Shown here: one piece after another, positions 1 to 64,000 of the stretch | Layout of the letters: the number at the start of each line of letters is the position of its first letter | How positions within the stretch are numbered: the stretch's first letter is position 1 | NCBI GenBank assembly: GCA_017450465.1 | Contig: JAFSUW010000007.1 | Coordinates: 6,247 to 70,246, forward strand | Reading direction: 5' to 3' | Length of the DNA: 64,000 nucleotides | DNA from: Clostridia bacterium | GTDB taxonomy: Bacteria > Bacillota > Clostridia > TANB77 > RGIG9151 | Program-made: the position numbers and the translations under genes | Notes under the pieces: model-generated | What the model saw: the letters and a program-made list of their open reading frames with translations, nothing else | Told to the model about the DNA's origin: nothing | Database searches by the model: none

Positions 1-473
1 TACATCTGCTTTTAAGTTGTGTAAGTTAAGTAGCATTGTAATAACTTCAGCGTGAGTTATGTGAGCATCTGGCTTAAATATGCCATTGCCATAGCCACTA
101 ACAAGACCAAGCTGTGCTGCAATTTCTATTTGTTGCTTTGCCCAGTGGTCCATAGGAACATCGGTAAATGTGTTAAGTGGTTCTTCCTGAGCTTTCAATT
201 TGTTTTTTGCTGGAAATGAAAATGCAAATAGTATTGCGACCATTTCAGCACGTGTAATTTCTTTTTCTGGCTTAAATGTACCATCAGGGTAACCAGAAAT
301 ATAATCGAATGCTTTTAAGTAAAGTGCAGCATCTTCGTATTTTGTACCAATTACATCAGGAAAGTTTTTGCCTTCGAAGTCGGCTTTTTTATAGGTAAAG
401 CCAGCACCAAAGCATACATTTACCTGAAGTAGCATAGCAGTAATAAATGCTAATGCCCTAAATCTTTTGTTCA
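1..473 (-). CDS. S-layer homology (SLH) domain protein, partial; the gene runs off the window start, so its C-terminus is missing
   Basis: Reverse-complement of 471-473 is ATG, followed by MNKRFRALAFITAMLLQVNVCFGAG (signal-peptide-like). It is followed by SLH-type repeats (FTDVPMDHWAKQQIEIAAQLGLVSGYGNGIFKP; ITRAEMVAILF). Confidence 0.75.
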
Positions 474-612
474 TTTTTACGTCCCCCTTTTATATTAAAC
501 TTCTAATCAAAAATGACATCGGAAAAATTTTAATAAATAATTATAGTTTTTTCAAAAAAAATTTATAAATTTATTATTGGAAAATTGGCAAAATATGTAC
601 ATTTTTTTAATG

Positions 613-1494
613 TTAAAGAATGATATTTTTTATGTCTTCTGGAATATCTGCAAAAAACTCCATTTTTTCATGGGCCACAGGATGTACAAAAGAAACCTTA
701 TAAGCGTGCAGCGCTTGTCTATCTATTAAACTAGACGCAGTATCATAAAGACCATCTCCAAGTATTGGGTGACCTATCGCTTTTGAGTGAACACGTATTT
801 GATGTGTACGTCCTGTTTTTAATACGAACTTCATAAGCGTATTACCATTCTTTAATTTTTTTAAAACTTCAAAATGCGTTACAGCATTTTCACCATCAGG
901 GGCAATTTTCCTTAGCATAATACTATTTTCATCTCGCGTAATTGGAAATGTTATTATACCTTCTTTTTGCCTCACGTCTCCTTTTACCACCGCTATATAT
1001 TCTTTTTCAAAAGTATTTTGTTTCATTTGCTGAGTAAAACTTTCTTGAATGTACTCACTTTTTGCAAAGATTATTAATCCTGTTGTGTCTTTATCTAGTC
1101 GATTTACAAAACGAATTTTCGTATGTATGTTATGCTGGTTTAAGTAAAACTGAACAGCATTTGCAAGTGTGTGTTCTCTATGTAAACAAGTAGGATGAAC
1201 TACTGTGTTAGCAGGTTTATTAATAATAATTAAGTAATCATCTTCAAAAATTATATCTAGCGGTATATTTTCTGGTAAAATCTCTGAAGTTTCATCAAAA
1301 TTTATATCTACAGTAAGTATGTCGTCTGGTTTTAGCAAATAATCTAAGTATATTTCTTTATTATTGCACTTAATACGTTTGTTAAGCTTTAGTTTTCTAG
1401 TAAACCGTTCCGACATTGAAAAATGTGTTTTTAGTACAGTTCGTACTAAGATTTCTTTTGTCGCTTTATAGCGTAATATTTTTTCCATATTCAA
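613..1494 (-). CDS. rluD: RluA-family 23S rRNA pseudouridine synthase (RluD-like) with an N-terminal S4 domain
   Basis: 293-aa ORF with HRLDKDTTGLIIFAKS catalytic motif and an S4-like N-terminus. It is transcribed divergently from rpoB. Confidence 0.8.
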   Translation of the reverse strand: MNMEKILRYKATKEILVRTVLKTHFSMSERFTRKLKLNKRIKCNNKEIYLDYLLKPDDILTVDINFDETSEILPENIPLDIIFEDDYLIIINKPANTVVHPTCLHREHTLANAVQFYLNQHNIHTKIRFVNRLDKDTTGLIIFAKSEYIQESFTQQMKQNTFEKEYIAVVKGDVRQKEGIITFPITRDENSIMLRKIAPDGENAVTHFEVLKKLKNGNTLMKFVLKTGRTHQIRVHSKAIGHPILGDGLYDTASSLIDRQALHAYKVSFVHPVAHEKMEFFADIPEDIKNIIL

Positions 1495-1616
1495 CTCTTT
1501 TTCCGATTTTATAGTCTATTTATATATAATTATACTTTATTTATGCGATTTTGACAATATTTTAACCAAAAATTTTCATTATTATATAGAAAAAAATATC
1601 ATTTAGCGAATAATTC

Positions 1617-1742
1617 TGGCGAAAGAAGGGACGGGGGTAAATGACACAAACAGGGTCAGTTAGCCCCGTCCCATTGAACGCATTTACGTCGAAAGACGTA
1701 TAATGCGAGTGGCGAACTTAAGTTCGCCACTACAAGTTTGCG
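1617..1742 (+). repeat. Structured GC-rich three-hairpin element (family 1, copy 1) in the rpoB 5' leader
   Basis: GAAAGAAGGGACGGGGG opens hairpin 1 (closed by CCCCGTCCC), then CATTGA, hairpin 2, and hairpin 3 AGTGGCGAACTTAAGTTCGCCACT followed by ACAAGTTTG. It is co-linear with the copy at 21472-21595, with compensatory changes in all three stems. Confidence 0.7.
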
Positions 1743-1835
1743 GATATTTCTAACTTTAGATTTACTCGCATAAACATTAATTAATTTAACAAAATTTCTT
1801 CAATTAAAATTTTGAAAAAACTCGTATAAAATATA

Positions 1836-1864
1836 TTGACTTTTCAATATTTTTATTATAAAAT
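1836..1864 (+). promoter_or_regulatory. Candidate sigma-A promoter for rpoBC (TTGACT-17-TAAAAT)
   Basis: TTGACT at 1836-1841 and TAAAAT at 1859-1864 with a 17-nt spacer, upstream of rpoB. Confidence 0.35.
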
Positions 1865-2069
1865 CATAAAATGTATGGTTAGAATGCCTAAGTTTACATA
1901 AAAGTTAAGAAATAAGGACTGATTAGATATTGTATAAAGTGGAGTATTGTTGTAATTAAAGGATGTTAAAGGAACAAGTTAAGATGAAAATCGCTTGCTC
2001 CATTTTGTCGTTCAAATAATATTTACTTTTACAAGAATAATTACCAAAAAGAAGGGATTGATTTTTAGT

Positions 2070-5000
2070 ATGCACAAAATTAAGTTGGGAAAAAATGAAA
2101 GAATGTCTTTCTCAAGAATTCCTGAAAAACTCGAACTACCTAATCTTATTGAGGTACAAAAAGATTCTTACGAATGGTTTGTAAGAGAAGGCCTTCGTGA
2201 AGTATTTAGAGATGTATCTCCAATCACAGATTATACGGGAAATCTAATTCTTGAATTTTTGGATTATTCTATGAAGGATGAACCTAAATATACTATCGCA
2301 GAGTGTAAAGAAAGAGATGCTACATATGCAGCTCCATTAAAAGTTAAAATTAGACTTATAAATAAAGAAACAGGCGAAGTAAAAGAACAAGAAATATTTA
2401 TGGGCGATTTCCCTATCATGACAGACAGTGGAACATTTATCATAAATGGTGCTGAACGTGTTGTTGTAAGTCAGCTTGTTCGTTCACCTGGTGTTTACTA
2501 TGATATGGCATATGATAAAGTTGGTAAAAAACTATTCTCTGCAACTATTATCCCAAATAGAGGTGCATGGATAGAATACGAAACCGACTCTCAAGATATA
2601 TTCTCAGCAAGAATAGATAGAACAAGAAAAGTACCAGTAACAACTTTCTTAAGAGCACTTGGTATTGCAACCGATGCAGAATTTATTGAAATTTTTGGCG
2701 AAGATGAAAAAATCATGGCTACACTTCAAAAAGATCCTGCAAAGACAATAGAAGATGCTTTAATTGAAATATATAGAAGGTTACGTCCTGGTGAACCACC
2801 TACAGTAGATAGTGCAAAGAGCTTACTTATGGCTATGTTCTTCGATCCACGTCGTTATGAAATGGCACGTGTTGGTAGATATAAATATAATAAGAAGTTA
2901 GCTTTAGCAAATCGTATTCGTGGACAGGTAGCAGCAGAAACTATAAAAACTAAAGAACAAGTTTTTGTTAAAGCTGGAGAAGTTATCGATAGACAAACAG
3001 CTATCGATATCCAAAATGCTGGTATAAACGTTGTATATATCGATGTAGAAGGTAAAAAATTAAAAATTATAGGTAACAATACAGTTGATGTTACAAAATA
3101 CATTAAAACTGATTTAAGTGATTTAGGTGTAAAAGGTTATGTTTGCACTGGAGTTTTAATGGAGATTTTAAAAGAAAACAAAAAACAAGCAGATATAATT
3201 GAAGCAGTAAGACAAAGATATGCAGAACTTACACCTGGTGTAATTACTATGGATGATATTATTGCTTCTGTTAACTATTGCTTAAATCTAGAATATGGCA
3301 TTGGCACAACAGATGACATCGACCATTTAGGTAATAGAAGAATTCGTTGTGTTGGTGAATTACTACAAAATCAATTTAGAATTGGTTTATCAAGAATGGA
3401 AAGAGTTATTCGTGAAAGAATGACAATTCAAGACATGGATATTGCAACACCACAAGCGTTAGTAAATATTCGTCCTGTAGCTGCCGCTATTAAAGAATTC
3501 TTTGGTAGCAGCCAGTTATCACAATTCATGGATCAGAATAACCCACTTGCAGAATTAACTCATAAAAGAAGACTTTCTGCTTTAGGTCCTGGTGGTTTAA
3601 GTCGTGAAAGAGCCGGATTCGAAGTTCGTGATATCCACTATTCACACTATGGACGTATGTGCCCAATAGAAACTCCAGAAGGTCCAAACATTGGTCTTAT
3701 TGGTTCACTTGCTACATTTGCAAGAATAAATGAATATGGTTTTATTGAAACACCTTATAGAAAAGTAGATCCAAAAACAGGTGTTGTTACTGATGATATC
3801 GAATATATGGCAGCTGATGAAGAAGATGGTTACATCTTAGCAACAGCAACAGAGCCACTTGATAAAAACAATAAATTTGTAAATCCAAAAACAAAGGTTA
3901 GAAAACGTGCAGAAATCTTAGAGGTAGAAAGTGAAAAGATTGAACTTGTTGACGTTTCACCAAAACAAATCGTTTCAGTTGCTACAGCTATGATACCATT
4001 CCTAGAAAACGATGATGCTAACCGTGCGTTAATGGGTGCAAACATGCAAAGACAGGCAGTGCCTTTAATTAGAACAGATTCTCCAATAGTAGGAACTGGT
4101 ATTGAATATAGGGCTGCTAAAGATTCTGGTGTTTGTATTTGTGCAAAAAATGCAGGAACAGTTGAAAGAGTAACTGCAGATGAAATCACAATTAAGACAA
4201 AAGAAGGAAAAATTGATAGTTATAGATTAGTTAAGTTTAAACGTTCAAACCAAAGCACATGTATAAATCAAAAACCAATTGTTAAGAAAGGTGAAAAAGT
4301 TGCAAAAGGCGACGTAATTGCCGATGGACCAGCAGTAGATAATGGTGAACTTGCACTTGGTAAAAACATTTTAATTGGTTTCATGACTTGGGAAGGTTAT
4401 AACTACGAAGATGCTATTTTAATTAGTGAAAGACTTGTTCGTGAAGATGTATTTACATCAATTCACATTGAGGAATATGAATCAGAATCAAGAGATACAA
4501 AACTTGGACCTGAAGAAATTACTCGTGATATTCCAAACGTTGGTGAAGATGCCTTAAAAGATCTTGATGATCGTGGAATAATTAGAATTGGTGCAGAGGT
4601 ACGTTCTGGCGATATATTAGTAGGTAAAGTTACTCCAAAAGGAGAAACAGAACTTACAGCAGAAGAAAGATTACTTCGTGCAATATTCGGAGAAAAAGCT
4701 CGTGAAGTAAGAGATACTTCACTTAGAGTTCCACATGGTGAAGCTGGTATCATTGTAGATGTTAAGATATTTACAAGAGAAAACGGCGATGAAATGACAC
4801 CAGGTGTTAACGAAATTGTAAGAGTATATATAGCACAAAAAAGAAAGATTTCAGTCGGAGATAAAATGGCTGGACGTCACGGAAATAAAGGTGTTGTATC
4901 AAGAGTATTACCTGAAGAAGATATGCCATTTATGGCAGACGGAACTCCACTTCAAATAGTGTTAAACCCACTAGGCGTTCCTTCTCGTATGAACATAGGT

Positions 5001-5825
5001 CAGGTACTTGAAGTTCACTTAGGATATGCAGCAAAAGCCCTTGGTTTTAAGATTGCAACTCCTGTATTCGATGGCGCAAAAGAAAAAGATATATGGGAAG
5101 CATTAGATGAAGCTGGCTTAAGCCACGATGGTAAGACGACACTTTATGATGGAAGAACTGGAGAGCCATTTGATAGACAAGTAACCGTAGGTTATATGTA
5201 TATGTTAAAACTCCACCATCTTGTAGATGATAAAATCCATGCTCGTTCAACTGGTCCTTACTCACTTGTTACACAACAACCTCTTGGTGGTAAGGCACAA
5301 TTTGGTGGACAGAGATTTGGTGAAATGGAAGTTTGGGCCCTTGAGGCATATGGTGCTGCTTACACACTTCAAGAAATCTTAACAGTAAAATCCGATGACG
5401 TTGTTGGACGTGTTAAGACATATGAAGCAATTGTAAAAGGCGAAAACGTTCCTGAAGCTGGTATTCCAGAATCATTCAGGGTACTTGTAAAAGAACTTCA
5501 AAGTTTGGGATTAGATGTTAAAGTATATTCAGATGAAAATGAAGAAGTTGCAATTAAAGAATGTGTTGAGGATGAACTTGATGACGAACTTTCAGTTAAC
5601 ATGGAAGGCACAGAAGATTTGCAATTTGTTCATCAATACGACGAACCAGCAGGGGATGACATTACTATTGAAAATGAAGATGGCGATGACGAAGACCTTG
5701 AAGATGATGAATTAGATGATGATTTAGGCGGTGCAGATTTAGACTTTAACGATGACTTAAATTTCGAAGACGAAATAAATGAACTTGAAGATACCGATGA
5801 TGACGATACCGACGATGATATCTAA
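2070..5825 (+). CDS. rpoB: DNA-directed RNA polymerase beta subunit
   Basis: N-terminus [30 protein letters not shown] aligns with Firmicute RpoB. The body is canonical ([33 protein letters not shown]; [21 protein letters not shown]), with a roughly 90-aa poly-acidic C-terminal tail. The ORF track opens at 1995; the in-frame ATG at 2070 is the preferred start. Confidence 0.95.
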
Positions 5826-5878
5826 TAAAATTCATTAATTGATTTGTTTAATGTATTTTGAAAGTAGGAGGAAAATGT

Positions 5879-8800
5879 ATGTTTGAATTGAACAATTTTG
5901 ATAGCATCAAAATAAGTCTTGCTTCACCAGAGAAAATAAGAGAGTGGTCTAAGGGCGAAGTAAAAAAGCCTGAAACAATAAACTATAGAACATTAAAGCC
6001 AGAACGTGATGGACTTTTCTGTGAAAGAATATTTGGACCACAAAAAGACTGGGAATGTCATTGCGGTAAGTATAAAAGAGTAAGATATAAAGGTATTATT
6101 TGTGATCGATGTGGTGTTGAAGTTACAAAATCTAAAGTAAGACGTGAAAGAATGGGGCATATTGAACTTGCTGCTCCAGTATCACATATTTGGTACTTCA
6201 AAGGAATACCAAGTAGAATGGGCTTAATTTTAGATATTTCACCAAGAGCATTAGAAAAAGTTTTATATTTTGCTTCATATATTGTTATGGATGCTGGTAA
6301 TACAGGTCTTATGAAGAAACAATTACTTAGTGAAAAAGAATATAAAGAAGCAGTAGAACAGTACGGAAAAGATGCATTTAAAGTATCTATTGGTGCTGAA
6401 GCAATAAGAGATTTATTAAAAGAAATTAACCTAGAAGAATTATCTGCTGAACTTCATGAAGAAATGGCAAGTTCTTCAGGTCAAAAGAAAATAAAAGTTA
6501 TAAAAAGATTAGAAGTTGTAGACGCATTTAGGTTATCTGGCAACAGACCTGAGTGGATGATTATGGATGTTATTCCTGTAATTCCACCAGATTTAAGACC
6601 TATGGTACAGCTAGATGGTGGTAGATTTGCGACATCTGATTTAAACGATTTATACAGAAGAGTTATAAATAGAAATAACAGATTAAAACGTTTACTTGAT
6701 CTTGGAGCACCTGAAATCATTGTAAGAAATGAAAAGAGAATGTTACAAGAAGCAGTAGATGCGTTAATAGATAATGGTAGACGTGGAAGACCTGTAACAG
6801 GCCCTGGTAACAGACCATTAAAATCTTTATCAGACTTGTTAAAAGGAAAACAAGGTAGATTTAGACAAAACCTACTTGGTAAACGTGTTGACTACTCTGG
6901 ACGTTCAGTTATCGTAGTTGGTCCTGAACTTAAGATTTATCAATGCGGTGTTCCAAAGGAAATTGCAATAGAATTATTCAAACCATTTGTTATGAAACGC
7001 CTTGTTGAAAATGGTTTAGCACACAATATAAAGAGTGCAAAGAGAATGGTAGAACGTGTAAAACCAGAAGTATGGGATATATTAGAGGAAGTTATTAAAG
7101 AACATCCTGTAATGTTAAACCGTGCACCTACACTACATAGACTTGGTGTTCAAGCATTCGAGCCAGTATTAGTAGAAGGTAGAGCATTAAAACTTCACCC
7201 ACTTGTTTGTACAGCATTTAACGCCGACTTCGATGGTGACCAGATGGCTATCCACATTCCACTATCTGCAGAAGCACAAGCAGAAACAAGATACTTAATG
7301 TTATCTGCAAATAACTTGTTAAAACCACAAGATGGTAAACCAGTAACAGTTCCTACACAGGATATGGTTTTAGGTAGTTACTATTTAACAATCGTTCGTG
7401 AAGGAGCTAAAGGTGAAGGTACAATCTATAGTGATAAAGACCAAGCATTTATGGCTTATCAATGTGGAGATATTTCACTTCAAGCTGAAATATATGTAAG
7501 ATTTAAGAAAGAAATTGATGGAGTTGTTAAATCAAAAGTAATCAAAACAACAATGGGCAAAATAATATTTAACGAATCTATTCCTCAAGATTTAGGTTTT
7601 GTTGATAGATCAGACCCAGAAAAACAATTCGATTTAGAAATTGATTTCTTAGTAGATAAAAAAGCACTTGGAAAAATTATAGACAAATGTATTAGAAAAC
7701 ACGGCTTTACAGTATCTTCAAGCGTTGTTGATAAAATTAAAGCAACAGGTTTTAAGTATTCAACACGTGGTGCTATCACAGTTGGTGTAAGTGATATGCA
7801 GGTTCCGGATGTTAAGGAGAAGAAGATTAAAGAAGCCGAAGATAAAATTGAAGTTATCACAAAGCAATATAGACGTGGTTTAATATCAAATGAAGAAAGA
7901 TCAAAATCTGTAATTGCTATTTGGACAGAAACAATTGATGAAATTACAAAAGCATTGATGGATGGACTAGATAGGTTAAATCCAGTTTACATGATGGCTC
8001 ACTCAGGTGCCCGTGGTAACGTTAACCAGATTAGACAGTTAGCCGGTATCCGTGGACTTATGGCAGATACATCAGGTAAAACAGTTGAAATTCCTATTCG
8101 TTCAAACTTAAGAGAAGGTCTTGACGTGCTAGAGTACTTCATTTCATCCCACGGTTCTAGAAAAGGTTTAGCAGATACAGCACTTCGTACAGCAGACTCT
8201 GGTTACTTAACACGTCGTTTGGTTGATGTCAGCCAAGATGTAATTATAAGAGAAAAAGACTGTGGAACAAGTCGTGGTATTTGGGTTGAAGCAATTAAAG
8301 AAGGTAATGAAACAATCGAACCATTAGCAGAAAGAATTGCAGGAAGAACAGCATTAGTTGATGTTATAAATCCAGAGACCAAAGAAGTTATAGTTCCAGG
8401 TGATACAATAATCACAGTAGCAAAAGCTGATGAAATAGTGAAAGCAGGTATTACAAAAGTACAAATTCGTTCAACACTTACATGTCACTCAGAATATGGT
8501 GTATGTGCAAAATGTTATGGAACAAACTTAGCAACAGGTGCTGAGATGAATGTTGGTGAAGCAGTTGGTATAATTGCTGCACAATCAATCGGTGAACCTG
8601 GTACACAGCTTACAATGAGAACGTTCCATACTGGTGGTGTTGCCGGTGGCGATATTACACAAGGTCTTCCTCGTGTAGAGGAAATTTTTGAAGCAAGAAA
8701 ACCAAAGGGACTTGCTGTAATCACTGAAATAAACGGTAAAGTTACAATAAGTGACGTTAAGAAAAAACGTGAAGTTACTGTAACAGATGATGAAACAGGC

Positions 8801-9415
8801 GATTCAAAGACATATTTAATACCATTTGGTTCAAGACTTAAAGTTCATGAAGGCGATGTAATTGAAGCAGGTGACGAACTTACAGAAGGTTCAGTAAATC
8901 CACACGATATCTTAAGAATTAAAGGTGTTGATGGAGTTCAATTATATATGCTTCGTGAAGTTCAAAAAGTTTATAGAATGCAGGGTGTTGATATAAACGA
9001 TAAGCACATTGAAGTAATAGTAAGACAAATGCTTAAGAAGATAAAGATAGATGATTCAGGAGATACAAACTTACTCCCTGGAACATTAGTAGATATCTTC
9101 GAATTTGAAACAATCAATAACAAGATTATTGAAGAAGGCGGAGCTCCTGCAAAAGGAAAACAAGCATTACTTGGTATTACAAAAGCAGCTTTAAGTACAG
9201 ATTCATTCTTATCAGCAGCATCATTCCAGGAAACAACAAGAGTACTTACTGATGCAGCAATAAAAGGTAAGATAGATCCACTCGTAGGACTTAAAGAAAA
9301 CGTAATCATCGGTAAATTAATACCAGCTGGTACAGGTATGAGTAGATATAAAGATATTACAATAAGTACTGCTCATGATGAAGAAAATACTAGTGATGAT
9401 GGAGAATTATATTAA
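5879..9415 (+). CDS. rpoC: DNA-directed RNA polymerase beta' subunit
   Basis: AGGAGG at 5865-5870 then ATG at 5879 ([23 protein letters not shown]). It has the zinc-finger CxxC...CxxC and the NADFDGD active-site motif. Confidence 0.95.
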
Positions 9416-9424
9416 AACAAAAAA

Positions 9425-9450
9425 ATGCGAATGGAAATTCGCATTTTTTA
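9425..9450 (+). terminator. Rho-independent terminator after rpoC
   Basis: Hairpin ATGCGAATGGAAATTCGCAT followed by TTTTTTAT. Confidence 0.7.
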
Positions 9451-9488
9451 TGTTTAAAATTAAAATATTGACCGATATATGAAATGAG

Positions 9489-11297
9489 GTGGTTTTTGTG
9501 GAAGAAATAAATGATGTAGCTAGCTCTTTTTTGAAAGAGGTAGATAAAATTTTAAATAGTCGAAATACTGATATAGCAAGTGAATTAACAAAATTATTGG
9601 ACCAAATAGATAGTGACTTAAGTAAAATAAGTGCTGAAAAACGAGCTATAGTTAAGCAGTTAATTAATGAATCTATAGTTGAAATAAAAAGATATGTTAA
9701 TAAACAAGATGATAAAGTGCGTAATGGCATTCAAATAGCTGTAAAACGTAATTTATCTCAAGCAGAAGAACAAGAAGATATTGATGATCAAAAAAAACAT
9801 GTAAACAGTTTAGAAGTAAATATGACTAGTAGTAAAAATGATGGCAAGATTGATTCTGAACATGTAAGATCGTATATTCTAGAAGCTTTATATCATAAAA
9901 TAGATATAAATTTAGATCCAGGGGATATATCTTCAGCTACTGGAAGAGAAGATATTTTTGCTACACTAACTAGAGCAAGTAAAATAATAAGTGAAGCAGG
10001 AGATCTTGATGTTATAAAACTTGCTGTAAAAAGAAACATAAATCTTTTTTTAGAAAAATTAAATGAGTATTCTAGAGCATCAGATTCTAAATTAGAAGAA
10101 GCAATTAAAGATTTTTGTGATAAATTGAAGATGCAAGTAAAAGAAGCTGAAATTGATAGTTCAGAGCATAAAGAAGAACGAATAGATGGAGAAGAACCAA
10201 CAGGCAATCGTTTTGGATTAAAAAAAGGTGCCACTTCAGAATTATCTGTTGAAGTACCAGAGCAAGAAGAAGGTATGGAAGTTGGGAAAGAAACAATGGG
10301 AACAAGTGTTGAAGTGCCAGAACAAAGACCAGAAAATACAAGGGAGTTTTCAATAAAGGCAAGTGATATATTTCCAGGAGAGGAAACAGGAATTGATGTG
10401 CCAGAAGAAAGAGAAGGCACTACAGGAAAAAGATTAGATCCAATAGATATATTTCCAAGAGAGGAAGCAGGAGTTGAAGTACCAGAGGAAAGAGAAGGGA
10501 CAACAGGAAAAAGATTAGATCCAATAGATATATTTCCAAGAGAGGAAGCAGGAGTTGAAGTACCAGAGGAAAGAGAAGGGACAACAGGGAAAAGATTAGA
10601 TTCAAGTGATATATTTCCAGGAGAGGAAGCAGGAGTTGAAGTACCAGAGGAAAGAGAAGGTACAGCAGGAGAAACACTGGATGCAAGTAATAGAGTGGTT
10701 GAAGTACCTGAAGAGGGATATGGAATAGATGATAACAATTCTGAATTAGCACGTTTAAAAGCTGAATTAGAAAAAGAAAGAGTAGCAAGAGAAAACGCTG
10801 AACGAGAAAACGCCGAACTAAAAAAATCTAATGCAGAATTAAATTCTGAATTAGTAGTTAGAATAGACGAAAATGGAAGTTTAAGAGCAAGCTTAAAAGA
10901 AAGGAAAGAACAAATTGCTGGGTTAACTCATGATTTAGAAGTTATGAAAGGGGAAAATACTACATTAAGAGGTATAAATGATAACTTACGAGAAAAAAGT
11001 TCTAATTCACAAGAACAATATGAAAATGCAGCCACAATTGTTATAGGTCTTAGCGGTGAAGTGACAAGGTTAACGGATGAATTAAATGATGCTAAAAAAC
11101 AAATAGCTGGGACAAAAGCAGATGCTGAGAAACAAGTAGCTGAAGCAAAAGCTGAAACGAGAGCTACAGTTGCTAAGTCAAAAGAATTTTTTAACTTTGT
11201 AATGAAGTTAGTTAATGAGTTATCAAATTCAAAAAATCCATTACATAGAAAAACAGGTATAGAATTATCAGAAAAAATTGGTGAGTTTGAACATTAA
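9489..11297 (+). CDS. Hypothetical cytoplasmic acidic protein with 27-aa tandem repeats and a C-terminal coiled coil
   Basis: GTG start (9489 or 9498) after GAGGTGG. The unit EVPEEREGTTGKRLDPIDIFPREEAGV is repeated 4 times. The C-terminal region ELARLKAELEKERVARENAERENAELKKSNAELNSEL is coiled-coil-like. There is no signal peptide or TM segment. Confidence 0.6.
   Translation: MVFVEEINDVASSFLKEVDKILNSRNTDIASELTKLLDQIDSDLSKISAEKRAIVKQLINESIVEIKRYVNKQDDKVRNGIQIAVKRNLSQAEEQEDIDDQKKHVNSLEVNMTSSKNDGKIDSEHVRSYILEALYHKIDINLDPGDISSATGREDIFATLTRASKIISEAGDLDVIKLAVKRNINLFLEKLNEYSRASDSKLEEAIKDFCDKLKMQVKEAEIDSSEHKEERIDGEEPTGNRFGLKKGATSELSVEVPEQEEGMEVGKETMGTSVEVPEQRPENTREFSIKASDIFPGEETGIDVPEEREGTTGKRLDPIDIFPREEAGVEVPEEREGTTGKRLDPIDIFPREEAGVEVPEEREGTTGKRLDSSDIFPGEEAGVEVPEEREGTAGETLDASNRVVEVPEEGYGIDDNNSELARLKAELEKERVARENAERENAELKKSNAELNSELVVRIDENGSLRASLKERKEQIAGLTHDLEVMKGENTTLRGINDNLREKSSNSQEQYENAATIVIGLSGEVTRLTDELNDAKKQIAGTKADAEKQVAEAKAETRATVAKSKEFFNFVMKLVNELSNSKNPLHRKTGIELSEKIGEFEH
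10366..10720 (+). repeat. 81-nt near-perfect tandem repeat (about 4.3 copies) inside the 9489-11297 CDS
   Basis: The unit ACAACAGGAAAAAGATTAGATCCAATAGATATATTTCCAAGAGAGGAAGCAGGAGTTGAAGTACCAGAGGAAAGAGAAGGG repeats at 10420, 10500 and 10581, with partial copies flanking. This repeat explains the antisense ORFs 9893-10738 and 10420-10788. Confidence 0.85.
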
Positions 11298-11346
11298 TAA
11301 ATTATTGTTTGTTGGGGAGAATTTTTAATATGAAATATTAAAAATT

Positions 11347-11434
11347 CTGTAGGGGCGAACTGTGTTCGCCCACAAAAAAGAGTCAATTTATTGGTGCGGG
11401 AGACCACGGGTCTCCCCTACATTAGTTTGATAAA
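11347..11434 (+). repeat. GC-rich double-hairpin element (family 2, copy 1) between the repeat protein and ruvB
   Basis: CTGTAGGGG + hairpin GGCGAAC-TGT-GTTCGCC + CAC + spacer + hairpin GGGAGACC-ACG-GGTCTCCC + CTACATTAGTTTGATAA. It has the same architecture as 45539-45617 with different stem sequences. Confidence 0.7.
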
Positions 11435-11542
11435 TCATTATAAATAGAAATTCAATCATCCCGATAAACAATAATTTGTATACTTGAACAAAATTTCTTA
11501 ATCATATATAATACAAATATAAAACGATTAAGGAGAAAACTA

Positions 11543-12535
11543 ATGAATGATGAAGAAAGAATTGTTTGTCCGGGTATAAAGGAAGAGGATAAAGAAGAAA
11601 CATCTCTTCGCCCTAAATGGCTTAAAGATTATATGGGGCAAACTAAGGTAAAAGAAAATTTATTAATATGTATAGAAGCAGCTAAAAAGCGTGAAGAAGC
11701 ACTTGACCATATACTTTTATATGGTCCTCCAGGTCTTGGCAAAACTACTTTGGCCAATATCATTGCTAATGAAATAGGTGTAAATATAAGAATAACATCT
11801 GGTCCTGCAATAGAACGACCTGGAGATTTAGCAGCGATACTTACTAATTTATCAGAACACGATGTATTATTTATAGATGAAATTCATAGATTAAGTAGAA
11901 GTGTAGAAGAAGTGTTGTATCCTGCACTTGAAGACTATGCACTAGATATAATAATAGGGAAAGGTCCTTCGGCACGTTCGATCCGTCTTGATTTACCTAA
12001 ATTTACTTTAATAGGAGCAACAACAAAAGCAGGAATGTTAACGTCACCACTTCGTGATAGATTTGGTGTAATAGAACGACTTGAACTTTATTCACCTGAG
12101 GAACTTTCACAGATAGTAAGGCGTTCTGCAAATATTTTAAAAACAGAAATAGACGAAGACTCATTACTAGAAATTGCATCAAGATCACGAGGCACTCCAA
12201 GAATAGCAAATAGATTATTAAAAAGAGTTCGTGATTATGCAGAGGTTAAAGGTAACGGAAGTATAACTTTAAGTGTTGCCGAAGAGGCATTAAAGAAGCT
12301 AGAAGTAGATGAGTTGGGACTTGATAATATTGATAGAGTATTATTAAAAACAATGATTAAAAACTTTGGCGGTGGTCCAGTAGGACTTGAAACTTTAGCG
12401 GCTTCCATAGGAGAAGATCCAGACACGATAGAAGATGTATATGAACCATATTTATTGCAACTTGGATTTATAACAAGAACGCCACGAGGCAGGTGTGCAA
12501 CAGAACTTGCAAAGAATCATTTAGAAATAAAATAA
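11543..12535 (+). CDS. ruvB: Holliday junction branch-migration helicase RuvB
   Basis: [17 protein letters not shown] Walker A and DEIHRL sensor motifs; 330 aa. No ruvA lies upstream. Confidence 0.9.
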
Positions 12536-12557
12536 CGGGTTTGCCCGTTATTTTTTT
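12534..12557 (+). terminator. Rho-independent terminator after ruvB
   Basis: AACGGGTTTGCCCGTT hairpin followed by ATTTTTTTG. Confidence 0.7.
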
Positions 12558-12619
12558 GTAAATAAATTGTCAAAATTTGACGATATAGATATTGAAAAAA
12601 CACAAAGGAGGAAACGAAT

Positions 12620-13393
12620 ATGCAAAAAGCAATCGGTGCAATTGTAGTAGCTGTAGTTATATTTCTTGTAATAACACTTCTAGGTGGTGCATTTGTAACA
12701 ATACCAGCAGGTTTTGTTGGTGTAAAGACACAGTTTGGTGCGGTAGTTGGTAGCGAATTACAACCAGGTTTGCATTTTAAAGTACCAGTTATTCAAGGAA
12801 TAAATAAAATTGATTGTAGGATTCAAAAAATTGAAGTAGCCACAAGTGCTGCAAGTAAAGATCTTCAGACAGTTACAAGTAAAGTAGCGGTAAACTTTGC
12901 AGTAAGGTCAGATAAAGCAACAGAACTTTATCAAGAAGTAGGAAAGAATTATGAAACAGTTATTATTGAGCCGGCAGTATTTGAATCAGTAAAAATGGCG
13001 ACATCACAATATACAGCTGAAGAATTACTTTCTAAAAGAAGTGAAGTATCTTCAAAAATGCTTGAGCTACTTATAGAAAAAGTTGCAGAAAGAGGAATAA
13101 ATGTAAACGACGTAAACGTAGTAGATTTTGATTTTAGTGCAGAATTTAATTATGCTATAGAGCAAAAACAAGTAGCACAACAAAACGCATTAAAGGCAAG
13201 TCAAGATTTAGAAAGAGTAAAAATAGAAGCAGAACAAAAAGTTGTTCAAGCAAAAGCAGAAGCAGATGCATTAAAACTTAGAAAAGAAGAAATAACAAAA
13301 GAATTACTTGTGTTAGAAGCAATACAAAAATGGGATGGCAAACTTCCTACATATATGGGTTCTGATGAAGTTCCTTTTCTTAGTGTAAGGTAA
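12620..13393 (+). CDS. SPFH/band-7 (prohibitin/HflK-C-like) membrane protein
   Basis: N-terminal TM segment, then an SPFH-like region (VKTQFGAVVGSELQPGLHFKVPVIQ ... ATSQYTAEELLSKRSEVS) and a C-terminal coiled coil. Confidence 0.75.
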   Translation: MQKAIGAIVVAVVIFLVITLLGGAFVTIPAGFVGVKTQFGAVVGSELQPGLHFKVPVIQGINKIDCRIQKIEVATSAASKDLQTVTSKVAVNFAVRSDKATELYQEVGKNYETVIIEPAVFESVKMATSQYTAEELLSKRSEVSSKMLELLIEKVAERGINVNDVNVVDFDFSAEFNYAIEQKQVAQQNALKASQDLERVKIEAEQKVVQAKAEADALKLRKEEITKELLVLEAIQKWDGKLPTYMGSDEVPFLSVR

Positions 13394-13411
13394 ATAATTG
13401 TTTATGTGAGT

Positions 13412-13530
13412 TGATATTTGGTGGACCGATGTGGGCATCAGCCCCTACGTTGGTTTTGTGTAATCCATTATTTGTGCCATTTATACACATATTTTGTAGT
13501 GGCCGATGTCCACATCGGCCACATTTTGAC
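13412..13530 (-). repeat. GC-rich hairpin element (family 2-like, minus orientation)
   Basis: The reverse complement reads GTAGGGGCTGATGCCCACATCGGTCC ... GTGGCCGATGTGGACATCGGCCAC + TACAAAATAT. It shares the GTAGGGG 5' motif and the CCACTACAA(A/G)(A/T)T 3' tail with the other copies. The ORF 13411-13629 across it is spurious. Confidence 0.6.
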
Positions 13531-13574
13531 ACAACAAAATACTTTGCAAAACAACAATTTATTTGTATAAAAAT

Positions 13575-13605
13575 AATCCTGAATTTAATTCAGGATTATT
13601 TCATT
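13575..13605. terminator. Bidirectional hairpin terminator serving porB (-) and possibly the SPFH gene (+)
   Basis: AATCCTGAATTTAATTCAGGATT, followed by ATTTCATTTTTATT on + and by ATTTTTATAC on -. Confidence 0.55.
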
Positions 13606-13606
13606 T

Positions 13607-14548
13607 TTATTCAATGTTTGAAAGTTTAACAAGTTCTTCCCATCTTCTGTCAACATCTGCTTGAATTTCTTCAATTAAATGTTCATTTCCTGGTTTGAAC
13701 AAGTGCTTAAATCTGTTTTGAAGTTTTAAGAACTCTGAAACAGGAACTGTTTCCTTTGGTGTATATGTTATTGTGTATTTGCCATCTACAACTTCATATA
13801 AAGGCCAGAAACGTGTTTCAACTGCAAGTTTATTAACAAGCATTAAATCTGCTGAGTTATATTTCCAACCTGTAGGACATGGAGCTAAACAGTTTACAAA
13901 GCAAGGACCTTTTGTGTAAATTGCTTTTTCAGCTTTAGTTGTGATATCACTAAAGTTACCAAAACATGCTGTTTGTGCAACATATGGCAAGTGATGTTCA
14001 ACCATAACTCTTGTTAAGTCTTTTCTGAATTGTAATTTACCAGGTCTTACTGATCCTGCTGGTGTTGTTGTTGTATCTGCATATTTTGGTGTAGCAGATG
14101 AACGTTGAACACCTGTATTCATGTAAGCTTCATTATCGTAGCAGAAGTAAACCATGTCGTGTCCTCTTTCTAAGGCACCAGACATTGATTGGAAACCTAT
14201 ATCATAAGTTCCACCATCGCCACCGAAAGCTAAGAATTTAACATCTTTATCACTTGGTAAGTGACCTTTTTTCTTTAATGCTTCATATGCTGCTTCAACA
14301 CCAGAGCATGTAGCACCAGAGTTTTCAAATGCAGTATGAATAAATGAATCTTCCCAAGCTGTATATGGATAAATGTATGTGCAAACTTCTAAGCAACCTG
14401 TTGCTGAAGTAATTACAGCATGATCTTCTGGATGTAATCCACGAAGTACGGCTCTTATAACTGGAGGAGCACCACAGCCAGCACACATTCTATGACCAGG
14501 AGCAAGACGCTCTGGTTTTTTTGCATATTCTTTAAGATTATATGCCAT
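13607..14548 (-). CDS. porB: 2-oxoacid (pyruvate):ferredoxin oxidoreductase, beta subunit (TPP-binding)
   Basis: GCGAPPVIRAVLRGL and FGGDGGTYDIGFQ TPP/Fe-S motifs; 313 aa. Confidence 0.85.
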   Translation of the reverse strand: MAYNLKEYAKKPERLAPGHRMCAGCGAPPVIRAVLRGLHPEDHAVITSATGCLEVCTYIYPYTAWEDSFIHTAFENSGATCSGVEAAYEALKKKGHLPSDKDVKFLAFGGDGGTYDIGFQSMSGALERGHDMVYFCYDNEAYMNTGVQRSSATPKYADTTTTPAGSVRPGKLQFRKDLTRVMVEHHLPYVAQTACFGNFSDITTKAEKAIYTKGPCFVNCLAPCPTGWKYNSADLMLVNKLAVETRFWPLYEVVDGKYTITYTPKETVPVSEFLKLQNRFKHLFKPGNEHLIEEIQADVDRRWEELVKLSNIE

Positions 14549-14568
14549 TTGTTATCATTCCTTTCCTA

Positions 14569-15747
14569 TTAAATACCTAAATAGTTATAAACTTCACCAA
14601 CGTTACCAGTAGAAGCGATGTCAAGTAAACGATTGTAAACAGTTTCAATATCGTCTGTTCTTACATCAGTTCCACCTAAACCATAGATGTAGTTAATAAC
14701 TTTTGGACCAGTTACGCCACGAACTAACATTGCACTTGCTGTTTCTGTAAATAATGGACCACCAGCAGCATTTAAGCTATCTGCCTTATCCATAACTGCA
14801 ACAGCTTTACAGTTTTTAAGTGCATCGGCAATTTCTTCTACAGGGAAAGGTCTAAATACACGAGGTTTAACGAGTCCTGCTTTAATTCCTTTTGCACGTA
14901 GTGCATTTACAACGTATTTTGCTGTTCCTGCTGTTGAATTTAATACTACAACTGCAACTTCAGCATCATCCATCATATATTTTTCAAGTAGTTCATATTT
15001 TCTACCTGTCATTTGTTCAAATTCTTTTGAAACTTCGAGAATAACTTTTTTAGCATTTCTCATTGCTTCAGCTTGTTGACGTTTGTGTGCATAATGGAAG
15101 TGTTGTAAATCTAGAGGACCACAAGCTACAGGATGAGCTGGGTCAAGTAGACTCCATGGAGCTTTATATTCGCCAACAAAAGCTTTAACTTTATCGTCTT
15201 CGATAAGTTCAATATTTTCAATAGCATGGCTTGTTATAAAACCATCTTGGCAAACCATAACAGGAAGACGAACATCTTTGTGTTCTGCAATTCTTACTGC
15301 CATAATAGCATTATCATATGCTTCTTGGTTTGTTTCACTAAATAATTGAATCCAGCCAGCATCTCTAGCACCCATAGCATCAGAATGATCGTTATGGATG
15401 TTTAGTGGGCCAGAAACAGTTCTATTTACTAAGTTTAAGACAATTGGAAGTCTTGAACTTGCAGCAATATATAACATTTCCCACATAAGTGACATACCAT
15501 TTGATGAAGTAGCTGTCATAGCTCTTGCACCTGCTGCAGAAGCACCAATACAAGCACTCATAGCACTATGTTCACTTTCAACTGCAACGAATTCAGTATC
15601 AACTTGTCCGTTTGCAACGAAAGATGAAAAGTATTGAGGTATTTCTGTAGAAGGAGTAATAGGGAATGCAGCAACAACGTCAGGATTTATTTGTTTCATA
15701 GCAGTAGCGACAGCTTCGTTACCACTTAATCTTTCACGTATTGACAT
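14569..15747 (-). CDS. porA: 2-oxoacid (pyruvate):ferredoxin oxidoreductase, alpha subunit
   Basis: 392 aa, the typical PorA/VorA size and N-terminal region. It sits between the delta and beta subunits. Confidence 0.85.
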   Translation of the reverse strand: MSIRERLSGNEAVATAMKQINPDVVAAFPITPSTEIPQYFSSFVANGQVDTEFVAVESEHSAMSACIGASAAGARAMTATSSNGMSLMWEMLYIAASSRLPIVLNLVNRTVSGPLNIHNDHSDAMGARDAGWIQLFSETNQEAYDNAIMAVRIAEHKDVRLPVMVCQDGFITSHAIENIELIEDDKVKAFVGEYKAPWSLLDPAHPVACGPLDLQHFHYAHKRQQAEAMRNAKKVILEVSKEFEQMTGRKYELLEKYMMDDAEVAVVVLNSTAGTAKYVVNALRAKGIKAGLVKPRVFRPFPVEEIADALKNCKAVAVMDKADSLNAAGGPLFTETASAMLVRGVTGPKVINYIYGLGGTDVRTDDIETVYNRLLDIASTGNVGEVYNYLGI

Positions 15748-15761
15748 TATTTTTTCCTCCT

Positions 15762-16073
15762 TTATTTTTGGTTTTCAACAAAGTCGTATGCACCAAAAGG
15801 ACAAGTCTTTGTACATACACCACAACCTTTGCAGTGTTCATAATCTATACCCATCATTTTTCCTGTTTCTTTATCAACTATAACAGAAGCATCAGGACAA
15901 ACAGGATAGCAAAGTAAACATTGTTTACATTTTTCTTCATGCCATACAGGCATCATTGAACGCCAGTCACCTGTTTTGAATTGTTTTGAGTTTCCAGGTT
16001 GAGCTATTGTTCCACCTTCTGTGATATCTTTCCAAGCAACGTCTGGCTTTACGATTTCATATTTTTCGCTCAT
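15762..16073 (-). CDS. porD: 2-oxoacid:ferredoxin oxidoreductase, delta subunit (2x[4Fe-4S] ferredoxin)
   Basis: CKQCLLCYPVCP and CKGCGVCTKTCP cluster motifs; 103 aa. Confidence 0.8.
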   Translation of the reverse strand: MSEKYEIVKPDVAWKDITEGGTIAQPGNSKQFKTGDWRSMMPVWHEEKCKQCLLCYPVCPDASVIVDKETGKMMGIDYEHCKGCGVCTKTCPFGAYDFVENQK

Positions 16074-16648
16074 AGTCCTTTCACCTCCTGCATAGAACGT
16101 TTAAGTGCGTTCATATTACCTTCGATAACTTCTGGTTTTTTAGCAAATTTGTGCTTGAATGAACCTTCCATATCAGCTAAAAATGCGTTTTCGTCCATAA
16201 TGCCGCTAACTTTAATAACAGCAGCAAGCATAGGAGTGTTAGGGAAGTATTTGCCAAGACAATCGATAGAGATTGTTCTTGCATCAATAGTACAAACCTT
16301 ACCTTTGTAACCATTTAATTTTTCACGAATTTCATCAGGTGATTTAGTAGTGTTAATAATAATTGCACCTGTTTCTTTTAATCCTTTGGTTACTGGAACA
16401 GAATTAATTAAAGAGTCATCAACAACAACTACGAAATCTGGTTCGTAAATGTTACTGTGAACTGTAATCCTTTCAGAGCTTATTCTGTTGTAAGCAGTGA
16501 TAGGAGCACCCATTCTTTCAGGGCCATATTCAGGAAATCCCTGAACATAAAGGCCGGTGTTAAATGCTGCATCAGCAAGAAGTAAAGCTGCTGTTTTAGC
16601 ACCTTGGCCACCACGACCGTGCCATCTTATTTCAGTCAAATTTGCCAT
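16070..16648 (-). CDS. porG: 2-oxoacid:ferredoxin oxidoreductase, gamma subunit
   Basis: 192 aa with a PorG-like N-terminus (RGGQGAKTAALLLADAA). Its end overlaps the porD start by 4 nt, giving a gamma-delta-alpha-beta operon. Confidence 0.85.
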   Translation of the reverse strand: MANLTEIRWHGRGGQGAKTAALLLADAAFNTGLYVQGFPEYGPERMGAPITAYNRISSERITVHSNIYEPDFVVVVDDSLINSVPVTKGLKETGAIIINTTKSPDEIREKLNGYKGKVCTIDARTISIDCLGKYFPNTPMLAAVIKVSGIMDENAFLADMEGSFKHKFAKKPEVIEGNMNALKRSMQEVKGL

Positions 16649-16804
16649 ATTCGGATTCCTCCTTTTAAATTAAGTGAGCATACTCACCTCTTTGCAGTAT
16701 ATTATTTTAAAAATAAAAAGTCAAGGCAAAAAATGGTAGATTAGCCATTTAGGCCAATATTTAAATTTATTTTTAAAATATTGAAAAATTTACAAAAAAT
16801 GTAT

Positions 16805-16833
16805 TGACATTTTATTACATATGTTGTAATTTA
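16805..16833 (+). promoter_or_regulatory. Candidate sigma-A promoter (TTGACA-17-TAATTT with TG) for the Tad-like locus, embedded in a TTACA/TGTAA inverted-repeat cluster
   Basis: TTGACATTTTATTACATATGTTGTAATTT; the adjacent ATTACAtatgtTGTAAT palindrome is a possible operator. Confidence 0.3.
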
Positions 16834-16877
16834 TTTACAGGTAATATATTACAACATTTACAGAAGAAGGAGATAAA

Positions 16878-17759
16878 ATGCAAAAGAAAATTTTATTAGA
16901 TGAAGGAAGTACAGAGTTAGTAAATAGAGGTAATAAGCAGCAAATAATAGCAGTAGCAGGCACAGAAGGAGCTGGGAAAACTACAATTTTAACTAATTTA
17001 GTAGCACTGCTTGCAGAAAAATCTGTTGCTAAAATTTTAATACTAGATTTTGATACGTTAAATGGAAATGTAGGACAGTTTTTTAATGTATCAGCAGATA
17101 ATGTATTTGATTATACATTACCTGATAATAAAAATTCGTCAATAAATTATCTGGTAGATTTTATAGACAAAAATACATTTGATACAGGTATTTTATCAAA
17201 AGCCGCAATTAAGTATAAAAGATATGAAAATTTATCGATTGTTACTGGAAATAATTCAATACATGTTTGTAAAAGTGTATTAAATTCAGGTTATTATGAG
17301 AAAATAATTGATAAGGCAAAAGAACTATATGATTTTATTTTTATAGATACATCATCAAATATATTTTTAGATTCAACACAATTTGCTTTAAGTGTGTCAG
17401 ATAAAATATTATTTGTGACTGAACCTACTAAAATATGTGTTGATAGAACGCAGAAAATTTTTGAAGAAGTTTATACAGCGTGGAATATTGGAAAAGAAAA
17501 AATAGAACTTGTGTTAAATAAAGTGACTAAGGGTTCTATTGAAAAAGCTGTTATGAGAGAATTTTTTAGTGAATATAAAATTATATCTTTTATAAATTAT
17601 GATGAAAAATATGTAAGGCAGCTAAATATGGGGCGGCCGTATGTAATTGATAATGAACCGCTAGATTATGAAAACATGCTTGAAGAATTTGATTTTATAA
17701 AAAAGAAAAATTTTAAAGAGCGTTTGATGTCTGGTAGAGTATTCGATTTTTCAATATAA
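16878..17759 (+). CDS. ParA/MinD-family ATPase of the Tad locus (CpaE/TadZ-like, lacking a receiver domain)
   Basis: AVAGTEGAGKTTILTNL P-loop and a ParA-like fold. It is the first gene of the Tad-like cluster. Confidence 0.6.
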   Translation: MQKKILLDEGSTELVNRGNKQQIIAVAGTEGAGKTTILTNLVALLAEKSVAKILILDFDTLNGNVGQFFNVSADNVFDYTLPDNKNSSINYLVDFIDKNTFDTGILSKAAIKYKRYENLSIVTGNNSIHVCKSVLNSGYYEKIIDKAKELYDFIFIDTSSNIFLDSTQFALSVSDKILFVTEPTKICVDRTQKIFEEVYTAWNIGKEKIELVLNKVTKGSIEKAVMREFFSEYKIISFINYDEKYVRQLNMGRPYVIDNEPLDYENMLEEFDFIKKKNFKERLMSGRVFDFSI

Positions 17760-17770
17760 GGAGGAAAAGT

Positions 17771-19048
17771 ATGTTAGTTGATCCGTTAAAGTCAGTAAAT
17801 AGAGCCGTCAATGTAACACGACTAAACAATAGAACAGATAAAATAGTAAACGAAGTCGTAAGTTTTTTAATAGAAAATTATTCACAAGTAATAGGTAGTA
17901 ATGAATATGGCACTAAAAATAAGGTGTCAATTGAAAATATTATAAGAGAAAAGATTAATAAAGATTATAATTATTCAAATATTGATACAGAAGAGTTAAT
18001 AAAAATAATTATTGATAAAATTTTTGGCTATAACATTCTTCAAAAATATATAGATGACTTGAAAGTAAGCGATATTCGTGCTGTTAAGTGGAATAGTATC
18101 TATATAATGAAAGAGGGCAAATGGCTAAAAGTAAGTGACTCATTTGCAAATGAAACTGAATTTTATAATTTTGTGCGCTATTGTGTGATAAAAAACAATG
18201 GCAAAATTACATACGAACAGCCAATTGTTGTTGTATCAGATAAAGAAAATCATTTAAGAATAGAGGCGGGTATATCGCCTGTAAATATTGTTTCGCCAAG
18301 TTTGGTAGTGAGAATTCATAGGCCGGATAATAATGTAAGCTTAGAAAATCTTTACTATGATAAAAATATGATGAATAACGAGATGTATGAGTTCTTAAAA
18401 CAAGTGGTGTTGGCCGGTTGTAATGTGATAATAGCTGGTAAAGGTGGCTCTGGAAAAACAACGCTGCTTAGAGCAATATTAAACGATATTCCGGACACAG
18501 TTTCAATAACTTCAAATGAAGAGACCGCTGAACTTTATTCAAATCACGGGAATATGATACAACGCGAAATTGTAAAAAATCGCGCAACAAATAATATACT
18601 ACTTGAAGATTTAACAAGGCATTCATTAGTTATGAGTAATGACGCAATAGTAATAGGAGAGCTAAAGGGTAGTGAAGCAATGGCCTTTTTTGATGGTATA
18701 AGTACTGGTCATATAGGATATGCAACTGTCCATTCAGAAAGTGCAAATCTTGTTATAGATAGATTAGTTACGCTGATGAAACGCGATATTTTGGCGCAAC
18801 AATATACAGATAAGTACTTAAAAGATATTTTGGCACAGTCTATAGACGTTATAATTTATATGCGTAATTTTAAAATATATGAAATGTGTGCAGTTGAGTT
18901 TTCTTATGAAAAAGAAATTACTTATAAAAGATTGTTTGAATTTGTACCAGATTATATAGATGAAAATGGTGTACAAGGTAAGTTTTTTAAGAGGGAAGAG
19001 CCAACCGCAAAAATATTGAAAAAGATTAATTTAGTATCCAAATCATAA
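17771..19048 (+). CDS. cpaF: Tad/Flp pilus assembly ATPase CpaF/TadA (secretion ATPase superfamily)
   Basis: GKGGSGKTTLLRAIL Walker A; VIGELKGSEAMAFFDGISTGHIGYATVHSESANLVIDRL His-box region; 425 aa. Confidence 0.8.
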   Translation: MLVDPLKSVNRAVNVTRLNNRTDKIVNEVVSFLIENYSQVIGSNEYGTKNKVSIENIIREKINKDYNYSNIDTEELIKIIIDKIFGYNILQKYIDDLKVSDIRAVKWNSIYIMKEGKWLKVSDSFANETEFYNFVRYCVIKNNGKITYEQPIVVVSDKENHLRIEAGISPVNIVSPSLVVRIHRPDNNVSLENLYYDKNMMNNEMYEFLKQVVLAGCNVIIAGKGGSGKTTLLRAILNDIPDTVSITSNEETAELYSNHGNMIQREIVKNRATNNILLEDLTRHSLVMSNDAIVIGELKGSEAMAFFDGISTGHIGYATVHSESANLVIDRLVTLMKRDILAQQYTDKYLKDILAQSIDVIIYMRNFKIYEMCAVEFSYEKEITYKRLFEFVPDYIDENGVQGKFFKREEPTAKILKKINLVSKS

Positions 19049-19490
19049 AAGTAAGATATGTTGCAAATGTAACCCAAAGTAAATAAGGAATTTGTAAGTA
19101 TGCAGCGATTTTATTGGTTTTATAAAATTCGAAAATCATGTAAATAATTAGTAGCCATAAAAATAAAATCCAGATAAATGCAAATAAATAGTTTCTTAAA
19201 TTGAAGAAAATAAGACTCCAAAAGAAATTAACTAAAAGTTGTATAGCATATATAGTAAGCGATTTTTTAGAATCTTTACTATGTGATTTATAAATTATTG
19301 CACTACTGATACCCATGAGGATAAATAAAATTCCCCAAACAATAGGAAATATTGAAGCAGGAGGAGCAAGGGGAGGCCGATTTATAGTGCTATAAACTTC
19401 CATATTGTCTTTTGTGAGAATTGCAGATAATCCGCCGACTAAAAGTGCAATTATAATAGAAATTACGTATGGTTTAACTTTTTTCCACAT
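19026..19490 (-). CDS. tspO: TspO/MBR (tryptophan-rich sensory protein) family membrane protein
   Basis: Start MWKKVKPYV; PPLAPPASIFPIVWGILFILMG and Trp-rich helices (FWSLIFFNLRN ... YLLWVTFATYLTFMIWILN). The longer ORF to 19631 overlaps tRNA-Cys and is rejected. Its 3' end overlaps cpaF convergently by 23 nt. Confidence 0.7.
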   Translation of the reverse strand: MWKKVKPYVISIIIALLVGGLSAILTKDNMEVYSTINRPPLAPPASIFPIVWGILFILMGISSAIIYKSHSKDSKKSLTIYAIQLLVNFFWSLIFFNLRNYLFAFIWILFLWLLIIYMIFEFYKTNKIAAYLQIPYLLWVTFATYLTFMIWILN

Positions 19491-19561
19491 TTTTATCACC
19501 CAAGATAGTGTATGTAAGTGGTGATAAAAAAATGCAAAAAAAGAAAAAGTTATGAAAATAA

Positions 19562-19636
19562 CTTTTTCTTTGGAGGCGCCACCCGGATTTGAACCGGGGG
19601 ATAAGAGTTTTGCAGACTCGTGCCTTACCACTTGGC
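19562..19636 (-). tRNA. tRNA-Cys (anticodon GCA)
   Basis: Reverse complement GGCGCCATGGCCAAGTGGTAAGGCACGAGTCTGCAAAACTCTTATCCCCCGGTTCAAATCCGGGTGGCGCCTCCA. It has a cloverleaf with a CTGCAAA anticodon loop, is near-identical to Bacillus tRNA-Cys, and carries an encoded CCA. Confidence 0.9.
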
Positions 19637-19758
19637 CATGGCGCCATAAGATAAAATAAAATCTGTTACTTTAATAATATAGCACGGAATAAGAAAATAA
19701 TCAATAGGGAGTTAAAAATTAGTTATATAAATTAGAATTTTGTAGGGGAGGTATTTTC

Positions 19759-20646
19759 TTGTACATATTAATTTTTATGCTAAAAATAGCAATAATAGTA
19801 CTGTTTACATATATATTTGTTCAAAATATAAAAAAGAAAGACATAAAGCAGTATGTAGATAATGAATTTTTTGAAGAAGTACTAAATAAAAAGTATTTCG
19901 ATAAATTAAAACTAAACTTTATAAAGCTAGATTTGCCTTTTAACGTATATACAGTGGGCTTTTGCTTAAGTATAGGCATTTTGATAAGCATAACAGTGTA
20001 TGCTATCTCATTAGTTGTGTTTAAAATAAAAACTGTTGCACTAATTATAGCTTTGCCAGAAGTTTTTACAATGTTTTTTATAATTTTTATGCTTGCTACA
20101 AGAAAGCAGGAAAAACTTGAAACAGTTATGAATGATTTTTTTATTCAATTAAAAGGGGCATTAAAAGTAAATTCAGATATAACAGAAGGGTTAAAAAGGA
20201 TACAAGATAGTTGTATTTCACCGTTTAAGGAGTATATAAAGGTTTATTTAAACGAAGTAAGTTCAGGAGAACTTCCAGAAATCGCTTTATATAATTTAGC
20301 AAAAAAAGTGGACGTAGAAAGATTTACACTGTTTGTAAATAACCTAAGGTATTGTTCAGTTTATGGAGGAGATGTCGAAAATTTGACTCACGAAACGCAA
20401 AAAATGATATCTGATATATTAGTTCAAAAAAAGAAGCGAATAAAAGAAACTAAATCAATCTGCTTTGTTTTATATTGCTTAATATTTATAGATATTATCA
20501 TATATTTTAATTTTGCGACCAGTAATATAGAGTACCTAAACTTAATGCGAGATACTGCTACAGGGAACTTAATAGTTAATATGAATTTTATTTGTATATG
20601 GTTTGTACTATGGCTTTCAAGTGTTGTTAAGAAATTAGATTTTTAA
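19759..20646 (+). CDS. TadB-like pilus assembly membrane protein (T2SS-F domain)
   Basis: TTG start 7 nt after GGGGAGG. N-terminal TM segment, then a GspF-like cytoplasmic domain (QLKGALKVNSDITEGLKRIQDS ... GELPEIALYNLAKKV ... FVNNLRYCSVYGGDVENLTHETQKMISD) and C-terminal TM segments. Confidence 0.6.
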   Translation: MYILIFMLKIAIIVLFTYIFVQNIKKKDIKQYVDNEFFEEVLNKKYFDKLKLNFIKLDLPFNVYTVGFCLSIGILISITVYAISLVVFKIKTVALIIALPEVFTMFFIIFMLATRKQEKLETVMNDFFIQLKGALKVNSDITEGLKRIQDSCISPFKEYIKVYLNEVSSGELPEIALYNLAKKVDVERFTLFVNNLRYCSVYGGDVENLTHETQKMISDILVQKKKRIKETKSICFVLYCLIFIDIIIYFNFATSNIEYLNLMRDTATGNLIVNMNFICIWFVLWLSSVVKKLDF

Positions 20647-20658
20647 GGAGAGATCAAA

Positions 20659-21447
20659 TTGAAATTACTAAGGATAATATTTTTTGTATCACTTTTTGTA
20701 TTTGCTTATTTTATTGGTTACAAAATATACGCGAAAAATCAAGCAATAAAGCTTAAAGGGCGAAGGGTAAAAAAGAAAAATGTAAGCAACGTGTTACTAC
20801 AATTTAAGAAGTATATTCCAGATGTTGAAAATTTATATACATATATAGTCACAAAAATTATGTTATTTATTACTTTTTTGTATTTAGGAACTACCAATTA
20901 TGAGTCAATTTTTATGGGACTTGTTTTTAGTATACTTGGCTTTATGCTACCTGATTTTATGATAAAAATAATGAAAAATGCTGAAAAAAAGCAAGTACTA
21001 ATTGATTTATTAAATGTGGTTGAAAGTATAAAAATTCAGATGTCATCAAACATTCCACTTATTGTTGCACTAAAAAACATACCTTCTGTTTGTAAGAATA
21101 AAAAGCTAAAAAATGCTTTAGTAGATATGCAGCTAGAGTATGAATTAAGTGGGTATAGTTTGATATCTAGTTGTAAGAGCATGAGGAAAAAATTTAAATT
21201 TGTTGAGATAAATATGTTTTTATCTGCTATAGAACAACAGGTAAAGTACGGCAGGGCAGCTGAAACATATGAAAATTTAATTACTATATTAAAAGAAAAA
21301 TATATCGAGTACATAGAAAATAATACTCAAACCAAAATGTTATTTATGACACTTGGGATTGTCATAGTTTTGATAAATCTTGCAGTTATGGGGTGCTATC
21401 CAATAATTGTAGAGGTAAATCAAAATTTATCGACAATGTTAGGATAA
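20659..21447 (+). CDS. TadC-like pilus assembly membrane protein (T2SS-F domain)
   Basis: TTG start after AAGGAGAG. GspF-like region LLNVVESIKIQMSSNIPLIVALKNIPS ... FLSAIEQQVKYGRAAETYENL flanked by TM segments. Confidence 0.6.
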   Translation: MKLLRIIFFVSLFVFAYFIGYKIYAKNQAIKLKGRRVKKKNVSNVLLQFKKYIPDVENLYTYIVTKIMLFITFLYLGTTNYESIFMGLVFSILGFMLPDFMIKIMKNAEKKQVLIDLLNVVESIKIQMSSNIPLIVALKNIPSVCKNKKLKNALVDMQLEYELSGYSLISSCKSMRKKFKFVEINMFLSAIEQQVKYGRAAETYENLITILKEKYIEYIENNTQTKMLFMTLGIVIVLINLAVMGCYPIIVEVNQNLSTMLG

Positions 21448-21471
21448 GTATTTATTTGTGAAAAAACTTCC

Positions 21472-21595
21472 AGCGAAAGAAGGGACGGGGGTGTTTGACA
21501 CAAACAGGGTAAAACACCCCCGTCACATTGAGCTTATTATCCGCACTTTTTGCGGATAATAAGAGTGGAACACATGGTGTTCCACTACAAATTTA
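21472..21595 (+). repeat. Structured GC-rich three-hairpin element (family 1, copy 2) between the TadC-like gene and the pilin candidate
   Basis: GAAAGAAGGGACGGGGGTGTTT-GACACAAACAGGGT-AAAACACCCCCGTC, CATTGA, hairpin CTTATTATCCGCA/TGCGGATAATAAG, and hairpin AGTGGAACACATGGTGTTCCACT + ACAAATTT. Confidence 0.7.
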
Positions 21596-21711
21596 AGAAT
21601 AATTCATACTTTAGGTTAAAGTTCCTATAAAAAGGAAATCAAATTGGATATAATGGGACCGGCTTTATATATATAAATTAAATTATTACACAAAAGAAAG
21701 GATGATTTTTT

Positions 21712-21909
21712 ATGAAGAAATTTGCAAAGAAATTAGTAAAAGGAAACAGAGGAGCATCAGAAATTACACAATCATTAATGCTTGCAGGAGCATCAATAGC
21801 ACTTGTAATATTATCATTATTCCCAAACCTAAAAACATTTACTTCAACAGCATCAGGAATGCTTTCAAGTTGGTTTACTGAAAAAGCAGTTACTATGTTT
21901 GTAGAGTAA
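21712..21909 (+). CDS. Candidate Flp-type (type IVb) pilin, atypical
   Basis: 65 aa. Basic leader MKKFAKKLVKGNRG, then hydrophobic ASEITQSLMLAGASIALVILSLF. It sits between the TadC-like and CpaB genes. The canonical G/xxxxEY motif is not matched (E at +3, no Tyr). Confidence 0.4.
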   Translation: MKKFAKKLVKGNRGASEITQSLMLAGASIALVILSLFPNLKTFTSTASGMLSSWFTEKAVTMFVE

Positions 21910-21925
21910 TTTGAGGAGAACAGTT

Positions 21926-22582
21926 ATGAAAAAAATAAATATAATAATTTGTTCATTAGTTAGTTCGATACTTTTGTTCTTTATTTTAACTGGAGTTCAA
22001 AATAAAATTATAAATTATGAGCCAAAAGGCAATATTTTTATAGCTGTTCGTGAAATAAATGCCAATCAAAAAATTACTGATGAAATGGTAAAAAAAGTTT
22101 TAGCACCAATTAGCATGATTGATGGAAATGTAGTTAGTCAAAAATTACCTGCTGATATTTATGCAAGAGAAAATATTCACATAGGCCAAATTCTTTTGAA
22201 AAATACAGTGGGTGGTAAAGAGGAGCTAAAAATATTAGACAAGGAGCTTGGTTACGAAACAATTTCTATAAAATTAAAAGGACCTGAGAACGCAATATCT
22301 TATCAAATAAAGCAAGGCGATAAAGTTAATTTGTATTTCACAGGTAAATATGTTTCAGCACTTAGTCTTGGTTTGTATGATGCTGAAAACATAGAAGGGA
22401 AAATGTATACAGCAAAACTCCTTGAAAATCGTGAGATACTCGGGATTTACGATGCAAATGGTGTATCAAGTAATAATGAAAGTTTCGTAAAACCTGATAC
22501 AATCGTAATGAATGTAACCTATGATGAGGCAAAACTAATAAACAATTTGAGAAATCAGGGTACATTTGACATTACGGGTTAA
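21926..22582 (+). CDS. cpaB: Flp pilus assembly protein CpaB/RcpC-like (SAF-domain)
   Basis: ATG 21926 after GAGGAGA. N-terminal TM segment (INIIICSLVSSILLFFILTG), then IFIAVREINANQKITDEMVKKVLAP, resembling the CpaB VxxAxRDIxAGxxIT region. Confidence 0.5.
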   Translation: MKKINIIICSLVSSILLFFILTGVQNKIINYEPKGNIFIAVREINANQKITDEMVKKVLAPISMIDGNVVSQKLPADIYARENIHIGQILLKNTVGGKEELKILDKELGYETISIKLKGPENAISYQIKQGDKVNLYFTGKYVSALSLGLYDAENIEGKMYTAKLLENREILGIYDANGVSSNNESFVKPDTIVMNVTYDEAKLINNLRNQGTFDITG

Positions 22583-22656
22583 TTTTAATGGTAGACTGTA
22601 AATTATTATTTGTTGGGGGGATATCCCCCAACAAATAAAACTTAAAGGAGGCATTT

Positions 22657-23790
22657 ATGAAAAGAATAATATTGCTAGTAGTTTTTATATTACTATTCCC
22701 CAAAACAATATTAGCACATACAGATATAGAAAATCACTGGGCACAGGATTTTATAATAGATTTAACTGGTAGAGGTATAATAGAGGGCTATCCAGATAAT
22801 ACTTTTAGGCCAGATAATAATGTAACAAAGGCCGAATTTGTAACACTACTAATTAAATCGTTAGATATTCCGGTTAAAGATAGTGAAGGACATTGGGCAG
22901 AGGGCTTTGTGACTGCTGCAAAAAATAAAAATATAATAGATGATGTAGGAAATCTAGATGAAACTATCACTAGAGGCGATGTAATAAGGATGATAGCACG
23001 TTCTAGTGACGCTAAAATAGATGTAAATAATATAAAAACAATATTTGTAGACACATTAAATTTAGATGAAGAATTACTAAAAAGCATAGAGATGTTATAT
23101 AATACTGGAATTTTAAGCGGATTTCCAGATAAAACGGTAAGAACTGCTTTTAATTTGACACGAGCAGAGGCGTGTACGTTTATTTGTAAACTGTTAGAGA
23201 ACAAAGAAAAGCTAGATACTTATAATTATGTAAAAAATTATTATGATGAAACAGTGTTTATAAGTAAAGAAGAATTGCCGCATAAATTAGAACTATGGAA
23301 GAATAGTCAAGGAGATAGTAGTGTAAAAACCATTATTAATTCTGTAGATGTGTTTGAATTTAATGCAGATACGAAGTATAGTGCTATTTTTGAAGAAATA
23401 AAAAATAGTGAGAACCAATATTTTGAGTATAGAAGAAAGAAGGGCACGGATAACTTTGTAATTGCTATAGAATTTGAAACAAAGAATGATAGTAAATACG
23501 AAACTGTTACGGGATATGATTACTTAAATGTATCTTTTCCAGAGGAAGATATAAAGATTTTAGATAGCTTTGACACAGATGAGATAGAAAATGCCAAAAA
23601 GAATATACCTTACGATGGTAAAAAGTTAAAGCAAGAAGAATCGCATAAGACAGTTGCGTTTTATATTGTAGGAAATAAACCAAGTGAAGTTATAAAACTT
23701 ACTCGTAATATAACTACTATGTATGATGAAGTGAACAAAGAATATGTTGATACAAATGTGTATAGCTCGTTAGTAATAGGTAATCTTTAA
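22657..23790 (+). CDS. SLH-domain cell-surface protein
   Basis: Signal peptide (ILLVVFILLFPKTILA), then three SLH repeats (HWAQDFIIDLTGRGIIEGYPDNTFRPDNNVTKAEFVTLLIKSL; HWAEGFVTAAKNKNII...; SGFPDKTVRTAFNLTRAEACTFICKLL). Confidence 0.75.
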   Translation: MKRIILLVVFILLFPKTILAHTDIENHWAQDFIIDLTGRGIIEGYPDNTFRPDNNVTKAEFVTLLIKSLDIPVKDSEGHWAEGFVTAAKNKNIIDDVGNLDETITRGDVIRMIARSSDAKIDVNNIKTIFVDTLNLDEELLKSIEMLYNTGILSGFPDKTVRTAFNLTRAEACTFICKLLENKEKLDTYNYVKNYYDETVFISKEELPHKLELWKNSQGDSSVKTIINSVDVFEFNADTKYSAIFEEIKNSENQYFEYRRKKGTDNFVIAIEFETKNDSKYETVTGYDYLNVSFPEEDIKILDSFDTDEIENAKKNIPYDGKKLKQEESHKTVAFYIVGNKPSEVIKLTRNITTMYDEVNKEYVDTNVYSSLVIGNL

Positions 23791-23816
23791 CAATTTGTAG
23801 AGAAAGGACTGATATA

Positions 23817-26800
23817 ATGAGAAGAATTATATCTCTTCTTTGTGTTTGCTGTACTCTTTTTTTAAGTGTATCAGAAGCATATATAAAAAGAGAAATAGAT
23901 TTAACTAAAGAAGAAATAATACCATTTAGTTTTTCTTCAAGTAAAGCAAAGATTGAAGAATTAATAGATATAAAAAAGTATAAAAATGTGAAAGTTTTAG
24001 ATACATATGTTGATAATGGTGAAATTGAAACGGATTTAATTGAAAATTTTATAGAAGTAAATCTAGACGATGGAGAATTTTTTTCTGGGAATAAGATTGT
24101 TACAAAAAATGAAACGCTATATTTGGAAGAGGAGCTAACGGATAAGCAAAGAAGGACAGTATTAGTGACGCCTGATAACGAAGTGGCAAAAATAATTGAT
24201 GTGGGCGGAGATTTTTCTAGTGGTAATGTATCAAATGGAGATATAGAACTAAAAGTAAAAACTGATGCAGTTGGAAGTATAATCGAAAGTGATACAGAAA
24301 CAGAAGTAAAGCGGGTAAACGTAGAAATCCCATCTACAAATAAAAATAGAACTGTGTATAGTGAGTATATAACTTTGCCTAATACTTTGGTTAATGCCGA
24401 AGTTTTAAGTGTAGCAGATGGTACGGCTAAAGTGTATAAATCTAAAAATAGTTTTAGGATATTATTTGATAATGGTACGCCTAATTTAACTGAAACAAAA
24501 AAAACAGATGGTTATACGTATTATTGGGCAGATAGAGCATTGGATGGGAGTTTCAAAAAAGAATATCCAAATTCAGTGTATAAAACAGATAAAAAAGATT
24601 TTTACGGTGAAGGTGAGTATATAGAAGGTAAAAAATCACTTGATGAGCTTATGTATAATGTAAGTTTTGAACCCTCTTGGAAAGACTATGCGGGTGTAAA
24701 TATAAATGGCGTTAAATATATGTATATATTTGATGACACAAAAGGCATACCCGATGTTAAAGATAGAATTTTATTAGATGAGGATAATATAACATTAGAT
24801 GGCGAGTGGTGTAATTCAGAAAAAATAAAGATAGAATTTACTGATAGTGAAATTAAATTTATACCTGAAGGAAAACTTTATAGCATGGGCGATATTGTAA
24901 AAAACACATATGGTTGGGGAGAAACTTACCCTAATCGTGATGATGAGAGTAAAGAAAGTTTTTTTAATACACTAACGGGTAAATTGGAAACGTATGTAAA
25001 GCATTTTAAGTTTTTCTATGGCCCTAAAGAGAAAAACACATTTGGTGGCTTTTTCACTTATCCGTATACTGCTCAAGTAGAGTATGAATATAAAAAACCA
25101 ATAACTGTTTATTCAGGGTATGTAACATATAGTTATGAGGAAGAAGAAAAGCAAAATGGCTATATGTACAATGGATGGGTAAAAATAAGTTATGATACTA
25201 CAAAATCAGTAAATGATTATCCACCAACGGCACCATATAATATACACTATAATGAAAAAGTTGTTTGGAATGCTGGTACAGACGATTATACTCCACAAGA
25301 TAGATTAAGATACGAAATAGAAGTTGAAACAGGTAATACGTGGCAACATCTTGATGAAACGGATTTTGGTGAAACAGAGTATGAATATGAAAATGGACAA
25401 GACCTAAAGTTTAGGGTTCGTACAGTAGATGAATTAAACCAAGTATCCGATTGGGGCTATAGTAATGAGGACGAGATAGAGCTTATTGGTAGTGTTACAC
25501 CGAACAGAATTTATAGCGGAGATAAAATAGATATAGAAGCACTCACTAAATCTTTAACAGATATAGTAGGAGTTCATGCTTCTTGTGAAGAGCTAGGTAT
25601 AGACGCATCATTAAACAAAGTTTCTGAATCGAAAGTTAATTTCAATGAACTTGCTTTTGAACTTTGGTGCAAATATAATACCTCAAAAGATTCAACAATA
25701 ATGGTGTATAACAGTATTCTTGCTAAAAATAAGGGTGATAAAATAGTTTCTTCATATTACACAAAGGGTAATTACACAAAGGAATATATGCTATATACAG
25801 ATTTGCCAGAAATATTTCCATTTGATGTGTCTGGTACAGTAGTAGTGCCAAATCAAAATTATGTAGATAATTCTATAGATATTTTTAAGGCCAATAATAA
25901 GTGGTGGTGGATTCGCGGTAGAAGTGTTTTGAGTATGAAGAACAAAAATACAAATTCAACAGAAGACTTTATCTATTTTATGAATGATACTGCTTCAGTT
26001 TCTGGTAGCTCAACTAGCTTAAAACTTAAGCCATATATAAAGGTTAATACCTTTGAATATACGAATAATAAGCCCAAAACAAAAAAAGTATACATAGATC
26101 CAAGTATAGCAGGTGATCCAATTTCTATACTTTGGAACACTAAAGATGGATTAACCAATATAAATATATATTTTGGAACAGAGTTGGTATATACATATGA
26201 AGTGCCTTTTTCTAGTATTGAGAATAACATAGAAGGATTTGCAAAATACAATATTGGGAAAACTGCATACCAGGCAAACTTGACAACTGACGGCTTTGCT
26301 ATACCAAGTAGTGGTAATTATTATGAATGGACGCAAATGAAAAAGATGGCAAATTTACTTGAAACCACATGGCTTGGTTATAAATTTACTGAGGATTCTA
26401 AGGGAATAGCACAAGATACTTTAGTGGCATATAACAATTTAGGAATAAGAAATGTAAATAGGATGTTATTTTTGGATAAAGATATAAGTATTTCTACATT
26501 AAAAAAATATTTGAATTTAATAAAAAGCACAAATATTTCAATAGACGAGGATACTAATGAGGGAGTTTTCGGAAGTCAAGTTCAAGAAAGAGAATGTAAT
26601 TTTACACTACTTAATGTTGATACGGCTAAAAACGTAGAAAGTGGAATTTATTTTATAACTCTTACCGCATATGATGATAGCGGCAATGAAAAGGTGGTTA
26701 GATTACCAATAGAAGTGCTAGAAAAAGAGGAAGAAATAGAAGATGAAGTTGCTACTCATACGACAAGTTTAGGCAGATTTTTTTATGATAAGTCAGGTAA

Positions 26801-27359
26801 CGGTTATGTAGAAGAGTTATCAAAGCCATATAAAAATCCTGATGGCGAAGGATTTATTTCTGCCGGGGAAACTTTATGTTTGGTATTAGAATTAAAAAAT
26901 GCAGAATTTATAGAAGTTAATTTTAATGGTAATGAAAGCATAAAAACTTATGATTCACTTACAAAACGTTTTATAGAAGATGAGCCGAAAAGACGTGGTG
27001 AGGATATAGGTAATATATCAGAAAACTATGAATTTCCTAGAACTATTTATCCAACGAGAGTAGATAGTGATGGTACAAGTAGATTTGTGTTTAGTTATGT
27101 TGTTCCTTATAGGACTAAGCAAAATTTAGAATCCTGGGCGACACTTCGCGAAAAATCTGGCGATGCAGAAACAATAGATAAATCAAAATTACTTAATAGG
27201 ATTTTTGAACCATACGAATTAGAAATAAAAATAAACGGAGAAGAGGATAATAAAAAGGTATACAGTTTTGATGTATTTGAACGCTGGGACACTATACTAA
27301 ACAGAAATGTAAGTAATTTAATATCAAATTATAATACGAAGTGGAGACTAAAATTATGA
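23817..27359 (+). CDS. Large secreted protein (1180 aa) with at least one fibronectin-III-like module; function unknown
   Basis: Signal peptide MRRIISLLCVCCTLFLSVSEA. FN3-like segment PPTAPYNIHYNEKVVWNAGTDDYTPQDRLRYEIEVETGNTWQHL ... LKFRVRTVDELNQVSDWGYS. No LPXTG motif. Its stop overlaps the next start in an ATGA junction. Confidence 0.6.
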   Translation: MRRIISLLCVCCTLFLSVSEAYIKREIDLTKEEIIPFSFSSSKAKIEELIDIKKYKNVKVLDTYVDNGEIETDLIENFIEVNLDDGEFFSGNKIVTKNETLYLEEELTDKQRRTVLVTPDNEVAKIIDVGGDFSSGNVSNGDIELKVKTDAVGSIIESDTETEVKRVNVEIPSTNKNRTVYSEYITLPNTLVNAEVLSVADGTAKVYKSKNSFRILFDNGTPNLTETKKTDGYTYYWADRALDGSFKKEYPNSVYKTDKKDFYGEGEYIEGKKSLDELMYNVSFEPSWKDYAGVNINGVKYMYIFDDTKGIPDVKDRILLDEDNITLDGEWCNSEKIKIEFTDSEIKFIPEGKLYSMGDIVKNTYGWGETYPNRDDESKESFFNTLTGKLETYVKHFKFFYGPKEKNTFGGFFTYPYTAQVEYEYKKPITVYSGYVTYSYEEEEKQNGYMYNGWVKISYDTTKSVNDYPPTAPYNIHYNEKVVWNAGTDDYTPQDRLRYEIEVETGNTWQHLDETDFGETEYEYENGQDLKFRVRTVDELNQVSDWGYSNEDEIELIGSVTPNRIYSGDKIDIEALTKSLTDIVGVHASCEELGIDASLNKVSESKVNFNELAFELWCKYNTSKDSTIMVYNSILAKNKGDKIVSSYYTKGNYTKEYMLYTDLPEIFPFDVSGTVVVPNQNYVDNSIDIFKANNKWWWIRGRSVLSMKNKNTNSTEDFIYFMNDTASVSGSSTSLKLKPYIKVNTFEYTNNKPKTKKVYIDPSIAGDPISILWNTKDGLTNINIYFGTELVYTYEVPFSSIENNIEGFAKYNIGKTAYQANLTTDGFAIPSSGNYYEWTQMKKMANLLETTWLGYKFTEDSKGIAQDTLVAYNNLGIRNVNRMLFLDKDISISTLKKYLNLIKSTNISIDEDTNEGVFGSQVQERECNFTLLNVDTAKNVESGIYFITLTAYDDSGNEKVVRLPIEVLEKEEEIEDEVATHTTSLGRFFYDKSGNGYVEELSKPYKNPDGEGFISAGETLCLVLELKNAEFIEVNFNGNESIKTYDSLTKRFIEDEPKRRGEDIGNISENYEFPRTIYPTRVDSDGTSRFVFSYVVPYRTKQNLESWATLREKSGDAETIDKSKLLNRIFEPYELEIKINGEEDNKKVYSFDVFERWDTILNRNVSNLISNYNTKWRLKL

Positions 27360-27856
27360 TTAAGAATAAAAATCGAGGGAGTATAGTTTTTATAGTGGTG
27401 TTAGTTATCTTACTTCTTATGGTACTGTTTACTTTTTTTACAGCGATTGTTTTTAAGCATAACGTTAATTTAGTACTGCATAATTTGAAAAATGATTTAT
27501 TCCTAATTAGTAGAAATTCAATATTTTCTATAGAAAAAGACATGATGGCTGAAGATGTGGATTTAATCAACTATGTAGACTTAAAGGAGTATATAAAAGA
27601 CGAGATAAGGTTTGCATGGGGATTAGATAGAAATTTAAAGAATGGTAAAGGTGTCATAAAAAGTGCAAAAATAGAGGACCTAGAAATATTAGAAGTAGGC
27701 GATAAAGATAAGACAAATAATAAAACAGTTAATTGTTTAACAGTTCATTTAATATTAGGTGTAAAAGTAAAACCAATAATTTTAGAAAAAGCGTTTGATG
27801 ACATTTTTTATTTCAAATTTCATGAAGACTTAAAACTAGATAAATTAGATGCATAG
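27356..27856 (+). CDS. Pseudopilin/TadE-like candidate (N-terminal hydrophobic helix after a basic leader), atypical
   Basis: MIKNKNRG|SIVFIVVLVILLLMVLFTFF. ATG 27356 after GGAG, with a 4-nt overlap with the upstream stop. No Glu at +5. Confidence 0.35.
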   Translation: MIKNKNRGSIVFIVVLVILLLMVLFTFFTAIVFKHNVNLVLHNLKNDLFLISRNSIFSIEKDMMAEDVDLINYVDLKEYIKDEIRFAWGLDRNLKNGKGVIKSAKIEDLEILEVGDKDKTNNKTVNCLTVHLILGVKVKPIILEKAFDDIFYFKFHEDLKLDKLDA

Positions 27857-27867
27857 GAGGAAGATGT

Positions 27868-28287
27868 ATGAAATTTAATAAAAATTCAGGCAACACGATG
27901 ATAGCTACGCCAATTGTACTGATTGTTGTATTTTTCATATTTATAAGTTTTGCAGTAATGTTTATACGTTTGATGGAGCCGTTTGTTATATATGAAAAGA
28001 TGTCATCATCATCTCTTAAATACATAGTTACAATGGAGGAATATGGCTATTTAACGGATAAAGAAAGAAGTAAATTAAAATCCGAATTAGTGGGCAAGGG
28101 CTTAAAAGAAGAAAATATAACAATACGTGCAACTAGTGAACTACAAGAATATGGGGACCCTATATCACTAATAATTAATTATAAACATAGCATGAAATTA
28201 CCAAGCTTTGAGGATTCAATAATACCTAAAATAAAGGAGCAGGAAATAAAGTTAAAGGTTTTTAAGCACAGCTTTAGTAAGAGGTAA
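27868..28287 (+). CDS. Pseudopilin/TadE-like candidate, atypical
   Basis: MKFNKNSG|NTMIATPIVLIVVFFIFISFAVMF following a GGAGGAAG RBS; 139 aa. Confidence 0.35.
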   Translation: MKFNKNSGNTMIATPIVLIVVFFIFISFAVMFIRLMEPFVIYEKMSSSSLKYIVTMEEYGYLTDKERSKLKSELVGKGLKEENITIRATSELQEYGDPISLIINYKHSMKLPSFEDSIIPKIKEQEIKLKVFKHSFSKR

Positions 28288-28321
28288 GGAATGAGCAGTA
28301 ATGAGGAGAAAGGTAAGACGT

Positions 28322-28948
28322 ATGCAGAAGATGTATAAAGAAGCATTAGAAAAAAGCAAAATAACTCAAAAGAGCAATAATAATATTCAATATGATGTAG
28401 GATATGACGTTAACGGAAAACCTTATATTGAAATAAAAAACGATATATTAGATGGAGTTCCTGAAAAAGAATGGGTAAAAAAAGTAAAAGATGTTTTGAA
28501 AGAAAAGTTTCCAAATGGGATTGATATGGAATTTTTTAATATCTCAATAACAAAACAAAGCAGAAATGAATATACAAATTCAAAGTATTCAAACAAATTA
28601 CGAAGAAATAACACTAATCTATTTGCAGACAAGATGAGAATGGCAAATAATGCAGATGAAATTGTACAAAATGCGTATAATGTTAGAAACGAGGATATTA
28701 AGCATTTAAGGAAAGATGATATCGTAAGCTTTAATAGAAGCAATATTGATGTAAAAGTCGGGAACCAAATGTATCAAGTAGATGTTGTTACAGGAATAAC
28801 TAAAAATAATAATGAAATATTCTATGATATTGTTAATATAAAAAAGAAGGTGCTCCAGAATACGACTAGTGTAAATAATGCACAGCGCAAGACAGGAACA
28901 TCTTCTATCAATAATATACAACAGAATAACAAATCTGTCAATACATAG
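28322..28948 (+). CDS. Hypothetical soluble Asn/Lys-rich protein
   Basis: ATG 28322 after GAGGAGAAAGG. No TM segment. Fragments of its 3' end recur downstream at 29060-29225. Confidence 0.4.
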   Translation: MQKMYKEALEKSKITQKSNNNIQYDVGYDVNGKPYIEIKNDILDGVPEKEWVKKVKDVLKEKFPNGIDMEFFNISITKQSRNEYTNSKYSNKLRRNNTNLFADKMRMANNADEIVQNAYNVRNEDIKHLRKDDIVSFNRSNIDVKVGNQMYQVDVVTGITKNNNEIFYDIVNIKKKVLQNTTSVNNAQRKTGTSSINNIQQNNKSVNT

Positions 28949-29059
28949 TATTCCCAGAAGGTTAAAAATGATACAGCAATTAACACTTTAGTAGGGTACT
29001 CACAAAAAGTAAACAACTTGAAAAAAATTCAGAGAATAGGAAAAATCCATCAAAATAAC

Positions 29060-29225
29060 AGGATAGTATATCTGTCAATAAATGGTATTTAGATTCAAAA
29101 TTTGTTTTATGGTATTATTGAAAAATAGAGACATTACTTTATAGGTGAACTGCAAAAGCAGACCCTAAGGAAAGCAATGTCTCTATTAATAATATACAGC
29201 AGAATAACACATAAGTCAATAAAAT
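29060..29225 (+). pseudogene. Remnant 3'-end fragments of a paralogue of the 28322-28948 gene
   Basis: 29165-29222 translates to KADPKESNVSINNIQQNNT*, against the intact gene end TGTSSINNIQQNNKSVNT*. A second short match is ATCTGTCAATAAATGGTA at about 29068-29085. Confidence 0.45.
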
Positions 29226-29234
29226 AGATATCGT

Positions 29235-29263
29235 TTGATATTATGTCAAACCTATGCTATAAT
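29235..29263 (+). promoter_or_regulatory. Candidate sigma-A promoter TTGATA-17-TATAAT for the U32 gene
   Basis: TTGATA at 29235-29240, a 17-nt spacer, TATAAT at 29258-29263, and AGGAGG 6 nt before ATG 29284. Confidence 0.5.
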
Positions 29264-29283
29264 ACAATCGTTAGGAGGAGCTT

Positions 29284-31608
29284 ATGAAAAAAGTAGAGTT
29301 ATTATCCCCTGCTGGTGGATATGATTGTTTTATAGCAGCAGTTGAAAATGGTGCCGATGCGGTTTATTTAGGCGCGAGTTCTTTTAATGCAAGAAATTTT
29401 GCAAATAACTTTACAGATACTGAACTAGAAGAAGCAATAAATTATGCTCATGCGAGAAATGTAAAAGTGTATATTACGCTTAATATTTTGTTAAATGATG
29501 ATGAAGTAAACGACGCAGTTTCTTTGGCAGTTAGGTTACACAACATGGGCGCAGATGCTTTTATAGTTCAAGATATTGGCTTAATGGATTTGTTAAAGAA
29601 AAATATTCCTAACGTGAATATACATGTAAGTACACAGGCAACTATTTATAGCAGTGAAGGGATAAAAGCGATTGATAGTTTAGACGTAAGCCGTGTGGTT
29701 TTGGCACGTGAATTATCCTTAAAAGAAATAGAAAATGTTTGTAAAAATACAGATAAAGAAATTGAAGTTTTTATACATGGTGCGTTATGTGTTTGTTATT
29801 CCGGACAATGTAGATTAAGTAGTATGGTGGGAGAACGTAGTGGCAATAGAGGGAAGTGTGCACAACCTTGTAGACTTCCATATACAATTGTAGGTAATGG
29901 CAAAGAAATAAAAACAAATTATGCTTTGTCACCTAAAGATTTGTGTACACTTTCGCTTTTGCCAGATTTAATAAAAGCAGGTGTTACTTCATTAAAAATA
30001 GAAGGCAGAATGAAGTCGCCTGAATATGTGGCATGTGTTACAAGAATTTATAGAAAATATATCGATTTATATTATTCTGGCAAAGAATATAAAGTTGATG
30101 AAAATGATATTTTTGACTTAAAACAAGTGTTTAACAGGGGTAATTTTTCAACTGGATATTTTATAAAAAATTTAGGCCCAGATTTAATGGCAACCAAAAG
30201 GGCCAAAAACTGGGGTACGTACCTAGGTAAGGTGTTAAATTACAACCATAGGAAGAAGTTTTTAATAATAAAACTTGAGGAAGACCTTGCTGAAGGTGAC
30301 GTAGTTGAAATATTATCTGGTGAGCCAGTTAGTAATATTGTTACATATATAAATGACGGAAAAACGCAGGTAAAGAAAGCATATAAAGGGCAAGTTGTAA
30401 CAATTGGTGATTTTGAAGGTAATTTTGAAATAAACCAAGAAATTTATAAGATGTCTAGCATTGAGCAACAAAAGGTGCTTCGTGAAAGTTTTAATGGAAA
30501 GTTTTATAAAAAGATTCCTGTTACGTGTAGTATAACTATAAAAATTGGTAAAAATGTAGAATTAGAAATGACTGAAGGGAATAACACTGTAAAAGTTGTA
30601 AGTGATTTTATTGTAGAAGAGGCAATAAAACATGCTACAACTATTGAGGATGTTGAAAAGTCACTTGGAAAATTAGGTGATACGCCATTTATTTTGAGTG
30701 ATGTAAATATCGGTATGCAAGAAGATAGTTCAGTGCCCCAAAAAGTATTGAATGAACTTAGAAGAAATGCGGTAGAAGAACTTATAAAATTAAAAACTTC
30801 TATTCCACATAAGGTTGAGTTTGAAAAGATAGAAGAAGTAGAAGTTAATAATGTAAGTAGAAAGCCAAAAATATCCGTTTATTTATACAATACTAAAAAC
30901 TTAGGTGGCTTAAAAGAAGCGGATAGAGTATATGTTCCTTATTTTGATTATATAAATAACAAAGAAGAAATTTTATCAAAACTAGAGGGTATAGAAGTAA
31001 TACCTTATTTAAGACCGATAACTAAAAATGTTACATTAAAGGATGAAGTTGAAAGTATATTGGTTGCTAATCTTGAGCACATAGATATTTTTAAAAACCT
31101 TGCAAAAAATATTTATGGAGATTACTCGTTAAATGCGTTTAATTCGCATACTTGTTTAACGTACAAAAAGTTGGGGCTAAAGGGTATAAATTTATCGTTT
31201 GAACTTAATCTTGAACAAATCAATAATATAAAAACTGATTTAATAAAAGAAGTAACTGTCTATGGTACTTTGCCACTTATGATAAGTGAGCACTGTGCTA
31301 TAGGAAGCGAAATAGCAAAGAAAATAGATTGTGGACTATGTGAAAAAGGCACATATGAATTAAAAGATAGAACTGGTGCGAAGTTCCCTATAATTACTGA
31401 TAGAGCAAATTGCAGGAGTATGATATTAAATTCTAAGAAACTAGTTTTATCTGATGCGATTAGTATTATTGAAGATGTAGATTTTTTAAGATTATATTTT
31501 TATGATGAGACAGAAAGTGAACGTGAAAACATTATAAAATCAATAAAAGAGAACAAAAAAATAAGCTGTGCTAATAGCACAGCAGGGTTATTCTATAGAG
31601 TTGTGTGA
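29284..31608 (+). CDS. Peptidase U32 family protein (long form with a DUF3656-type C-terminal domain)
   Basis: VELLSPAGGYDCFIAAVENGADAVYLGASSFNARN N-terminal U32 signature and Cys-rich CVCYSGQCRLSSMVGERSGNRGKCAQPCRLPY; 774 aa. Confidence 0.8.
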   Translation: MKKVELLSPAGGYDCFIAAVENGADAVYLGASSFNARNFANNFTDTELEEAINYAHARNVKVYITLNILLNDDEVNDAVSLAVRLHNMGADAFIVQDIGLMDLLKKNIPNVNIHVSTQATIYSSEGIKAIDSLDVSRVVLARELSLKEIENVCKNTDKEIEVFIHGALCVCYSGQCRLSSMVGERSGNRGKCAQPCRLPYTIVGNGKEIKTNYALSPKDLCTLSLLPDLIKAGVTSLKIEGRMKSPEYVACVTRIYRKYIDLYYSGKEYKVDENDIFDLKQVFNRGNFSTGYFIKNLGPDLMATKRAKNWGTYLGKVLNYNHRKKFLIIKLEEDLAEGDVVEILSGEPVSNIVTYINDGKTQVKKAYKGQVVTIGDFEGNFEINQEIYKMSSIEQQKVLRESFNGKFYKKIPVTCSITIKIGKNVELEMTEGNNTVKVVSDFIVEEAIKHATTIEDVEKSLGKLGDTPFILSDVNIGMQEDSSVPQKVLNELRRNAVEELIKLKTSIPHKVEFEKIEEVEVNNVSRKPKISVYLYNTKNLGGLKEADRVYVPYFDYINNKEEILSKLEGIEVIPYLRPITKNVTLKDEVESILVANLEHIDIFKNLAKNIYGDYSLNAFNSHTCLTYKKLGLKGINLSFELNLEQINNIKTDLIKEVTVYGTLPLMISEHCAIGSEIAKKIDCGLCEKGTYELKDRTGAKFPIITDRANCRSMILNSKKLVLSDAISIIEDVDFLRLYFYDETESERENIIKSIKENKKISCANSTAGLFYRVV

Positions 31609-32372
31609 ACATTTATGTTTGGTAATGAAGAAACTTGATTTTTATGTATGTAATGCATACTTTTTTCTATGATATCTTTTACAGTTAAGTTTTTGAATTT
31701 TTGGAAGATGTCATAACCTTCGTTTTCTTTTTCGGTAATAAATTCGCTAAATACTTCTATGAATGGATTACCTAAGCCCTTTGCAAGTTCTTCATTTAAT
31801 AATTTTACAGCTTCTTCAAAACTAAGATCACGATTACGATATATGCGTGGTTCACGCAGAGCAGTATATATGTCTGTTATTTCTAGTAATGATATTTCTG
31901 GAAGTAGGGCATATATTTTTTTCTCTGAAAAATTCTTTGGATGATGGAAAAATACAGTTGCGATTATATCTGAGTCGAAACCAAATTTTTTTAGTAAATC
32001 GGCACTATATACCGAATGTTTAGACATTTCTACATATTCTTCTTCAGTTAATTTACCTGGTTTTGCAAGAATTGCTTTTTCTATTTTTATTTTTCCGATG
32101 TCATGCCACCAGCACATTACGATTAATTTATCGTACTGAGTTAAAGTTAAATTCTTTATATAATCAACGAAAAGTTTTACATCTTTATGTGAAATCTTTT
32201 TTTCTAAAATTTCGACTGGCATTTGACGTAAATAGTCTATAAACTCAATCATACAACTTGAAAGTTTTAACGAATGAGAGAAAGTATCTATTTTGGTATC
32301 ATTGGAACTTATAATATCATCAATAGTTGAACTATAAGTCTCGTAAAGTAAATCAAAGACAGCTTTATCCAT
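31593..32372 (-). CDS. HD-domain phosphohydrolase family protein
   Basis: MCWWHDIGK (H...HD) and a downstream FFHH. Its end overlaps the U32 gene convergently by 16 nt. Confidence 0.55.
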   Translation of the reverse strand: MDKAVFDLLYETYSSTIDDIISSNDTKIDTFSHSLKLSSCMIEFIDYLRQMPVEILEKKISHKDVKLFVDYIKNLTLTQYDKLIVMCWWHDIGKIKIEKAILAKPGKLTEEEYVEMSKHSVYSADLLKKFGFDSDIIATVFFHHPKNFSEKKIYALLPEISLLEITDIYTALREPRIYRNRDLSFEEAVKLLNEELAKGLGNPFIEVFSEFITEKENEGYDIFQKFKNLTVKDIIEKSMHYIHKNQVSSLPNINVHTTL

Positions 32373-32439
32373 AGTAAATCCTCCATTTCACCTTTTGTAA
32401 CAAGTATATAAATATTTTACCACTTTTGCCATAAATGTG

Positions 32440-32466
32440 TCAATTTAGTTGACACATTGTCCAAAA
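32440..32466. promoter_or_regulatory. Perfect 10-bp inverted repeat AATGTGTCAA-N4-TTGACACATT overlapping a TTGACA-18-TAATAT promoter; candidate operator
   Basis: It lies between the divergent HD-domain genes. The right half-site contains the -35 hexamer for the 32567 gene. Confidence 0.4.
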
Positions 32467-32566
32467 TATCTGATAATATATAAAACAGGACTTTTTTATT
32501 GCTTTACATAATAGAAATAACGCACTAGTAATATTAACCAATATATGAATATTTTGGGGGTGCAAG

Positions 32567-33208
32567 ATGGAAAATATAATAGATGATGCAATAAAGTTTG
32601 CGGAAGATTTTTTCAAAAATGACTTTAGTGGGCATGATTTTTATCACACTCTTAGGGTATATAACTTAGCAAAATACATTTTAACTTTTGAAAAAGGTGA
32701 TAATGAGTTGGTTTTACTATCTGCATTACTTCATGATGTTGATGATTATAAATTAGTTGGAAAACAAGAAGAGAAGTTTATTAATGCAAAAACATTTTTG
32801 CGTAGTAAAAATTATGATGAAGAGCGAATAGAAAAGATTTGCCATATTATTTCGCAAGTATCGTTTAAGGGCAAAGATACCGTAACTCCAGACACATTAG
32901 AGGGCATGGTAGTTCAAGATGCTGATAGATTAGATGCAATAGGTGCAATAGGAATTGGAAGAACTTTTGCGTATAGTGGCAATCATAATACGCCAATGCA
33001 TATACCAGGTGCTAAGTTTAATTTTGACATGAATGCTACTGAATACTACAATACAACGCGTACGACAATTAATCATTTTTATGAAAAATTACTTAAGCTA
33101 AAGGATATGATGAATACCAATACGGCCAAGAAAATGGCGGAGCATAGGCATAAATATATGGAAGACTTTTTAACTGAGTTTTATGCCGAGTGGGACGGAA
33201 AGTTATAA
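32567..33208 (+). CDS. HD-domain phosphohydrolase
   Basis: HDFYHTLRV ... ALLHDVDDYK ... QDADRLDAIGAIGIGRTFAY (HD motif and conserved Asp). Confidence 0.65.
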   Translation: MENIIDDAIKFAEDFFKNDFSGHDFYHTLRVYNLAKYILTFEKGDNELVLLSALLHDVDDYKLVGKQEEKFINAKTFLRSKNYDEERIEKICHIISQVSFKGKDTVTPDTLEGMVVQDADRLDAIGAIGIGRTFAYSGNHNTPMHIPGAKFNFDMNATEYYNTTRTTINHFYEKLLKLKDMMNTNTAKKMAEHRHKYMEDFLTEFYAEWDGKL

Positions 33209-33277
33209 ATTTGGGTTGTAAAGTGAGAAAATAAAGTGTAATATTTTAATGTAAATTTATTTTTAGGGGGAATAGTT

Positions 33278-33757
33278 ATGAAGAAGAATTTGATATTAAC
33301 AGGAATTTTAGTAGGTTCGTTATGTTTTGCTTTAACAGGTTGTGGTGAAAAAGTAGAAGAAACTACAGATATTCCAGATGTAGCAAGAGAATTAATTCCT
33401 ATTGAAGAAGAAGAGACTACTACAGTGGAAAATGATGTAGATACGCTTGATATAGAAAAAATAGAATTATATTCAGATGATCACAAAATGGTATTTAAAA
33501 ATTTAGATAATTCAGACTTGGTATTTTATTATGAAGGCGACAAAATTACTGGTTTTGAGGCATATTTCGAATATTCTGATGCTGCTACAGCAAAATTTGC
33601 AGCAAGTTATATTGAAAAAGGTGATACTGTAAAAGATGTATATGTAAAGGGCAAATATGTAGTAGTTGTATATAATGAATCTGAATATGAAGATTTAACA
33701 ACTGAAAGTGTAAGGACCGTTTATTCATATTTAGAGCAAGTACAAAAAGAAAATTAA
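33278..33757 (+). CDS. Lipoprotein, hypothetical
   Basis: Signal peptide with lipobox LTGC (MKKNLILTGILVGSLCFALTGCGEK). Confidence 0.55.
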   Translation: MKKNLILTGILVGSLCFALTGCGEKVEETTDIPDVARELIPIEEEETTTVENDVDTLDIEKIELYSDDHKMVFKNLDNSDLVFYYEGDKITGFEAYFEYSDAATAKFAASYIEKGDTVKDVYVKGKYVVVVYNESEYEDLTTESVRTVYSYLEQVQKEN

Positions 33758-33800
33758 TTGTAGCCAAGCGTATGCTTGGCTATTTTATGAGGAGGACACA

Positions 33801-34217
33801 ATGTTAAAGATAGATTTTGTAAAAGAATTTAACGATGAAATGGGGCAAATGCTAGATAAAGGTTTTAATGATTTTGCAAAAAAGAGCGATATTGTTTGTA
33901 ATTACACACCATTTACATTTGTTGCAAAAGAAAATGACAAAATAATAGGAATAATAACCGGTCATTCGTATTATAAAGAAGTACATATAGGAGATTTAAT
34001 TGTGCTTGAAGAGTATAGGAATAAGCATATTGGAAGTAAGTTAATGGCTGCCGTTGAAGAGTATTTTAAAGGCAAAGAATATAAGAATATAAACTTAACT
34101 ACTTATGGTTTTCAAGCACCTGAATTTTATAAAAAGTGTGGTTACGAGGTAGAATATATAAGGGAAGATAAAGAAGACCCACGCCTTACAAAGTATTTTT
34201 TAGTGAAGAAAATTTAA
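33801..34217 (+). CDS. GNAT-family N-acetyltransferase
   Basis: HIGDLIVLEEYRNKHIGSKLMAAVEEY acetyl-CoA-binding motif; 138 aa. Confidence 0.6.
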   Translation: MLKIDFVKEFNDEMGQMLDKGFNDFAKKSDIVCNYTPFTFVAKENDKIIGIITGHSYYKEVHIGDLIVLEEYRNKHIGSKLMAAVEEYFKGKEYKNINLTTYGFQAPEFYKKCGYEVEYIREDKEDPRLTKYFLVKKI

Positions 34218-34229
34218 TAGGAGGACCCA

Positions 34230-34712
34230 ATGAGCAAAATAAGAGAAATATTAAATGACAAAGAAAGCGTATTAGTTTTTGATGTGGATGGTGTGCTTGC
34301 ATTATTTGAATGGGGTGAGCATAATCATTATGCAGATGATGATGAGAGCTGGGCAAAAATGTACGAAGCAGGTGGAACATATTATACTGAAAAATTTGTA
34401 ATTAAGAAAATGCAAGAGTTCTTAAAAGACAAAGATAAATCAAGAATTTATGTTATAACAAAGGCCTTTAACGATAATGAGGCAGACGATAAAAGAAATT
34501 TTGTAAATAAGTTTTATGGCATACCGAAGGATCATGTATACTATGTTACAGATAATAAAGATAAGGCAAAAGTTTTGTGTGAGATCAAAAAAGGGTATAA
34601 AGAGTTACCAGATTATAAACTTGTGATGATTGAAGATACAATTGATATTTTAACTAATATATATGAAAACACTGGCTTTTCAACTGCACATATAAGTAGT
34701 TTCCTAGATTGA
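34230..34712 (+). CDS. HAD-like 5'(3')-deoxyribonucleotidase-family protein (putative)
   Basis: VLVFDVDGVLA DxDG motif N-terminally, then IYVITKAFN. Confidence 0.4.
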   Translation: MSKIREILNDKESVLVFDVDGVLALFEWGEHNHYADDDESWAKMYEAGGTYYTEKFVIKKMQEFLKDKDKSRIYVITKAFNDNEADDKRNFVNKFYGIPKDHVYYVTDNKDKAKVLCEIKKGYKELPDYKLVMIEDTIDILTNIYENTGFSTAHISSFLD

Positions 34713-34755
34713 CAGTTTGGCTTAAAGATAGTATAATAAACATAAGGTGATAAGT

Positions 34756-34839
34756 ATGGCAAATCTATTAACAGTTAAATTTAATAACTGGTGGCGTGTA
34801 TGGGAAAAAAATAGCCCATACAGATTTGACGTGCTATAA
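34756..34839 (+). CDS. trpL: Trp leader peptide (27 aa, MANLLTVKFNNWWRVWEKNSPYRFDVL) of a trpB attenuator
   Basis: AAGGTGA RBS 5 nt upstream of the ATG. Three Trp codons lie at codons 12, 13 and 16, inside and next to attenuator segment 1. Confidence 0.55.
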   Translation: MANLLTVKFNNWWRVWEKNSPYRFDVL

Positions 34840-34889
34840 AATTAGGAATTTAGCACATGTATGGGTAAAAACCATATATGTGCTTTTTT
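34795..34889 (+). promoter_or_regulatory. Ribosome-mediated transcription attenuator: 1:2 pause hairpin, 2:3 antiterminator, 3:4 terminator + U-tract
   Basis: Segment 1 GTATGGG (34798-34804) pairs with segment 2 CCCATAC (34815-34821). Segment 2 CCCATACA also pairs with segment 3 TGTATGGG (34858-34865). Segments 3:4 form a 13-bp hairpin AGCACATGTATGG/CCATATATGTGCT (34852-34884) followed by TTTTTT. Confidence 0.6.
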
Positions 34890-34968
34890 ATTACCAAAAA
34901 GGAGGTGGTGCGTATGGAAACTGATTGGGTTTGGTTAAAATATATTACAAAGAAAGAAGGAGATTTTT

Positions 34969-36117
34969 ATGAATTATGGAGAATTTGGTGGACAATATGT
35001 ACCACAAGGATTAAAGGTTAAGTTAGATGAAATTGAAAATGAATTTAATAAAGCAATTTCAGATGAAAGTTTTGTAAGTGAGTTTAATTATTATTTGAAA
35101 CAATATGTTGGAAGGCCTACGCCGTTATATTTTGCAAAGAATTTAAGCGAATTTGCAGGTGGTGCAAAGATATACTTAAAACGTGAAGATTTAAATCATA
35201 CTGGGGCACACAAGATAAATAATGCGATAGGTCAGGCATTACTTGCAAGACGAATGGGAAAAACTCATATCATAGCGGAAACTGGTGCAGGCCAGCATGG
35301 TGTTGCAGTAGCGACCGTATGTGCGTTATTTAATATAAGATGCACAATATTTATGGGAGCAGAAGATGTAAAAAGACAAAAGGTAAATGTAGAAAAGATG
35401 AAATTACTTGGTGCATCAATAGAAGAGGTAACAGTAGGCAATGCTACATTAAAAGAAGCGGTAGATGTTGCATTTAATTATTTATTAGAACATGAGGACG
35501 TATTTTATTTAATTGGCTCTGCAGTAGGGCCTAGTCCTTATCCTGAAATGGTAAAATATTTTCAAAAAATAATAGGGATAGAGGCAAAAAAACAAATACT
35601 AGAGCAAGAAAATATACTTCCAAAAGCTATTGTAGCTTGTGTTGGCGGTGGTAGTAACAGCATTGGATTATTTACAGATTTTATAAACGAAGATGTTGAA
35701 ATTTATGGCGTTGAAGGAGCAGGTAAGGGACTAGATACAGGTAAACACGCTTCAGCCATATACAATAATCAAGTTGGAATATTGCATGGTATGAAAACTA
35801 ATGTAATGCAAGATGAAGAAGGTAATGTAAAAGATGCATATTCAATTTCGGCGGGGTTAGACTACCCAGGAATTGGGCCAGAACATGCGTATTTTAATAA
35901 AATAGGTCGAGTAAAATATGATAGTGTAACAGATGAAGAGGCAGTTAATGCATTTAGGTTACTTACAAAATTAGAGGGAATAATACCAGCATTAGAGAGT
36001 AGTCATGCGATAGCATATGCATTAAAAATTGCGAAAAATTATGATAAGGAAGATATTATTATAGTAAATTTATCTGGAAGAGGAGATAAAGACCTAAATA
36101 TAGTAAATAGTTTATAA
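34969..36117 (+). CDS. trpB: Tryptophan synthase beta chain (stand-alone TrpB)
   Basis: [31 protein letters not shown] (PLP Lys), GAGQHGVA and GGGSNSIG motifs; 382 aa. No trpA or other trp genes are adjacent. Confidence 0.9.
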
Positions 36118-36148
36118 AAAAACTGTAGCGTAAGCTACAGTTTTTTTA
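36118..36148. terminator. Bidirectional terminator between trpB (+) and tRNA-Leu (-)
   Basis: CTGTAGCGTAAGCTACAG hairpin with AAAAAA 5' and TTTTTTT 3'. Confidence 0.7.
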
Positions 36149-36231
36149 TGGTGCTGTTGGTGGGACTTGAACCCACATGGTTTCCCGCAGCATTTTGAGT
36201 GCTGTGCGTATGCCAATTTCGCCACAACAGC
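36149..36231 (-). tRNA. tRNA-Leu (anticodon CAA) with a long variable arm
   Basis: Reverse complement GCTGTTGTGGCGAAATTGGCATACGCACAGCACTCAAAATGCTGCGGGAAACCATGTGGGTTCAAGTCCCACCAACAGCACCA; CTCAAAA anticodon loop. The ORF 36167-36367 across it is spurious. Confidence 0.9.
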
Positions 36232-36366
36232 AAATAAATTACTTTCATATATTACTATAAATTTAATTTTTTTTCAAGTATTTTCAAGATTTTACTATAA
36301 AGTTTTGGCATTTCTGCCGATTAATAAAAAGACACACATATTTACGAAACGGAGCTTGATTTTATA

Positions 36367-36795
36367 ATGAACTTATGCCAAGAAAAGATTACTGAAAGTG
36401 AATTCAAAGCGAAAATAGACAGCATGTTTATAATGCTCTATATTTCAATCATGATAGATAATTTAAAAAGAGTTTCCAATTTCTTAAGTGACTCTTTAAT
36501 GAATAGATATGAAAAATTTTTATCTGAATTAAATAAAAATAACGAACGACAAATGTATGATTTACTAAATGTTGAATCGACAAAAATCGAAAATACCGAG
36601 ATTGTTGATAATAAATTTGTAGTAAAAGTAAAACTTCTTACTAAATATATGGATTATGTTGAAGACAAGATGACTAAAAAAATTCTCAGGGGTAACAATA
36701 AAGAGCAAATTAAGAAGACTATTTTGCTTACACTTGAGAAAGATTGTGATGAGAATAATACCGACTGGATTTTTACTGATGTCGAAACCGTATAA
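36367..36795 (+). CDS. Hypothetical protein
   Basis: 142-aa ORF followed by a terminator hairpin AAGAGTGAATAATTTCACTCTT + TTTTGA (36800-36828). Confidence 0.4.
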   Translation: MNLCQEKITESEFKAKIDSMFIMLYISIMIDNLKRVSNFLSDSLMNRYEKFLSELNKNNERQMYDLLNVESTKIENTEIVDNKFVVKVKLLTKYMDYVEDKMTKKILRGNNKEQIKKTILLTLEKDCDENNTDWIFTDVETV

Positions 36796-36844
36796 TAAAA
36801 AAGAGTGAATAATTTCACTCTTTTTTGATACAATAATTATCCAA

Positions 36845-36888
36845 ATATTTTGTAGTGGCCGATGCCTACATCGGCCATATTTCAACAT
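36845..36888 (-). repeat. Single-hairpin GC-rich element (half-copy of the 13412-13530 type)
   Basis: TTTTGTAGTGGCCGATGCCTACATCGGCCATATTT; the reverse complement gives hairpin TGGCCGATG/CATCGGCCA + CTACAAAATATTT. Confidence 0.55.
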
Positions 36889-36902
36889 AATAATTTGTAA
36901 AT

Positions 36903-38015
36903 TTAGATTAGTTTTTTTAGTGATAGATTACTATCAAGAATAGCAATATCTGCTCTTTTACCTACCTCAATTGAACCAGTCACATCATCTATTCCAACTA
37001 CTTTTGCAGGATTTAAGCTTGCACAAACAACTGCCTCTGCTAAAGATGCAGTAGTAAAGTTTGTTAAGTTTTTAACTGCATCAAGTAAGTTTAATATACT
37101 ACCAGCGAGAGCACCTTCTTTTGTTTTTACCATGTCATTTTCCTTTGTTACTTTTACGCCACCGATTTCATATTCGCCATCAGGCATAGAAGCAGCTTGC
37201 ATAGAATCGGTAATTAGGACAAGCTCTTTTGCACCTTTTACCTTGAATGTAAGAGCAACAACATCAGGATTTACGTGTTTGCCATCTACGATAAGTTCTG
37301 TAAATACATCTGATGCAAGTGCGATACCTACGCAACCGGCTTTCCTGTGGTGAAGTGGACTCATTGCATTAAATAAATGTATCATTACATTTGATCCCCA
37401 AGAGAATGCTTTTTTTACAGTTTCGGCATCAGCGTTTGAATGCCCTATACCGATATTAATTCCACGTTTTACAGCTTCTTTTATAAATTCTTCGGCACCT
37501 TCTTCTTCAGGTGCTACAGTTATTCTAAGTTTCAAACCGTCAGCTGCTTCACATATATCATCAAGCTCTTTCAAGTTTGGTTTCCTTATTTCCGAAATCA
37601 TATGGCATCCAGGACAAGCAGTACTTATGTATGGACCTTCAACATGTATACCTTCAATTTTAACTTTATTGTTTCTTTTTGCTGCGACAGCAATTCTTTT
37701 TACTGCTGAAACTATAGTCTCATGAGGAGCAGTTACTGTAGTTGCATATATAGTTTTAGTAGCGTGATTTTCATAATGCTTTAGTAGTTTATCGAAGTTT
37801 TCATCGGCTACTGTTAAAAAGTCTTCACCCATAGCACCATGTGTATGGATATCAATAAAACTTGGTATTACATAATCGTTTTTGGCATCTATGATTTCTT
37901 CATCTAAATTATCAAATTTACCAATATCTATAATTTTTCCATCACGAATTAATACATCATTTTCGTAGAATTTTAGCATGTTAGAATTCAAAACTAAACC
38001 ATTTTTTATTAACAT
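36903..38015 (-). CDS. nagA: N-acetylglucosamine-6-phosphate deacetylase
   Basis: FIDIHTHGAMGEDF metal-binding motif; 370 aa; AAGGAGG RBS. Confidence 0.85.
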   Translation of the reverse strand: MLIKNGLVLNSNMLKFYENDVLIRDGKIIDIGKFDNLDEEIIDAKNDYVIPSFIDIHTHGAMGEDFLTVADENFDKLLKHYENHATKTIYATTVTAPHETIVSAVKRIAVAAKRNNKVKIEGIHVEGPYISTACPGCHMISEIRKPNLKELDDICEAADGLKLRITVAPEEEGAEEFIKEAVKRGINIGIGHSNADAETVKKAFSWGSNVMIHLFNAMSPLHHRKAGCVGIALASDVFTELIVDGKHVNPDVVALTFKVKGAKELVLITDSMQAASMPDGEYEIGGVKVTKENDMVKTKEGALAGSILNLLDAVKNLTNFTTASLAEAVVCASLNPAKVVGIDDVTGSIEVGKRADIAILDSNLSLKKLI

Positions 38016-38027
38016 TTTATTACCTCC

Positions 38028-38663
38028 TTAAAATATATCTAATATTTTGATAACCAAAGTTTCCATACCAGATAAGGTTTTACCTAAGGCCGTAGTAAGT
38101 GGCACATCAAGTAGTCCCATGAAAAGCAACGCAAAAACAATTATCTGACCATATGCTTCCCATTTCATATAGGCGAAATATTTATCTTCGGGCAAAATTG
38201 CACCTAGTACTTTTGAACCATCAAGTGGCGGAATTGGTATTAAATTAAATAAACTAAGACCAATATTTATTATAATTATTATTGGCAATAGATTATTGAT
38301 ATATGTCCCAAAATCAGTATTTAAGTTTTCTTGTATATGATAAATAAGTAAGCATATAAAAGCAATTAAAAAATTCATAACAGGACCTGCGAGTGCAACT
38401 TTAACCATGCCCATTTTTTTATTTTCATAGTACTCTGGATTAACCATTACAGGTTTTGCCCAACCAAATCCAACGAATAGTAGTGCAAGGGTACCTAAAG
38501 GGTCTAAATGGTTAAGTGGATTAAGTGAAAGTCGGCCAGTTCTTCTTGGAGTAGGGTCGCCTAATGTATATGATACAAAACCATGTGCAAATTCATGAAA
38601 ACATATGGCAATAAGTACTGCTGGAACACGGTATATTATAGCATTAATCAAACTGCTTAACAT
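38028..38663 (-). CDS. Site-2 protease (peptidase M50) family membrane metalloprotease
   Basis: HEFAHG zinc motif in a TM helix and a second LDGS motif; 211 aa. It is co-directional with and upstream of nagA. Confidence 0.7.
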   Translation of the reverse strand: MLSSLINAIIYRVPAVLIAICFHEFAHGFVSYTLGDPTPRRTGRLSLNPLNHLDPLGTLALLFVGFGWAKPVMVNPEYYENKKMGMVKVALAGPVMNFLIAFICLLIYHIQENLNTDFGTYINNLLPIIIIINIGLSLFNLIPIPPLDGSKVLGAILPEDKYFAYMKWEAYGQIIVFALLFMGLLDVPLTTALGKTLSGMETLVIKILDIF

Positions 38664-38738
38664 TTCTACACCTCATTTCATAGTATAATATACAACATTT
38701 TGTGGTTTTTGGCAAACTCAGTTTTTTAGGAGGATGAC

Positions 38739-40013
38739 ATGGAAACAATAAAAATAGGTTTGACAGGTACATGGGTGTATCTTTTACAAAGTACACTAAA
38801 AAAGATTGGTTTTTATAATGATATTGTTGACGGAATTTTTTGCGTTAAAACAGAAGAAGCGGTGTTTTCGTTTCAAAAAAGTTTTTCACTCATTCCTGAT
38901 GGTATTGTGGGCGAACAAACATGGAGTAGACTTGCACCGTATATAAATGGATACACAAACTATACCGTAAAAAGAGGCGATAGTTTATTTAGTATTGCAA
39001 ATTATTTTGAAACAAATGTAAATAGGATAATTGCGGCAAATCCGAATGTAGATTTTGCTACACTATATGAAGGGCAAAAAATTGTAGTGCCTTTCTTAAA
39101 AATAGTTCCAACAGATATAAATTATAGTTACGAGATAATGAATATAAATATTCCAGCATTAAAGAAGATATATCCTTTTTTATCTGTTGGGAGTATTGGT
39201 AAAAGCGTTATGGGTAAAATTATTCCGTACATACGTTTTGGAAGGGGCCCAAAAGAAGTGTTTTATAGTGCTGCAATCCATGCAAATGAATGGATAACAG
39301 CGGTTTTATTAATGAAATTTATTGAAAATATATCGCTTTCATATGTAAATGATTCTAAAATTTTTGGGTACAGGGCAAAAGAAATATTTGAAAATGTTTC
39401 TTTATATATTGTGCCAATGTGTAATCCAGATGGAGTAAATTTGGTAACTGGAGCGATTAACATTAGTAGCGATGAATATAAAAATGCAGAAAATATTTCT
39501 AAAAATTATACAGTAATACCTTTTCCAACAGGTTGGAAGGCGAATATTGAGGGAGTAGACTTAAATCTACAGTTTCCTGCAGGATGGGAGAAGGCAAGGC
39601 AAATAAAGTTTTCACAAGGATATAAAGTGCCTGCACCGCGTGATTTTGTAGGGAATGCACCACTTAGTGTACCAGAGTCAGAGGCATTATATAATTTTAC
39701 GAAGGAACATAATTTTTATTTAATTATTGCATACCATACACAGGGCGAAGTGATATATTGGAGATACTTAAATTATATGCCTGAAAATGCTAGCGAGATC
39801 GCAAATAAGTTTGCCGATATTAGTGGATACACATTGTCTAGTACGCCTTTTGCGTCTGGATTTGCTGGATATAAAGACTGGTTTATAGAAGAATATAATA
39901 GGCCAGGTTTTACGATTGAGGTAGGGCTTGGAGATAATCCGCTTCCGATAAGCCAGTTTAATGGTATATATCAAAAAAATGAGGGAATTTTGGTGACGGG
40001 TTGTGTCGTATAA
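38739..40013 (+). CDS. Cell-wall peptidase: PG-binding + LysM + M14 gamma-D-glutamyl-(L)-meso-diaminopimelate peptidase I-like domain
   Basis: PG-binding-like N-terminus ([33 protein letters not shown]), LysM ([16 protein letters not shown]) and M14 zinc motif ([10 protein letters not shown]). Confidence 0.75.
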
Positions 40014-40024
40014 ATGTTGGATTT

Positions 40025-40042
40025 TGTCGAATTATGTCGGAA
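40025..40042 (+). promoter_or_regulatory. Exact Spo0A-box TGTCGAA plus a TGTCGGA half-match in a convergent intergenic region
   Basis: TTTTGTCGAATTATGTCGGAAAA at 40021-40043, between the M14 peptidase stop and the spo0A stop. Confidence 0.2.
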
Positions 40043-40120
40043 AATTCTTGTAATATTTTACAATAATTCTTGATTTTGTAAAGATAAAAATATATAATAA
40101 TTTTGCAATGGGGAAGAAAA

Positions 40121-40139
40121 AAGTGCCCTAAAGGCACTT
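40121..40139 (-). terminator. Terminator hairpin for spo0A (U-tract on the minus strand)
   Basis: AAGTGCCCTAAAGGCACTT; the reverse complement is followed by TTTTTTCTT. Confidence 0.6.
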
Positions 40140-40142
40140 TAA

Positions 40143-40937
40143 TCAAAAATTCATTTCTAAACGTAATTTATCTGCAATCATAGCAATAAATTCACTGTTT
40201 GTTGGTTTACCTTTTCCCATATTTAAGGTATAACTAAACATTGATTTGATGTTATCTATTTTATTTCTTCCCCATGCTACTTCTATAGCATGGCGTATAG
40301 AACGTTCTACTCTACTTGGATTTGTATTAAATTTATCCGCAATTATTGGATATAACTGCTTTGTAATGCATTCTAGTATTTCATCATTCTTTATTACTTC
40401 AAGAATTGCTTCTCTTAAATATTTATGACCAGTCATATGTGTTGGAATACCTATTTTATGCATTATATTTGTTATTTCTACTTCTAAATTTTCCATCTTT
40501 GTTAATCTTTTTGGAACTACAAAACTATGTTGCGGTTCTTTTTTATTTTCAAAATTATTTTCTTCAAAAGCGTTTGTAATTCTTTTTGCCAAAATTTCAA
40601 AATCGAATGGTTTTAGCATAAAGCAGTATGCACCAAGGTTTATTGCGTTCTTTGCCATTTTTTCTTGTGATACGGCAGAAGTAACTATAAATATAGGTCT
40701 TTTGTCTATATCACTTTCATCTATCTTTTGCATAACACCAATGCCATCCATGTAAGGCATGATGATATCAAGTAATACTAAATCGGGTTTTTGGCTTAAA
40801 ATTTTTTCTATTGCACGATTTCCATCATTTACAACACTTAAAACATTGAAATTTTCATGCTTTGACAAAAATTCTTTCAAAATTTCTGCAAATTCATTAT
40901 TGTCATCAGCAATTAGTATGTTAATCTTATTATTCAC
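40143..40937 (-). CDS. spo0A: Stage 0 sporulation protein A (response regulator with a Spo0A_C DNA-binding domain)
   Basis: GTG start after GGGAGG. Receiver domain ([10 protein letters not shown]...[10 protein letters not shown]), then C-terminal [15 protein letters not shown] ... [22 protein letters not shown] ... [15 protein letters not shown], near-identical to the Spo0A signature. Confidence 0.9.
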
Positions 40938-40977
40938 AAAAATTCCTCCCTTATCTTTAGTAAAAAACACAAAAACA

Positions 40978-41049
40978 ATTATATAACGATATTTTATTTT
41001 AAATCAATACTTTTTTTGCTACAAAAATTCGTCAAAAATCGACAATTTA
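40978..41049 (-). promoter_or_regulatory. Candidate spo0A promoter (TTGATT-18-TATAAT on the minus strand) with two upstream 0A-like boxes
   Basis: Minus-strand read AAATTGTCGATTTTTGACGAATTTTTG ... TTGATTTAAAATAAAATATCGTTATATAAT. TGTCGAT and TGACGAA each match the 0A-box TGTCGAA at 6 of 7 positions. Confidence 0.35.
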
Positions 41050-41130
41050 TATATTTTTCAAAAAATCTTCATATTTCCATCACATTAGTTTTGTATTATA
41101 ATACTAGTAGATTATTTTTAGGAGGGTGTT

Positions 41131-41802
41131 ATGGCAAAGATACTTATAGTTGATGATGAAGAAAAGATAAGAGAATTTGTAAAGAAATATGCAGTATTTG
41201 AAGGACATAATGTAGTGGAAGCATCAAATGGTATGGAAGCAATAGATATTTGTAAAAAAGAAAAGTTTGATATCATTGTTTTAGACATTATGATGCCGGA
41301 ACTTGATGGTTTTTCTACCTGCAAAGAACTTCGCAAATCTATAGATACTCCAATTATTATGCTATCAGCACGTGGTGAAGAGTATGATAAAATTCATGGC
41401 TTTGAAATAGGTATAGATGACTACGTTGTAAAGCCATTCTCACCTAAGGAACTTATGATGCGTATTGATGCGATATTAAAGCGTACGCAAAAGGTGGCAA
41501 ATACTCAAAACGAAGTATTTGAAAAAGATACATTAAAAATAGATTTTACTGCAAGAATAGTCACAATAGATGGTAAGAAAATTGATTTATCGCCCAAAGA
41601 ATATGACTTACTATTTTATATGGTAAAGAATAGAGGAATAGCACTTACTCGCGAAAAACTTTTAACAGATGTTTGGGGATATGATTTCTTTGGTGATGAT
41701 AGAACTTTGGATACGCATATAAAACTTCTTCGTAAGAGTATTGCACCATATAATAATTTGATTGTAACTTTAAGAGGGGTGGGATATAGATTTGAAGCAT
41801 AA
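41131..41802 (+). CDS. OmpR-family response regulator
   Basis: Receiver D-box (ILIVDDEE ... IIVLDIMMPELDG) and winged-helix C-terminus (LTDVWGYDFFGDDRTLDTHIKLLRKSI ... LRGVGYRFE). Confidence 0.85.
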   Translation: MAKILIVDDEEKIREFVKKYAVFEGHNVVEASNGMEAIDICKKEKFDIIVLDIMMPELDGFSTCKELRKSIDTPIIMLSARGEEYDKIHGFEIGIDDYVVKPFSPKELMMRIDAILKRTQKVANTQNEVFEKDTLKIDFTARIVTIDGKKIDLSPKEYDLLFYMVKNRGIALTREKLLTDVWGYDFFGDDRTLDTHIKLLRKSIAPYNNLIVTLRGVGYRFEA

Positions 41803-43222
41803 TATTAGTATAAAATGGAAAGTATTTTCATATTTTTTAATATTTTCGCTAATAATGCTAGCACTGCTTTGGTTATTTCAAATAGTTTTATTAAATGATT
41901 TTTATAAATATATAAAAATAAATCAACTAAAAACATATGCAAATTATGTAAGTACGAACATAGATAATATTACTTTTGATTCTAAATTTAATGATACATT
42001 AGCAGATAAAGATATTTGTATGTTAATTTTCTCTGAAAATGGTCAGATAAAATATTCATCAGATATATTAAAAAATTGCGTTATTCATAGAATGCCACAC
42101 AGTATAAGTTTTGAATTCGCGAAAAAAATGGAAAGCGAAAATATAAATTTCATAGAGCAAAACTATGATAATATACGTCGATATACAGATCAATTAGATT
42201 TATCGAATTTTAAGCCAGGTAACATTTTGAGTGTTACTAAGGCGGTTGATAGTGACAATAATGTTTATTATATAATGCTAAATTCAAGTATTTTTCCTGT
42301 TGCTGCAACTGTATCAACTCTTAGAACGCAGCTTATAATAATAACAATAATAATGCTTATTTTATCATTTTTACTTTCACTTCGTGTTTCAAAAGTTGTA
42401 GCCAATCCAATTATTGACTTAAATAAAAACGCAAAGCAACTTGCTACAGGTGACTATTCAACGAAATTTGATAATAAAGGTTATAGTGAAATTGTTGAAC
42501 TTAGTAATACATTAAATTATACAACAGAAGAACTTTCAAAAGTAGAAAATTTACGTCGCGAACTTATTTCAAATATATCTCATGATCTTAGAACACCACT
42601 TACTATGATTACGGGATATGGTGAAGTGATGCGTGATTTACCTGGTGAGAATACACCTGAAAACATCCAGATAATTATTGATGAAGCAAAACGCCTAACA
42701 TCTTTGGTAAACAACGTTTTGGATATTTCGAAATATCAGTCTGGTACGCAAGTGCTTACTCCGGAAAAGTTTAATTTGACTGAGTTATTGGGCGAAATAA
42801 AGCTTCGTTATGATAAACTTACCGAAAAAGATGGATATAACATCGTCTTTGAAAAAGATGAAGACACATTTGTAAATGCAGATAAAATACGCATCACGCA
42901 GGTAATATATAATTTACTTAATAATGCGATTACTTATACGGGTGAAGATAAAAAGATAACAATAAAACAAACGGTAAATGGTGATACCGTAAAAGTTGAA
43001 GTTATAGATACAGGCGTAGGTATTTCAAAGGATGACATTCCATATATTTGGGATAGATATTATAAAGTAAAAGAGACGCACAAAAGGGCGCAGATTGGTA
43101 CAGGCCTTGGCCTTTCAATAGTAAAAGAGATATTAAAACTCCATGATGCGGAGTATGGTGTTGAAAGTGAGTTAAACAAAGGTAGTGATTTTTGGTTTAC
43201 GTTAAAAAAAGATAACACATAA
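41792..43222 (+). CDS. Sensor histidine kinase (two TM segments, HAMP, HisKA, HATPase)
   Basis: H-box ISHDLRTPLT, N-box LLNNAITYT, G-boxes IDTGVGISKDD and GTGLGLSIV. It overlaps the regulator gene by 11 nt. Confidence 0.85.
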   Translation: MKHNISIKWKVFSYFLIFSLIMLALLWLFQIVLLNDFYKYIKINQLKTYANYVSTNIDNITFDSKFNDTLADKDICMLIFSENGQIKYSSDILKNCVIHRMPHSISFEFAKKMESENINFIEQNYDNIRRYTDQLDLSNFKPGNILSVTKAVDSDNNVYYIMLNSSIFPVAATVSTLRTQLIIITIIMLILSFLLSLRVSKVVANPIIDLNKNAKQLATGDYSTKFDNKGYSEIVELSNTLNYTTEELSKVENLRRELISNISHDLRTPLTMITGYGEVMRDLPGENTPENIQIIIDEAKRLTSLVNNVLDISKYQSGTQVLTPEKFNLTELLGEIKLRYDKLTEKDGYNIVFEKDEDTFVNADKIRITQVIYNLLNNAITYTGEDKKITIKQTVNGDTVKVEVIDTGVGISKDDIPYIWDRYYKVKETHKRAQIGTGLGLSIVKEILKLHDAEYGVESELNKGSDFWFTLKKDNT

Positions 43223-43225
43223 AAA

Positions 43226-43262
43226 AATTCCTCCCGAATAAATTTGTTTGGGAGGAATTTTT
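43226..43262 (+). terminator. Terminator after the kinase gene
   Basis: ATTCCTCCCGAATAAATTTGTTTGGGAGGAAT hairpin + TTTT; it overlaps the RBS of the next gene. Confidence 0.6.
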
Positions 43263-43793
43263 ATGCGAAAAATAATTTTTATAAGCTTATTATTACTAGT
43301 TTCTTGTAAGAAAAATGAGGAAATTAAAGATGTTGATACAATACTTATGTCTATAAAAAATTATACATGCGACACAAGAATAGAAAGATTTTCTAATAAA
43401 AACGTATTGGTTTTTAACGCAAAAGAAACGTATAAATATCCAGATAATTATTCTATATGTTTTGATGATGATACTAATATTTCGTACATAAATAATATTT
43501 TGACAATACATAACGGGAAAACAGGCGATAAAAAAGAAATATCAGATTACCAAAACATAAATAAAAATCCACTTTTTTTATCATATTTTTTGAACACATA
43601 TTTTAATAATAGAAGTGACGTATCAAAGGACAGTAGTGAAGTAACAATTGTTTTGCCGGATAATAATTCCTATTTATATAAAGCAACACTAAAAACTAAT
43701 AATAATGTACCTTATTCGCTTACATACTTCGATAAGAACGATACGCCATTAGTCAACATAATATATAATAAGTTCGATTTTGAGTCACTTTAA
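43263..43793 (+). CDS. Lipoprotein, hypothetical
   Basis: MRKIIFISLLLLVSC lipobox; ATG 43263 after GGAGGA. Confidence 0.5.
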   Translation: MRKIIFISLLLLVSCKKNEEIKDVDTILMSIKNYTCDTRIERFSNKNVLVFNAKETYKYPDNYSICFDDDTNISYINNILTIHNGKTGDKKEISDYQNINKNPLFLSYFLNTYFNNRSDVSKDSSEVTIVLPDNNSYLYKATLKTNNNVPYSLTYFDKNDTPLVNIIYNKFDFESL

Positions 43794-43897
43794 TATGTTT
43801 GACTTTAATAAAAAAATTATGTTAGAATTAATACGTTAAAATAAAGTTTAACAAATTGAATAAATAAGCATTCTTTAGGAAATAATTGTATTAAGGT

Positions 43898-43932
43898 GAT
43901 TTGAATTGAACTTTTCACCTACAAAAGTTTTC
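43898..43932 (+). repeat. Degenerate copy of the hairpin-CTACAA(A/G)TTT repeat module, upstream of mazF
   Basis: GGTGA-TTTGAATTGAACTTTT-CACC hairpin + TACAAAAGTTTT tail (compare CCACTACAAGTTTG at 1727-1740). Confidence 0.35.
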
Positions 43933-43950
43933 TAACGGAGTGTGAAGCGC

Positions 43951-44301
43951 GTGATTATAAAAAGAGGAGACATTTACTATGCAGATTTAAGCCCTGTTGT
44001 TGGCTCCGAGCAAGGTGGCGTTCGACCTGTTTTGATTGTGCAAAATAATGTTGGCAACAAGTTTAGCCCTACGGTGATAGCAGCGGCAATAACTTCGCAG
44101 ATAAATAAAGCAAAAATGCCTACTCATATAGAAATAGGTGCAGCAGACTATGGTTTATCTAAAGATTCAGTTATACTGCTCGAACAAGTAAGAACCATAG
44201 ACAAAAAACGCTTAAAAGAGCGTATAGGACACCTAAACGAGCACCTTATGAATAGGGTTAATGAAGCAATAGAAATAAGTTTCGGTTTAGAAGAAGAATA
44301 A
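43951..44301 (+). CDS. ndoA: MazF/EndoA (NdoA) type II toxin endoribonuclease
   Basis: [62 protein letters not shown] is close to B. subtilis EndoA (the two aligned N-terminal segments differ at only a few positions). The GTG at 43951 matches the EndoA N-terminus; an alternative GTG is at 43942. Confidence 0.85.
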
Positions 44302-44322
44302 ATTATAAAAGGGGAGATACAT

Positions 44323-44826
44323 ATGATAAAACTCATGAAATACAAAAGAATTTTTATCATTGCATCAGTTTTAATACTATTATTTAGTGCGGTGGTATAT
44401 GCTGCGGTAACGCCAGGTAGTGCAGATGACCCACTAATAACGCTTAGTTATTTTAATGAAAAATTTGATGAAAAGATGGAAGAGTTTTTAGAGGAACTAA
44501 AAGATTATTTAGAAGAGAAACTAGATACCGATAAAGAACCAGAAAAAAGTGCTTCTGCAACATTCGAATTAATTAATATAAAAGCGGGTTCAATTCTTGT
44601 TTGTGGTGAAGGAACTGAGTTTATAATAAGAACTGGTAAAATGGATGCGGTAGCATCAAGCTCAGGAGGACTTTCGGATGTAACGAGTGGCGAAAATATT
44701 GCTGGTGGCGTACCGGTACCACTTAATCACCACATTGTAATACCAAGAAATGATGGTAGAGGGTTAAATGTATTAATTGGCGGAGCAGTAATGATACGAG
44801 GCGAATATGATATAATAGAAGAGTAG
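44323..44826 (+). CDS. Hypothetical membrane-anchored protein
   Basis: N-terminal TM segment (IFIIASVLILLFSAVVYAAV), an acidic linker and a Gly-rich C-terminal domain. Confidence 0.4.
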   Translation: MIKLMKYKRIFIIASVLILLFSAVVYAAVTPGSADDPLITLSYFNEKFDEKMEEFLEELKDYLEEKLDTDKEPEKSASATFELINIKAGSILVCGEGTEFIIRTGKMDAVASSSGGLSDVTSGENIAGGVPVPLNHHIVIPRNDGRGLNVLIGGAVMIRGEYDIIEE

Positions 44827-44900
44827 TGGCGACACTACTCTTTTTTCTTGATAAGTAGTTTTTAGTGTGCTAAAATTTGACTATAGGAGAGTAACATAAA

Positions 44901-45503
44901 ATGAAACAGATATTATTTGCAACAAGTAATGAAAGTAAGTCTAAGAGATTTACTAGAGGGCTTAAAGACAAAGGAATAGAAGTATTGACATTAAAAGACA
45001 TAGGTAAAGAAATAGATATTGAAGAAGATGGTAAAGATGCAATTGAGAATGCATTAAAAAAAGCGAGGGCATATGCGAAAGTTGTTGATATACCAGTGTT
45101 CGCTATGGATGACAGTTTGTATCTTGAAGGAGTGCCAGAAGAAAAACAGCCAGGATTAAATGTAAGACGTGTAAATGGTAAGCGGTTAACTGATGAAGAA
45201 ATGTTAGAACACTACATAAACTTAGTAAAAACTTATGGTGTAGATGGAAAACTTACTTGTAAGTGGATATATGGAATGGCAGTAATTAACGACGGGAAAG
45301 AATATACATATACTTGGAGTAAAGAAGATTTTTATATGGTAGATAAGTTATCAGATAAAGTAAATCCAGGATATCCATTAAATACAATATCTATAAATAA
45401 AAAATTAAATAAATACTTTACATATATCACACCAGAAGATAGATTAAAACTAAATGAAGATGAAAGCGATGTAGTAGAGTTTATTGCAAAGAGTGTTAGA
45501 TAA
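44901..45503 (+). CDS. Hypothetical protein; weak resemblance to the Ham1/ITPase-like NTP pyrophosphatase N-terminus
   Basis: ILFATSNESKSKRF resembles the (V/L)ATxNxGKxxE start of the RdgB/Ham1 family; the rest is unassigned. Confidence 0.3.
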   Translation: MKQILFATSNESKSKRFTRGLKDKGIEVLTLKDIGKEIDIEEDGKDAIENALKKARAYAKVVDIPVFAMDDSLYLEGVPEEKQPGLNVRRVNGKRLTDEEMLEHYINLVKTYGVDGKLTCKWIYGMAVINDGKEYTYTWSKEDFYMVDKLSDKVNPGYPLNTISINKKLNKYFTYITPEDRLKLNEDESDVVEFIAKSVR

Positions 45504-45538
45504 ATTGTTGTTTATCTGAGTAAATGAATTTATTAAAA

Positions 45539-45617
45539 TCGTAGGGGCGGGGTTCCATCCCCGCCCACCAACATTGTACACGGGCGAGCCAGGAGACTCG
45601 CCCCTACAGTTTGATAA
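45539..45617 (+). repeat. GC-rich double-hairpin element (family 2, copy 2) upstream of the rsgA paralogue
   Basis: CGTAGGGG + hairpin GCGGGGTTCCATCCCCGC + CCAC + spacer + hairpin GGGCGAG-CCAGGAGA-CTCGCCC + CTACAGTTTGATAA. Confidence 0.7.
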
Positions 45618-45767
45618 TTTGCCAACACATACTTCATTCACTAACATAAACAACAATAATTTATTGAATGATAAAAATGAAAGGAGAATTTTTTTGAAAA
45701 AATTTATGGTAAAAATGGAGCCCGTAGTTTCTTAAAATAAAAATATTTTAAGAAAAGGGGAATAAAA

Positions 45768-46820
45768 ATGAATATAAAAGATTATGGGTTAAAAAGTAAT
45801 GTAACAGAAAACATCGATAACATTGCAAGAATTATTGCAACGCACAAAGATATGTATGAAATCGTTTGTAACAAGGGTAAGGGATTCGCAAGAATAAAGC
45901 GAGGAGCGTTTTACGATAACCCAAATGCTATTTATCCTACGACTGGAGATTTTGTTTTAATTGAATTGAACGATAGTGGCGACAGTATGATTTATGAAAC
46001 ATTAAGAAGGAATAGTTCGTTTAGTAGAACGGCGTCTTCAAGTGATAGGGACCAAGAACTACGTAGTCAGCATGAGCAATTAGTTGCTGCGAATTTTGAT
46101 TATGTTTTTATTGTTATGTCATTAAATAATAACTTTAGCTTAAATAGAATTGAAAGGTATTTGGCACTTACTTGGGAATCAGGTGGCATTCCTGTAATAG
46201 TACTTACAAAACGCGATTTAGTGCAAAATGTTAGCGAATATATCGATAAAGTTAAAGATATTGCTTTTGGCGTTGATGTTTATGCAATAAGTTGTATAAC
46301 AAAAGAAGGGTTAGACGATATAAAGAAATACTTTGCAAAAGGAAACACCATTTGCTTTTTGGGCTCATCAGGTGTAGGAAAATCGACACTTGTAAATACT
46401 TTATATGGTGAAGAAGTAATGAAAACTTCTGAAATACGTGAGGAAGATTCTAGAGGAAGGCATACAACAACAGTAAGAAACTTAATAATGCTACCAAATG
46501 GTGCAATGGTTATAGATACACCAGGTATGCGTGAACTTGGAATGTGGAATGCAGAGGAAGGCATAAGTAAAACATTTAGCGATATAGAAGAGTATATAAA
46601 AATGTGTAAATACAGTGACTGTACGCATACAAACGAGCCAGGTTGCAAAATATTAGAACTAATTGAAAAAGGGGAACTTACCCGTGAAAGATACGATGAA
46701 TATGTAAAACTCATGAAAGAATCGCAGTACAACACAGACCCGGAGCAGTACTTAAAAAACAAAAAAGAAAAATTCAAGGAAATAACAAGAATAAATAAGT
46801 ATAATAAAAAGAAATATTAA
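45768..46820 (+). CDS. rsgA: Ribosome small-subunit-dependent GTPase A (circularly permuted GTPase)
   Basis: OB-fold N-terminus; G4 LTKRDL, G1 GSSGVGKST, G3 DTPG; DSRGRHTTT hallmark; C-terminal Zn knuckle CKYSDCTHTNEPGC. Confidence 0.85.
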   Translation: MNIKDYGLKSNVTENIDNIARIIATHKDMYEIVCNKGKGFARIKRGAFYDNPNAIYPTTGDFVLIELNDSGDSMIYETLRRNSSFSRTASSSDRDQELRSQHEQLVAANFDYVFIVMSLNNNFSLNRIERYLALTWESGGIPVIVLTKRDLVQNVSEYIDKVKDIAFGVDVYAISCITKEGLDDIKKYFAKGNTICFLGSSGVGKSTLVNTLYGEEVMKTSEIREEDSRGRHTTTVRNLIMLPNGAMVIDTPGMRELGMWNAEEGISKTFSDIEEYIKMCKYSDCTHTNEPGCKILELIEKGELTRERYDEYVKLMKESQYNTDPEQYLKNKKEKFKEITRINKYNKKKY

Positions 46821-46821
46821 T

Positions 46822-46925
46822 GTCACGAGGGACAGTCTTGTCAGAAGGGACGGGGGCAATTGACCACATTTATGTAATGTATCAAACGTGAGTACATAGC
46901 GAATATAAGACAACCACTTTTTAGA
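46822..46925 (+). repeat. Degenerate partial copy of the family-1 element directly after rsgA
   Basis: AGAAGGGACGGGGGCAATTGACCACA matches the family-1 5' segment but lacks its 3' partner; an unrelated hairpin ATATGCGATTTTCGCATAT lies downstream. Confidence 0.45.
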
Positions 46926-47040
46926 ATTATGTGAACCTCATATGCGATTTTCGCATATAAAAACATTAATATAAACAAATTATTAAAAAGCAAGTGATTA
47001 TTTGTAAATCACTTGCTTTTATGTTAAAATTACATCGTAG

Positions 47041-47292
47041 GTGAAAAAGATGGAAAATAAAGAAATATTGTTAAACAATATAGATAAAATTCATACGACA
47101 GAGTTAGGCATAGAAAGGATTAAGAAAAATTTACAGATAACAACAGATGCAGTTTTGTATTGTAAAAATAAAATTTTGAGCAATGATGCGAATATTTATA
47201 AGAAAGGCAAAAATTGGTACTGCGAGACGACGGATGCAGTAATAACTATTAATTCGTATAGTTATACAATAATTACCGCACATGCAAGATAA
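47041..47292 (+). CDS. Small hypothetical protein (DUF3781-like)
   Basis: 83-aa ORF (..TTELGIERIKKNLQITTDAVLYCKNKILSNDANIYKKGKNWYC..). Confidence 0.35.
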   Translation: MKKMENKEILLNNIDKIHTTELGIERIKKNLQITTDAVLYCKNKILSNDANIYKKGKNWYCETTDAVITINSYSYTIITAHAR

Positions 47293-47303
47293 GAGGTTTT
47301 AGT

Positions 47304-47852
47304 ATGATTGATATAATTGAAATAACGATAGAAGAATTTAAGAGTGATATCTATAGCAAATATTTAGAGCTTTTCCCAGAAGATGAACGTAGACCTTTAG
47401 CGAAACTTTCGAAGTCATATAATGCTGGTGTAGAAAAGTTCTATAAAATAGTATTAAACAATGTAGCTATTGGCTTTTTAACACTTGAAAAAATAAAGGA
47501 CTTACCATTTTATTTAGATTATTTTGCTATTTTTAAGGAGTATCAAGATAAAGGTTATGGAACGAAAGCATTAGAAATATTGTTAAAAAAACTAGATAAC
47601 GAACTAATTGGCGAAATTGAAAAAGAGGATGCTAGTGACCAAAACACTATAAAAAGATTTCAGTTTTATAAAAAATTGGGCTTTAGGAAAATAGATTCAG
47701 AATATCTAGTATTTGATGTGCACTATACACCAATAATATATTCTAAAGCCAAGATGTTAGATAAAGAAAAATTAGATAAAATATTTTTTGAATATTATAG
47801 AACAAATAGTGAAAAAGAAGATTTTGAGGTAAAGTGTAAATTAATAAAATAA
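47304..47852 (+). CDS. GNAT-family acetyltransferase
   Basis: YQDKGYGTKALEILL Q/R-x-x-G-x-G/A motif. Confidence 0.55.
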   Translation: MIDIIEITIEEFKSDIYSKYLELFPEDERRPLAKLSKSYNAGVEKFYKIVLNNVAIGFLTLEKIKDLPFYLDYFAIFKEYQDKGYGTKALEILLKKLDNELIGEIEKEDASDQNTIKRFQFYKKLGFRKIDSEYLVFDVHYTPIIYSKAKMLDKEKLDKIFFEYYRTNSEKEDFEVKCKLIK

Positions 47853-47864
47853 GGGGGTAAGTAT

Positions 47865-48407
47865 ATGAGTAAGGTAACTCCGATGGAAACAGAACGTTTG
47901 ATATTAAGACAATGGAACATGAATGATGTTAGCGATATGGTAGAGGGACTTAATAACATTAATGTTAGCAAATGGTTAGCTGGTGCACCATATCCATATA
48001 CAGAAGAAGATGCAAAAAAGTTTATTAATTACACTATAGAAAATGATTTATATAATTTTGCTATAGTACTAAAAAGTGAAAATAAGGCAATAGGTGGAGT
48101 TCAATTAACAAATGTAAGTATAGATAATGGAACAGCCGGTGGCGGCATTTGGATAAATGAAAAGTATCAGGGGCAGGGATATGGCACAGAAGCATTTGGT
48201 GCTAGAATTAAATACGCTTTTGAAGTTTTGGGTTTAAGACGTTTAGAAAACGGATATTTTAGTGGAAACGAAAGATCACATAAAATGCAACTAAGGTTTG
48301 GTTATAAGGACGAAGGAGTAAGAAGGCAAAAATTTGTATCCAAGGCAACAGGTAAATTAGAAGATGAGTATATTACAGGGCTACTGAAAGATGAATGGAT
48401 AAAGTAA
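47865..48407 (+). CDS. GNAT-family N-acetyltransferase (RimJ/RimL-like)
   Basis: YQGQGYGTEAFGARIKYAFEVLGLRRLE motif; 180 aa. Confidence 0.65.
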   Translation: MSKVTPMETERLILRQWNMNDVSDMVEGLNNINVSKWLAGAPYPYTEEDAKKFINYTIENDLYNFAIVLKSENKAIGGVQLTNVSIDNGTAGGGIWINEKYQGQGYGTEAFGARIKYAFEVLGLRRLENGYFSGNERSHKMQLRFGYKDEGVRRQKFVSKATGKLEDEYITGLLKDEWIK

Positions 48408-48417
48408 GGAGATAAAA

Positions 48418-49122
48418 ATGGAACTAAAGAGAATGAAAATTTGTGGCATTCCGAGTGTTTTATGGGGAGAAAATAGCAAGAAAGTATTCATAGCGGTACA
48501 TGGTAATATGTCCAATAAAGAGGATGAAGTAATAAAAATGTTTGCAAATTTAGTTACAAATAAGGGTTATCAAGTAATTAGTTTTGATTTACCCGAGCAT
48601 GGCGAAAGAAAAAATGACACAAATTATTTATGTAAGGTTCAAAACTGTGTAAATGATTTAAGAAAAATCGTAGAATATGCAAAAGAAAATTTTGATGAAA
48701 TAAATTTATGGGCATGTAGCATGGGAGCATATTTTAGTTTGCTTGCGTATAAAGAAGAAAAATTAAATAAATGCATATTTTTATCGCCGGTTGTTAACAT
48801 GAAAGTAATTATAGATAATATGATGAAATGGGGAAATATAACCGAGGAAGAGTTAAAAGAAGAAAAAGAAATAAAAACAAATTTCGGCCCGACACTATAT
48901 TGGGATTATTATAAATATGTTAAAGAAAACCCTATAGTAGAGTGGAACAAAGAAACAAATATTTTATATGGTAGTAATGATAATATGCAAGAAGAGGACT
49001 TAATACGCGATTTCGTAGATAAATTTAATGCTAAACTTACTGTATTAGAGAATGGTGAGCACTATTTTCACACCAAAGAGCAGTTAGAGTTCTACAAAAA
49101 TTGGTTAGATAAAATATGTTAG
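48418..49122 (+). CDS. Alpha/beta-hydrolase fold protein
   Basis: AVHGNMSN and nucleophile elbow ACSMGAY (G-x-S-x-G). Confidence 0.55.
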   Translation: MELKRMKICGIPSVLWGENSKKVFIAVHGNMSNKEDEVIKMFANLVTNKGYQVISFDLPEHGERKNDTNYLCKVQNCVNDLRKIVEYAKENFDEINLWACSMGAYFSLLAYKEEKLNKCIFLSPVVNMKVIIDNMMKWGNITEEELKEEKEIKTNFGPTLYWDYYKYVKENPIVEWNKETNILYGSNDNMQEEDLIRDFVDKFNAKLTVLENGEHYFHTKEQLEFYKNWLDKIC

Positions 49123-49133
49123 GAGCAATTACG

Positions 49134-49469
49134 ATGGATAATTATATTATTGTAACAACACTTTGTAATAAAGAAGAAGTGGCGCATAAAATAATCGATA
49201 GTTTGCTAGAAAAAAGATTAGTAGCTGGAAGTCAAATGTCAAAGGTCCATTCTAAATATTTTTGGAATAATTCGCTTGAAGAATGCGATGAGCATAAAAT
49301 AGAATTTAGGACTAAAGAAAGTTTATTTAGTGAAATAGAAAAAGAAATAAAGAAAATACACGATTATGAAGTGGCGGAGATATCGTGTGTGAAGATAGTA
49401 AATGCGAGTAGTGAGTTTTTTGAGTGGATAGATGAAAATGTCAAGGACCCAAAAGGTAGATTCGAATAA
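49134..49469 (+). CDS. cutA: CutA1 divalent-cation tolerance family protein
   Basis: YIIVTTLCNKEEVAHKIIDSLLEKRLVAGSQ CutA-like N-terminus; ATG 49134 after AGGAGC. Confidence 0.6.
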   Translation: MDNYIIVTTLCNKEEVAHKIIDSLLEKRLVAGSQMSKVHSKYFWNNSLEECDEHKIEFRTKESLFSEIEKEIKKIHDYEVAEISCVKIVNASSEFFEWIDENVKDPKGRFE

Positions 49470-49506
49470 TAACATGTGGGTTTAATGATTTAATTGGAGG
49501 ATAGAG

Positions 49507-49836
49507 ATGAAAAAGCAAATTTTAGCCATCGCTAGCATAATAGTTTTATTTATTGTGGCTAGTATACTACTAAGGCCGATAGATGAAGTAGATATTCCAT
49601 TAGAAAACGTTAAAACATTAATTGACTCATATTTTGAAAGAGATGATGTAGACAAGACTAATTTTGTTTATAATTATGTAGACGAAGAAGAGCACTGCGT
49701 AGTTGTTGGATTAAAAGATATCAAAAAAGAAAAGCAAGATGAATTTATCCATGATGTGTTTTCAAGTAGTGCCGGCTCAATATATATAAAAAATCTTCAA
49801 AGTAAAGCATTAATAAAGTTTGAATTATCTAATTAA
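49507..49836 (+). CDS. Hypothetical membrane-anchored protein
   Basis: N-terminal TM segment (ILAIASIIVLFIVASILL); 109 aa. Confidence 0.35.
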   Translation: MKKQILAIASIIVLFIVASILLRPIDEVDIPLENVKTLIDSYFERDDVDKTNFVYNYVDEEEHCVVVGLKDIKKEKQDEFIHDVFSSSAGSIYIKNLQSKALIKFELSN

Positions 49837-49851
49837 TACGAGGTGAAGAGT

Positions 49852-51249
49852 ATGGATGATTTATACGAACGAATTAATTTGACTTTTGATTTAAGCGAAG
49901 TTTCAATTAATGTATGTAATGCATATGATTTTGGCGAGTTTGTTTCTAATGAGCTAGTAGAAGTAGGATACGAAGATTTTAACTATGTATTAACTACACA
50001 AAAAGGGAAATATTTCGTAAAAATATTCAATAAAGAACGTAACGAAGACAACTTAAAAAAGTATCTTGATAGAATAAAATTATCATCAGAAATCGAAGTT
50101 AATTCACCTCATGTATATAAATGCAATGATGAAATATTGTATGTTTATAAGAAAGATAATTTAGAGTTTAGGTTATGTGTTTTTGAATATATAGATGGAC
50201 AAAGCTTTTTTGATATAGACTTAATACCAACGGAAGAAGATATAAAAGAAATAGTAAGGCAGATGGCTTTGATACATAAGGCAAAACTTGATTCAAAGTT
50301 TATATATGATCCTTGGACACTTACGAACTTTAAAGAAGAATATGCGATGAAAAGTGAGTGCCTAAACGGAAGTGATTTGTTAGATGTATCTAATTTGAGT
50401 TTTGAATTTGATAACATTGATTTTGATAAACTTCCATATTCATTTGTGCATGGCGATATCATTAGCTCAAATGTAATAAAAGATAGGAATAATAAGTTAT
50501 GGATTGTTGATTGGTCAGTTTCAAATTATTTTCCAAGGATAGTAGATATTGTTGTAACATCATGTAATTTGTGCTTAGACCCTGGAAGTAAAGAAAAAAC
50601 TGCTAAAATGATTGGTTTCATAATAAATGAGTACGAAAAGTATAATAAACTAACCGAATATGAAAAAGAAATTTTGCCATTGTTTTTTGAGCTTGCAAAT
50701 GCAATGGGTATAATACAAACAAATTATCAAAACTCAATTGGTAATCAAAGCGAGGAAAATAACTATTGGCTTAAAGTAAGTAGAAAGGGCCTAGAGTATT
50801 CAACAAATGAGTTTTGGAAACAAATATTTAATAACGATTCAGAAAGGAGAAGCAAAATGAAAGAGGTTTATGATTTTTTAAAGAAATGTGGCACATTCTA
50901 TATTGCAACGGAGGAAGGAGAAAAGCCAAGAGTTAGACCTTTTGGAGTAGTAAATATTTTTGAAGACAAGTTATATATCCAAACAGGAAAATCTAAAAAT
51001 GTATCAAAACAAATGCAGGTAAACCCAAATGTAGAGATATGTGCTTTTAAGGATGATACATGGGTAAGAATTGAAGGCAAGGTTGTAAGAGATGATAGGA
51101 AAGAAGCAAAAGAAAGTATGTTAAATGCTAATCCAATGCTAAAAAGTATGTATTCAGCAGATGACGACAATACAGAAGTTTTGTATTTTGAAAAGGCAAA
51201 AGCAACGTTTTATTCTTTTACATCGCAGCCAAAAGTAGTTGAATTTTAA
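49852..51249 (+). CDS. Fusion protein: aminoglycoside/choline-kinase-like phosphotransferase (APH fold) + pyridoxamine-5'-phosphate-oxidase-like FMN-binding domain
   Basis: Kinase motifs FVHGDIISSNVI and IVDWS (Brenner and DxD-like). C-terminal PNPOx-like segment FYIATEEGEKPRVRPFGVVNIFEDKLYIQTGKSKNVSKQMQVNPNVEICAF. Confidence 0.5.
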   Translation: MDDLYERINLTFDLSEVSINVCNAYDFGEFVSNELVEVGYEDFNYVLTTQKGKYFVKIFNKERNEDNLKKYLDRIKLSSEIEVNSPHVYKCNDEILYVYKKDNLEFRLCVFEYIDGQSFFDIDLIPTEEDIKEIVRQMALIHKAKLDSKFIYDPWTLTNFKEEYAMKSECLNGSDLLDVSNLSFEFDNIDFDKLPYSFVHGDIISSNVIKDRNNKLWIVDWSVSNYFPRIVDIVVTSCNLCLDPGSKEKTAKMIGFIINEYEKYNKLTEYEKEILPLFFELANAMGIIQTNYQNSIGNQSEENNYWLKVSRKGLEYSTNEFWKQIFNNDSERRSKMKEVYDFLKKCGTFYIATEEGEKPRVRPFGVVNIFEDKLYIQTGKSKNVSKQMQVNPNVEICAFKDDTWVRIEGKVVRDDRKEAKESMLNANPMLKSMYSADDDNTEVLYFEKAKATFYSFTSQPKVVEF

Positions 51250-51259
51250 GGAGCAAGAC

Positions 51260-51763
51260 ATGGAACGAAGAGATTTATATGATAAAGGAAGAAACATTAC
51301 TGGCGAAACTATATTAAAAGGCGAAGCGATACCTATAGATAGATATATTGTAGTGGTTTTAGTTTTTATTAAGAACTCCGAAGGAAAGTTTTTGATTCAA
51401 AAAAGAAGCGAAATAAAAAATGGTAAATATGCAACAACGGGTGGACATGTAAAATCGGGCGAAAGTAGTGTTGAAGGCATAATAGCAGAAGTAGAGGAAG
51501 AAATTGGCTTAAAACTACGCCCCGATGACTTAACACTTTATTTTTCTGGTAGGTCAGATACAGAAAGAGTTTTCTTCGATGATTATTATGCTAAAATTGA
51601 TATTGAAGATATAGGGAAATTAAAGCTTCAAGAAGATGAAGTAAGTTCTGTTAATTGGTTTTCTGAAGACGAAATAAAACAGTTAATGAAAGAAGATAAG
51701 TTTTTTGATAAACATTATGAAGAATTTGAGATTTTATTAGATTGGTTAAAGGAGCAAAGATAA
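51260..51763 (+). CDS. NUDIX hydrolase
   Basis: Nudix box GGHVKSGESSVEGIIAEVEEEIGL. Confidence 0.75.
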   Translation: MERRDLYDKGRNITGETILKGEAIPIDRYIVVVLVFIKNSEGKFLIQKRSEIKNGKYATTGGHVKSGESSVEGIIAEVEEEIGLKLRPDDLTLYFSGRSDTERVFFDDYYAKIDIEDIGKLKLQEDEVSSVNWFSEDEIKQLMKEDKFFDKHYEEFEILLDWLKEQR

Positions 51764-51764
51764 T

Positions 51765-52217
51765 ATGGAGTCATTATGTGGAGCAGATTGTACTAATTGC
51801 GGATATGGTAAGAATAATAACTGTAAAGGATGTAGTAAAACAGATGGTTGCCCATTTGGAAGGCAATGTTTTATTGCTAAATACATATTAACAGGTGGCA
51901 AAGAGAATTATGAACTGTTTAAGAAGCAATTGGTAGACGAGATAAATGAATTAAATATATCAGGTATGCCCAAAATAAGCGATTTAATTCCGTTAAATGG
52001 CTCGTTTGTAAACTTAAGTTATCCTTTACCAAATGGACAAAATGCGGAGTTTCTGAATAATGACGATATATATTTGGGTACTCAAGTTGAATGCGAATTT
52101 AATGATGGTAATTTAATTAGATGCTTTGGAGTAGTGGTCAATATGGATTTTATACTTATTTCTGAGTATGGACCAAATGGCGATAATCCAGAAATTATTG
52201 TGTATAAAAAGAGGTAA
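51765..52217 (+). CDS. Cys-rich hypothetical protein (DUF3795-like)
   Basis: CGADCTNCGYGKNNNCKGCSKTDGCPFGRQC N-terminal cysteine cluster. Confidence 0.4.
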   Translation: MESLCGADCTNCGYGKNNNCKGCSKTDGCPFGRQCFIAKYILTGGKENYELFKKQLVDEINELNISGMPKISDLIPLNGSFVNLSYPLPNGQNAEFLNNDDIYLGTQVECEFNDGNLIRCFGVVVNMDFILISEYGPNGDNPEIIVYKKR

Positions 52218-52221
52218 AGTT

Positions 52222-52881
52222 ATGGACAAGTATCTATCAGTAAAAAAGATATTTGAATTAAATGCAAATAAAGAAAATGCAATTCAAATGTCAAAGTATA
52301 TGAGAAATATGTTTGAATTTTATGGATTACCCGCACCAAAGAGAAAAGAAGTATACGATGATTTCATAAAATCAGAAAAGAAAGCAAAAATGATAGATTG
52401 GGAATTTTTAGATGAGTGCTATAAAGATAATCATAGAGAATTTCAATATCTAGTTTTTGATTATTTACTTGCTATGAAAAAGTATGCCGTATACGAAGAT
52501 ATTTTTAAGATAAAAAAGTATATTTTAGATAAGTCTTGGTGGGATACGATAGATTTTTTGTGTAAGGTAATTGGTGATATTGGAGTTAGAGATATAAAGG
52601 TTAAAGATTTGATGTTAGATTGGTCGAAGGATGAAAATATCTGGCTAAAAAGAACAGCAATAGAGCATCAGCTTGGATTAAAAGAAAAAACAGACACAGA
52701 ACTATTGAAAAAGATCGTAATAAATAATTTTGGTAGTAATGAGTTTTTTGTAAATAAAGCAATTGGATGGGCGTTACGAGATTATTCAAAAACTAATCCT
52801 GAATTTGTAAAAGATTTTATAAATACGTATAAAGATAAAATGAATAGTTTGAGTATAAAAGAAGCAAGTAAATATATTTAA
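52222..52881 (+). CDS. DNA alkylation repair protein (AlkD/AlkC-like HEAT-repeat glycosylase family)
   Basis: SKYMRNMFEFYGLPAPKRK, WWDTIDFL and NKAIGWALRDYSKTNPEFV segments are typical of this family. ATG 52222 after AGAGGT. Confidence 0.65.
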   Translation: MDKYLSVKKIFELNANKENAIQMSKYMRNMFEFYGLPAPKRKEVYDDFIKSEKKAKMIDWEFLDECYKDNHREFQYLVFDYLLAMKKYAVYEDIFKIKKYILDKSWWDTIDFLCKVIGDIGVRDIKVKDLMLDWSKDENIWLKRTAIEHQLGLKEKTDTELLKKIVINNFGSNEFFVNKAIGWALRDYSKTNPEFVKDFINTYKDKMNSLSIKEASKYI

Positions 52882-53028
52882 TATGAAAAAATAATTAACT
52901 TGTGGAGAAAATTATATTTATCATTATACAAAATTGGAGATAGAGTAGTTGAACTAAAAAAATAGATTAATGGTTATTACTATTAGTGAATAACTAAATA
53001 ATAAATAAAAGAGAAAGGATAAAAAAAG

Positions 53029-53952
53029 ATGGAAGAAAAATCTACAAATAAATTAAATAGAGATTATGTGACAAATCTTTTAATGCGACGCAGTGTAATA
53101 GCACTTTGTAGTGGAATAATTACTCTAGTATTTGCTTTTTATGGAATAGTTGCAGGGATAATTCGAACAGTTGAAGTGATGGAAATAAATGGCTTTTATA
53201 GTTTTATCTTTTATACAATGATTTCAAATACTTTTGCTGCTTTTTCTGTTACTTTGATAATTCCTTTTGCAGTTGAAGGAATTAAGAGAAAAAGTTTTAT
53301 ATTGCCTAAATGGATAGCTGTACTACATTATATTTCAGCTAATACTATTGCAATAACGATGTTTTTAGTTTTGGCTATTATGAGTTGGATAGCACCAGAT
53401 AATGCTTTTGGAGGGGCCAACTTTATTACGCATGTCATTTGCCCAGTTTTAATACTAATTTCATTTTTTCAAATAGAAAATGGATACATTTATTCTTTAA
53501 AAAATATTATTTTGGCAGGTATTCCATTCTATATATATGTATTCATTTATTCTATTGAAGTATTTCTTATTGGAGAGGCAAATGGTGGTTGGATTGATAT
53601 ATATGAAGTTAAAGAACATATGTCACCTATTATTGCTGTACCAATGTTATTGTTTTTGGGATTTTGTGTAAGTTGGCTGGTTGCAATTATTTCCAATTTC
53701 TTAACTAAGAAACGAGTAAAAAAAAGGTTTTTATACTTGGAAAATGGTTTAGAACCTGTTGAAGCTAAAATAGAGGCTTATGGACTTGGAAGTATGATGA
53801 GCCAGATTAAAGATGAAAATAGTATTCTAATACCTTTAGACATTCTTAATTATATTGCAAAAAAATCTCATGTGAATACAGAAGATTTAATTAAGTCATA
53901 CATAACTGGGCTAATAAACGGTCAAAAAGCAAGTAAAATAAATAACAAGTAA
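53029..53952 (+). CDS. Hypothetical polytopic membrane protein
   Basis: 307 aa with at least 6 hydrophobic segments. Confidence 0.4.
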   Translation: MEEKSTNKLNRDYVTNLLMRRSVIALCSGIITLVFAFYGIVAGIIRTVEVMEINGFYSFIFYTMISNTFAAFSVTLIIPFAVEGIKRKSFILPKWIAVLHYISANTIAITMFLVLAIMSWIAPDNAFGGANFITHVICPVLILISFFQIENGYIYSLKNIILAGIPFYIYVFIYSIEVFLIGEANGGWIDIYEVKEHMSPIIAVPMLLFLGFCVSWLVAIISNFLTKKRVKKRFLYLENGLEPVEAKIEAYGLGSMMSQIKDENSILIPLDILNYIAKKSHVNTEDLIKSYITGLINGQKASKINNK

Positions 53953-54008
53953 AATTGTAAAAGAAAAAATGAATGGAAACTAGGAAAAATGTCGTTTAAC
54001 CACATTTT

Positions 54009-54788
54009 TTATGCTTCCTTATTTTTTCTTTGAAAAACTTTACCAACAAAATATATGATATGAAATAATATTAATTCAAGGCATAGTAACAAAGCTATAT
54101 AACCTTTATTACCAAATATAGGAGTTGATATATTCCATAATAGTTTTGTTAATGGGAAATCACTAGGAGTAGTTAGTAACATATAACCTTTATCAAATGT
54201 TATATCAATATAATATATTGGAATTATAAGTAATAGTATAAATAGCGTTGATACCCAAACACCTTTATAAGTAGCTTTTGATTCGCCAATTGCAATTTTG
54301 AATACTCCATATACTACTATTAAACCATGGAATAAAAATTCATGTATTGAAAAGAAATTAAGCCATGGATACGTAGTACTAGGTGATACAATACCAAGTA
54401 CACCACCAGGTAGAAATACGTATAACCATAACATATTAACAATTTTGTTATTTGGCCATAATGCATCAACTATTATAAATATCCCAGAAAACGTACATAA
54501 ATGTAGAGGTACGTATGAATCTATGTAGTGTGGAAATAAAAAAGATATAAGAACTATTTTGACATATTCTAGTGCAAATATTGTTATTGCGCATATTTTT
54601 CTATATAAATCTTGTTTGTTTTTTGTAGTTTTCGAATATCTCTTTGCAACCAATATGCATATTAGTATAATAATTGCTAACCATATAATATGTCCCAAGG
54701 AAAATAATGGATGACCAACATTATAACCCTTATCCATTATATAGTGTTTTAACCACAAAAACTGTGGTATGTCTTTAATTGTACTCAT
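54009..54788 (-). CDS. Hypothetical polytopic membrane protein (YwaF/TIGR02206-like)
   Basis: 259 aa with multiple TM helices and the PLHLCTFSGIFI motif. Confidence 0.4.
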   Translation of the reverse strand: MSTIKDIPQFLWLKHYIMDKGYNVGHPLFSLGHIIWLAIIILICILVAKRYSKTTKNKQDLYRKICAITIFALEYVKIVLISFLFPHYIDSYVPLHLCTFSGIFIIVDALWPNNKIVNMLWLYVFLPGGVLGIVSPSTTYPWLNFFSIHEFLFHGLIVVYGVFKIAIGESKATYKGVWVSTLFILLLIIPIYYIDITFDKGYMLLTTPSDFPLTKLLWNISTPIFGNKGYIALLLCLELILFHIIYFVGKVFQRKNKEA

Positions 54789-55067
54789 ATAATCTCCTTT
54801 GTATTTTAATAATATAATAATTATATTATAATAATATTATTAATTCAAATATAAAGTTATATAATGAGTTTAAAAATGTAATTAGATAGTTTTGTAAAGT
54901 TTATGGAGATGATTATAATACAGTTTATAGTGAGTTATGTATTATTCATAAAGAATTAAATTATGAATCATTTAATGATATAGAAGTTTTTTAAGAATAT
55001 ATGAAAAGAAGAAATACTAATAGTATCGATTAGGGTAAAGATGTAAAAATAAAAGGAGTTGATGTGG

Positions 55068-55925
55068 ATGAATGAAAATAAAACTAATATTAACTGGTAT
55101 CCAGGCCATATGGCAAAAGCCAAACGCGAAATAAAAGAAAACTTAAAATTAATCGATATAATAATCGAAATAATAGATGCTCGTATTCCACGTAGCAGTA
55201 GGAATCCAGATTTTGATGAAATAGTACTATCAAAGCCAAGAATAGTTGCCTTAAATAAAAGTGATATGTCGGACAAGCTTGTTAATGATTTATGGGTAAA
55301 GCGTCTTAAGGAAGAGGGTACACCTGTTACACTCATAAATGCATTAACTGGCAATGGCATAGGTGAAACAATGCGTCTTACCTCAAAACTTATGGAAGAT
55401 AAACTAAATATGCATGCCGAAAAAGGTAGAATAGGTAAACCAATTCGTGCTTTAGTTCTTGGTATTCCAAATTCGGGTAAATCTTCTTTTATAAATAAAG
55501 TGGCAGGAAGGCAAGTGGCTGTAGTTGGCAATAAGCCAGGTGTTACGAAGGAAGGTAAATGGATAAAAACAAACTTTGGTGTAGAACTTATGGATACTCC
55601 GGGTATTTTGTGGCCAAAGTTTGAAAATGAAGAAACTGCACTTCATTTAGCATATACAGGTGCGATAAAGTATGAACTGCTTGATAATACTGAACTTACA
55701 CTAAAGCTTATAGAGGAGTTAAAAGAAAATTATAGTGAAGAGTTAAAAACGCGTTATAAATTAGAAGATATCGATGGTACTCCATTATCTATATATGAAA
55801 AAATAGGTAAAAATAGAGGATATTTAATTTCAGGTGGAGAAATAGATTATGAACGAACCGCCAATATGATAGTAGATGAATTTAGGAAAGGTATAATCGG
55901 GAGAATATCGCTAGAACGCCCGTAA
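55068..55925 (+). CDS. rbgA: Ribosome biogenesis GTPase A (YlqF/RbgA, circularly permuted GTPase)
   Basis: NWYPGHMAKAKREI N-terminus; G4 ALNKSD, G1 GIPNSGKSS, G3 DTPG. ATG 55068 lies 9 nt after AAGGAG; upstream in-frame TTG/ATG alternatives are at 55059 and 55062. Confidence 0.85.
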   Translation: MNENKTNINWYPGHMAKAKREIKENLKLIDIIIEIIDARIPRSSRNPDFDEIVLSKPRIVALNKSDMSDKLVNDLWVKRLKEEGTPVTLINALTGNGIGETMRLTSKLMEDKLNMHAEKGRIGKPIRALVLGIPNSGKSSFINKVAGRQVAVVGNKPGVTKEGKWIKTNFGVELMDTPGILWPKFENEETALHLAYTGAIKYELLDNTELTLKLIEELKENYSEELKTRYKLEDIDGTPLSIYEKIGKNRGYLISGGEIDYERTANMIVDEFRKGIIGRISLERP

Positions 55926-55939
55926 GAAAGGACAAACTT

Positions 55940-56614
55940 ATGGAATTTATACCAATAAATAAAGACGCAAAAATGACAGAAGCAAGAATAAAAAAATACG
56001 AAGCAGAAAAAATAAGATTAAGCAATATGCTAAAATTTGAAAACCCACTATATTTGCAGGGTGTAAAGTATATTGGTGGCATCGATGAAGTGGGGCGTGG
56101 ACCGCTTGCTGGCCCTGTTGTTACATGTTGCTATACGCCTAAAAAAGATGTACTAATAGAAGGGGTAAACGACTCAAAAAAAGTATCTGAGAAGAAACGT
56201 GAAGAACTATTTGATATACTTGTAGAAAATGCTGAAAGTTATGGAATAGGCATAATGAACGAAAAAGTAATTGATGATATAAACATATTAAATGCAACGC
56301 ATAAGGCAATGCTTGAAGCGATTGATAAGTCTACAATATATCCAGAACACATATTGATAGACGCAGAACACTTAAAAACGGAAATACCTCAAACCGCAAT
56401 AATAAAAGGTGATATGTATAGTTATGCTATAGCATGCGCTTCAATTGTTGCTAAAGTTACAAGGGACAGAATGATGATGGCATATGATGAAATATATCCG
56501 CAGTATGGATTTGCAAAAAACAAAGGTTATGGCACTAAAGAACATATTGATGCGATACTAAAATATGGACCATGCCCAATACATAGAAAGAGTTTTCTCA
56601 AAAACATTTTGTAA
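55940..56614 (+). CDS. rnhB: Ribonuclease HII
   Basis: GIDEVGRGPLAGPVV active-site segment and DSKKVS motif. Confidence 0.85.
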   Translation: MEFIPINKDAKMTEARIKKYEAEKIRLSNMLKFENPLYLQGVKYIGGIDEVGRGPLAGPVVTCCYTPKKDVLIEGVNDSKKVSEKKREELFDILVENAESYGIGIMNEKVIDDINILNATHKAMLEAIDKSTIYPEHILIDAEHLKTEIPQTAIIKGDMYSYAIACASIVAKVTRDRMMMAYDEIYPQYGFAKNKGYGTKEHIDAILKYGPCPIHRKSFLKNIL

Positions 56615-56629
56615 AGGAAGATGATTAAT

Positions 56630-56914
56630 ATGCGAGTTGATGATATTAATTATGTAGGAGCAATAAACCCAGATAAGCCAAAGGACAGATTCCAAAAAGG
56701 AAGACGTTTTAAGGCAAGAGTAAAAAATATAACACCAAATACAGTGGAACTTGAAGTAGAAGAGGGCATAATGACAGCAGGAATTGCAACTAATATGGGC
56801 GTTCATATAGGAGATATTGCGGAATTTGAGGTAACCGCAAGAACTGATGATAGGATAGAACTAAAGCATATAAAGCAAGAAAAGATAGATGAAGGTTTCG
56901 ATATGCGAATATAG
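56630..56914 (+). CDS. Small hypothetical protein
   Basis: ORF between rnhB and yraN; its TAG stop sits inside the yraN RBS. Confidence 0.35.
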   Translation: MRVDDINYVGAINPDKPKDRFQKGRRFKARVKNITPNTVELEVEEGIMTAGIATNMGVHIGDIAEFEVTARTDDRIELKHIKQEKIDEGFDMRI

Positions 56915-56921
56915 GAGGACT

Positions 56922-57299
56922 ATGGAAAAATACAATAAAACTGTAGGCAACTTTGGCGAAGAAATGGCGACAAAGTACATTGAAAAGCAACATTACAAAA
57001 TACTTGATAGAAACTTTAATACACGTCTTGGAGAACTTGATATAGTAGCATTAAATAAAGATTGTTTATGCTTTATTGAAGTAAAAACGCGTACTACAGA
57101 TAAATACGGTAAGCCGATGGATGCAGTAAACTACGTAAAAAGAAATCATTTGATAAATGCTGCAAAAATATACATAACAAAAAATAAATTAATAAATTAT
57201 AAAGCACGTTTTGATATAGTTGAAGTTTTTGTAAAAAAAGACGATAATAATTTTGAAGTAGAAAAAATTAATTTAATAAAAAATGCATTTATGTGTTAA
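56922..57299 (+). CDS. yraN: YraN-family (UPF0102) endonuclease
   Basis: GEEMATKYIEKQHYKILDRNFNTRLGELDIVALNKDCLCFIEVKTRT matches the YraN signature; AGGAGG RBS. Confidence 0.75.
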   Translation: MEKYNKTVGNFGEEMATKYIEKQHYKILDRNFNTRLGELDIVALNKDCLCFIEVKTRTTDKYGKPMDAVNYVKRNHLINAAKIYITKNKLINYKARFDIVEVFVKKDDNNFEVEKINLIKNAFMC

Positions 57300-57312
57300 A
57301 GGAGGGTTTTTG

Positions 57313-58605
57313 GTGAGGATATACGATACAATTGCTAAAAAACGTGATGGACTTACCCTTACAGATGAAGAAATAGAATTTTTTGTAGAAGAATTTGTAA
57401 AAGGAAATGTAACAGATTATCAAGCATCTGCCCTACTTATGGCAATATATATACGTGGCATGGATATAAAAGAAACATCGTGTCTTACAAAAGCAATGGC
57501 ACACTCAGGAGACATGGTAGACCTTTCAAAAATAAATGGCATAAAAGTAGATAAGCATAGTACCGGTGGTGTTGGCGATAAAACAACATTAATAGTTGCA
57601 CCAATTGTAGCATCATTCGGTGTTCCAGTAGCAAAAATGTCTGGGCGTGGACTTGGGCATTCGGGTGGTACAATAGATAAATTAGAATCAATACCGGGCT
57701 TTAGGACAGCACTTTCAGAAGAAGAGTTTATAAATAATGTAAATAGTATAAATTTTGCATTGGCAGGACAAACAGGCAATTTAGTGCCTGCTGATAAAAA
57801 ATTATATGCACTTCGTGATGTAACGGCAACTGTAGAAAGTGTTCCACTTATTGCATCAAGTGTAATGAGTAAAAAAATAGCGGGTGGTGCAGATGCAATA
57901 GTGTTAGACGTAAAATGCGGTAGCGGTGCATTTATGAAAACACTAGGCGATGCGACAACTCTTGCAAAAGCAATGGTACAAATAGGTACAGAATTAAATA
58001 GAAAAACAGTAGCATTAATTACTAATATGAATGAACCACTTGGCGAATATGTTGGTAATTCGGTTGAAATAAAAGAAGTACTAACCACATTAAAAGGTAA
58101 TGGGCCAGAGGACTTAACAACGCTTTGCGTAGAACTTGCAACACATATGTTGATTCTTGCAGGTAAAGGCAGCGAAGAAGAAATTAGAGAAAAAGTAAAA
58201 GAGAAAATAAAAAATGGTGAAGCATTAGATAAATTTATGGAATTTGTGAAAGCACAAGGGGGCACTTTAGATATTGATGGCACAAACTTAAAAGTTGCAT
58301 CAAATACAATAAAAATAAAAGCAGGACACAAGGGTTATGTAAAAGCAATAGATACTGAGGCAATAGGAATAGCCACTGTACTAATGGGCGGAGGTAGATT
58401 AAAGAAAGAAGACACCATAGATTATTCGGTTGGATTAAAGATAAACAAAAAAATTGGCGATTATGTAGATGAAGATACGGATATTGCAGAGATATACACT
58501 AATAAAGAAGATAACGAGGAAATAATTAATAAAATACAAACAGCATATAATTATAGTGATGAATTAGTAAAAAAATCTGATATAATATATAATATAATTA
58601 AATAA
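57313..58605 (+). CDS. pdp: Pyrimidine-nucleoside (thymidine) phosphorylase
   Basis: GTG after AAGGAGGG; IYDTIAKKRDGLTLTDEEI, DKHSTGGVGDKTT phosphate-binding motif and SGRGLGHSGGTIDKLE. Confidence 0.85.
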   Translation: MRIYDTIAKKRDGLTLTDEEIEFFVEEFVKGNVTDYQASALLMAIYIRGMDIKETSCLTKAMAHSGDMVDLSKINGIKVDKHSTGGVGDKTTLIVAPIVASFGVPVAKMSGRGLGHSGGTIDKLESIPGFRTALSEEEFINNVNSINFALAGQTGNLVPADKKLYALRDVTATVESVPLIASSVMSKKIAGGADAIVLDVKCGSGAFMKTLGDATTLAKAMVQIGTELNRKTVALITNMNEPLGEYVGNSVEIKEVLTTLKGNGPEDLTTLCVELATHMLILAGKGSEEEIREKVKEKIKNGEALDKFMEFVKAQGGTLDIDGTNLKVASNTIKIKAGHKGYVKAIDTEAIGIATVLMGGGRLKKEDTIDYSVGLKINKKIGDYVDEDTDIAEIYTNKEDNEEIINKIQTAYNYSDELVKKSDIIYNIIK

Positions 58606-58617
58606 AGGAGGCCCTTT

Positions 58618-59073
58618 ATGAAATGTCCTTTTTGTTATACACCAGAAAGCAAGGTAATAGATAGTCGTGCAGCCGACAATGGAATGAGTATAAAAAGAAG
58701 ACGTGAATGTGTTGGTTGTGGTAAAAAATTTACTACTTATGAACGGGTAGAAGAAATAATGCTAATGGTAGTAAAGAAAGATGGAAGTAGGCAAGCATTT
58801 GATAGAAGAAAGTTAACGAATGGAATAATTCGTGCTTGTGAAAAAAGGCCAATTACAGCAGAACAAATTGAAGAAATTGTATCAAACATTGAAACACAAA
58901 TCTACAATAAGCTAAACAAAGAAATATCTACACAAGAGATAGGCGAACTCGTAATGGAGAGCTTAAAGAAGGTAGATGATGTTGCGTATGTTAGATTTGC
59001 GTCAGTTTATCGACAATTTAAAGATGTAAATACGTTTATGGATGAGATAAAAAAATTAATGGATAAGAAATAA
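58618..59073 (+). CDS. nrdR: Transcriptional repressor NrdR (Zn-ribbon + ATP-cone)
   Basis: [17 protein letters not shown] ... [16 protein letters not shown]. Confidence 0.9.
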
Positions 59074-59104
59074 TTTGTAAAACACTAAGGAGGAAACTAA
59101 AGAT

Positions 59105-60733
59105 ATGAATATATCATTTTTAGGTGCAGCAAAAACTGTTACAGGTTCATGTTTTATGGTTACAACCAATAAGTACAAATTTTTGGTTGACTGTGGTATG
59201 TTTCAAGGGCAAAACAAAGAGGTAATGTTAAATGTTGATGATTTCACATTTGACCCAAAGACAATTGATTTTATGATACTTACTCATGCCCACATAGACC
59301 ATTCAGGAAGGATACCAAAACTATGTAATGATGGTTTTACCGGTAAAATTTATACCACAAAAGCAACAACGGACCTTTGTAGCATAATGTTACCTGATAG
59401 TGGTCACATTCAAGAGATGGAAATAGATTGGATAAATAAAAAGCGTATAAGAGCAGGCAAACACGTAATCCCACCTTTATATACAGCAGAAGATGCAATT
59501 AGATGTCTTACACAATTTGAACCACAAAGATATAATGAGCCAGTGTTTATAAATGAAGATGTAAAAGTAGTGTTTAGGGATGCTGGTCATATGCTTGGTT
59601 CAGCAATAATCGAACTTTGGATAAAAGAAAATGGAAAAGAAACAAAAGCAGTATTTACAGGCGATATAGGAAATTATGATACTCCTATACTTCGTGATCC
59701 AGAATTTGTTTCATCAGCAGACTTTTTAGTAATGGAATCAACTTATGGTGATAGAGATCATCAAAATAGAGAAGATAGATTTGAACAATTCTTAGATATA
59801 GTAAATGATACTTTAGATAAAGGCGGAAGGGTAGTAATACCATCATTTGCAGTAGGAAGGACACAAGAAATAGTATATGGCTTAAACCAAAATAAAGAAG
59901 TATATGGCGAAAAGTATGAAAGATTATTAAAAATACCAGTATATGTAGATAGTCCGCTTGCAGTATCAGCAACCGAAATTTATAGAAGAAATGTTGATTG
60001 TTACGACGAAGAAGCAAGAAAATATATAATGGAAGGCGAAAATCCGGTAGATTTTCCAACACTTCGCTTAACACATACAGTAGAAGAATCAAAAGCAATA
60101 AACGAAGACCACGAACCTGCTATGATAATATCAGCAAGTGGTATGTGCGAAGCAGGAAGAATAAGACACCATTTAAAACATCACTTGTGGAATGAAAATG
60201 ATACAGTGCTATTTGTAGGATATCAAGCATTGGGAACGTTAGGACGTAGACTTATAGATGGTGAAAAGCAAGTAAGAATATTTGGTGAAGATATAACGGT
60301 AAATGCAAGAATAGAATATATAGAAGGTTTCTCAGGTCATGCCGACCAAACTGCTTTGTTAAACTGGATAGCACATATCGATAAAAAACCATCAAATGTG
60401 TTTATAGTTCATGGTGAAGAAGGGGCTCAAGAAGTATTTGCAAACTTAATTAAAGAACAATTTGGATTAAACGTAATAATTCCAAACCGTGGTGATGTAT
60501 TTGAAATTAGTGATCTCCGTATTAATCAAGTTGGCGAAGAAGCTCGTGAACGTAAATATAGGTTTATGTGCTTAGAAATACTTGAAAAACTTGAACTATT
60601 AAAAGACGAAGTAGACGAAATGTATTTAATGATAAAAGAAGATTTGCGACATGGGATGGATCAAGATGAATTTGAAGGATTAAAAGTAAAACTTAGAAAT
60701 ATAGAAAAATCAATAATAAGTGCACTAGAGTAA
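59105..60733 (+). CDS. Beta-CASP family MBL-fold ribonuclease (RNase J/CPSF-like) with a helical C-terminal extension
   Basis: HAHIDHSGRIP (HxHxDH), VFRDAGHMLGSA, and beta-CASP motifs (ESTYGD, HGEEG). Confidence 0.65.
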   Translation: MNISFLGAAKTVTGSCFMVTTNKYKFLVDCGMFQGQNKEVMLNVDDFTFDPKTIDFMILTHAHIDHSGRIPKLCNDGFTGKIYTTKATTDLCSIMLPDSGHIQEMEIDWINKKRIRAGKHVIPPLYTAEDAIRCLTQFEPQRYNEPVFINEDVKVVFRDAGHMLGSAIIELWIKENGKETKAVFTGDIGNYDTPILRDPEFVSSADFLVMESTYGDRDHQNREDRFEQFLDIVNDTLDKGGRVVIPSFAVGRTQEIVYGLNQNKEVYGEKYERLLKIPVYVDSPLAVSATEIYRRNVDCYDEEARKYIMEGENPVDFPTLRLTHTVEESKAINEDHEPAMIISASGMCEAGRIRHHLKHHLWNENDTVLFVGYQALGTLGRRLIDGEKQVRIFGEDITVNARIEYIEGFSGHADQTALLNWIAHIDKKPSNVFIVHGEEGAQEVFANLIKEQFGLNVIIPNRGDVFEISDLRINQVGEEARERKYRFMCLEILEKLELLKDEVDEMYLMIKEDLRHGMDQDEFEGLKVKLRNIEKSIISALE

Positions 60734-60763
60734 AAAGATGGCTTTACGCCATCTTTTTTTATG
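60734..60763 (+). terminator. Rho-independent terminator
   Basis: AAAGATGGCTTTACGCCATCTTT + TTTTTAT. Confidence 0.7.
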
Positions 60764-60832
60764 CCAAAATTAATTAAAAAAATTTGTTGAATATTGTAAA
60801 AAAATATAATATAGTATGCTTAGGTGGTATGC

Positions 60833-61489
60833 ATGAAAATCAAAGTGGTATATGAAGATAACCATATAATAGTAGTAGAAAAGCCATATGGGATACCAAC
60901 GCAAGCAGATTCATCAAATGATATTGATATGCAAACATTAGTAAAAAATTATGTAAAAGAGAAATACAATAAGCCAGGTAATGTTTTTATCGGTATTGTT
61001 CATAGGTTGGACCGAAATGTTGGTGGAATAATGGTATTTGCAAGGACATCAAAGGCAGCAGCAAGGTTATCTGAAGAAATACGAACGCATAGATTCAAAA
61101 AAACATACCTTGCAAAAGTAGAGGGAGTAATAGAAGAAAAAGCAGGAGTTTTCAAGGATTACTTATTAAAAGATGAAGAAAAAAATATGGTAAAAGTAGT
61201 ACCAGCTAATACACCAAATGCTAAAGAAGCAGAACTTGATTATGAAGTAATAAAAGTTGAGGATAAAAAAACTTTTGTAAAAATAAATTTGCATACAGGA
61301 CGTTCGCACCAGATTCGTGTTCAGTTTGCTTCGCGTGGACATGCTTTAGTAGGCGACACCAAATACGGTAAAATTGGCGCAAAGCACATATTTTTATGGG
61401 CATATAAAGTTAGTTTTAAGCATCCGGTAAAAGATGAAATTATGAATTTTACTTTAGAACCAAGTAGGGGATTTTTTTCTTTAATTTGA
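60833..61489 (+). CDS. RluA-family pseudouridine synthase (short form without an S4 domain)
   Basis: HRLDRNVGGIMVFARTSKAAARL catalytic motif; ATG 60833 5 nt after AGGTGG. Confidence 0.75.
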   Translation: MKIKVVYEDNHIIVVEKPYGIPTQADSSNDIDMQTLVKNYVKEKYNKPGNVFIGIVHRLDRNVGGIMVFARTSKAAARLSEEIRTHRFKKTYLAKVEGVIEEKAGVFKDYLLKDEEKNMVKVVPANTPNAKEAELDYEVIKVEDKKTFVKINLHTGRSHQIRVQFASRGHALVGDTKYGKIGAKHIFLWAYKVSFKHPVKDEIMNFTLEPSRGFFSLI

Positions 61490-61713
61490 CAAAATTTTTC
61501 AAAAAAATGAAGTTTTTTTAAAAAAAGTATATTGAAAGGTTGAAAAAATGCCGATAAATATATAAAAGGGGAATATTTGAACCTTGAAAATTTGACATTC
61601 CTTTTGCAAGTTTACATATTGTGATATTGGCTTTTTAATAAAAAACATATAAAGTTTTAAAAAAAAGTGTCGATATTCTAATAGTAGATATAGCAAAAAA
61701 GGGGTGAGTTATT

Positions 61714-62922
61714 CTGGCCAATTATATTTATACAGCCGTAGATAATACGGGCAAAAGAATAAAAAATTCTATAGAAGCTTCAAGCAAAGAAGCTGTTATG
61801 TCGCTTTTAAAATCAAGAGGAATATATGTTATTTCTGTTGATGAAGAAACAATATTTAATAAAGACTTAAATATTGGCGGCAATGGTGAAATAAAACCAA
61901 AACAGCTTGCACTTTTTGCAAAACAGTTTTCAATGTTACTTAAAGCCGGAATATCAATTGCAGAATCACTTGAAATATTAAGAGATCAATTAGAAGACAA
62001 AAAAATGGTTAAAGTTGTAAGTGATATAAGTGATGAAGTGCAAAAAGGTGCGCCACTATCTGTAGCAATGCGTAGTACAGAAAAGTTACCTGCATTATTT
62101 GTAAACACAGTAGAAGCAGGTGAAGGTGGCGGTTTTCTAGATGAAGTAATGGTAAGTATGACAGATTATTATGAAAAAACCACTAAACTTTCTTCAAAAG
62201 TAAAAAGTGCAATGATATATCCATCACTAGTTTTGATAGTAACGGTTGCGGTAAGCTACATTCTTGTAACCAAAGTTGTTCCAACATTCGCTGAAATGTT
62301 TGCTTCTATGGATTTGGAGTTGCCGTTTTTAACAAGAATGTTAATGGCAGTTGGTGATTTCTTTAATTCTTGGTGGCTATTATTACTAGTATTAATTATA
62401 GCTGCTGTGGTTGGAATTAGATATTACATAAAAACTCCAATGGGTAGATATAATAAAGATTTACTGTTTTTAAAAATACCTCTAATAAAAGCATTGGTAT
62501 TAAAATCAGTAATATCTAGATTTGCAAGAACATTAGGAATTCTATTAAAAACAGGCGTTCCGATGATTACAGCAATAGAATATTCATCGGCGGTATTAAA
62601 TAATGCCGTAATGGAAAAAGCAATGCAGACAGTAAAAGCAGATGTAACAAGTGGTAGTAACTTGTCAACACCAATACAAAAAGTAGAGCTTTTCCCTAAG
62701 ATGGTAGTTTCTATGATAAAGATTGGTGAGGAAACAGGTGCTGTTGATGAAATGATGGACAAATGCGCAGACTTCTACGATGAAGAAGTAGAAGTATTAT
62801 CTGGGCGTGTTACATCTCTTATCGAACCATTAATCATTTTGATATTAGCAGGAATAGTTGGTACTATAGTAATGGCAATTGTTTTACCAATGTTCGGAAT
62901 GTTTGAAGGATTAGATATGTAA
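61714..62922 (+). CDS. pilC: Type IV pilus assembly platform protein PilC (GspF family); translation start non-canonical or uncertain
   Basis: The in-frame region upstream of the first ATG (61798) encodes a PilC-type N-terminus (ANYIYTAVDNTGKRIKNSIEASSKEAVMSLLKSRG) directly after a GGGGTGAG RBS. Only ATT (61711) or CTG (61714) are available as starts, and an in-frame TGA lies at 61705. Two T2SS-F domains follow. Confidence 0.6.
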   Translation: MANYIYTAVDNTGKRIKNSIEASSKEAVMSLLKSRGIYVISVDEETIFNKDLNIGGNGEIKPKQLALFAKQFSMLLKAGISIAESLEILRDQLEDKKMVKVVSDISDEVQKGAPLSVAMRSTEKLPALFVNTVEAGEGGGFLDEVMVSMTDYYEKTTKLSSKVKSAMIYPSLVLIVTVAVSYILVTKVVPTFAEMFASMDLELPFLTRMLMAVGDFFNSWWLLLLVLIIAAVVGIRYYIKTPMGRYNKDLLFLKIPLIKALVLKSVISRFARTLGILLKTGVPMITAIEYSSAVLNNAVMEKAMQTVKADVTSGSNLSTPIQKVELFPKMVVSMIKIGEETGAVDEMMDKCADFYDEEVEVLSGRVTSLIEPLIILILAGIVGTIVMAIVLPMFGMFEGLDM

Positions 62923-62967
62923 TAGGAATTTTGAATATAAAACATTATAAAGTAAGGAGGTAAGAAT

Positions 62968-63447
62968 ATGGAGCTAAAAGGTAAAAAAGGATTTACGTTA
63001 ATTGAACTAATTATCGTAATAGCAATTCTTGGTATAATTGCATTGATTGCAGTACCAAATTTGGCAGGTATCCGTCAAAGAGCACAAGTAAGTGCAGATA
63101 AACGTACTGCTGAACAAATAGGAAAAGCTGTAAGAATATGGGCAACAGATATTGATGCAGCAGCCAGAACAATACCAACAGCAATAACAGAATATGATGC
63201 TGGTGGTACTCTTTCAGGATTGTGTCCAGCATATATCTCTAGTGGATATAAAGCAAAATCATATCCAGGAGGTGAAGGCGTATATTATGTTTCGTCTTAT
63301 GGTAGTGGAGTAAACAATGCAGACCAAAAAATATGGGTTGGAATTGGGCTAGGTGGTGACGCGCCAGCAAAACCTGCAGCAATTGGTTCCACTACTACTG
63401 TAACATATGATGGATCTGCAGCAGCTTGGGCGTATGCAGAAAAATAA
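62968..63447 (+). CDS. pilA: Type IVa major pilin (prepilin, cleavage site G|FTLIE)
   Basis: MELKGKKG|FTLIELIIVIAILGIIALIAVPNLAGIRQRAQVS; AAGGAGG RBS; C-terminal AAWAYAEK. Confidence 0.85.
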   Translation: MELKGKKGFTLIELIIVIAILGIIALIAVPNLAGIRQRAQVSADKRTAEQIGKAVRIWATDIDAAARTIPTAITEYDAGGTLSGLCPAYISSGYKAKSYPGGEGVYYVSSYGSGVNNADQKIWVGIGLGGDAPAKPAAIGSTTTVTYDGSAAAWAYAEK

Positions 63448-63483
63448 TAAAAGGAAGTAAATAGAATTTAAGGAGGAATAAAA

Positions 63484-63987
63484 ATGAGCATAAGAAGTAA
63501 AAAAGGTTTTACATTAATTGAATTGATTATCGTAATAGCAATTCTTGGTATTATAGCGTTAATCGCAGTACCAAACTTAGCAGGTATTCGTCAAAGAGCA
63601 CAAGTAAGTGCAGACAAACGTACTGCAGAACAAATAGGTAAAGCAGTAAGAATATGGGCAACAGATATTGATGCTGCAACAGCACATAACCTTCCAGCAA
63701 ATACGGCAGCAGGTGTACAATATGACTCTACAGGAACACCTAAGTTAGATGGTTTATGTCCAGCATATATAAGTGCAGGGTATACAGCAAAATCATTAGG
63801 AAGTACAGCAGGTAAATATTATGTATCAACATATGAACCAGCAACTGGTAGTGTAAATAGTGCTAATCAAAAAATTTGTGTATGGATAGGAACAGCAGCA
63901 CCAGCCGCTGTAACAGCTGGTAGAAATGCAGCACCTACAGTTGATTATGCAGGTGGAACAGCAGCATGGGCATATGCAGAGAAATAG
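63484..63987 (+). CDS. pilA: Second type IVa pilin paralogue
   Basis: MSIRSKKG|FTLIELIIVIAILGIIALIAVPNLAGIRQRAQVS. The protein is identical to the upstream pilin over about 58 N-terminal residues, has a divergent central region and the same C-terminal AAWAYAEK. Confidence 0.85.
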   Translation: MSIRSKKGFTLIELIIVIAILGIIALIAVPNLAGIRQRAQVSADKRTAEQIGKAVRIWATDIDAATAHNLPANTAAGVQYDSTGTPKLDGLCPAYISAGYTAKSLGSTAGKYYVSTYEPATGSVNSANQKICVWIGTAAPAAVTAGRNAAPTVDYAGGTAAWAYAEK

Positions 63988-64000
63988 GAAGTAATAATAT

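Follow-up and report, generated by a model that had tools for sequence, protein, structure and literature searches.

GTAG-tagged palindromes within mosaic elements of an uncultured Clostridia bacterium: probable REP-type DNA repeats

The GC-rich hairpins found between the genes of a 64,000-nucleotide stretch of DNA from an uncultured Clostridia bacterium (referred to here as the window) are probably REP-type DNA palindromes, which are carried in mosaic elements and were moved, most plausibly, by a transposase of the RAYT-type HUH class; they would then represent, as we think likely, selfish repeats of a kind already known, found here in an unusual host, and no new RNA. The family is dense in the 82 kb of this genome that were examined, whereas its close relatives carry few units or none, one of its elements has been duplicated, and a hairpin core is absent at one orthologous site. 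A first-pass annotation of the window had offered two readings of these hairpins, a structured RNA family and a REP-like, hairpin-recognized mobile element, of which the second is retained here and the first is not.

In every module, the basic unit is a GTAG followed by a GC-rich [G/T]GG-stem hairpin; nine such units lie within the window and 11 across 82 kb (Table 1). The GTAG is positioned directly at the stem in all nine window units, in both units found upstream of the window, and in a unit from the relative L167. Stems are 7-10 bp in length and perfect in eight of the nine units (the exception, u4, contains two G.T pairs), beginning with GGGC, GGGA or GTGG (the last of which counts the paired G of the tag), while loops comprise 3-4 nt in seven units, 6 nt in u8 and 8 nt in u9. 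Among perfect GC-containing hairpins in the 82 kb, 12 of 23 bear a GTAG/CTAC tag (the 11 units, plus a hairpin at 33761-33782), as compared to 0.05 in block shuffles. The short motifs noted in the first-pass annotation are enriched over expectation (GTAGGGGC, four observed versus 0.31 expected; AGAAGGGACGGGGG, three versus 0.08; CCACTACAA, six versus 0.33, with two of the six, at 51348 and 53106, outside any element), but its 5' GTAGGGG and its 3' CCACTACAA or CCCCTACA prove to be a single motif seen from opposite strands, and likewise CC[A/C]CTACA, the 3' tail, is GTAGGGG read on the other strand.

The variation among these stems is considerable, with at least six stem types represented among the nine units, and this variety is unusually high for one genome and counts against the REP reading. 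As first proposed, pairing is nonetheless maintained beyond chance: 99.1% of stem cells remain paired versus 70% in shuffles, 67 of 70 cells are Watson-Crick in a manually compiled table, and both-sided change is observed at six of eight stem positions. A covariance model returned exactly these units, with no other convincing match, and both strands scored. Because the stems differ but pair almost entirely through Watson-Crick pairs, both strands are able to fold, and this behavior fits DNA palindromes and not a strand-specific RNA. The 'compensatory changes' represent a real pattern, but one of DNA palindrome sequence types, and provide no evidence of RNA-level selection.

The possibility that the hairpins instead constitute a structured RNA family (small RNAs, or cis-acting elements of 3' UTRs or leaders, with hairpins that compensatory evolution maintains at the RNA level) is consistent with the survival of pairing through sequence change, with very stable folds (z-scores down to -10.5), with the placement of many copies right after stop codons, where they would be co-transcribed, and with the first hairpin of elements A1 and A2, which share the loop GACACAAACAGGGT and its closing stem while the inner stem differs. 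We nevertheless consider it very improbable. The symmetric Watson-Crick stems face either way relative to genes, without orientation bias; no shared or consistent promoter and no T-run terminator accompanies them; and A1 is upstream of both members of a divergent pair of promoter-like sites (1557(-) and 1836(+)) and is probably untranscribed because it sits between them. In a search of Rfam 15, the threshold was reached only by two tRNAs, and nothing matched the elements even at E <= 5. Furthermore, close relatives lack the elements, one copy (A3) is visibly decaying, and in a co-existing strain a stem is broken by a SNP that is uncompensated.

The units are organized within mosaic elements of 160-185 nt, which consist of REP units (usually as inverted pairs), AT-rich arms, and 12-bp inverted ends (AAATTRTTGTTT), whose match is perfect in B1 and its upstream copy and nearly so in B2 and C1. 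All four exact matches to AATTRTTGTTT in the window are located at element ends (0.96 expected). The paired units are outward-facing in B1, its upstream copy and B2, and inward-facing in C1, where, as in REPINs, one of the two homologous units can also pair with the other. Five of six elements that were folded (36845-36888 not being among them) displayed z-scores between -4.5 and -10.5; when B1 is folded as single-stranded DNA its ends are paired (z = -7.2). All copies are extragenic relative to real genes, as had been claimed, and several abut stop codons: B1 starts 2 nt past the TAA of its upstream gene, the left end of B2 overlaps the TAA at 45501-45503, the C1 end at 13392-13403 overlaps the TAA of a band-7 gene, and the degenerate end motif of A2 begins right after the TAA at 21445-21447. 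The right half of C1 has a homologue in the half element C2 (matches of 84%, and of 81% over 70 nt). A palindrome at 22599-22640, made of two B-type left ends, is a minimal or remnant member of the family.

Table 1. Positions and composition of the elements and REP units in the window
Feature	Position	Strand	Composition
A1, full A-type mosaic element	1617-1786	+	5' motif GAAAGAAG; hairpin 1 at 1628-1672 with conserved loop GACACAAACAGGGT; linker CATTGAAC; hairpin 2 at 1680-1706; inverted REP unit; AT-rich 3' arm; z = -10.5
REP unit u1	1708-1733	-	GTAG TGGCGAAC ttaa GTTCGCCA(C); covariance model 23.8 bits
B1, mosaic element, 184 nt	11299-11482	+	Perfect 12-bp inverted ends AAATTATTGTTT (11299-11310) and AAACAATAATTT (11465-11476); AT-rich hairpin 11318-11348; outward-facing REP pair
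REP unit u2	11349-11371	+	GTAG GGGCGAAC tgt GTTCGCCC; 23 nt; covariance model 35.4 bits
REP unit u3	11398-11420	-	GTAG GGGAGACC cgt GGTCTCCC; 23 nt; covariance model 35.1 bits
C1, mosaic element	13392-13560	-	Inverted ends AAATAATTGTTT (13392-13403) and AAATTGTTGTTT (13549-13560) (minus strand)
REP unit u4	13423-13448	-	GTAG GGGCTGATG ccca CATCGGTCC; two G.T pairs
REP unit u5	13496-13522	+	GTAG TGGCCGATG tcca CATCGGCCA(C)
A2, second full A-type element	21448-21625	+	Core 21472-21595; z = -9.8
REP unit u6	21564-21588	-	GTAG TGGAACAC cat GTGTTCCA(C); covariance model 31.1 bits
Palindrome	22599-22640	.	Two B-type left ends, TAAATTATTATTTGTTGGGGG gatat CCCCCAACAAATAA; covariance model 12.5 bits
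C2, half element	36837-36901	-	One arm and one REP unit; homologous to right half of C1
REP unit u7	36852-36878	+	GTAG TGGCCGATG ccta CATCGGCCA(T)
B2, mosaic element	45502-45662	+	Inverted ends AAATTGTTGTTT (45502-45513) and AAACAACAATAATTT (45648-45662); homologous AT-rich arms; outward-facing REP pair; z = -5.3
REP unit u8	45541-45566	+	GTAG GGGCGGGG ttccat CCCCGCCC
REP unit u9	45579-45607	-	GTAG GGGCGAG tctcctgg CTCGCCC
A3, decayed A-type fragment	46822-46925	+	Keeps AGAAGGGACGGGGG and ATTGA linker; not folding, z = +0.8

The first-pass annotation had located GC-enriched hairpin elements at 1617-1742, 21472-21595, 11347-11434, 45539-45617, 13412-13530(-) and 36845-36888(-), and all six are confirmed, although their boundaries and composition require revision. 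The copy at 11347-11434 is merely the core of the 184-nt element B1, and those at 45539-45617 and 13412-13530(-) really lie within B2 and C1, which have the same inverted ends. The GC content, given as about 60% against a background of 32%, actually ranges from 0.41 to 0.61 (reaching 0.61 only at 45539-45617) against a background of 0.316. The partial copy at 46822-46925 is in decay and retains no more of the A module than its 5' arm and linker, and the supposed copy at 43898-43932 (GC 0.29, with a 5-6-bp stem and a 14-nt loop) was not recovered by the covariance model and is not supported. The list also overlooked the palindrome at 22599-22640 and a second 184-nt copy of B1.

That second copy, 4.2 kb upstream of the window and 15 kb from B1, is inverted and 97.3% identical to B1 over 184 nt (window -4349 to -4166; L163:15655-15838); assemblies break within B copies, B1 included. 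Comparison with relatives likewise points to spread within this lineage. No GTAG unit turned up in approximately 68 kb of sequence drawn from relatives whose marker proteins are roughly 80-89% identical, those at 85-89% included, and the nearest relative, L167 (91%), contains one unit in 9 kb. As to the empty sites that had been suggested as a check, the A1 hairpin core, which lies upstream of rpoB, is missing from the orthologous rluD-rpoB spacer of L167. No direct repeat indicative of a target-site duplication is visible flanking B1 or its upstream copy (B3), where AT-rich flanks could mask very short ones.

What was duplicated is the 184-nt inverted-end unit and not a REP pair alone, a point against the REP reading, as a MITE mobilized by a DDE transposase has the same appearance. 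The elements might be classical MITEs, that is, deletion derivatives of an insertion sequence that are moved as double-stranded DNA via the 12-bp AAATTRTTGTTT ends, with the GTAG hairpins as passengers or stabilizers. The perfect ends of the duplicated unit, the presence of the same ends at B2 and C1, the restriction of every exact window match to element ends, and the imperfect palindrome formed by the whole element all agree with that explanation, which we still judge rather unlikely. It leaves unaccounted for the GTAG[G/T]GG tag shared by every GC-rich hairpin across several unrelated stem types, as well as the solo tagged units without arms (C2, and the unit in L167); no target-site duplication is visible at B1 or B3; within the 82 kb no transposase gene was seen, nor any longer element with matching ends that could be the parent; and plasmid-borne elements show no similarity. 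Bacterial MITEs with terminal inverted repeats include Correia, ERIC and RUP. Like the elements described here, bacterial MITEs are 100-200 nt in length, intergenic, non-coding and imperfectly palindromic overall, with terminal inverted repeats; here, in contrast, no target-site duplication was detected, no parent insertion sequence was seen in 82 kb, and what is conserved across sub-families is the GTAG hairpin, not the ends. HUH transposition leaves no target-site duplication.

REP sequences are recognized by a GTAG or GTGG located 0-2 nt 5' of a hairpin, by their extragenic location, by copy numbers that typically exceed 100 per genome, by a common grouping into inverted pairs or mosaics (BIME/REPIN), and by a cognate RAYT gene (Y1 HUH, PF01797) in the same genome, usually flanked by REPs. 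The density observed here is 11 units per 82 kb, and a phmmer search of all ORFs of the 82 kb, using E. coli RayT as the query, returned no RAYT/Y1 transposase gene; Group 1 RAYTs have been reported from Clostridia (PMC5581495). The geometry of the units matches the operational definition of a REP, which specifies a basal stem of 7-20 fully paired nucleotides, a loop of 2-5 nt, and G/C at three or more of the four opening positions of the stem (PMC6006769).

The closest parallel in geometry is provided by the SMAG/REPSm sequences and RAYT of Stenotrophomonas maltophilia (PMC8266576, PMC3733652), where GTAG likewise immediately precedes a perfect GC-rich palindrome on its 5' side. The 23-nt Stenotrophomonas REP (GTAG plus an 8-bp perfect palindrome with a 3-nt loop; PMC8266576) has the same arrangement of 4 nt, 8-bp stem and 3-nt loop as u2, u3 and u6, and those repeats are also extragenic, single or in inverted pairs, and of several sequence types per genome. 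S. maltophilia, however, is a gammaproteobacterium, whereas the present host is a low-GC (32%) member of the Clostridia, in which the units are found inside longer AT-rich elements with inverted ends and no RAYT is seen in 82 kb. The REP/BIME sequences of E. coli and the REPINs of Pseudomonas (PMC2817692, PMC5581495) similarly combine alternating REP units and linkers into mosaics, lie downstream of genes and are associated with genome rearrangement junctions, and REPIN doublets can fold into one long hairpin, as can C1; but the palindromes of E. coli REPs are imperfect and bulged, where the units here are perfect, and the mobile unit of a REPIN ends at its REPs, where the duplicated unit here continues for approximately 45-60 nt to the 12-bp inverted ends. 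Non-autonomous elements derived from IS200/IS605 also possess subterminal hairpins, which a Y1 HUH enzyme reads in single-stranded form, with a guide tetranucleotide 5' of the hairpin foot, and produce no target duplication. They were rejected as the identity of this family: their end hairpins are on the same strand and inverted ends are absent, in contrast to the inverted pairs and inverted ends found here, and the tag is the REP-type GTAG.

If the elements are indeed REP-type mosaics, they would be non-autonomous and would have increased in number and changed position within this lineage, mostly inserting right after stop codons or in promoter-distal spacers. The mobilizing enzyme would most likely be a single-strand DNA transposase of the HUH/Y1 class and RAYT (TnpA-REP) type that reads the folded hairpin together with the GTAG guide, and the differences among stems would correspond to distinct sequence types of palindrome, each kept self-complementary as single-stranded DNA. 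Any influence on mRNA 3' ends would be secondary.

Hairpins 1 and 2 of the A-type elements, which are not tagged with GTAG, are left unexplained by the REP model. A2 is 85% identical to A1 over 59 nt, with the hairpin 1 loop and closing stem conserved; A3 has lost that loop and the 3' arm and its remainder has diverged, and the 3' arm of A1 ends in a degenerate end motif (1772-1782). The two hairpins could form a separate entity that became fused to a REP unit by happenstance, serving as the recognition structure of another enzyme or being left over from an end of an autonomous element. The missing tag, the module's own conserved motifs (GAAAGAAGGGACGGGGG and CATTGA), a constant orientation relative to the REP in all three occurrences, and a GAAG-tagged hairpin 8 kb upstream of the window suggest such an origin, which appears improbable to us given that only two full copies and one fragment exist, that no GTDB species representative (this species not being among them) yielded the module, and that no associated gene was seen. 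It is also conceivable, but doubtful, that the whole inverted-end mosaic is the mobile entity of a clostridial HUH/RAYT-type system that has so far not been described, in which the untagged A-type hairpins 1 and 2 (loop GACACAAACAGGGT) ride along and the mosaics have actively reshuffled the chromosome. The ruvB-band7 gene pair now resides between B1 and C1, and in that case the 97%-identical B1 copy would mark the ancestral position of ruvB.

Intrinsic terminators were rejected as an identity for the tagged hairpins, which are followed by CTAC or A-rich sequence with no direct T run; A/T runs instead flank untagged hairpins of the region, and terminator-like calls inside A elements are partial and restricted to the opposite strand. 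The hairpin at 33761-33782 is a terminator, within whose stem GTAG occurs by chance.

The hairpin copies listed in the first-pass annotation were all present in the sequence, and the modules that it had described proved to be a single one: because GTAG[T/G]GG reads as CC[A/C]CTAC on the opposite strand, every such module corresponds, on one strand or the other, to the tetranucleotide GTAG with a perfect hairpin immediately after it, the stem of which begins with [G/T]GG. The motifs that it had singled out are indeed enriched (GTAGGGGC, 4 against 0.31 expected; AGAAGGGACGGGGG, 3 against 0.08; CCACTACAA, 6 against 0.33). A scan for GTAG plus hairpin across the window yielded nine units, designated u1 to u9. 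The sequence was then lengthened via two boundary proteins to 82.3 kb (by 9.4 kb upstream, where coordinates are negative, and by 8.9 kb downstream), and an unbiased list of perfect hairpins was compiled for the whole of it (stems of 7 bp or more, including 4 or more G-C pairs; n = 23). GTAG or CTAC was found at the foot of 12 of these 23 hairpins; 11 of the 12 belong to the family, and the remaining one (33761-33782) is a terminator that harbors GTAG in its stem by coincidence. Most of the untagged hairpins had runs of A or T such as characterize terminators, and the block-shuffle expectation was 1.45 perfect hairpins and 0.05 tagged ones. A covariance model that was derived from four of the 23-nt units and run unfiltered recovered all nine units, and added only a palindrome at 22612-22629.

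GTAG-tagged hairpin units identified in the window by the scan for GTAG plus hairpin
Unit	Positions	Strand
u1	1708-1733	-
u2	11349-11371	+
u3	11398-11420	-
u4	13423-13448	-
u5	13496-13522	+
u6	21564-21588	-
u7	36852-36878	+
u8	45541-45566	+
u9	45579-45607	-

To our knowledge, work on repetitive extragenic palindromes (REPs) and domesticated transposases has been conducted almost entirely in Proteobacteria. By the operational definition (PMC6006769), a REP is a hairpin preceded by GTAG or GTGG at a distance of 0-2 nt on its 5' side; the basal stem measures 7-20 nt, is paired throughout and is GC-rich at its base, and the loop has 2-5 nt. Seven of the nine units fit that definition fully, and the other two depart from it in loop length only. 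The 23-nt REP of Stenotrophomonas combines a perfect palindrome of 8 bp with a loop of 3 nt, and its cleavage by the RAYT (the REP-associated Y1 HUH transposase) requires both the GTAG tag and an intact stem (PMC8266576); the geometry of u2, u3 and u6 is exactly that of this 23-nt repeat. Group 1 RAYTs have been reported in Clostridia by Bertels et al. (PMC5581495), and a word search of the REP surveys by Di Nocera et al. and Nunvar et al. found neither 'Firmicutes' nor 'Clostridia' (PMC3733652, PMC2817692). The family described here is an already known kind of repeat in an unusual host, and opens no new class of system.

The term 'superfamily', used in the first-pass annotation, was well chosen, in that three sequence families (A, B and C) have terminal arms and the GTAG hairpin module in common. 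The copy at 11347-11434 was found, by self-comparison of the 82 kb, to be the core of a 184-nt element, B1 (11299-11482), a second copy of which lies in inverted orientation and at 97.3% identity at -4349 to -4166 (L163:15655-15838, on the contig covering the upstream DNA). B1 possesses perfect 12-bp inverted ends (AAATTATTGTTT and AAACAATAATTT) and is an imperfect palindrome overall, such that its ends pair when it is folded (z = -7.2). The B1-type end motif also bounds B2 (45502-45662) and C1 (13392-13560); all four exact matches to AATTRTTGTTT in the window are at element ends (0.96 expected), and homology between elements extends to the AT-rich arms that separate the ends from the REP units. 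In three elements the left end is adjacent to, or overlaps, the TAA stop codon of the preceding gene, and two B-type left ends together make up a palindrome at 22599-22640. A1 (1617-1786) and A2 (21448-21625) have 59 nt in common at 85% identity, as well as the 3' arm; A3 (46822-46925) is a decayed A-type copy in which hairpin 1 is missing its loop and 3' arm, and C2 (36837-36901) is a half-copy of C1. The GC content of the copies spans 0.41-0.61 (0.29 in the one described as degenerate), so that the figure of about 60% originally given is true of one copy only; that of the window is 31.6%.

The two untagged hairpins that form the 5' module of the A-type copies (1628-1672 and 1680-1706 in A1) are left unexplained. 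The possibility that hairpin 1 is a CGTC-tagged REP was rejected, because its CGTC lies within the paired stem and not in an unpaired tag. GAAG stands before hairpin 1 in the A-type copies, and it also replaces the family's GTAG at a hairpin in the upstream DNA (L163:19487-19509, about -8020 to -7998; GAAG GGGCGAT gttaa GTCGCCC, followed by ATTTTATTT). Beside the upstream B copy, at -4143 to -4120, is a terminator-like hairpin without GTAG (AAGACCGATG tttc CATCGGTCTT), whose stem core, CCGATG/CATCGG, is the same as that of the C-type REP units; it is possibly a source or remnant of the C-type stem, or a coincidence.

The best-supported reading is that the elements are non-autonomous, with REP-type units organized into BIME- or REPIN-like mosaics, and that a Y1 HUH enzyme would mobilize them in the form of folded single strands; the elements might also exert an effect on the 3' ends of mRNAs. 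The main rival, a MITE (a short inverted-end element) moved by a DDE-type transposase, would be defined by the 12-bp ends (AAATTRTTGTTT), and is the less likely of the two, weakened by the missing target duplications as well as by the occurrence of one common tag on unrelated stems.

A structured RNA had been offered as an alternative to a REP-like element, both on the grounds that the stems vary and yet stay paired. That behavior is real: in a model-fitted alignment, which was fitted to the structure and included both strands of the same palindromes, 99.1% of stem cells were paired as compared to 70% in shuffles, six of eight stem positions changed on both sides, and pairing fell to 26-55% in slid controls. 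Tabulation of ten units by hand gave 67 Watson-Crick and 3 G.T pairs in 70 cells. Five of the six copies that were folded proved far stabler than their shuffles (z = -4.5 to -10.5), the exception being the copy at 46822 (z = +0.8). The hairpins are symmetric palindromes, and therefore each strand folds and is recognized by the covariance model, a behavior that is the signature of a DNA palindrome and not of a strand-specific RNA. The proposed comparison to Rfam (at the gathering threshold and at E <= 5) returned no family on any copy, nor on 13 metagenome loci with similar hairpins. A1 is located between a promoter-like site for rluD on the minus strand (11/12 matches) and a conserved site for rpoB on the plus strand (10/12), and is thus upstream of both sites; A2 has no promoter-like site on the plus strand, and a T-run terminator on the element's own strand is absent from both A1 and A2. 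An independent small-RNA gene was rejected for want of a consistent promoter or terminator. A structured RNA is unlikely, and the REP-like reading holds; the original observation is, overall, partly confirmed and sharpened.

The tagged units are restricted in their distribution among relatives. Eleven are found in the 82 kb examined from this organism; one (imperfect, between pfk and ruvB) in 9 kb of its closest relative (L167; RuvB 91%); and none in 38 kb of L168 and L170 (RuvB 85-86%), 17 kb of L172 and L175 (RsgA about 80%) or 12 kb of L177 (PorB 89%). The rluD-rpoB spacer of L167 is without the A1 hairpin core (about 1527-1720 in the window), and the sequence on either side aligns, the promoter-like site of rpoB included; the spacer may contain a diverged equivalent of part of the A1 3' arm, which renders the exact boundaries of the absence uncertain. 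Empty sites were also sought for B2 and A3 near rsgA, where neighboring genes in the relatives are unlike those of the window, and for C1 downstream of porB, where the one relative examined has gpsA in place of band-7; these differences in gene order yielded no clean boundaries. In a co-existing strain (L166), three of seven SNPs in 5.8 kb fall in the loop, stem and tail of the A1 REP (1718, 1725 and 1743), and that in the stem breaks one pair and is uncompensated. If this is a dense, recently expanded GTAG-REP family in low-GC gut Clostridia, the host range of REPs would widen, and the family would serve as a natural experiment on the persistence of GC-rich hairpins in a genome of 32% GC.

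In five relatives pfk is followed directly by ruvB, whereas here that site (between pfk and a Flg_new gene) is occupied by the upstream B element, and ruvB-band7 (11543-13393) now lies 15 kb away between B1 and C1, which suggests that it was moved by a repeat-associated translocation. Independent short-read assemblies end inside B elements (L002 and L003 start at 11430, and L164 ends in the upstream copy), providing indirect evidence that the B sequence is repeated elsewhere in the genome. Such repeats interrupt metagenome assemblies and are located where gene order changes, and both properties are relevant to binning and synteny analysis of these genomes.

A query with E. coli RayT found no match among the ORFs of the 82 kb and, across all loci compared, only two weak, unrelated ones (L034 and L050); in L050 the B-type tail pattern lies inside the Y1 transposase coding region of a GC-rich organism. 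A plasmid collection searched with B1 and A1 gave no match, and a genome-representative scan for the A-type 5' motif, in a set that excludes the source species, gave only 34 single chance matches in unrelated GC-rich taxa. Metagenome matches to the B-type tail, CCCCTACA(N0-3)GTTTGATAA, were mostly due to chance, and GTAG hairpins preceded the tail in several unrelated contigs. Tagged REPs are very common, and the tail was forced by the search pattern; GTTTGATAA was therefore not treated as a conserved functional motif, and its interpretation as the mark of an ISDra2-like TTGAT target was dropped as unsupported. Six human-gut metagenome contigs (L047, L052, L069, L073, L074 and L141) represent a single locus in an unrelated bacterium of the gut (GC about 44%), at which GTAG-tagged hairpin insertions vary between samples, that of L047 having inverted GTAGGGGCTGGCG... 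ends of about 26 nt; each insertion lies a short way upstream of a common ...CCCCTACACAGTTTGATAAACAAATATCA plus terminator, a pattern that resembles a polymorphic hotspot of REP insertion.

A metagenome scaffold is 100% identical to 1543-22535 of the window, the genes of which include rluD, rpoB, rpoC, ruvB, a four-subunit pyruvate:ferredoxin oxidoreductase operon, and Tad and type IV pilus genes. A T2SS-F gene is followed, from 62946-64000 into the downstream DNA (L159:11171-14338), by an array of N-methyl (type IV pilin-like) genes, which comprises at least five paralogs with DNA identities of 65-88%. An ORF at 9489-11297 contains 5-6 tandem 81-nt (27-codon) repeats at 10248-10764 (86-93% identity), and the family matches of its 602-aa product are limited to weak, SMC-like coiled-coil ones. 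A 40-nt direct repeat (TCTATCAATAATATACAACAGAATAAC...; 28904-28943 and 29182-29221, 88% identity, with a weaker third copy at 19667) lies upstream of a 774-aa gene at 29284, and may be an operator or promoter duplication.

Follow-up and report, generated by a model that had tools for sequence, protein, structure and literature searches.

In an uncultured Clostridia bacterium of the ruminant gut, positions 16878-28948 of the window (the complete stretch of 64,000 nucleotides that was analysed) contain a divergent gene cluster for a Tad-type (type IVc) pilus. Its products are two ATPases (CpaE/TadZ-like and CpaF), two platform proteins that resemble TadB and TadC, a pilin of 65 aa, a CpaB/RcpC-like protein, an SLH protein, a secreted β-sandwich protein of 1180 aa, two pseudopilins, and an LPD3 protein. 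The order of TadC, pilin, CpaB, SLH protein, large protein, and two pseudopilins is kept in more than 30 loci of uncultured gut and rumen Clostridia, even where the large proteins have just a C-terminal domain (CTD) of ~190 aa in common. The cluster probably specifies a Tad-like filament machine of single-membrane, SLH-bearing Clostridia, in which the SLH protein would provide the tie to the wall and the large protein would dock on the minor pilins. The presence of an SLH protein and a large protein beside two minor pilins may be informative as to how bacteria with a single membrane anchor or arm their Tad pili. All of the open reading frames noted in the first-pass annotation are present, and the features of the region are as follows.

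16878..17759, + strand, CpaE/TadZ-like ATPase of the ParA/MinD family, 293 aa (Pfam AAA_31 43.8 bits, CbiA 36.3 bits)
17771..19048, + strand, CpaF/TadA-type secretion ATPase, 425 aa (Pfam T2SSE 86.9 bits)
19026..19490, - strand, TspO/MBR membrane protein (Pfam TspO_MBR 154 bits)
19571..19645, - strand, tRNA-Cys (GCA) (ARAGORN; Rfam tRNA 64.6 bits)
19759..20646, + strand, TadB-like platform protein, 295 aa (T2SSF 24.1 bits; Pfam cut-off 25.2)
20659..21447, + strand, TadC-like second platform protein, 262 aa, TTG start (T2SSF 13.3 bits, weak)
21448..21711, no strand, 264-bp spacer upstream of the pilin gene with three strong hairpins (RNA fold -75.7 kcal/mol, z -6.3)
21712..21909, + strand, Flp1-like small pilin candidate, 65 aa
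21926..22582, + strand, CpaB/RcpC-like protein, 218 aa from ATG 21926 (RcpC 22.5 bits; cut-off 28.8)
22657..23790, + strand, secreted SLH-domain protein, 377 aa (Pfam SLH 85 bits)
23817..27359, + strand, secreted, almost all-β multi-domain protein, 1180 aa (48 full-length homologue clusters)
27356..27856, + strand, pseudopilin A, 166 aa
27868..28287, + strand, pseudopilin B, a divergent DUF4320 member, 139 aa
28301..28948, + strand, LPD3-domain protein, 215 aa (LPD3 28.8 bits; cut-off 27)

The earlier assignment of the locus to the Tad type, rather than to a Com or PilBC system, stands on the basis of CpaF, two T2SSF paralogues, a ParA-like CpaE, and an RcpC/SAF protein. The best match to CpaF among solved structures is CpaF itself (E 1e-22), with VirB11 and archaeal GspE/FlaI next, and its identity to the group-1 orthologues is 66-72%. 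Pfam profiles gave clear matches for CpaF and the SLH protein, but the window TadB, TadC, and CpaB all fall below the Pfam and NCBIfam cut-offs and were rescued at the family level. Indeed, the TadB orthologues in loci L007 and L035 have precomputed T2SSF matches (E ≤ 1e-5), 14 of the 22 members of the TadC-like family match T2SSF (best E 1.8e-6), and 19 of 22 CpaB-like proteins match RcpC (best E 1.8e-8), with 13 matching SAF. The CpaB of the window displays an N-terminal membrane anchor followed by SAF and RcpC domains (Pfam SAF weak; TIGR03177 26 bits), and an alternative TTG start is located at position 21911. The TTG starts of TadB and TadC, previously listed as unusual, were retained; that of TadB, at 19759, is preceded by a strong ribosome-binding site, AGGGGAGG, positioned 7 nt upstream. 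CpaE had been described as receiver-less, and at 293 aa it does lack the N-terminal receiver-like domain of ~125-145 aa that is present in its relatives, which are 412-459 aa in length. In the orthologue from locus L003, residues 13-99 show a weak match to Response_reg, and in tblastn searches the window CpaE aligned only from residue ~144 onward.

The small pilin and both pseudopilins share a basic leader ending in [KR]G, a hydrophobic helix that follows it, and no Glu+5; none of the three window proteins has a pilin-family match of its own. In the small pilin the leader, MKKFAKKLVKGNRG, precedes ASEITQS and the helix. An alignment of the family bears out the earlier observation that the G/xxxxEY motif is missing, with an invariant [KR]G-(A/G)-S/A-E-(I/V)-T-Q in its place; the residues invariant across 17 loci are G14, E17, Q20, G26, P38, W54, and F63. 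Eight of the 17 sequences, the window member not among them, match Pfam Flp1_like (best E 4.3e-6), and the family comprises at least 503 clusters, all annotated as hypothetical. Pseudopilin A consists of a leader (MIKNKNRG/S), a hydrophobic helix, and a globular domain, and Gly 8 is invariant across 19 loci. It belongs to no Pfam family (TadF is matched only at E 0.56), and hhalign links the first 31 columns at its N-terminus to pseudopilin B (probability 85%). The ATGA overlap of its gene with that of the large protein at 27356-27359, as reported earlier, was confirmed. Note that a GTG at 27341 was considered as the start and rejected, the ATG at 27356 being fixed by this overlap. Pseudopilin B has the leader MKFNKNSG/NTMIATP and an invariant C-terminal ...SKR; its family contains 444 clusters, and 16 of 22 members, again excluding that of the window, match DUF4320 (best E 9.5e-6).

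No A24-type peptidase was found in the window: the GxGD[x][KR] motif is absent in every frame, and none of the polytopic membrane open reading frames has an A24 identity. Likewise, there is no prepilin peptidase in the 10 kb beyond the window or within ~10 kb of any related MAG/metagenome locus (L001-L035). The first-pass annotation was thus correct that no linked TadV/CpaA gene is present and that the two downstream TadE-like candidates lack Glu+5; both have [KR]G before Ser or Asn and then a hydrophobic helix. Judged from the related sequences, both absences are normal for this clostridial subfamily rather than unusual. In Bifidobacterium breve the prepilin peptidase is unlinked to the Tad genes, and tadV has been modelled as separately encodable (PMC6916266, PMC6668835).

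The SLH protein is formed by a Sec signal peptide, an SLH region (residues ~22-190) that is conserved in alignments, and a variable C-terminal half that is group-specific. The large protein, which also carries an ordinary Sec signal peptide, can be divided into a variable body, the N-terminal ~980 aa, and the conserved CTD at residues 978-1180 (nt 26748-27356). The FN3 content proposed earlier was not recovered, in that a Pfam search of the 1180-aa protein gave no match, fn3 included. Its AlphaFold (AF2) model, with a pLDDT of 81.7, is a string of β-sandwich domains for which Foldseek returned only multi-β-sandwich arrays, and the body is predicted to be a chain of adhesin-like domains of this type. 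The CTD model (pLDDT 91.9) is a β-sandwich of ~200 aa with a helical insert, and it matched no PDB fold at E<1e-3, including none of PilY1 or pilins. The large protein is ~545 aa in its shortest and ~1570 aa in its longest form across loci, with members of up to 2130 aa in the library, and conservation is limited to the last ~190 aa. The CTD is the only part common to the window protein and those of group 3 (hhalign E 1e-39). It occurs in about 50 clusters among 1.84 billion proteins and, in longer matches, lies at the C-terminus or no more than ~25 residues from it.

In every related locus (L003-L008, L011-L021, L024-L035) cpaB is followed by the SLH and large genes and then by the pseudopilin genes. 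The gaps are 4-26 bp, and the stop/start junction of the large gene with pseudopilin A is an overlap or a gap of ≤7 bp. The CpaE, CpaF, and TadB genes of the group-3 loci are not adjacent. The recurring position of the SLH and large genes upholds the earlier claim that they are part of the locus. The pilus might nonetheless be an ordinary one, with the SLH and large proteins being independent surface or S-layer-associated proteins that share its operon and have no physical or functional tie to it. Neither protein has a pilin-type leader or homology to known Tad components, and the giant proteins encoded on the two plasmids described below are unrelated in sequence to that of the window. Such a coincidence of neighbours is unlikely, however, as the two genes keep their place between cpaB and the pseudopilin genes even in loci where the CTD is all that the large proteins have in common, the overlap with pseudopilin A is conserved, and the CTD is found almost nowhere else.

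On the preferred reading of a wall-tied filament machine, the CpaE/TadZ-like ATPase would position the machine, and the TadB/TadC platform would be driven by CpaF. The [KR]G leader of the Flp1-like pilin would be removed by a prepilin peptidase encoded elsewhere, after which the platform would polymerise the pilin into a fibre primed and capped by the two pseudopilins. The CpaB/RcpC-like protein, itself anchored in the membrane, and the SLH protein encoded next to it may bind the machine to the secondary cell-wall polymer, forming a wall collar or anchor that would replace the secretin complex of two-membrane bacteria. Following Sec export, the large protein could dock via its CTD on pseudopilins A and B, to which it would be translationally coupled, gene order being the basis for this proposed contact. 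It would there show its lineage-variable body, much as a tip adhesin of the PilY1 or TadG type does. The tips of Tad pili consist of minor pilins in complex, with variable domains exposed (PMC12075869), and in the monoderm Tad machines studied thus far, which lack RcpC, wall crossing and anchoring are an open question (PMC6916266).

The same components could instead constitute a wall-transit or secretion device, in which a short pseudopilus, rather than an adhesive fibre, would help the large protein, once exported by Sec, across the thick wall and S-layer by pushing or guiding it, to be retained there by the SLH protein. Such a T2SS-like piston, modified for a cell with one membrane, was an idea of the first-pass annotation. 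It would accommodate pilin-like proteins devoid of the Flp motif and Glu+5, the tight coupling of the large gene to the pseudopilin genes, the recurrence of SLH/giant-protein pairs beside Tad-like clusters in three lineages, and the joint variation of the SLH C-terminal half and the large-protein body between groups. Since both proteins already have Sec signal peptides, though, an apparatus for secreting cargo across the membrane, as suggested earlier, is not needed. In addition, the small pilin family, which is Flp1_like, has the great abundance expected of a major fibre subunit, no sequence feature separates a piston from a pilus, and no T2SS-like function is known in monoderms. A piston is accordingly considered improbable.

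Several features set the window genome apart. The earlier observation that an opposite-strand TspO gene and tRNA-Cys split the locus was confirmed by Pfam, ARAGORN, and Rfam. Translation of TspO probably begins with the ATG at 19490, and 23 nt at the 3' end of the gene are shared with the 3' end of cpaF; a TspO gene between cpaF and tadB is absent in all relatives. The TspO and tRNA-Cys genes form a lineage-specific insertion, and TspO does not belong to the system. The spacer between the TadC and pilin genes is 264 bp as compared with about 47-95 bp in relatives, matches no Rfam family, and is unique in sequence within the window. Co-directional with pseudopilin B and 13 bp downstream of it is the LPD3 gene, at a position occupied in relatives by a ~250-aa coiled-coil protein and a ~1000-aa RCC1/WD40_RLD protein, neither of which has a homologue anywhere in the window. 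The closest relative, L035, has neither the TspO/tRNA-Cys split nor the LPD3 gene, its CpaE is not receiver-less, and the long hairpin spacer is likewise missing. All of the oddities listed in the first-pass annotation are present, but the split and the receiver-less CpaE, together with the long spacer, are peculiar to this genome. Because the N-terminal domain of CpaE has been lost and the operon is interrupted, activity of the system in the window genome is uncertain.

The arrangement had been said to be undescribed, and a literature search found no paper describing a Tad, SLH, and large-protein combination. Analogous loci do occur, unremarked, in annotated plasmids of cultivated Clostridia, namely pVpro (Vallitalea pronyensis, NZ_CP058650) and pB6464 (Alkaliphilus sp., NZ_CP058558). 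Their Tad-like clusters encode a receiver-less CpaE-like ATPase, a CpaF with 34-37% identity to that of the window, two platform-like proteins, small [KR]G pilins without Glu+5, pseudopilins, and an SAF/RcpC protein, and then an SLH protein and a secreted hypothetical protein of 988-1904 aa. They differ in that the pilins precede the SAF protein, the SLH/giant pairs lie downstream, in part with other genes intervening, the giant proteins carry no CTD, and the plasmid context includes transfer-like genes. By analogy, these pairs may represent an independent clostridial parallel that supports the wall-anchor reading. Thin pili serve cell-cell contact for some conjugative plasmids, and the window locus could derive from a mobile element, as a mating or aggregation apparatus making contact for DNA transfer with SLH-anchored giant proteins as aggregation factors. 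The closest CpaF matches in the plasmid collection sit on these plasmids, one beside genes for a PrgI-family protein, an ATP-binding protein (by product name only), and an M23 peptidase, the other near topoisomerase IA and SSB genes. CpaF also scores 107.9 bits against TIGR03819, the conjugal-transfer-associated TadA, which is below the cut-off, as is its VirB11 match, and an LPD3 gene ends the window locus. Against this, the locus is chromosomal in the clade, with housekeeping flanks (POR operon, glmU-like, der, plsY, gpsA), none of the MAG loci has a relaxase, coupling protein, or VirB4 gene within ~10 kb, and both plasmids are typed as non-mobilizable, all of which makes a mating origin very unlikely.

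Of the known systems, the Tad/Flp pili of Aggregatibacter, Caulobacter, and B. breve share with the window cluster a CpaF/TadA ATPase, two paralogous platform proteins, a TadZ/CpaE-like ParA ATPase, a very small major pilin (~50 aa when mature), two minor pilins, an RcpC/CpaB-like protein, and a prepilin peptidase that may lie elsewhere, as in B. breve (PMC6916266). The window cluster differs in lacking G/xxxxEY (Glu is at +2/+3 in the pilin and absent in pseudopilin A), the receiver-like domain of CpaE, and a secretin, TadD, and RcpB; in retaining RcpC, unlike the studied monoderm systems; and in the insertion of the SLH and CTD-bearing secreted proteins between cpaB and the minor pilin genes. 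The small pilin and pseudopilin B families, at the family level and with the window members below detection, connect the cluster to the Tad-like loci of Firmicutes. Such loci are marked by Flp1_like (PF16982) and DUF4320 (PF14208).

The large protein resembles PilY1/PilC1 of type IVa pili and TadG/KilN of Tad/Kil systems in being encoded with minor pilins and in combining one conserved, presumably tip-docking module with a lineage-variable exposed body; as in PilY1, it has a Sec-type signal peptide. It lacks a β-propeller or vWA domain, its CTD is without a PDB match, and, unlike TadG/KilN, it is not a pilin, such that the resemblance appears to be one of logic rather than of demonstrated homology. 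FlaF/FlaG of the archaellum form an S-layer-binding stator, and the likeness here is conceptual: a secreted protein dedicated to this role would link a type-IV-filament machine to the surface layer, in the present case through a different domain, SLH, and in a different envelope.

The stretch is matched exactly by a ruminant-gut metagenome scaffold (ENA ERZ28653997), and NCBI assigns the 1180-aa protein encoded within it, annotated as hypothetical, to a 'Clostridia bacterium' MAG. The G+C content is ∼30%, and the composition of the Tad-type locus is not distinct from that of the rest. The most extreme skew in the window (GC 0.41, AT 0.36 at 10-11 kb) lies in the region of a 602-aa ORF (9489-11297) that follows rpoC and has no Pfam match. 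The locus itself, from 16878 to 28948, contains eleven ORFs, all co-directional and all intact.

Genes of the Tad-type locus (window coordinates, strand, product, and profile matches)
16878-17759, +, ParA/MinD-like ATPase (CpaE); Pfam AAA_31 and CbiA
17771-19048, +, secretion ATPase (CpaF); T2SSE 86.9 bits, nearest solved relative CpaF
19759-20646, +, TadB-like protein; T2SSF 24.1 bits (cut-off 25.2)
20659-21447, +, TadC-like protein; T2SSF 13.3 bits (cut-off 25.2)
21712-21909, +, small pilin, 65 aa
21926-22582, +, CpaB-like protein; RcpC 22.5 bits (cut-off 28.8), SAF weak, TIGR03177 26 bits
22657-23790, +, SLH protein; SLH 85 bits
23817-27359, +, large secreted protein, 1180 aa
27356-27856, +, pseudopilin A, 166 aa
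27868-28287, +, pseudopilin B, 139 aa
28301-28948, +, LPD3 protein; LPD3 28.8 bits

The 65-, 1180-, 166-, and 139-aa products of the window are without a single Pfam family match. On the basis of checks on the ORFs, the gene overlap, the ribosome-binding site, and the TspO/tRNA region, the first-pass annotation proved to be an accurate description save for three corrections. The large gene does overlap the ORF that follows it (ATGA), a strong ribosome-binding site is in place for the TTG start of tadB, and cpaF and tadB are indeed separated by a TspO gene (154 bits) and a tRNA-Cys gene on the opposite strand. The pseudopilin A gene exists as proposed, with its start now moved to the ATG at 27356, and the last gene of the locus, likewise present, is now identified as one carrying an LPD3 domain. 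The third correction concerns the FN3 content ascribed to the large protein, for which Pfam fn3 gave no match at E ≤ 1. Note that the gene callers place the CpaB start at the ATG at 21926 and not at an upstream TTG. The original observation is confirmed, and its interpretation, a Tad-like apparatus coupled to S-layer-anchored cargo, is partly supported.

The locus can be assigned with high confidence to a Tad-type filament system. Its secretion ATPase belongs to the CpaF/TadA clade, as indicated by the T2SSE score together with the top solved-structure match, which is CpaF (E 1e-22), followed by VirB11 and archaeal GspE/FlaI. The two paralogous platform proteins typical of Tad systems, TadB and TadC, are recognizable at the family level only: T2SSF is matched by 14 of the 22 TadC-like proteins, and orthologues carry precomputed T2SSF matches at E ≤ 1e-5. 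Similarly, RcpC is matched by 19 of 22 members of the CpaB-like family and SAF by 13, with the window member falling below the cut-off. Profile searches across 19759-22582 bear out the earlier T2SSF and CpaB assignments for the families, the window proteins themselves scoring below the cut-offs. The CpaE-like protein of the window retains its ATPase domain and lacks the N-terminal receiver-like domain found in its relatives; in one related locus, L003, the CpaE N-terminus gives a weak match to Response_reg. Whereas the Tad systems of two-membrane bacteria contain the secretin RcpA, TadD, and RcpB, none of these is encoded in the locus or in its relatives, as is expected of monoderm Tad systems (PMC6668835, PMC6916266).

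The small pilin has the size and position of a Flp pilin. As had been claimed, it lacks the G/xxxxEY motif, and it has no match to Flp_Fap. Its motif reads [KR]G-(A/G)?-S/A-E-(I/V)-(T/L)-Q, with the glutamate at +2/+3 and the tyrosine absent. Flp1_like is matched by 8 of 17 relatives (best E 4.3e-6), and there is no sequence match to the solved Flp pilins. The leader of pseudopilin A is [KRN]G(S/N) across its family, the scan of which gave no consistent Pfam match, and both leader and helix are shared with the pseudopilin B family. In the latter the leader is [KR]G(S/N)xx(L/I)xTP, and DUF4320 is matched by 16 of 22 members (best E 9.5e-6). Compared with TadE and TadF, the two pseudopilins show no TadE match and TadF matches only at E 0.04-0.7, and both leaders are class-III-like. 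Indeed, all three pilin-like families share a basic leader whose last residue is an invariant glycine, with a hydrophobic helix after it. Since these leaders are kept across the three families, the seemingly atypical features are conserved traits of a coherent subfamily rather than noise. The small pilin family comprises at least 503 clusters and that of pseudopilin B at least 444, all annotated as hypothetical.

Both the SLH protein and the large protein begin with ordinary Sec signal peptides. In the former, the SLH score is distributed over two stretches, and the alignment reveals conserved SLH motifs following the signal peptide; tandem SLH motifs behind a Sec signal are, at the sequence level, the features of an SLH wall-anchored protein. 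The AlphaFold model of the large protein, built from a 48-sequence alignment, is multi-domain and mostly all-β (pLDDT 81.7). Foldseek returned only β-sandwich arrays, namely complement/α-2-macroglobulin MG domains, SiiE, and the modular PilC pilin of S. sanguinis, with low TM-scores, and structure searches in general led to FN3/MG/Ig-like multi-domain proteins, again with low TM-scores. In the viral structure library BFVD the matches were to FN3-rich proteins, also at low TM-scores; a phage origin was considered and set aside, these matches being of a generic multi-β-sandwich kind only. The conserved C-terminal domain (CTD) is modeled as a β-sandwich with a helical insert (pLDDT 91.9, pTM 0.87), and no PDB fold matched it at E < 1e-3. 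A CTD profile run against 1.84 billion representative proteins gave only 50 matches. In the longer of these (∼540-2130 aa) the CTD lies at the C-terminus or ≤∼25 residues from it, and many of the shorter ones appear to be fragments.

Full-length homologues of the 1180-aa protein form 48 clusters (30-51% identity), all from uncultured Clostridia. On three homologue-bearing contigs the order is CpaE (412-444 aa), CpaF, TadB, TadC, a 64-71-aa protein, CpaB, SLH, a ∼1030-1190-aa protein, ∼160-, ∼140-, and ∼250-aa proteins, and a ∼1000-aa RCC1/WD40_RLD protein. A search through species-representative genomes added 23 loci, every one of them in a Clostridia MAG from gut or rumen (human Hadza, sheep, deer, rabbit). 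By tblastn, the related loci fall into three groups. Group 1 shows full synteny, with a large protein of ∼1030-1200 aa and the ∼250-aa and RCC1 genes present. In group 2 the large protein is ∼1520-1570 aa, and those two genes are absent. In group 3 it is ∼545-560 aa, and TadC, the small pilin, CpaB, SLH, the large protein, and pseudopilins A and B still follow one another in this order. The small pilin leader is [KR]G(A/G)SE(I/V)TQS in groups 1 and 2 and RGSEILQ in group 3. The CpaE-CpaF-TadB genes are not adjacent in the group-3 loci and are missing from the ∼5 kb upstream; the genes for the ATPase and the first platform protein must therefore be elsewhere. The TadC-to-pseudopilin B operon stands alone in L034 (3219-10390) and in L024-L033, and in L034 it is preceded by two Gate-domain (PF07670) genes.

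When group-1 and group-3 large proteins are compared, only the last ∼190 residues are shared (profile-profile, E 1e-39). The SLH proteins keep their SLH region across groups, and their C-terminal half varies in step with the body of the large protein. Mere co-location of the SLH and large-protein genes with the pilus genes is a rival explanation. In the relatives, the two genes keep their place beside the pilin-like genes. Given this fixed position inside the locus, the tight or overlapping junctions, and the extreme specificity of the CTD, we regard the SLH and large proteins, with moderate to high confidence, as conserved parts of the Tad system. No description of the arrangement was found in the literature on Tad systems with SLH, on DUF4320, or on clostridial Flp pili.

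In group 1 the ∼250-aa coiled-coil protein and the ∼1000-aa RCC1/WD40_RLD protein, both missing from the window, are encoded directly after the pseudopilins (L003 14675-18545; L005 10735-14600; L007 14564-18270; L035 12084-15896). The former is highly conserved (61-67% identity across group-1 loci) and has no significant Pfam match. The two may be further parts of the Tad-like system.

The closest relative, L035, has a large protein 51% identical to that of the window and an upstream POR gene in common with it. Its CpaE is 417 aa, its cpaF-tadB gap 14 bp, and its TadC-flp spacer 47 bp, and the ∼250-aa and RCC1 genes are present. From this comparison, four features are derived in the window lineage: loss of the CpaE N-terminus (also evident from tblastn), the TspO/tRNA-Cys insertion, a 264-bp spacer, and the LPD3 gene. 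The insertion (19026-19645, minus strand) is confined to this lineage, and TspO converges on cpaF and overlaps it, its stop lying 23 nt inside the cpaF 3' end. The 264-bp tadC-pilin spacer (21448-21711) contains three hairpins, all near-perfect (RNA fold z -6.3); it is not found in relatives, where the spacer measures 47-95 bp. A riboswitch or other known RNA was considered and rejected, Rfam giving no match, and the window has no second copy of the hairpin sequence. The spacer may represent an inserted element, or else a signal for processing or stability of the pilin mRNA. The LPD3 gene, 13 bp beyond the last pseudopilin gene, encodes a 215-aa stand-alone protein at the site that the ∼250-aa and RCC1/WD40_RLD genes occupy in relatives. 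LPD3 is a domain of polyvalent proteins in phages and conjugative elements.

No TadV/CpaA gene had been seen in the window, and this holds: Peptidase_A24 is absent from the 64 kb, from 10 kb downstream, and from ∼10 kb around the related MAG/metagenome loci L001-L035. The search combined a motif scan, a listing of transmembrane proteins, and Pfam for the window, L009, and the related loci. The GxGD[x][KR] motif, in all frames of the window and L001-L035, was found only as one chance match inside a large protein. The polytopic membrane ORFs of the window are TspO, TadB/C, an M50 peptidase, a TMEM164-like protein, PilC, an unassigned 307-aa protein without the A24 motif, and two short minus-strand ORFs nested within plus-strand ORFs; the check covered all except these last two. 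The ∼250-aa protein of relatives was rejected as the missing peptidase: it appears soluble and coiled-coil, has no A24 motif, and is not encoded in the window.

At the window end lies a type IVa cluster with PilC (T2SSF 201.6 bits) and pilins bearing KKG|FTLIE; it continues through the 10 kb downstream, again with no A24 gene. On the basis of these canonical G|FTLIE pilins, an A24 enzyme is presumably encoded elsewhere in the genome. There is precedent for a peptidase gene away from the locus: the initial Tad model allowed tadV to sit apart (PMC6668835), and the B. breve prepilin peptidase gene is at a separate locus (PMC6916266). The type IVa cluster (window 61798-63987 and L009 8315-20185) consists of PilC and six paralogous pilin genes in a row, followed by PilM-like and large minor-pilin-like genes. 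The first two pilins are nearly identical over their N-terminal ∼65 residues, and two others have degenerate leaders without G|FTLIE. PilB, PilT, and PilD are not adjacent.

Among plasmid sequences, the closest matches to CpaF come from Vallitalea pronyensis pVpro (36.7%) and Alkaliphilus sp. pB6464 (33.8%). Like the window, both plasmid loci encode a CpaE-like ATPase that lacks the receiver domain, CpaF, two platform-like proteins, small pilins with [KR]G and no Glu+5, pseudopilins, and a SAF/RcpC protein. Downstream, an SLH protein is paired, once or twice per locus, with a secreted hypothetical protein of 988-1904 aa, and these giant proteins, unlike the large protein of the window, lack the CTD. 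On pVpro (36000-62000) two successive such pairs, with secreted members of 1659-1904 aa, follow the Tad-like cluster; a 997-aa protein and the 1659-aa one are almost identical over their C-terminal ∼40 residues. A mobile-element mating function is a further rival: the plasmid contexts look transfer-like, with PrgI-family, ATP-binding, and M23 peptidase genes on one and topoisomerase IA and SSB on the other. Both plasmids are typed as non-mobilizable.

Our preferred reading is a wall-anchored pilus with a displayed adhesin. Most likely, the CpaB-SLH pair would tie the pilus to the wall polymer, and the large protein would dock via its CTD on the two pseudopilins, exposing a variable adhesive body. 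The way in which type IV pili pass through and hold on to the thick monoderm wall is an acknowledged open question (PMC6916266). A wall-transit 'piston' is another rival of the preferred reading. We tentatively suggest, as a single and rather speculative proposal, that CpaB and the SLH protein are the first recognized dedicated wall-anchoring/crossing module of a monoderm type IV filament machine, that the large proteins with a CTD make up a new class of pilus-tip adhesins, exchangeable and docked by way of a near-unique domain, and that the logic of Tad-like cluster, SLH protein, and giant protein recurs on clostridial plasmids. The subfamily offers concrete candidates for wall anchor and tip adhesin, and cultivable Vallitalea and Alkaliphilus, with their analogous plasmid loci, provide a route to testing them. 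The locus is carried by abundant, uncultured Clostridia of the gut and rumen, and with 444 to 503 or more clusters all termed hypothetical, annotation of the locus genes would improve.

The proposed docking resembles PilY1 or TadG/KilN tips in logic only (PMC12075869). PilY1/PilC-type tip adhesins carry a C-terminal β-propeller, which docks on minor pilins, and a vWA or variable domain at the N-terminus, whereas the large protein models show β-sandwiches only, and the likeness is confined to the logic of the gene neighborhood. The monoderm Tad machines studied thus far are minimal and lack RcpC, according to the review by Pelicic (PMC6916266), whereas the subfamily represented in the window has retained RcpC and has, in addition, an SLH protein and a modular large protein, both encoded in a fixed order with the minor pilins.

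Follow-up and report, generated by a model that had tools for sequence, protein, structure and literature searches.

A putative ribosome-mediated tryptophan attenuator family, with a second Trp-codon ORF, upstream of stand-alone trpB in Clostridia

The window (the whole stretch of DNA analysed here, 64,000 nt) contains a stand-alone trpB gene preceded by a promoter, a short leader ORF with clustered Trp codons, an intrinsic terminator, and a second short ORF (uORF2) that also carries Trp codons and runs across the start of trpB. The encoded protein was assigned to the canonical tryptophan synthase beta subunit according to TIGR00263 (589 bits vs a cut-off of 392), with a Pfam match to PALP, and its score against the TrpB2 model fell below the cut-off. 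As the initial annotation had suggested, the gene stands alone: no homologue of trpA, trpC, trpD, or trpF was found within the 64-kb window, and the genes neighbouring trpB differ among relatives. The enzyme probably makes tryptophan from indole and serine. It contains no Trp residue, and thus can be made during Trp starvation. The gene, its promoter, and the leader ORF are positioned as follows.

34709..34737, + strand: sigma-70-type promoter, TTGACA (34709-34714) and TATAAT (34732-34737) separated by a 17-nt spacer, 12 of 12 consensus positions
34744..34749, + strand: Shine-Dalgarno (SD) site for the leader ORF, AAGGTG, with 6 nt between it and the ATG
34756..34839, + strand: leader ORF MANLLTVKFNNWWRVWEKNSPYRFDVL, 27 codons plus the stop codon TAA (34837-34839)
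34789..34803, + strand: regulatory Trp codons, TGG TGG CGT GTA TGG (codons 12, 13, and 16)
34969..36117, + strand: trpB, canonical tryptophan synthase beta subunit, 382 aa, stand-alone

The promoter is the best-scoring site within positions 33000-37500 and lies directly 5' of the leader. TTGACA plus a -10 box was recognised by eye at the equivalent place in most of the relatives for which upstream sequence was in hand. Regarding the leader ORF, the initial annotation (27 codons, a ribosome-binding site, and three Trp codons within 5 codons) matched the sequence at all coordinates, with TGG triplets at 34789-34791, 34792-34794, and 34801-34803. Note that the SD site in the window starts only 6 nt past the -10 box and so falls at the very start of the transcript. 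Counting all six frames, the 64-kb window has nine clusters of at least three TGG codons within 5 codons, two of them inside the 280-nt trpB leader region.

Another 22 lineages, whose TrpB proteins are 76-84% identical, have the leader unit before a stand-alone trpB as well; they were drawn from three collections, namely genome contigs and the ENA and JGI metagenome contigs. L111 was left out of the leader comparison because of homopolymer indel errors. Homologues of the leader ORF, with 19-30 codons, were present in all 22 other lineages, and the SD site was found in all 23, being AAGGAG in most relatives. The leader peptides had no match in Pfam (E up to 10) or NCBIfam. Codons in the N-terminal part of the ORF vary at all three positions, whereas the Trp codons are near-invariant. 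For example, among the 21 lineages tabulated, the first and the second TGG were each present in 20 and the third in all 21, the deviants being L002 (LW.VW) and L092 (WF.VW). In L002 and L101 the reading frame shifts after segment 1 of the leader RNA, with the Trp codons and the RNA segments retained. This suggests that the selected thing is the Trp codons plus the RNA and not the peptide, and a functional small protein encoded by the leader ORF was rejected on the same ground.

The following RNA segments and terminator were identified in the leader.

34797..34804, + strand: segment 1 (UGUAUGGG), 5' arm of the 1:2 hairpin, containing the third Trp codon
34815..34822, + strand: segment 2a (CCCAUACA), pairing with segment 1 or with segment 3b
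34831..34836, + strand: segment 2b (GUGCUA), inner antiterminator strand, ending at the leader stop codon
34851..34865, + strand: segment 3, comprising 3a (UAGCAC, 34851-34856, pairing with 2b) and 3b (UGUAUGGG, 34858-34865, pairing with 2a)
34852..34890, + strand: intrinsic terminator with a 13-bp stem (34852-34884), a 7-nt loop, and a U6 tract (34885-34890)

The 157-nt leader folds with an energy of -51 kcal/mol (z = -6.9), and none of 200 shuffled sequences was equally stable. Its minimum-energy fold consists of exactly the 1:2 hairpin (P1) and the terminator, and RNAalifold predicted the same two elements unaided. Both had been proposed in the initial annotation, the hairpin through its core GTATGGG (34798-34804) opposite CCCATAC (34815-34821) and the terminator through its 13-bp stem followed by TTTTTT, and both were confirmed. 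The 2:3 antiterminator proposed there is present as well, with the sequence of segment 3 (TGTATGGG) confirmed at 34858-34865; however, the structure is bipartite, and its second helix, GUGCUA (34831-34836) with UAGCAC (34851-34856), had been missed. The bipartite hairpin (34814-34864) has a predicted energy of -11.7 kcal/mol and the terminator stem one of -17.6 kcal/mol, and positions 34852-34864 of segment 3 double as the 5' arm of the terminator. The geometry of the leader is almost invariant among lineages, with a few cases of coordinated change in segments 1/2/3 and in 2/3/4, and the Trp codons either border on segment 1 or overlap it. The ATG and the first Trp codon are 11 codons apart in 22 of the 23 lineages (range 10-11), the third Trp codon lies 14 nt before the start of segment 2 in the window (14-18 nt across lineages), and the leader stop codon follows segment 2 by 16 nt in 21 of 23, in line with the approximately 15 nt first estimated.

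As the initial annotation's reading of a classical Trp attenuator would lead one to expect, both the Trp codons and the alternative pairings are kept in the relatives. A terminator was found in 23 of 23 lineages (-12 to -25 kcal/mol), with 98.6% of cells paired and four pairs changed on both sides, a result that none of 500 shuffles reached. P1 was paired in 95.5% of cells across 22 sequences, vs 25-57% in slid controls. A competing antiterminator was likewise present in all 23 lineages. Overall it was 86% paired with five pairs changed on both sides, and its inner helix was 83% paired with such changes in three of six pairs, the shuffle control being marginal here (observed values reached by 16-62 of 500 shuffles). 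Its outer helix has a C-A mismatch in four lineages, segment 2b reads GCUUUAA, stop codon included, in most relatives, and the apical part is unalignable between lineages yet self-complementary in each (z from -1.0 to -4.9, negative in 23 of 23). Joint changes were seen in L091 (segments 1, 2, and 3; GC to AU and CG to UA), L092 (segments 2 and 3), and L002 (segments 2b, 3a, and 4). As the lineages are closely related (all 23 with TrpB identities of 76% or more) and most stem positions are invariant, covariation rests on few events, mainly those in L002, L091, and L092, and its support for mutually exclusive pairings is modest.

Distribution of the leader was surveyed beyond these lineages. 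A covariance model of the trpB leader had one match in the window (105 bits), with no second copy of the element detected there, and in a set of 100 loci it matched family members only, with none of 78 other trpB loci among the matches. All 17 genuine metagenome matches to a leader-only DNA pattern were located upstream of trpB or uORF2 where the contig reaches that far; the pattern also matched L098, L103, and L108, which are unrelated DNA, either GC-rich or resembling that of eukaryotes, and these matches were put down to chance. Of 80 genome loci whose TrpB is 53-81% identical, the leader occurred in L001 and L002 only, and most of the leader-less trpB loci lie within trp operons. In L004, L043, and L061 (TrpB 58-63% identical), trpB is preceded by a T-box. 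The same scan that found these three T-boxes yielded no T-box (RF00230) match in the window at the gathering threshold or at E up to 10, and the Rfam Trp leader (RF00513) was not detected either, with no match in the window at the gathering threshold nor at E up to 10 on 34600-35100. TRAP-regulated trp leaders contain about 9-11 (G/U)AG repeats, spaced 2-3 nt apart and overlapping the antiterminator. Only three such triplets, irregularly spaced, were counted in 34744-34900.

These data bear on whether the unit switches at all. It might be constitutive, with the terminator ending the upstream operon or dampening trpB and with Trp-rich ORFs arising as by-products of G/U-rich stems. Such a reading could draw on the absence of a terminator belonging to the gene upstream of the leader, on the third leader Trp codon being part of the stem sequence GUAUGGG, and on the late WRIWW of uORF2, which merely mirrors EFGG codons of trpB. 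Nevertheless, we give it hardly any credence. The TGG TGG pair is conserved although it lies outside the stem, the three mutually exclusive pairings are retained and change together, and trpB is accompanied by the promoter, leader, and terminator in many different genomic surroundings. Moreover, clusters of at least three TGG in 5 codons are rare (9 in 128 kb, both strands) yet precede a Trp-synthesis gene in every lineage.

Another possibility is that the RNA acts without translation, P1 and the terminator forming a riboswitch or protein-binding leader that responds directly to Trp, to indole, or to some metabolite related to them, and the ORF being incidental. Conservation at the nucleotide level is indeed seen for P1 and for some of the C-terminal leader codons. 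Furthermore, RF04312 (SRC-39-1), called the 'trpB motif', is a Firmicutes family of more than 900 members sometimes found before trpB, which its authors ranked as a strong riboswitch candidate and which shares this topology, with P1's 3' shoulder serving as the antiterminator; they explicitly left a classic attenuator possible (Narunsky et al. 2024, PMC11109978). The RF04312 model aligns full length to 34797-34893 with 27.1 bits (E = 0.11), far under its gathering score of 59, and an unrelated hairpin-plus-terminator leader before an ABC transporter (L116) obtained a similar score of 23.7 bits. Since L001, L002, L084, and L092 also had no match at the gathering level, and the L002 homologue none at E up to 10, membership of the trpB leader in RF04312 was rejected. 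The P1 loop is short (10-14 nt), variable, and A-rich, without a conserved pocket-like core. A riboswitch would also leave unexplained the SD site, the ATG at a fixed 11 codons, two TGG codons outside P1, the frame-keeping indels, and the fixed position of the stop codon. We consider an RNA of this kind very unlikely.

The leader displays an SD-preceded ORF, clustered Trp codons, a terminator, and exclusive 1:2 and 2:3 pairings, all of them sequence hallmarks of a leader-peptide attenuator, and their conservation across 23 lineages speaks for the classical Trp attenuator put forward in the initial annotation. Judged from sequence, we regard it as likely (probability about 0.8) that the unit attenuates transcription of a monocistronic trpB by way of a ribosome translating the leader peptide, with charged tRNA-Trp as the signal that is sensed. 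It would thus represent a new sequence family of a known mechanism, namely ribosome-mediated Trp attenuation. According to this model, transcription would start at approximately 34744, and a ribosome would begin to translate the 27 codons of the leader ORF. Shortage of Trp-tRNA would halt it with its A site at codon 12, 13, or 16 (34789-34803), where it would cover segment 1 (34797-34804) and leave segment 2 free. Segments 2a and 2b (34815-34822 and 34831-34836) could then pair with 3b and 3a (34858-34865 and 34851-34856) as these emerge, occupying the 5' arm of the terminator, and RNA polymerase would continue into trpB. With Trp-tRNA in good supply, the ribosome would reach the stop codon (34837-34839) and sit on 2b and the 3' end of 2a, or, alternatively, the 1:2 hairpin would re-form behind it. 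With the antiterminator blocked in either way, the 13-bp terminator would form and transcription would end at the U tract (34885-34890). An altered segment 2 (CCCATACA) would be expected to give constitutively low expression, and compensatory changes in 34858-34865 to restore it. One argument against the model is that the terminator (-17.6 kcal/mol) is more stable than the antiterminator (-11.7 kcal/mol), so that the switch would need a ribosome kinetically coupled to the polymerase; B. subtilis, by comparison, transcribes faster than it translates (Johnson 2020, summarised in PMC7858274).

Between the terminator and trpB lies uORF2, inside the coordinates of the initial annotation and unmentioned in its text.

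34901..34907, + strand: SD site of uORF2 (GGAGGTG), very strong; GGAGGTGGTGC(A/G)TATG is nearly invariant in relatives
34914..35021, + strand: uORF2, 35 codons, Trp codons at 34926-34928 and 34932-34934 (codons 5 and 7)
34957..34962, + strand: SD site of trpB (AAGGAG), within a conserved TTAAAGAAAGAAGGA tract that uORF2 reads as LKKEG

uORF2 was found in 19 of 19 lineages with a readable region and starts with a conserved M-E/D-x-D-W-x-W. The TGG at codon 5 is present in all 19 and that at codon 7 in 16, a single Trp codon being left in L099 and L114, and substitutions are codon-periodic, with codons 2, 4, and 6 varying at the third position. Reading in the +1 frame, the ORF crosses the SD and ATG of trpB and reaches its stop codon 53 nt into the gene (46-68 nt across lineages). 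Its start precedes the trpB ATG by one of eight distances (55, 58, 61, 64, 76, 79, 82, or 91 nt), which equal 1 modulo 3 in 17 of 19 lineages; thus, the frame is kept despite the varying length, and it stays open within AT-rich sequence. The WRIWW encoded later in uORF2 comes from the out-of-frame reading of conserved trpB codons for EFGG. The L084 clade, with seven protein clusters of 401-402 aa, has uORF2 and trpB joined in one frame, which gives a 402-aa product. Annotation has called uORF2 as a gene in three contigs, and gene models in which it is fused to trpB have 402 or 417 aa.

No stable RNA structure was detected between the terminator and trpB (z = +0.56), which fits ribosome occlusion rather than a hairpin switch and leaves a second-tier hairpin sequestering the trpB SD unsupported. 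Nascent-peptide arrest of the TnaC type was also judged unlikely, given that the spacing from W-x-W to LKKEG and the SD varies from 55 to 91 nt. As in the rtpLP leader of B. subtilis, a short ORF with Trp codons lies directly before or over the SD of the regulated gene, but the stop codon of uORF2 is not placed such that a terminating ribosome would cover this SD. Because the stop lies inside trpB, any occlusion would come from elongating and not from terminating ribosomes.

From its sequence, the trpB leader probably also has a translational tier like that of rtpLP. In a possible two-tier sensor built entirely from ribosomes, the leader peptide would gate transcription and uORF2, lying over the trpB ribosome-binding site, would gate translation of the transcripts that escape; we put this forward tentatively, at somewhat less than even odds. 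Transcripts that read through the terminator would carry uORF2, whose SD is much stronger than that of trpB. When Trp is ample, ribosomes would stream along uORF2 over the trpB SD and ATG and hinder initiation there. When Trp is scarce, a ribosome stalled at codons 5-7 would block further loading on uORF2 and leave the trpB SD, about 25-60 nt downstream, free. The logic of this second tier, which is less certain than the first, would be that of the rtpLP leader before anti-TRAP. As far as could be found, such a 'double leader peptide' arrangement has no earlier description.

Alternatively, uORF2 might be a positive element, either a strong-SD 5' stabiliser of the trpB mRNA or an alternative start for an N-terminally extended TrpB. 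Ribosomes are known to protect mRNA from 5'-to-3' decay, as seen for stalled ribosomes on the erm leader and for the STAB-SD of cryIIIA. A GGAGGTG site much stronger than needed, the lack of an RNA structure to be opened before trpB, and the in-frame fusions of the L084 clade would agree with such a role. An extended TrpB is nevertheless not a general product, as uORF2 and trpB use different frames in 17 of 19 lineages, and a pure stabiliser would require neither conserved Trp codons nor a frame that stays open across the trpB start. We therefore hold a positive role to be unlikely as the explanation of uORF2, although a Trp-stalled ribosome that stabilises the mRNA would not conflict with the attenuation and gate model and might work alongside it.

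T-box and TRAP control of Trp genes in Firmicutes is textbook knowledge. The initial annotation had called leader-peptide attenuation on a solitary trpB unusual, given that trp genes of this phylum are normally under T-box or TRAP control, but ribosome-dependent attenuation as such has precedents, including His leader-peptide attenuators predicted in the B. cereus group, Peptostreptococcaceae, and Erysipelotrichales (PMC9413887) and the leader-ORF attenuator of B. subtilis vmlR (PMC9226507). The trpB leader appears to be a conserved family of E. coli-style Trp leader-peptide attenuators, with 23 lineages so far, in uncultured low-GC Clostridia of gut and rumen, where it had not been described before, and the family has no Rfam entry. 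The leader-peptide solution may thus have arisen in Clostridia too, beside relatives that use a T-box for trpB. A Trp-free, lone trpB switched on by Trp starvation would fit indole salvage in the gut and bears on the indole and tryptophan economy there. The leader could further serve as a compact natural test of transcription-translation coupling, or of pausing at the 1:2 hairpin, in a phylum for which 'runaway' transcription has been reported.

Compared with the Firmicutes leaders described to date, the trpB leader shares with RF04312 the 5' UTR location and a P1 hairpin whose 3' shoulder competes with the following intrinsic terminator. In contrast, the conserved nucleotides of that model (A.AGA / UCU.U / GGC) are absent, and its P1 loop has about 28 nt, vs 10-14 nt in the trpB leader. 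If our reading is true, RF04312 may partly consist of leader-peptide attenuators of this kind and not of ligand-binding RNAs, and the trpB leader offers a direct route to testing the attenuator alternative left open by the RF04312 authors. The His attenuators and vmlR attest ribosome-dependent attenuation in Firmicutes and resemble the trpB leader in their lineage-restricted occurrence and in being absent from the proteobacterial Rfam models, whereas their signal is His or an antibiotic-stalled ribosome and their sequences are unrelated to it. T-box(Trp) leaders of clostridial trpB occupy the same position and provide, as proposed for the leader described here, a Trp-responsive terminator read-through before trpB; they differ in that uncharged tRNA is sensed by direct RNA-tRNA pairing, with no leader ORF.

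The E. coli trpL leader (RF00513 Trp_leader; PF08255 Leader_Trp) matches the trpB leader in having an SD-preceded short ORF with clustered Trp codons overlapping segment 1, alternative 1:2, 2:3, and 3:4 pairings, an intrinsic terminator before the first structural gene, and a stop codon placed so that the terminating ribosome disables segment 2. On the other hand, trpL has two adjacent Trp codons and controls trpEDCBA, whereas the leader described here has three, arranged as WWxxW, and would control one stand-alone trpB. Its antiterminator is bipartite with a lineage-specific apical extension, its host is a low-GC Firmicute, and a second ORF with Trp codons follows.

For the second ORF, the comparison is with the at (rtpA/yczA) operon of B. 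subtilis, which combines a T-box with the rtpLP leader peptide, in which Trp is encoded three times (Chen and Yanofsky 2003, 2004; cited in PMC10327191). Both systems belong to Firmicutes hosts and would sense uncharged tRNA-Trp in tandem, at transcription and then at translation, with a translational tier consisting of a Trp-codon short ORF immediately before the SD of the regulated gene. They differ in the first tier, which is a T-box in the at operon and a leader peptide in the trpB unit, and in the end of the short ORF, which for rtpLP is at the SD. uORF2 continues past both the SD and the ATG, in another frame than trpB, and does not terminate until about 60 nt into the gene. Finally, the at operon controls an anti-regulator, whereas the trpB unit would control the enzyme itself, with a putative translational role for uORF2.

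On the evidence of sequence and comparative analyses, the leader of the stand-alone trpB very probably works by a well-known mechanism, ribosome-mediated Trp attenuation, for which it represents a new sequence family. The initial annotation had proposed such an attenuator, and this interpretation was backed by all available sequence-level and comparative tests. Inspection of positions 34400-35300 recovered each element it listed for the leader ORF, namely the ORF itself, its Shine-Dalgarno (SD) sequence and three Trp codons, and the 1:2, 2:3 and 3:4 pairings were all located where it had placed them. The features of the region are as follows.

34709-34737, + strand: promoter TTGACA-17-TATAAT, 12/12 in the consensus scan
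34756-34839, + strand: leader ORF, ATG at 34756 to TAA at 34837-34839, encoding MANLLTVKFNNWWRVWEKNSPYRFDVL
6 nt 5' of the leader ATG, + strand: leader SD AAGGTG, read in the sequence
34789-34791, 34792-34794 and 34801-34803, + strand: leader TGG codons, read in the sequence
34798-34804 opposite 34815-34821, + strand: 1:2 hairpin (P1), GTATGGG (segment 1) and CCCATAC
34831-34836 (segment 2b) with 34851-34856 (segment 3a), + strand: inner antiterminator helix, from the stall-mimic fold
34858-34865, + strand: second TGTATGGG, read in the sequence
34852-34884, + strand: terminator (3:4), 13 pairs then T6, consensus scan
34901-34907, + strand: very strong SD GGAGGTG of the second Trp-codon ORF (uORF2), between terminator and trpB
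34914-35021, + strand: uORF2, 35 codons, ATG at 34914 and stop at 35021, in the +1 frame, reading over the trpB SD (34957-34962) and ATG (34969)
34969-36117, + strand: trpB, TIGR00263 589 bits versus a cut-off of 392
36149-36231, - strand: tRNA-Leu(CAA), converging on the trpB 3' end, 32 nt beyond the trpB stop

Across its six frames, the window had only nine clusters of at least three TGG within five codons, and two of these fall in the leader/uORF2 region. The promoter at 34709-34737 shares bases with the stop codon that ends the upstream gene. The -10 box and the leader SD are just 6 nt apart (34737-34744), compared with at least 12 in relatives, and the window is without 7 nt of this interval relative to the homologous locus L001. 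Because of this short gap, the leader SD would fall right at the 5' terminus of the transcript. No Pfam or NCBIfam family matched the leader peptides.

The product of 34969-36117 is a canonical TrpB according to its family score, and the TrpB2 model scored under its cut-off. The enzyme has zero Trp residues in 382 aa, consistent with one that has to be made when Trp runs short. Its neighbours are unrelated genes upstream (a GNAT acetyltransferase and two ORFs without family) and, downstream, the convergent tRNA-Leu followed by a Tim44-like ORF; consensus scanning detected no terminator in the gap between trpB and tRNA-Leu(CAA). TrpA, TrpC, TrpD and TrpF queries from three trp operons had no match within the window. 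At another relative locus (L092, 3794-6158), trpB is followed by genes of aromatic amino-acid biosynthesis (DAHP synthase, prephenate dehydratase and an aminotransferase), and no trpA was called within the fetched 2.5 kb on either side.

A genome-collection scan with the TrpB query gave 80 loci; a homologous leader was confined to the two nearest by TrpB identity, L001 (81%) and L002 (76%). The protein database held many TrpB at 81-84% identity, including 'Clostridium sp. CAG:452', and an identical TrpB from a 'Clostridia bacterium' MAG. TrpB proteins were then clustered, and contigs of nine further clusters were examined beyond the CAG:452-type cluster represented by L001. Leader ORF, terminator and second ORF preceded trpB in every one of them, with a consensus-like promoter visible in most, and the genes flanking the unit varied from lineage to lineage. 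Furthermore, of 20 stretches recovered from metagenomes with a leader-only pattern, 17 were family members, all upstream of trpB or uORF2 where the contig extended that far; the other three were discarded as chance matches in unrelated DNA. After near-duplicates and one error-ridden contig were dropped, 23 lineages were retained. The covariance model built from them had a single match in the window (105 bits), matched family members only among 100 loci, and had no match in 78 more distant trpB loci.

Comparison of these lineages argued for translation and Trp sensing. An SD was found in all 23, the distance from ATG to first Trp was 11 codons in 22, and the Trp codons were conserved in related leaders, as the proposed attenuator predicts, being kept as TGG in 20/21, 20/21 and 21/21 lineages for the first, second and third. 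The N-terminal codons varied at all three positions. Indels in the P1 loop were multiples of three except in two lineages (L002 and L101), where the frame is shifted past segment 1, with every RNA segment and the Trp codons retained and the stop lying elsewhere. The conserved C-terminal 'HPYxFVxL' therefore reflects constraints on the RNA, and a functional leader peptide was rejected as its explanation on the basis of this frame change. Segment 2 starts 14-18 nt downstream of the first nucleotide of Trp codon 3; a ribosome stalled at that codon would therefore cover segment 1 and leave segment 2 just outside. The leader stop codon, initially placed about 15 nt past segment 2, was 16 nt beyond it in 21/23 lineages.

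The leader folded at -51 kcal/mol (z = -6.9 versus shuffled sequence), with the 1:2 hairpin plus the terminator as the minimum-energy structure. Terminators were present in every lineage (-12 to -25 kcal/mol). To mimic a stall at the third Trp codon, we folded only the free, already-made RNA that runs from segment 2 through the terminator 5' arm, and obtained one common antiterminator design across every lineage (-6 to -20 kcal/mol; z -1.0 to -4.9, negative in 23/23). Its outer helix pairs CCAUACA with UGUAUGG, and its inner helix, which ends at or includes the leader stop codon, pairs GUGCU(U/A)(UAA) with (UUA)(A/U)AGCAC; the apical extension is lineage-specific in sequence and length, yet self-complementary in each lineage. 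A ribosome at the stop would therefore occupy the inner helix, in line with the E. coli model.

Pairs were counted in an alignment of 22 sequences (A2). Paired cells amounted to 95.5% for P1, 86.4% for the antiterminator and 98.6% for the terminator, with two, five and four pairs, respectively, changed on both sides; the terminator value was reached by 0/500 shuffles. The antiterminator shuffle control was only marginal. The lineages are closely related, and most stem positions are invariant. Controls with partners slid by 1-3 columns paired in only 14-75% of cells. Coordinated changes were seen in the stems: segments 1, 2 and 3 were altered in step in L091 (G-C to A-U, C-G to U-A), segments 2 and 3 in L092, and CACA/UGUG became CGCG jointly in segments 2b, 3a and 4 in L002. 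Unaided, RNAalifold predicted P1 and the terminator, with more covariation in the uppermost part of the terminator stem.

Known RNA families were also considered. At gathering thresholds, Rfam gave two tRNAs only in the window; neither T-box nor Trp_leader matched the leader at E up to 10, so the T-box that might have replaced the attenuator was not detected at either level. T-box leaders (102-124 bits) do precede trpB at three other loci (L004 2616-2917, L043 2628-2879 and L061 2694-2940), whose TrpB are 58-63% identical and whose trpB follow a non-coding gap of at least several hundred bases; thus, the RNA mechanism that occupies this position before the same gene differs among Clostridia. 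A TRAP site was rejected because the leader holds only 3 (G/U)AG triplets. The best Rfam match was RF04312, the 'trpB motif' (27.1 bits versus gathering 59, E = 0.11). This 'strong riboswitch candidate', with >900 members from Firmicutes and Fusobacteria, in most cases stands ahead of an amino-acid-type ABC transporter and in some ahead of trpB; its authors could not rule out a classic attenuator (PMC11109978). Membership was rejected given the score below threshold, relatives without a gathering-level match and L002 without any. Moreover, an unrelated hairpin-plus-terminator leader before an ABC transporter scored 23.7 bits; thus, RF04312 scores near 25 bits seem to stem from shared architecture alone. 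That leader (L116 7100-7352, a CAG:452-type genome) belongs to an operon for an amino-acid ABC transporter, the commonest type of RF04312 partner (PMC11109978), located 2.6 kb upstream of trpB. It carries its own promoter-like site, a short ORF (METKIIFRNEHHKN), a hairpin and a U7-tailed terminator, and may be either another small attenuator or a distant trpB-motif relative.

The coordinates of the initial annotation include uORF2, which its text does not describe. It was seen in 19/19 lineages with the region covered. Its start lies at eight distances from the trpB ATG (55, 58, 61, 64, 76, 79, 82 and 91 nt), all 1 mod 3 in 17/19 lineages, and its frame is open in sequence of ~30% GC. Codon 5 is TGG in 19/19 lineages and codon 7 in 16/19, and changes in codons 2, 4 and 6 are almost confined to the third position (GAA/GAT/GAG/GAC, GAC/GAT and CAT/CAC). 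It was called as a gene in three contigs. In the clade of L084, uORF2 comes into frame with trpB through a 1-nt difference, giving TrpB models of 401-402 aa (L084 2501-3709, also L085; P0005, P0006, P0010, P0012-14 and P0021) whose predicted protein starts MDVDWWFNNKNSIKKEGIN-MNYLEFGG; JGI TrpB models of 417 aa (P0030-32) are likewise over-extended, and for one of these the retrieved locus did not give the query protein on translation. The stretch from terminator to trpB had no significant structure (z = +0.56). Insertions of ~65-150 nt occur between terminator and uORF2 (L088 2262-2440, L084 2410-2500, L106/L112), those of L088, L106 and L112 with an extra inverted repeat, TATAGGAAAGT.C......ACTTCC.TATA.

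For his operons, leader-peptide attenuators are predicted in several groups of Firmicutes (PMC9413887), and transcription is reported to outrun translation in this phylum (PMC7858274). In the portions of the literature covered by a full-text search, no Trp leader peptide was described in Clostridia. The leader family occurs among Firmicutes, whose Trp genes are controlled predominantly by T-box and TRAP; the conserved second Trp-codon ORF across the trpB start had not been expected. By analogy, uORF2 may be a translational second tier and an rtpLP-type Trp sensor. With ample Trp, ribosome traffic along uORF2 would hinder trpB initiation; when Trp is scarce, stalling at codons 5-7 would clear the trpB site. 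Alternatively, uORF2 may be a stabiliser, a bound or stalled ribosome protecting the transcript, a live alternative that could coexist with such a gate. For uORF2 as a Trp-sensing gate, the nearest known parallel is the B. subtilis at operon, in which stalling occurs in the leader peptide rtpLP, with its three Trp codons.
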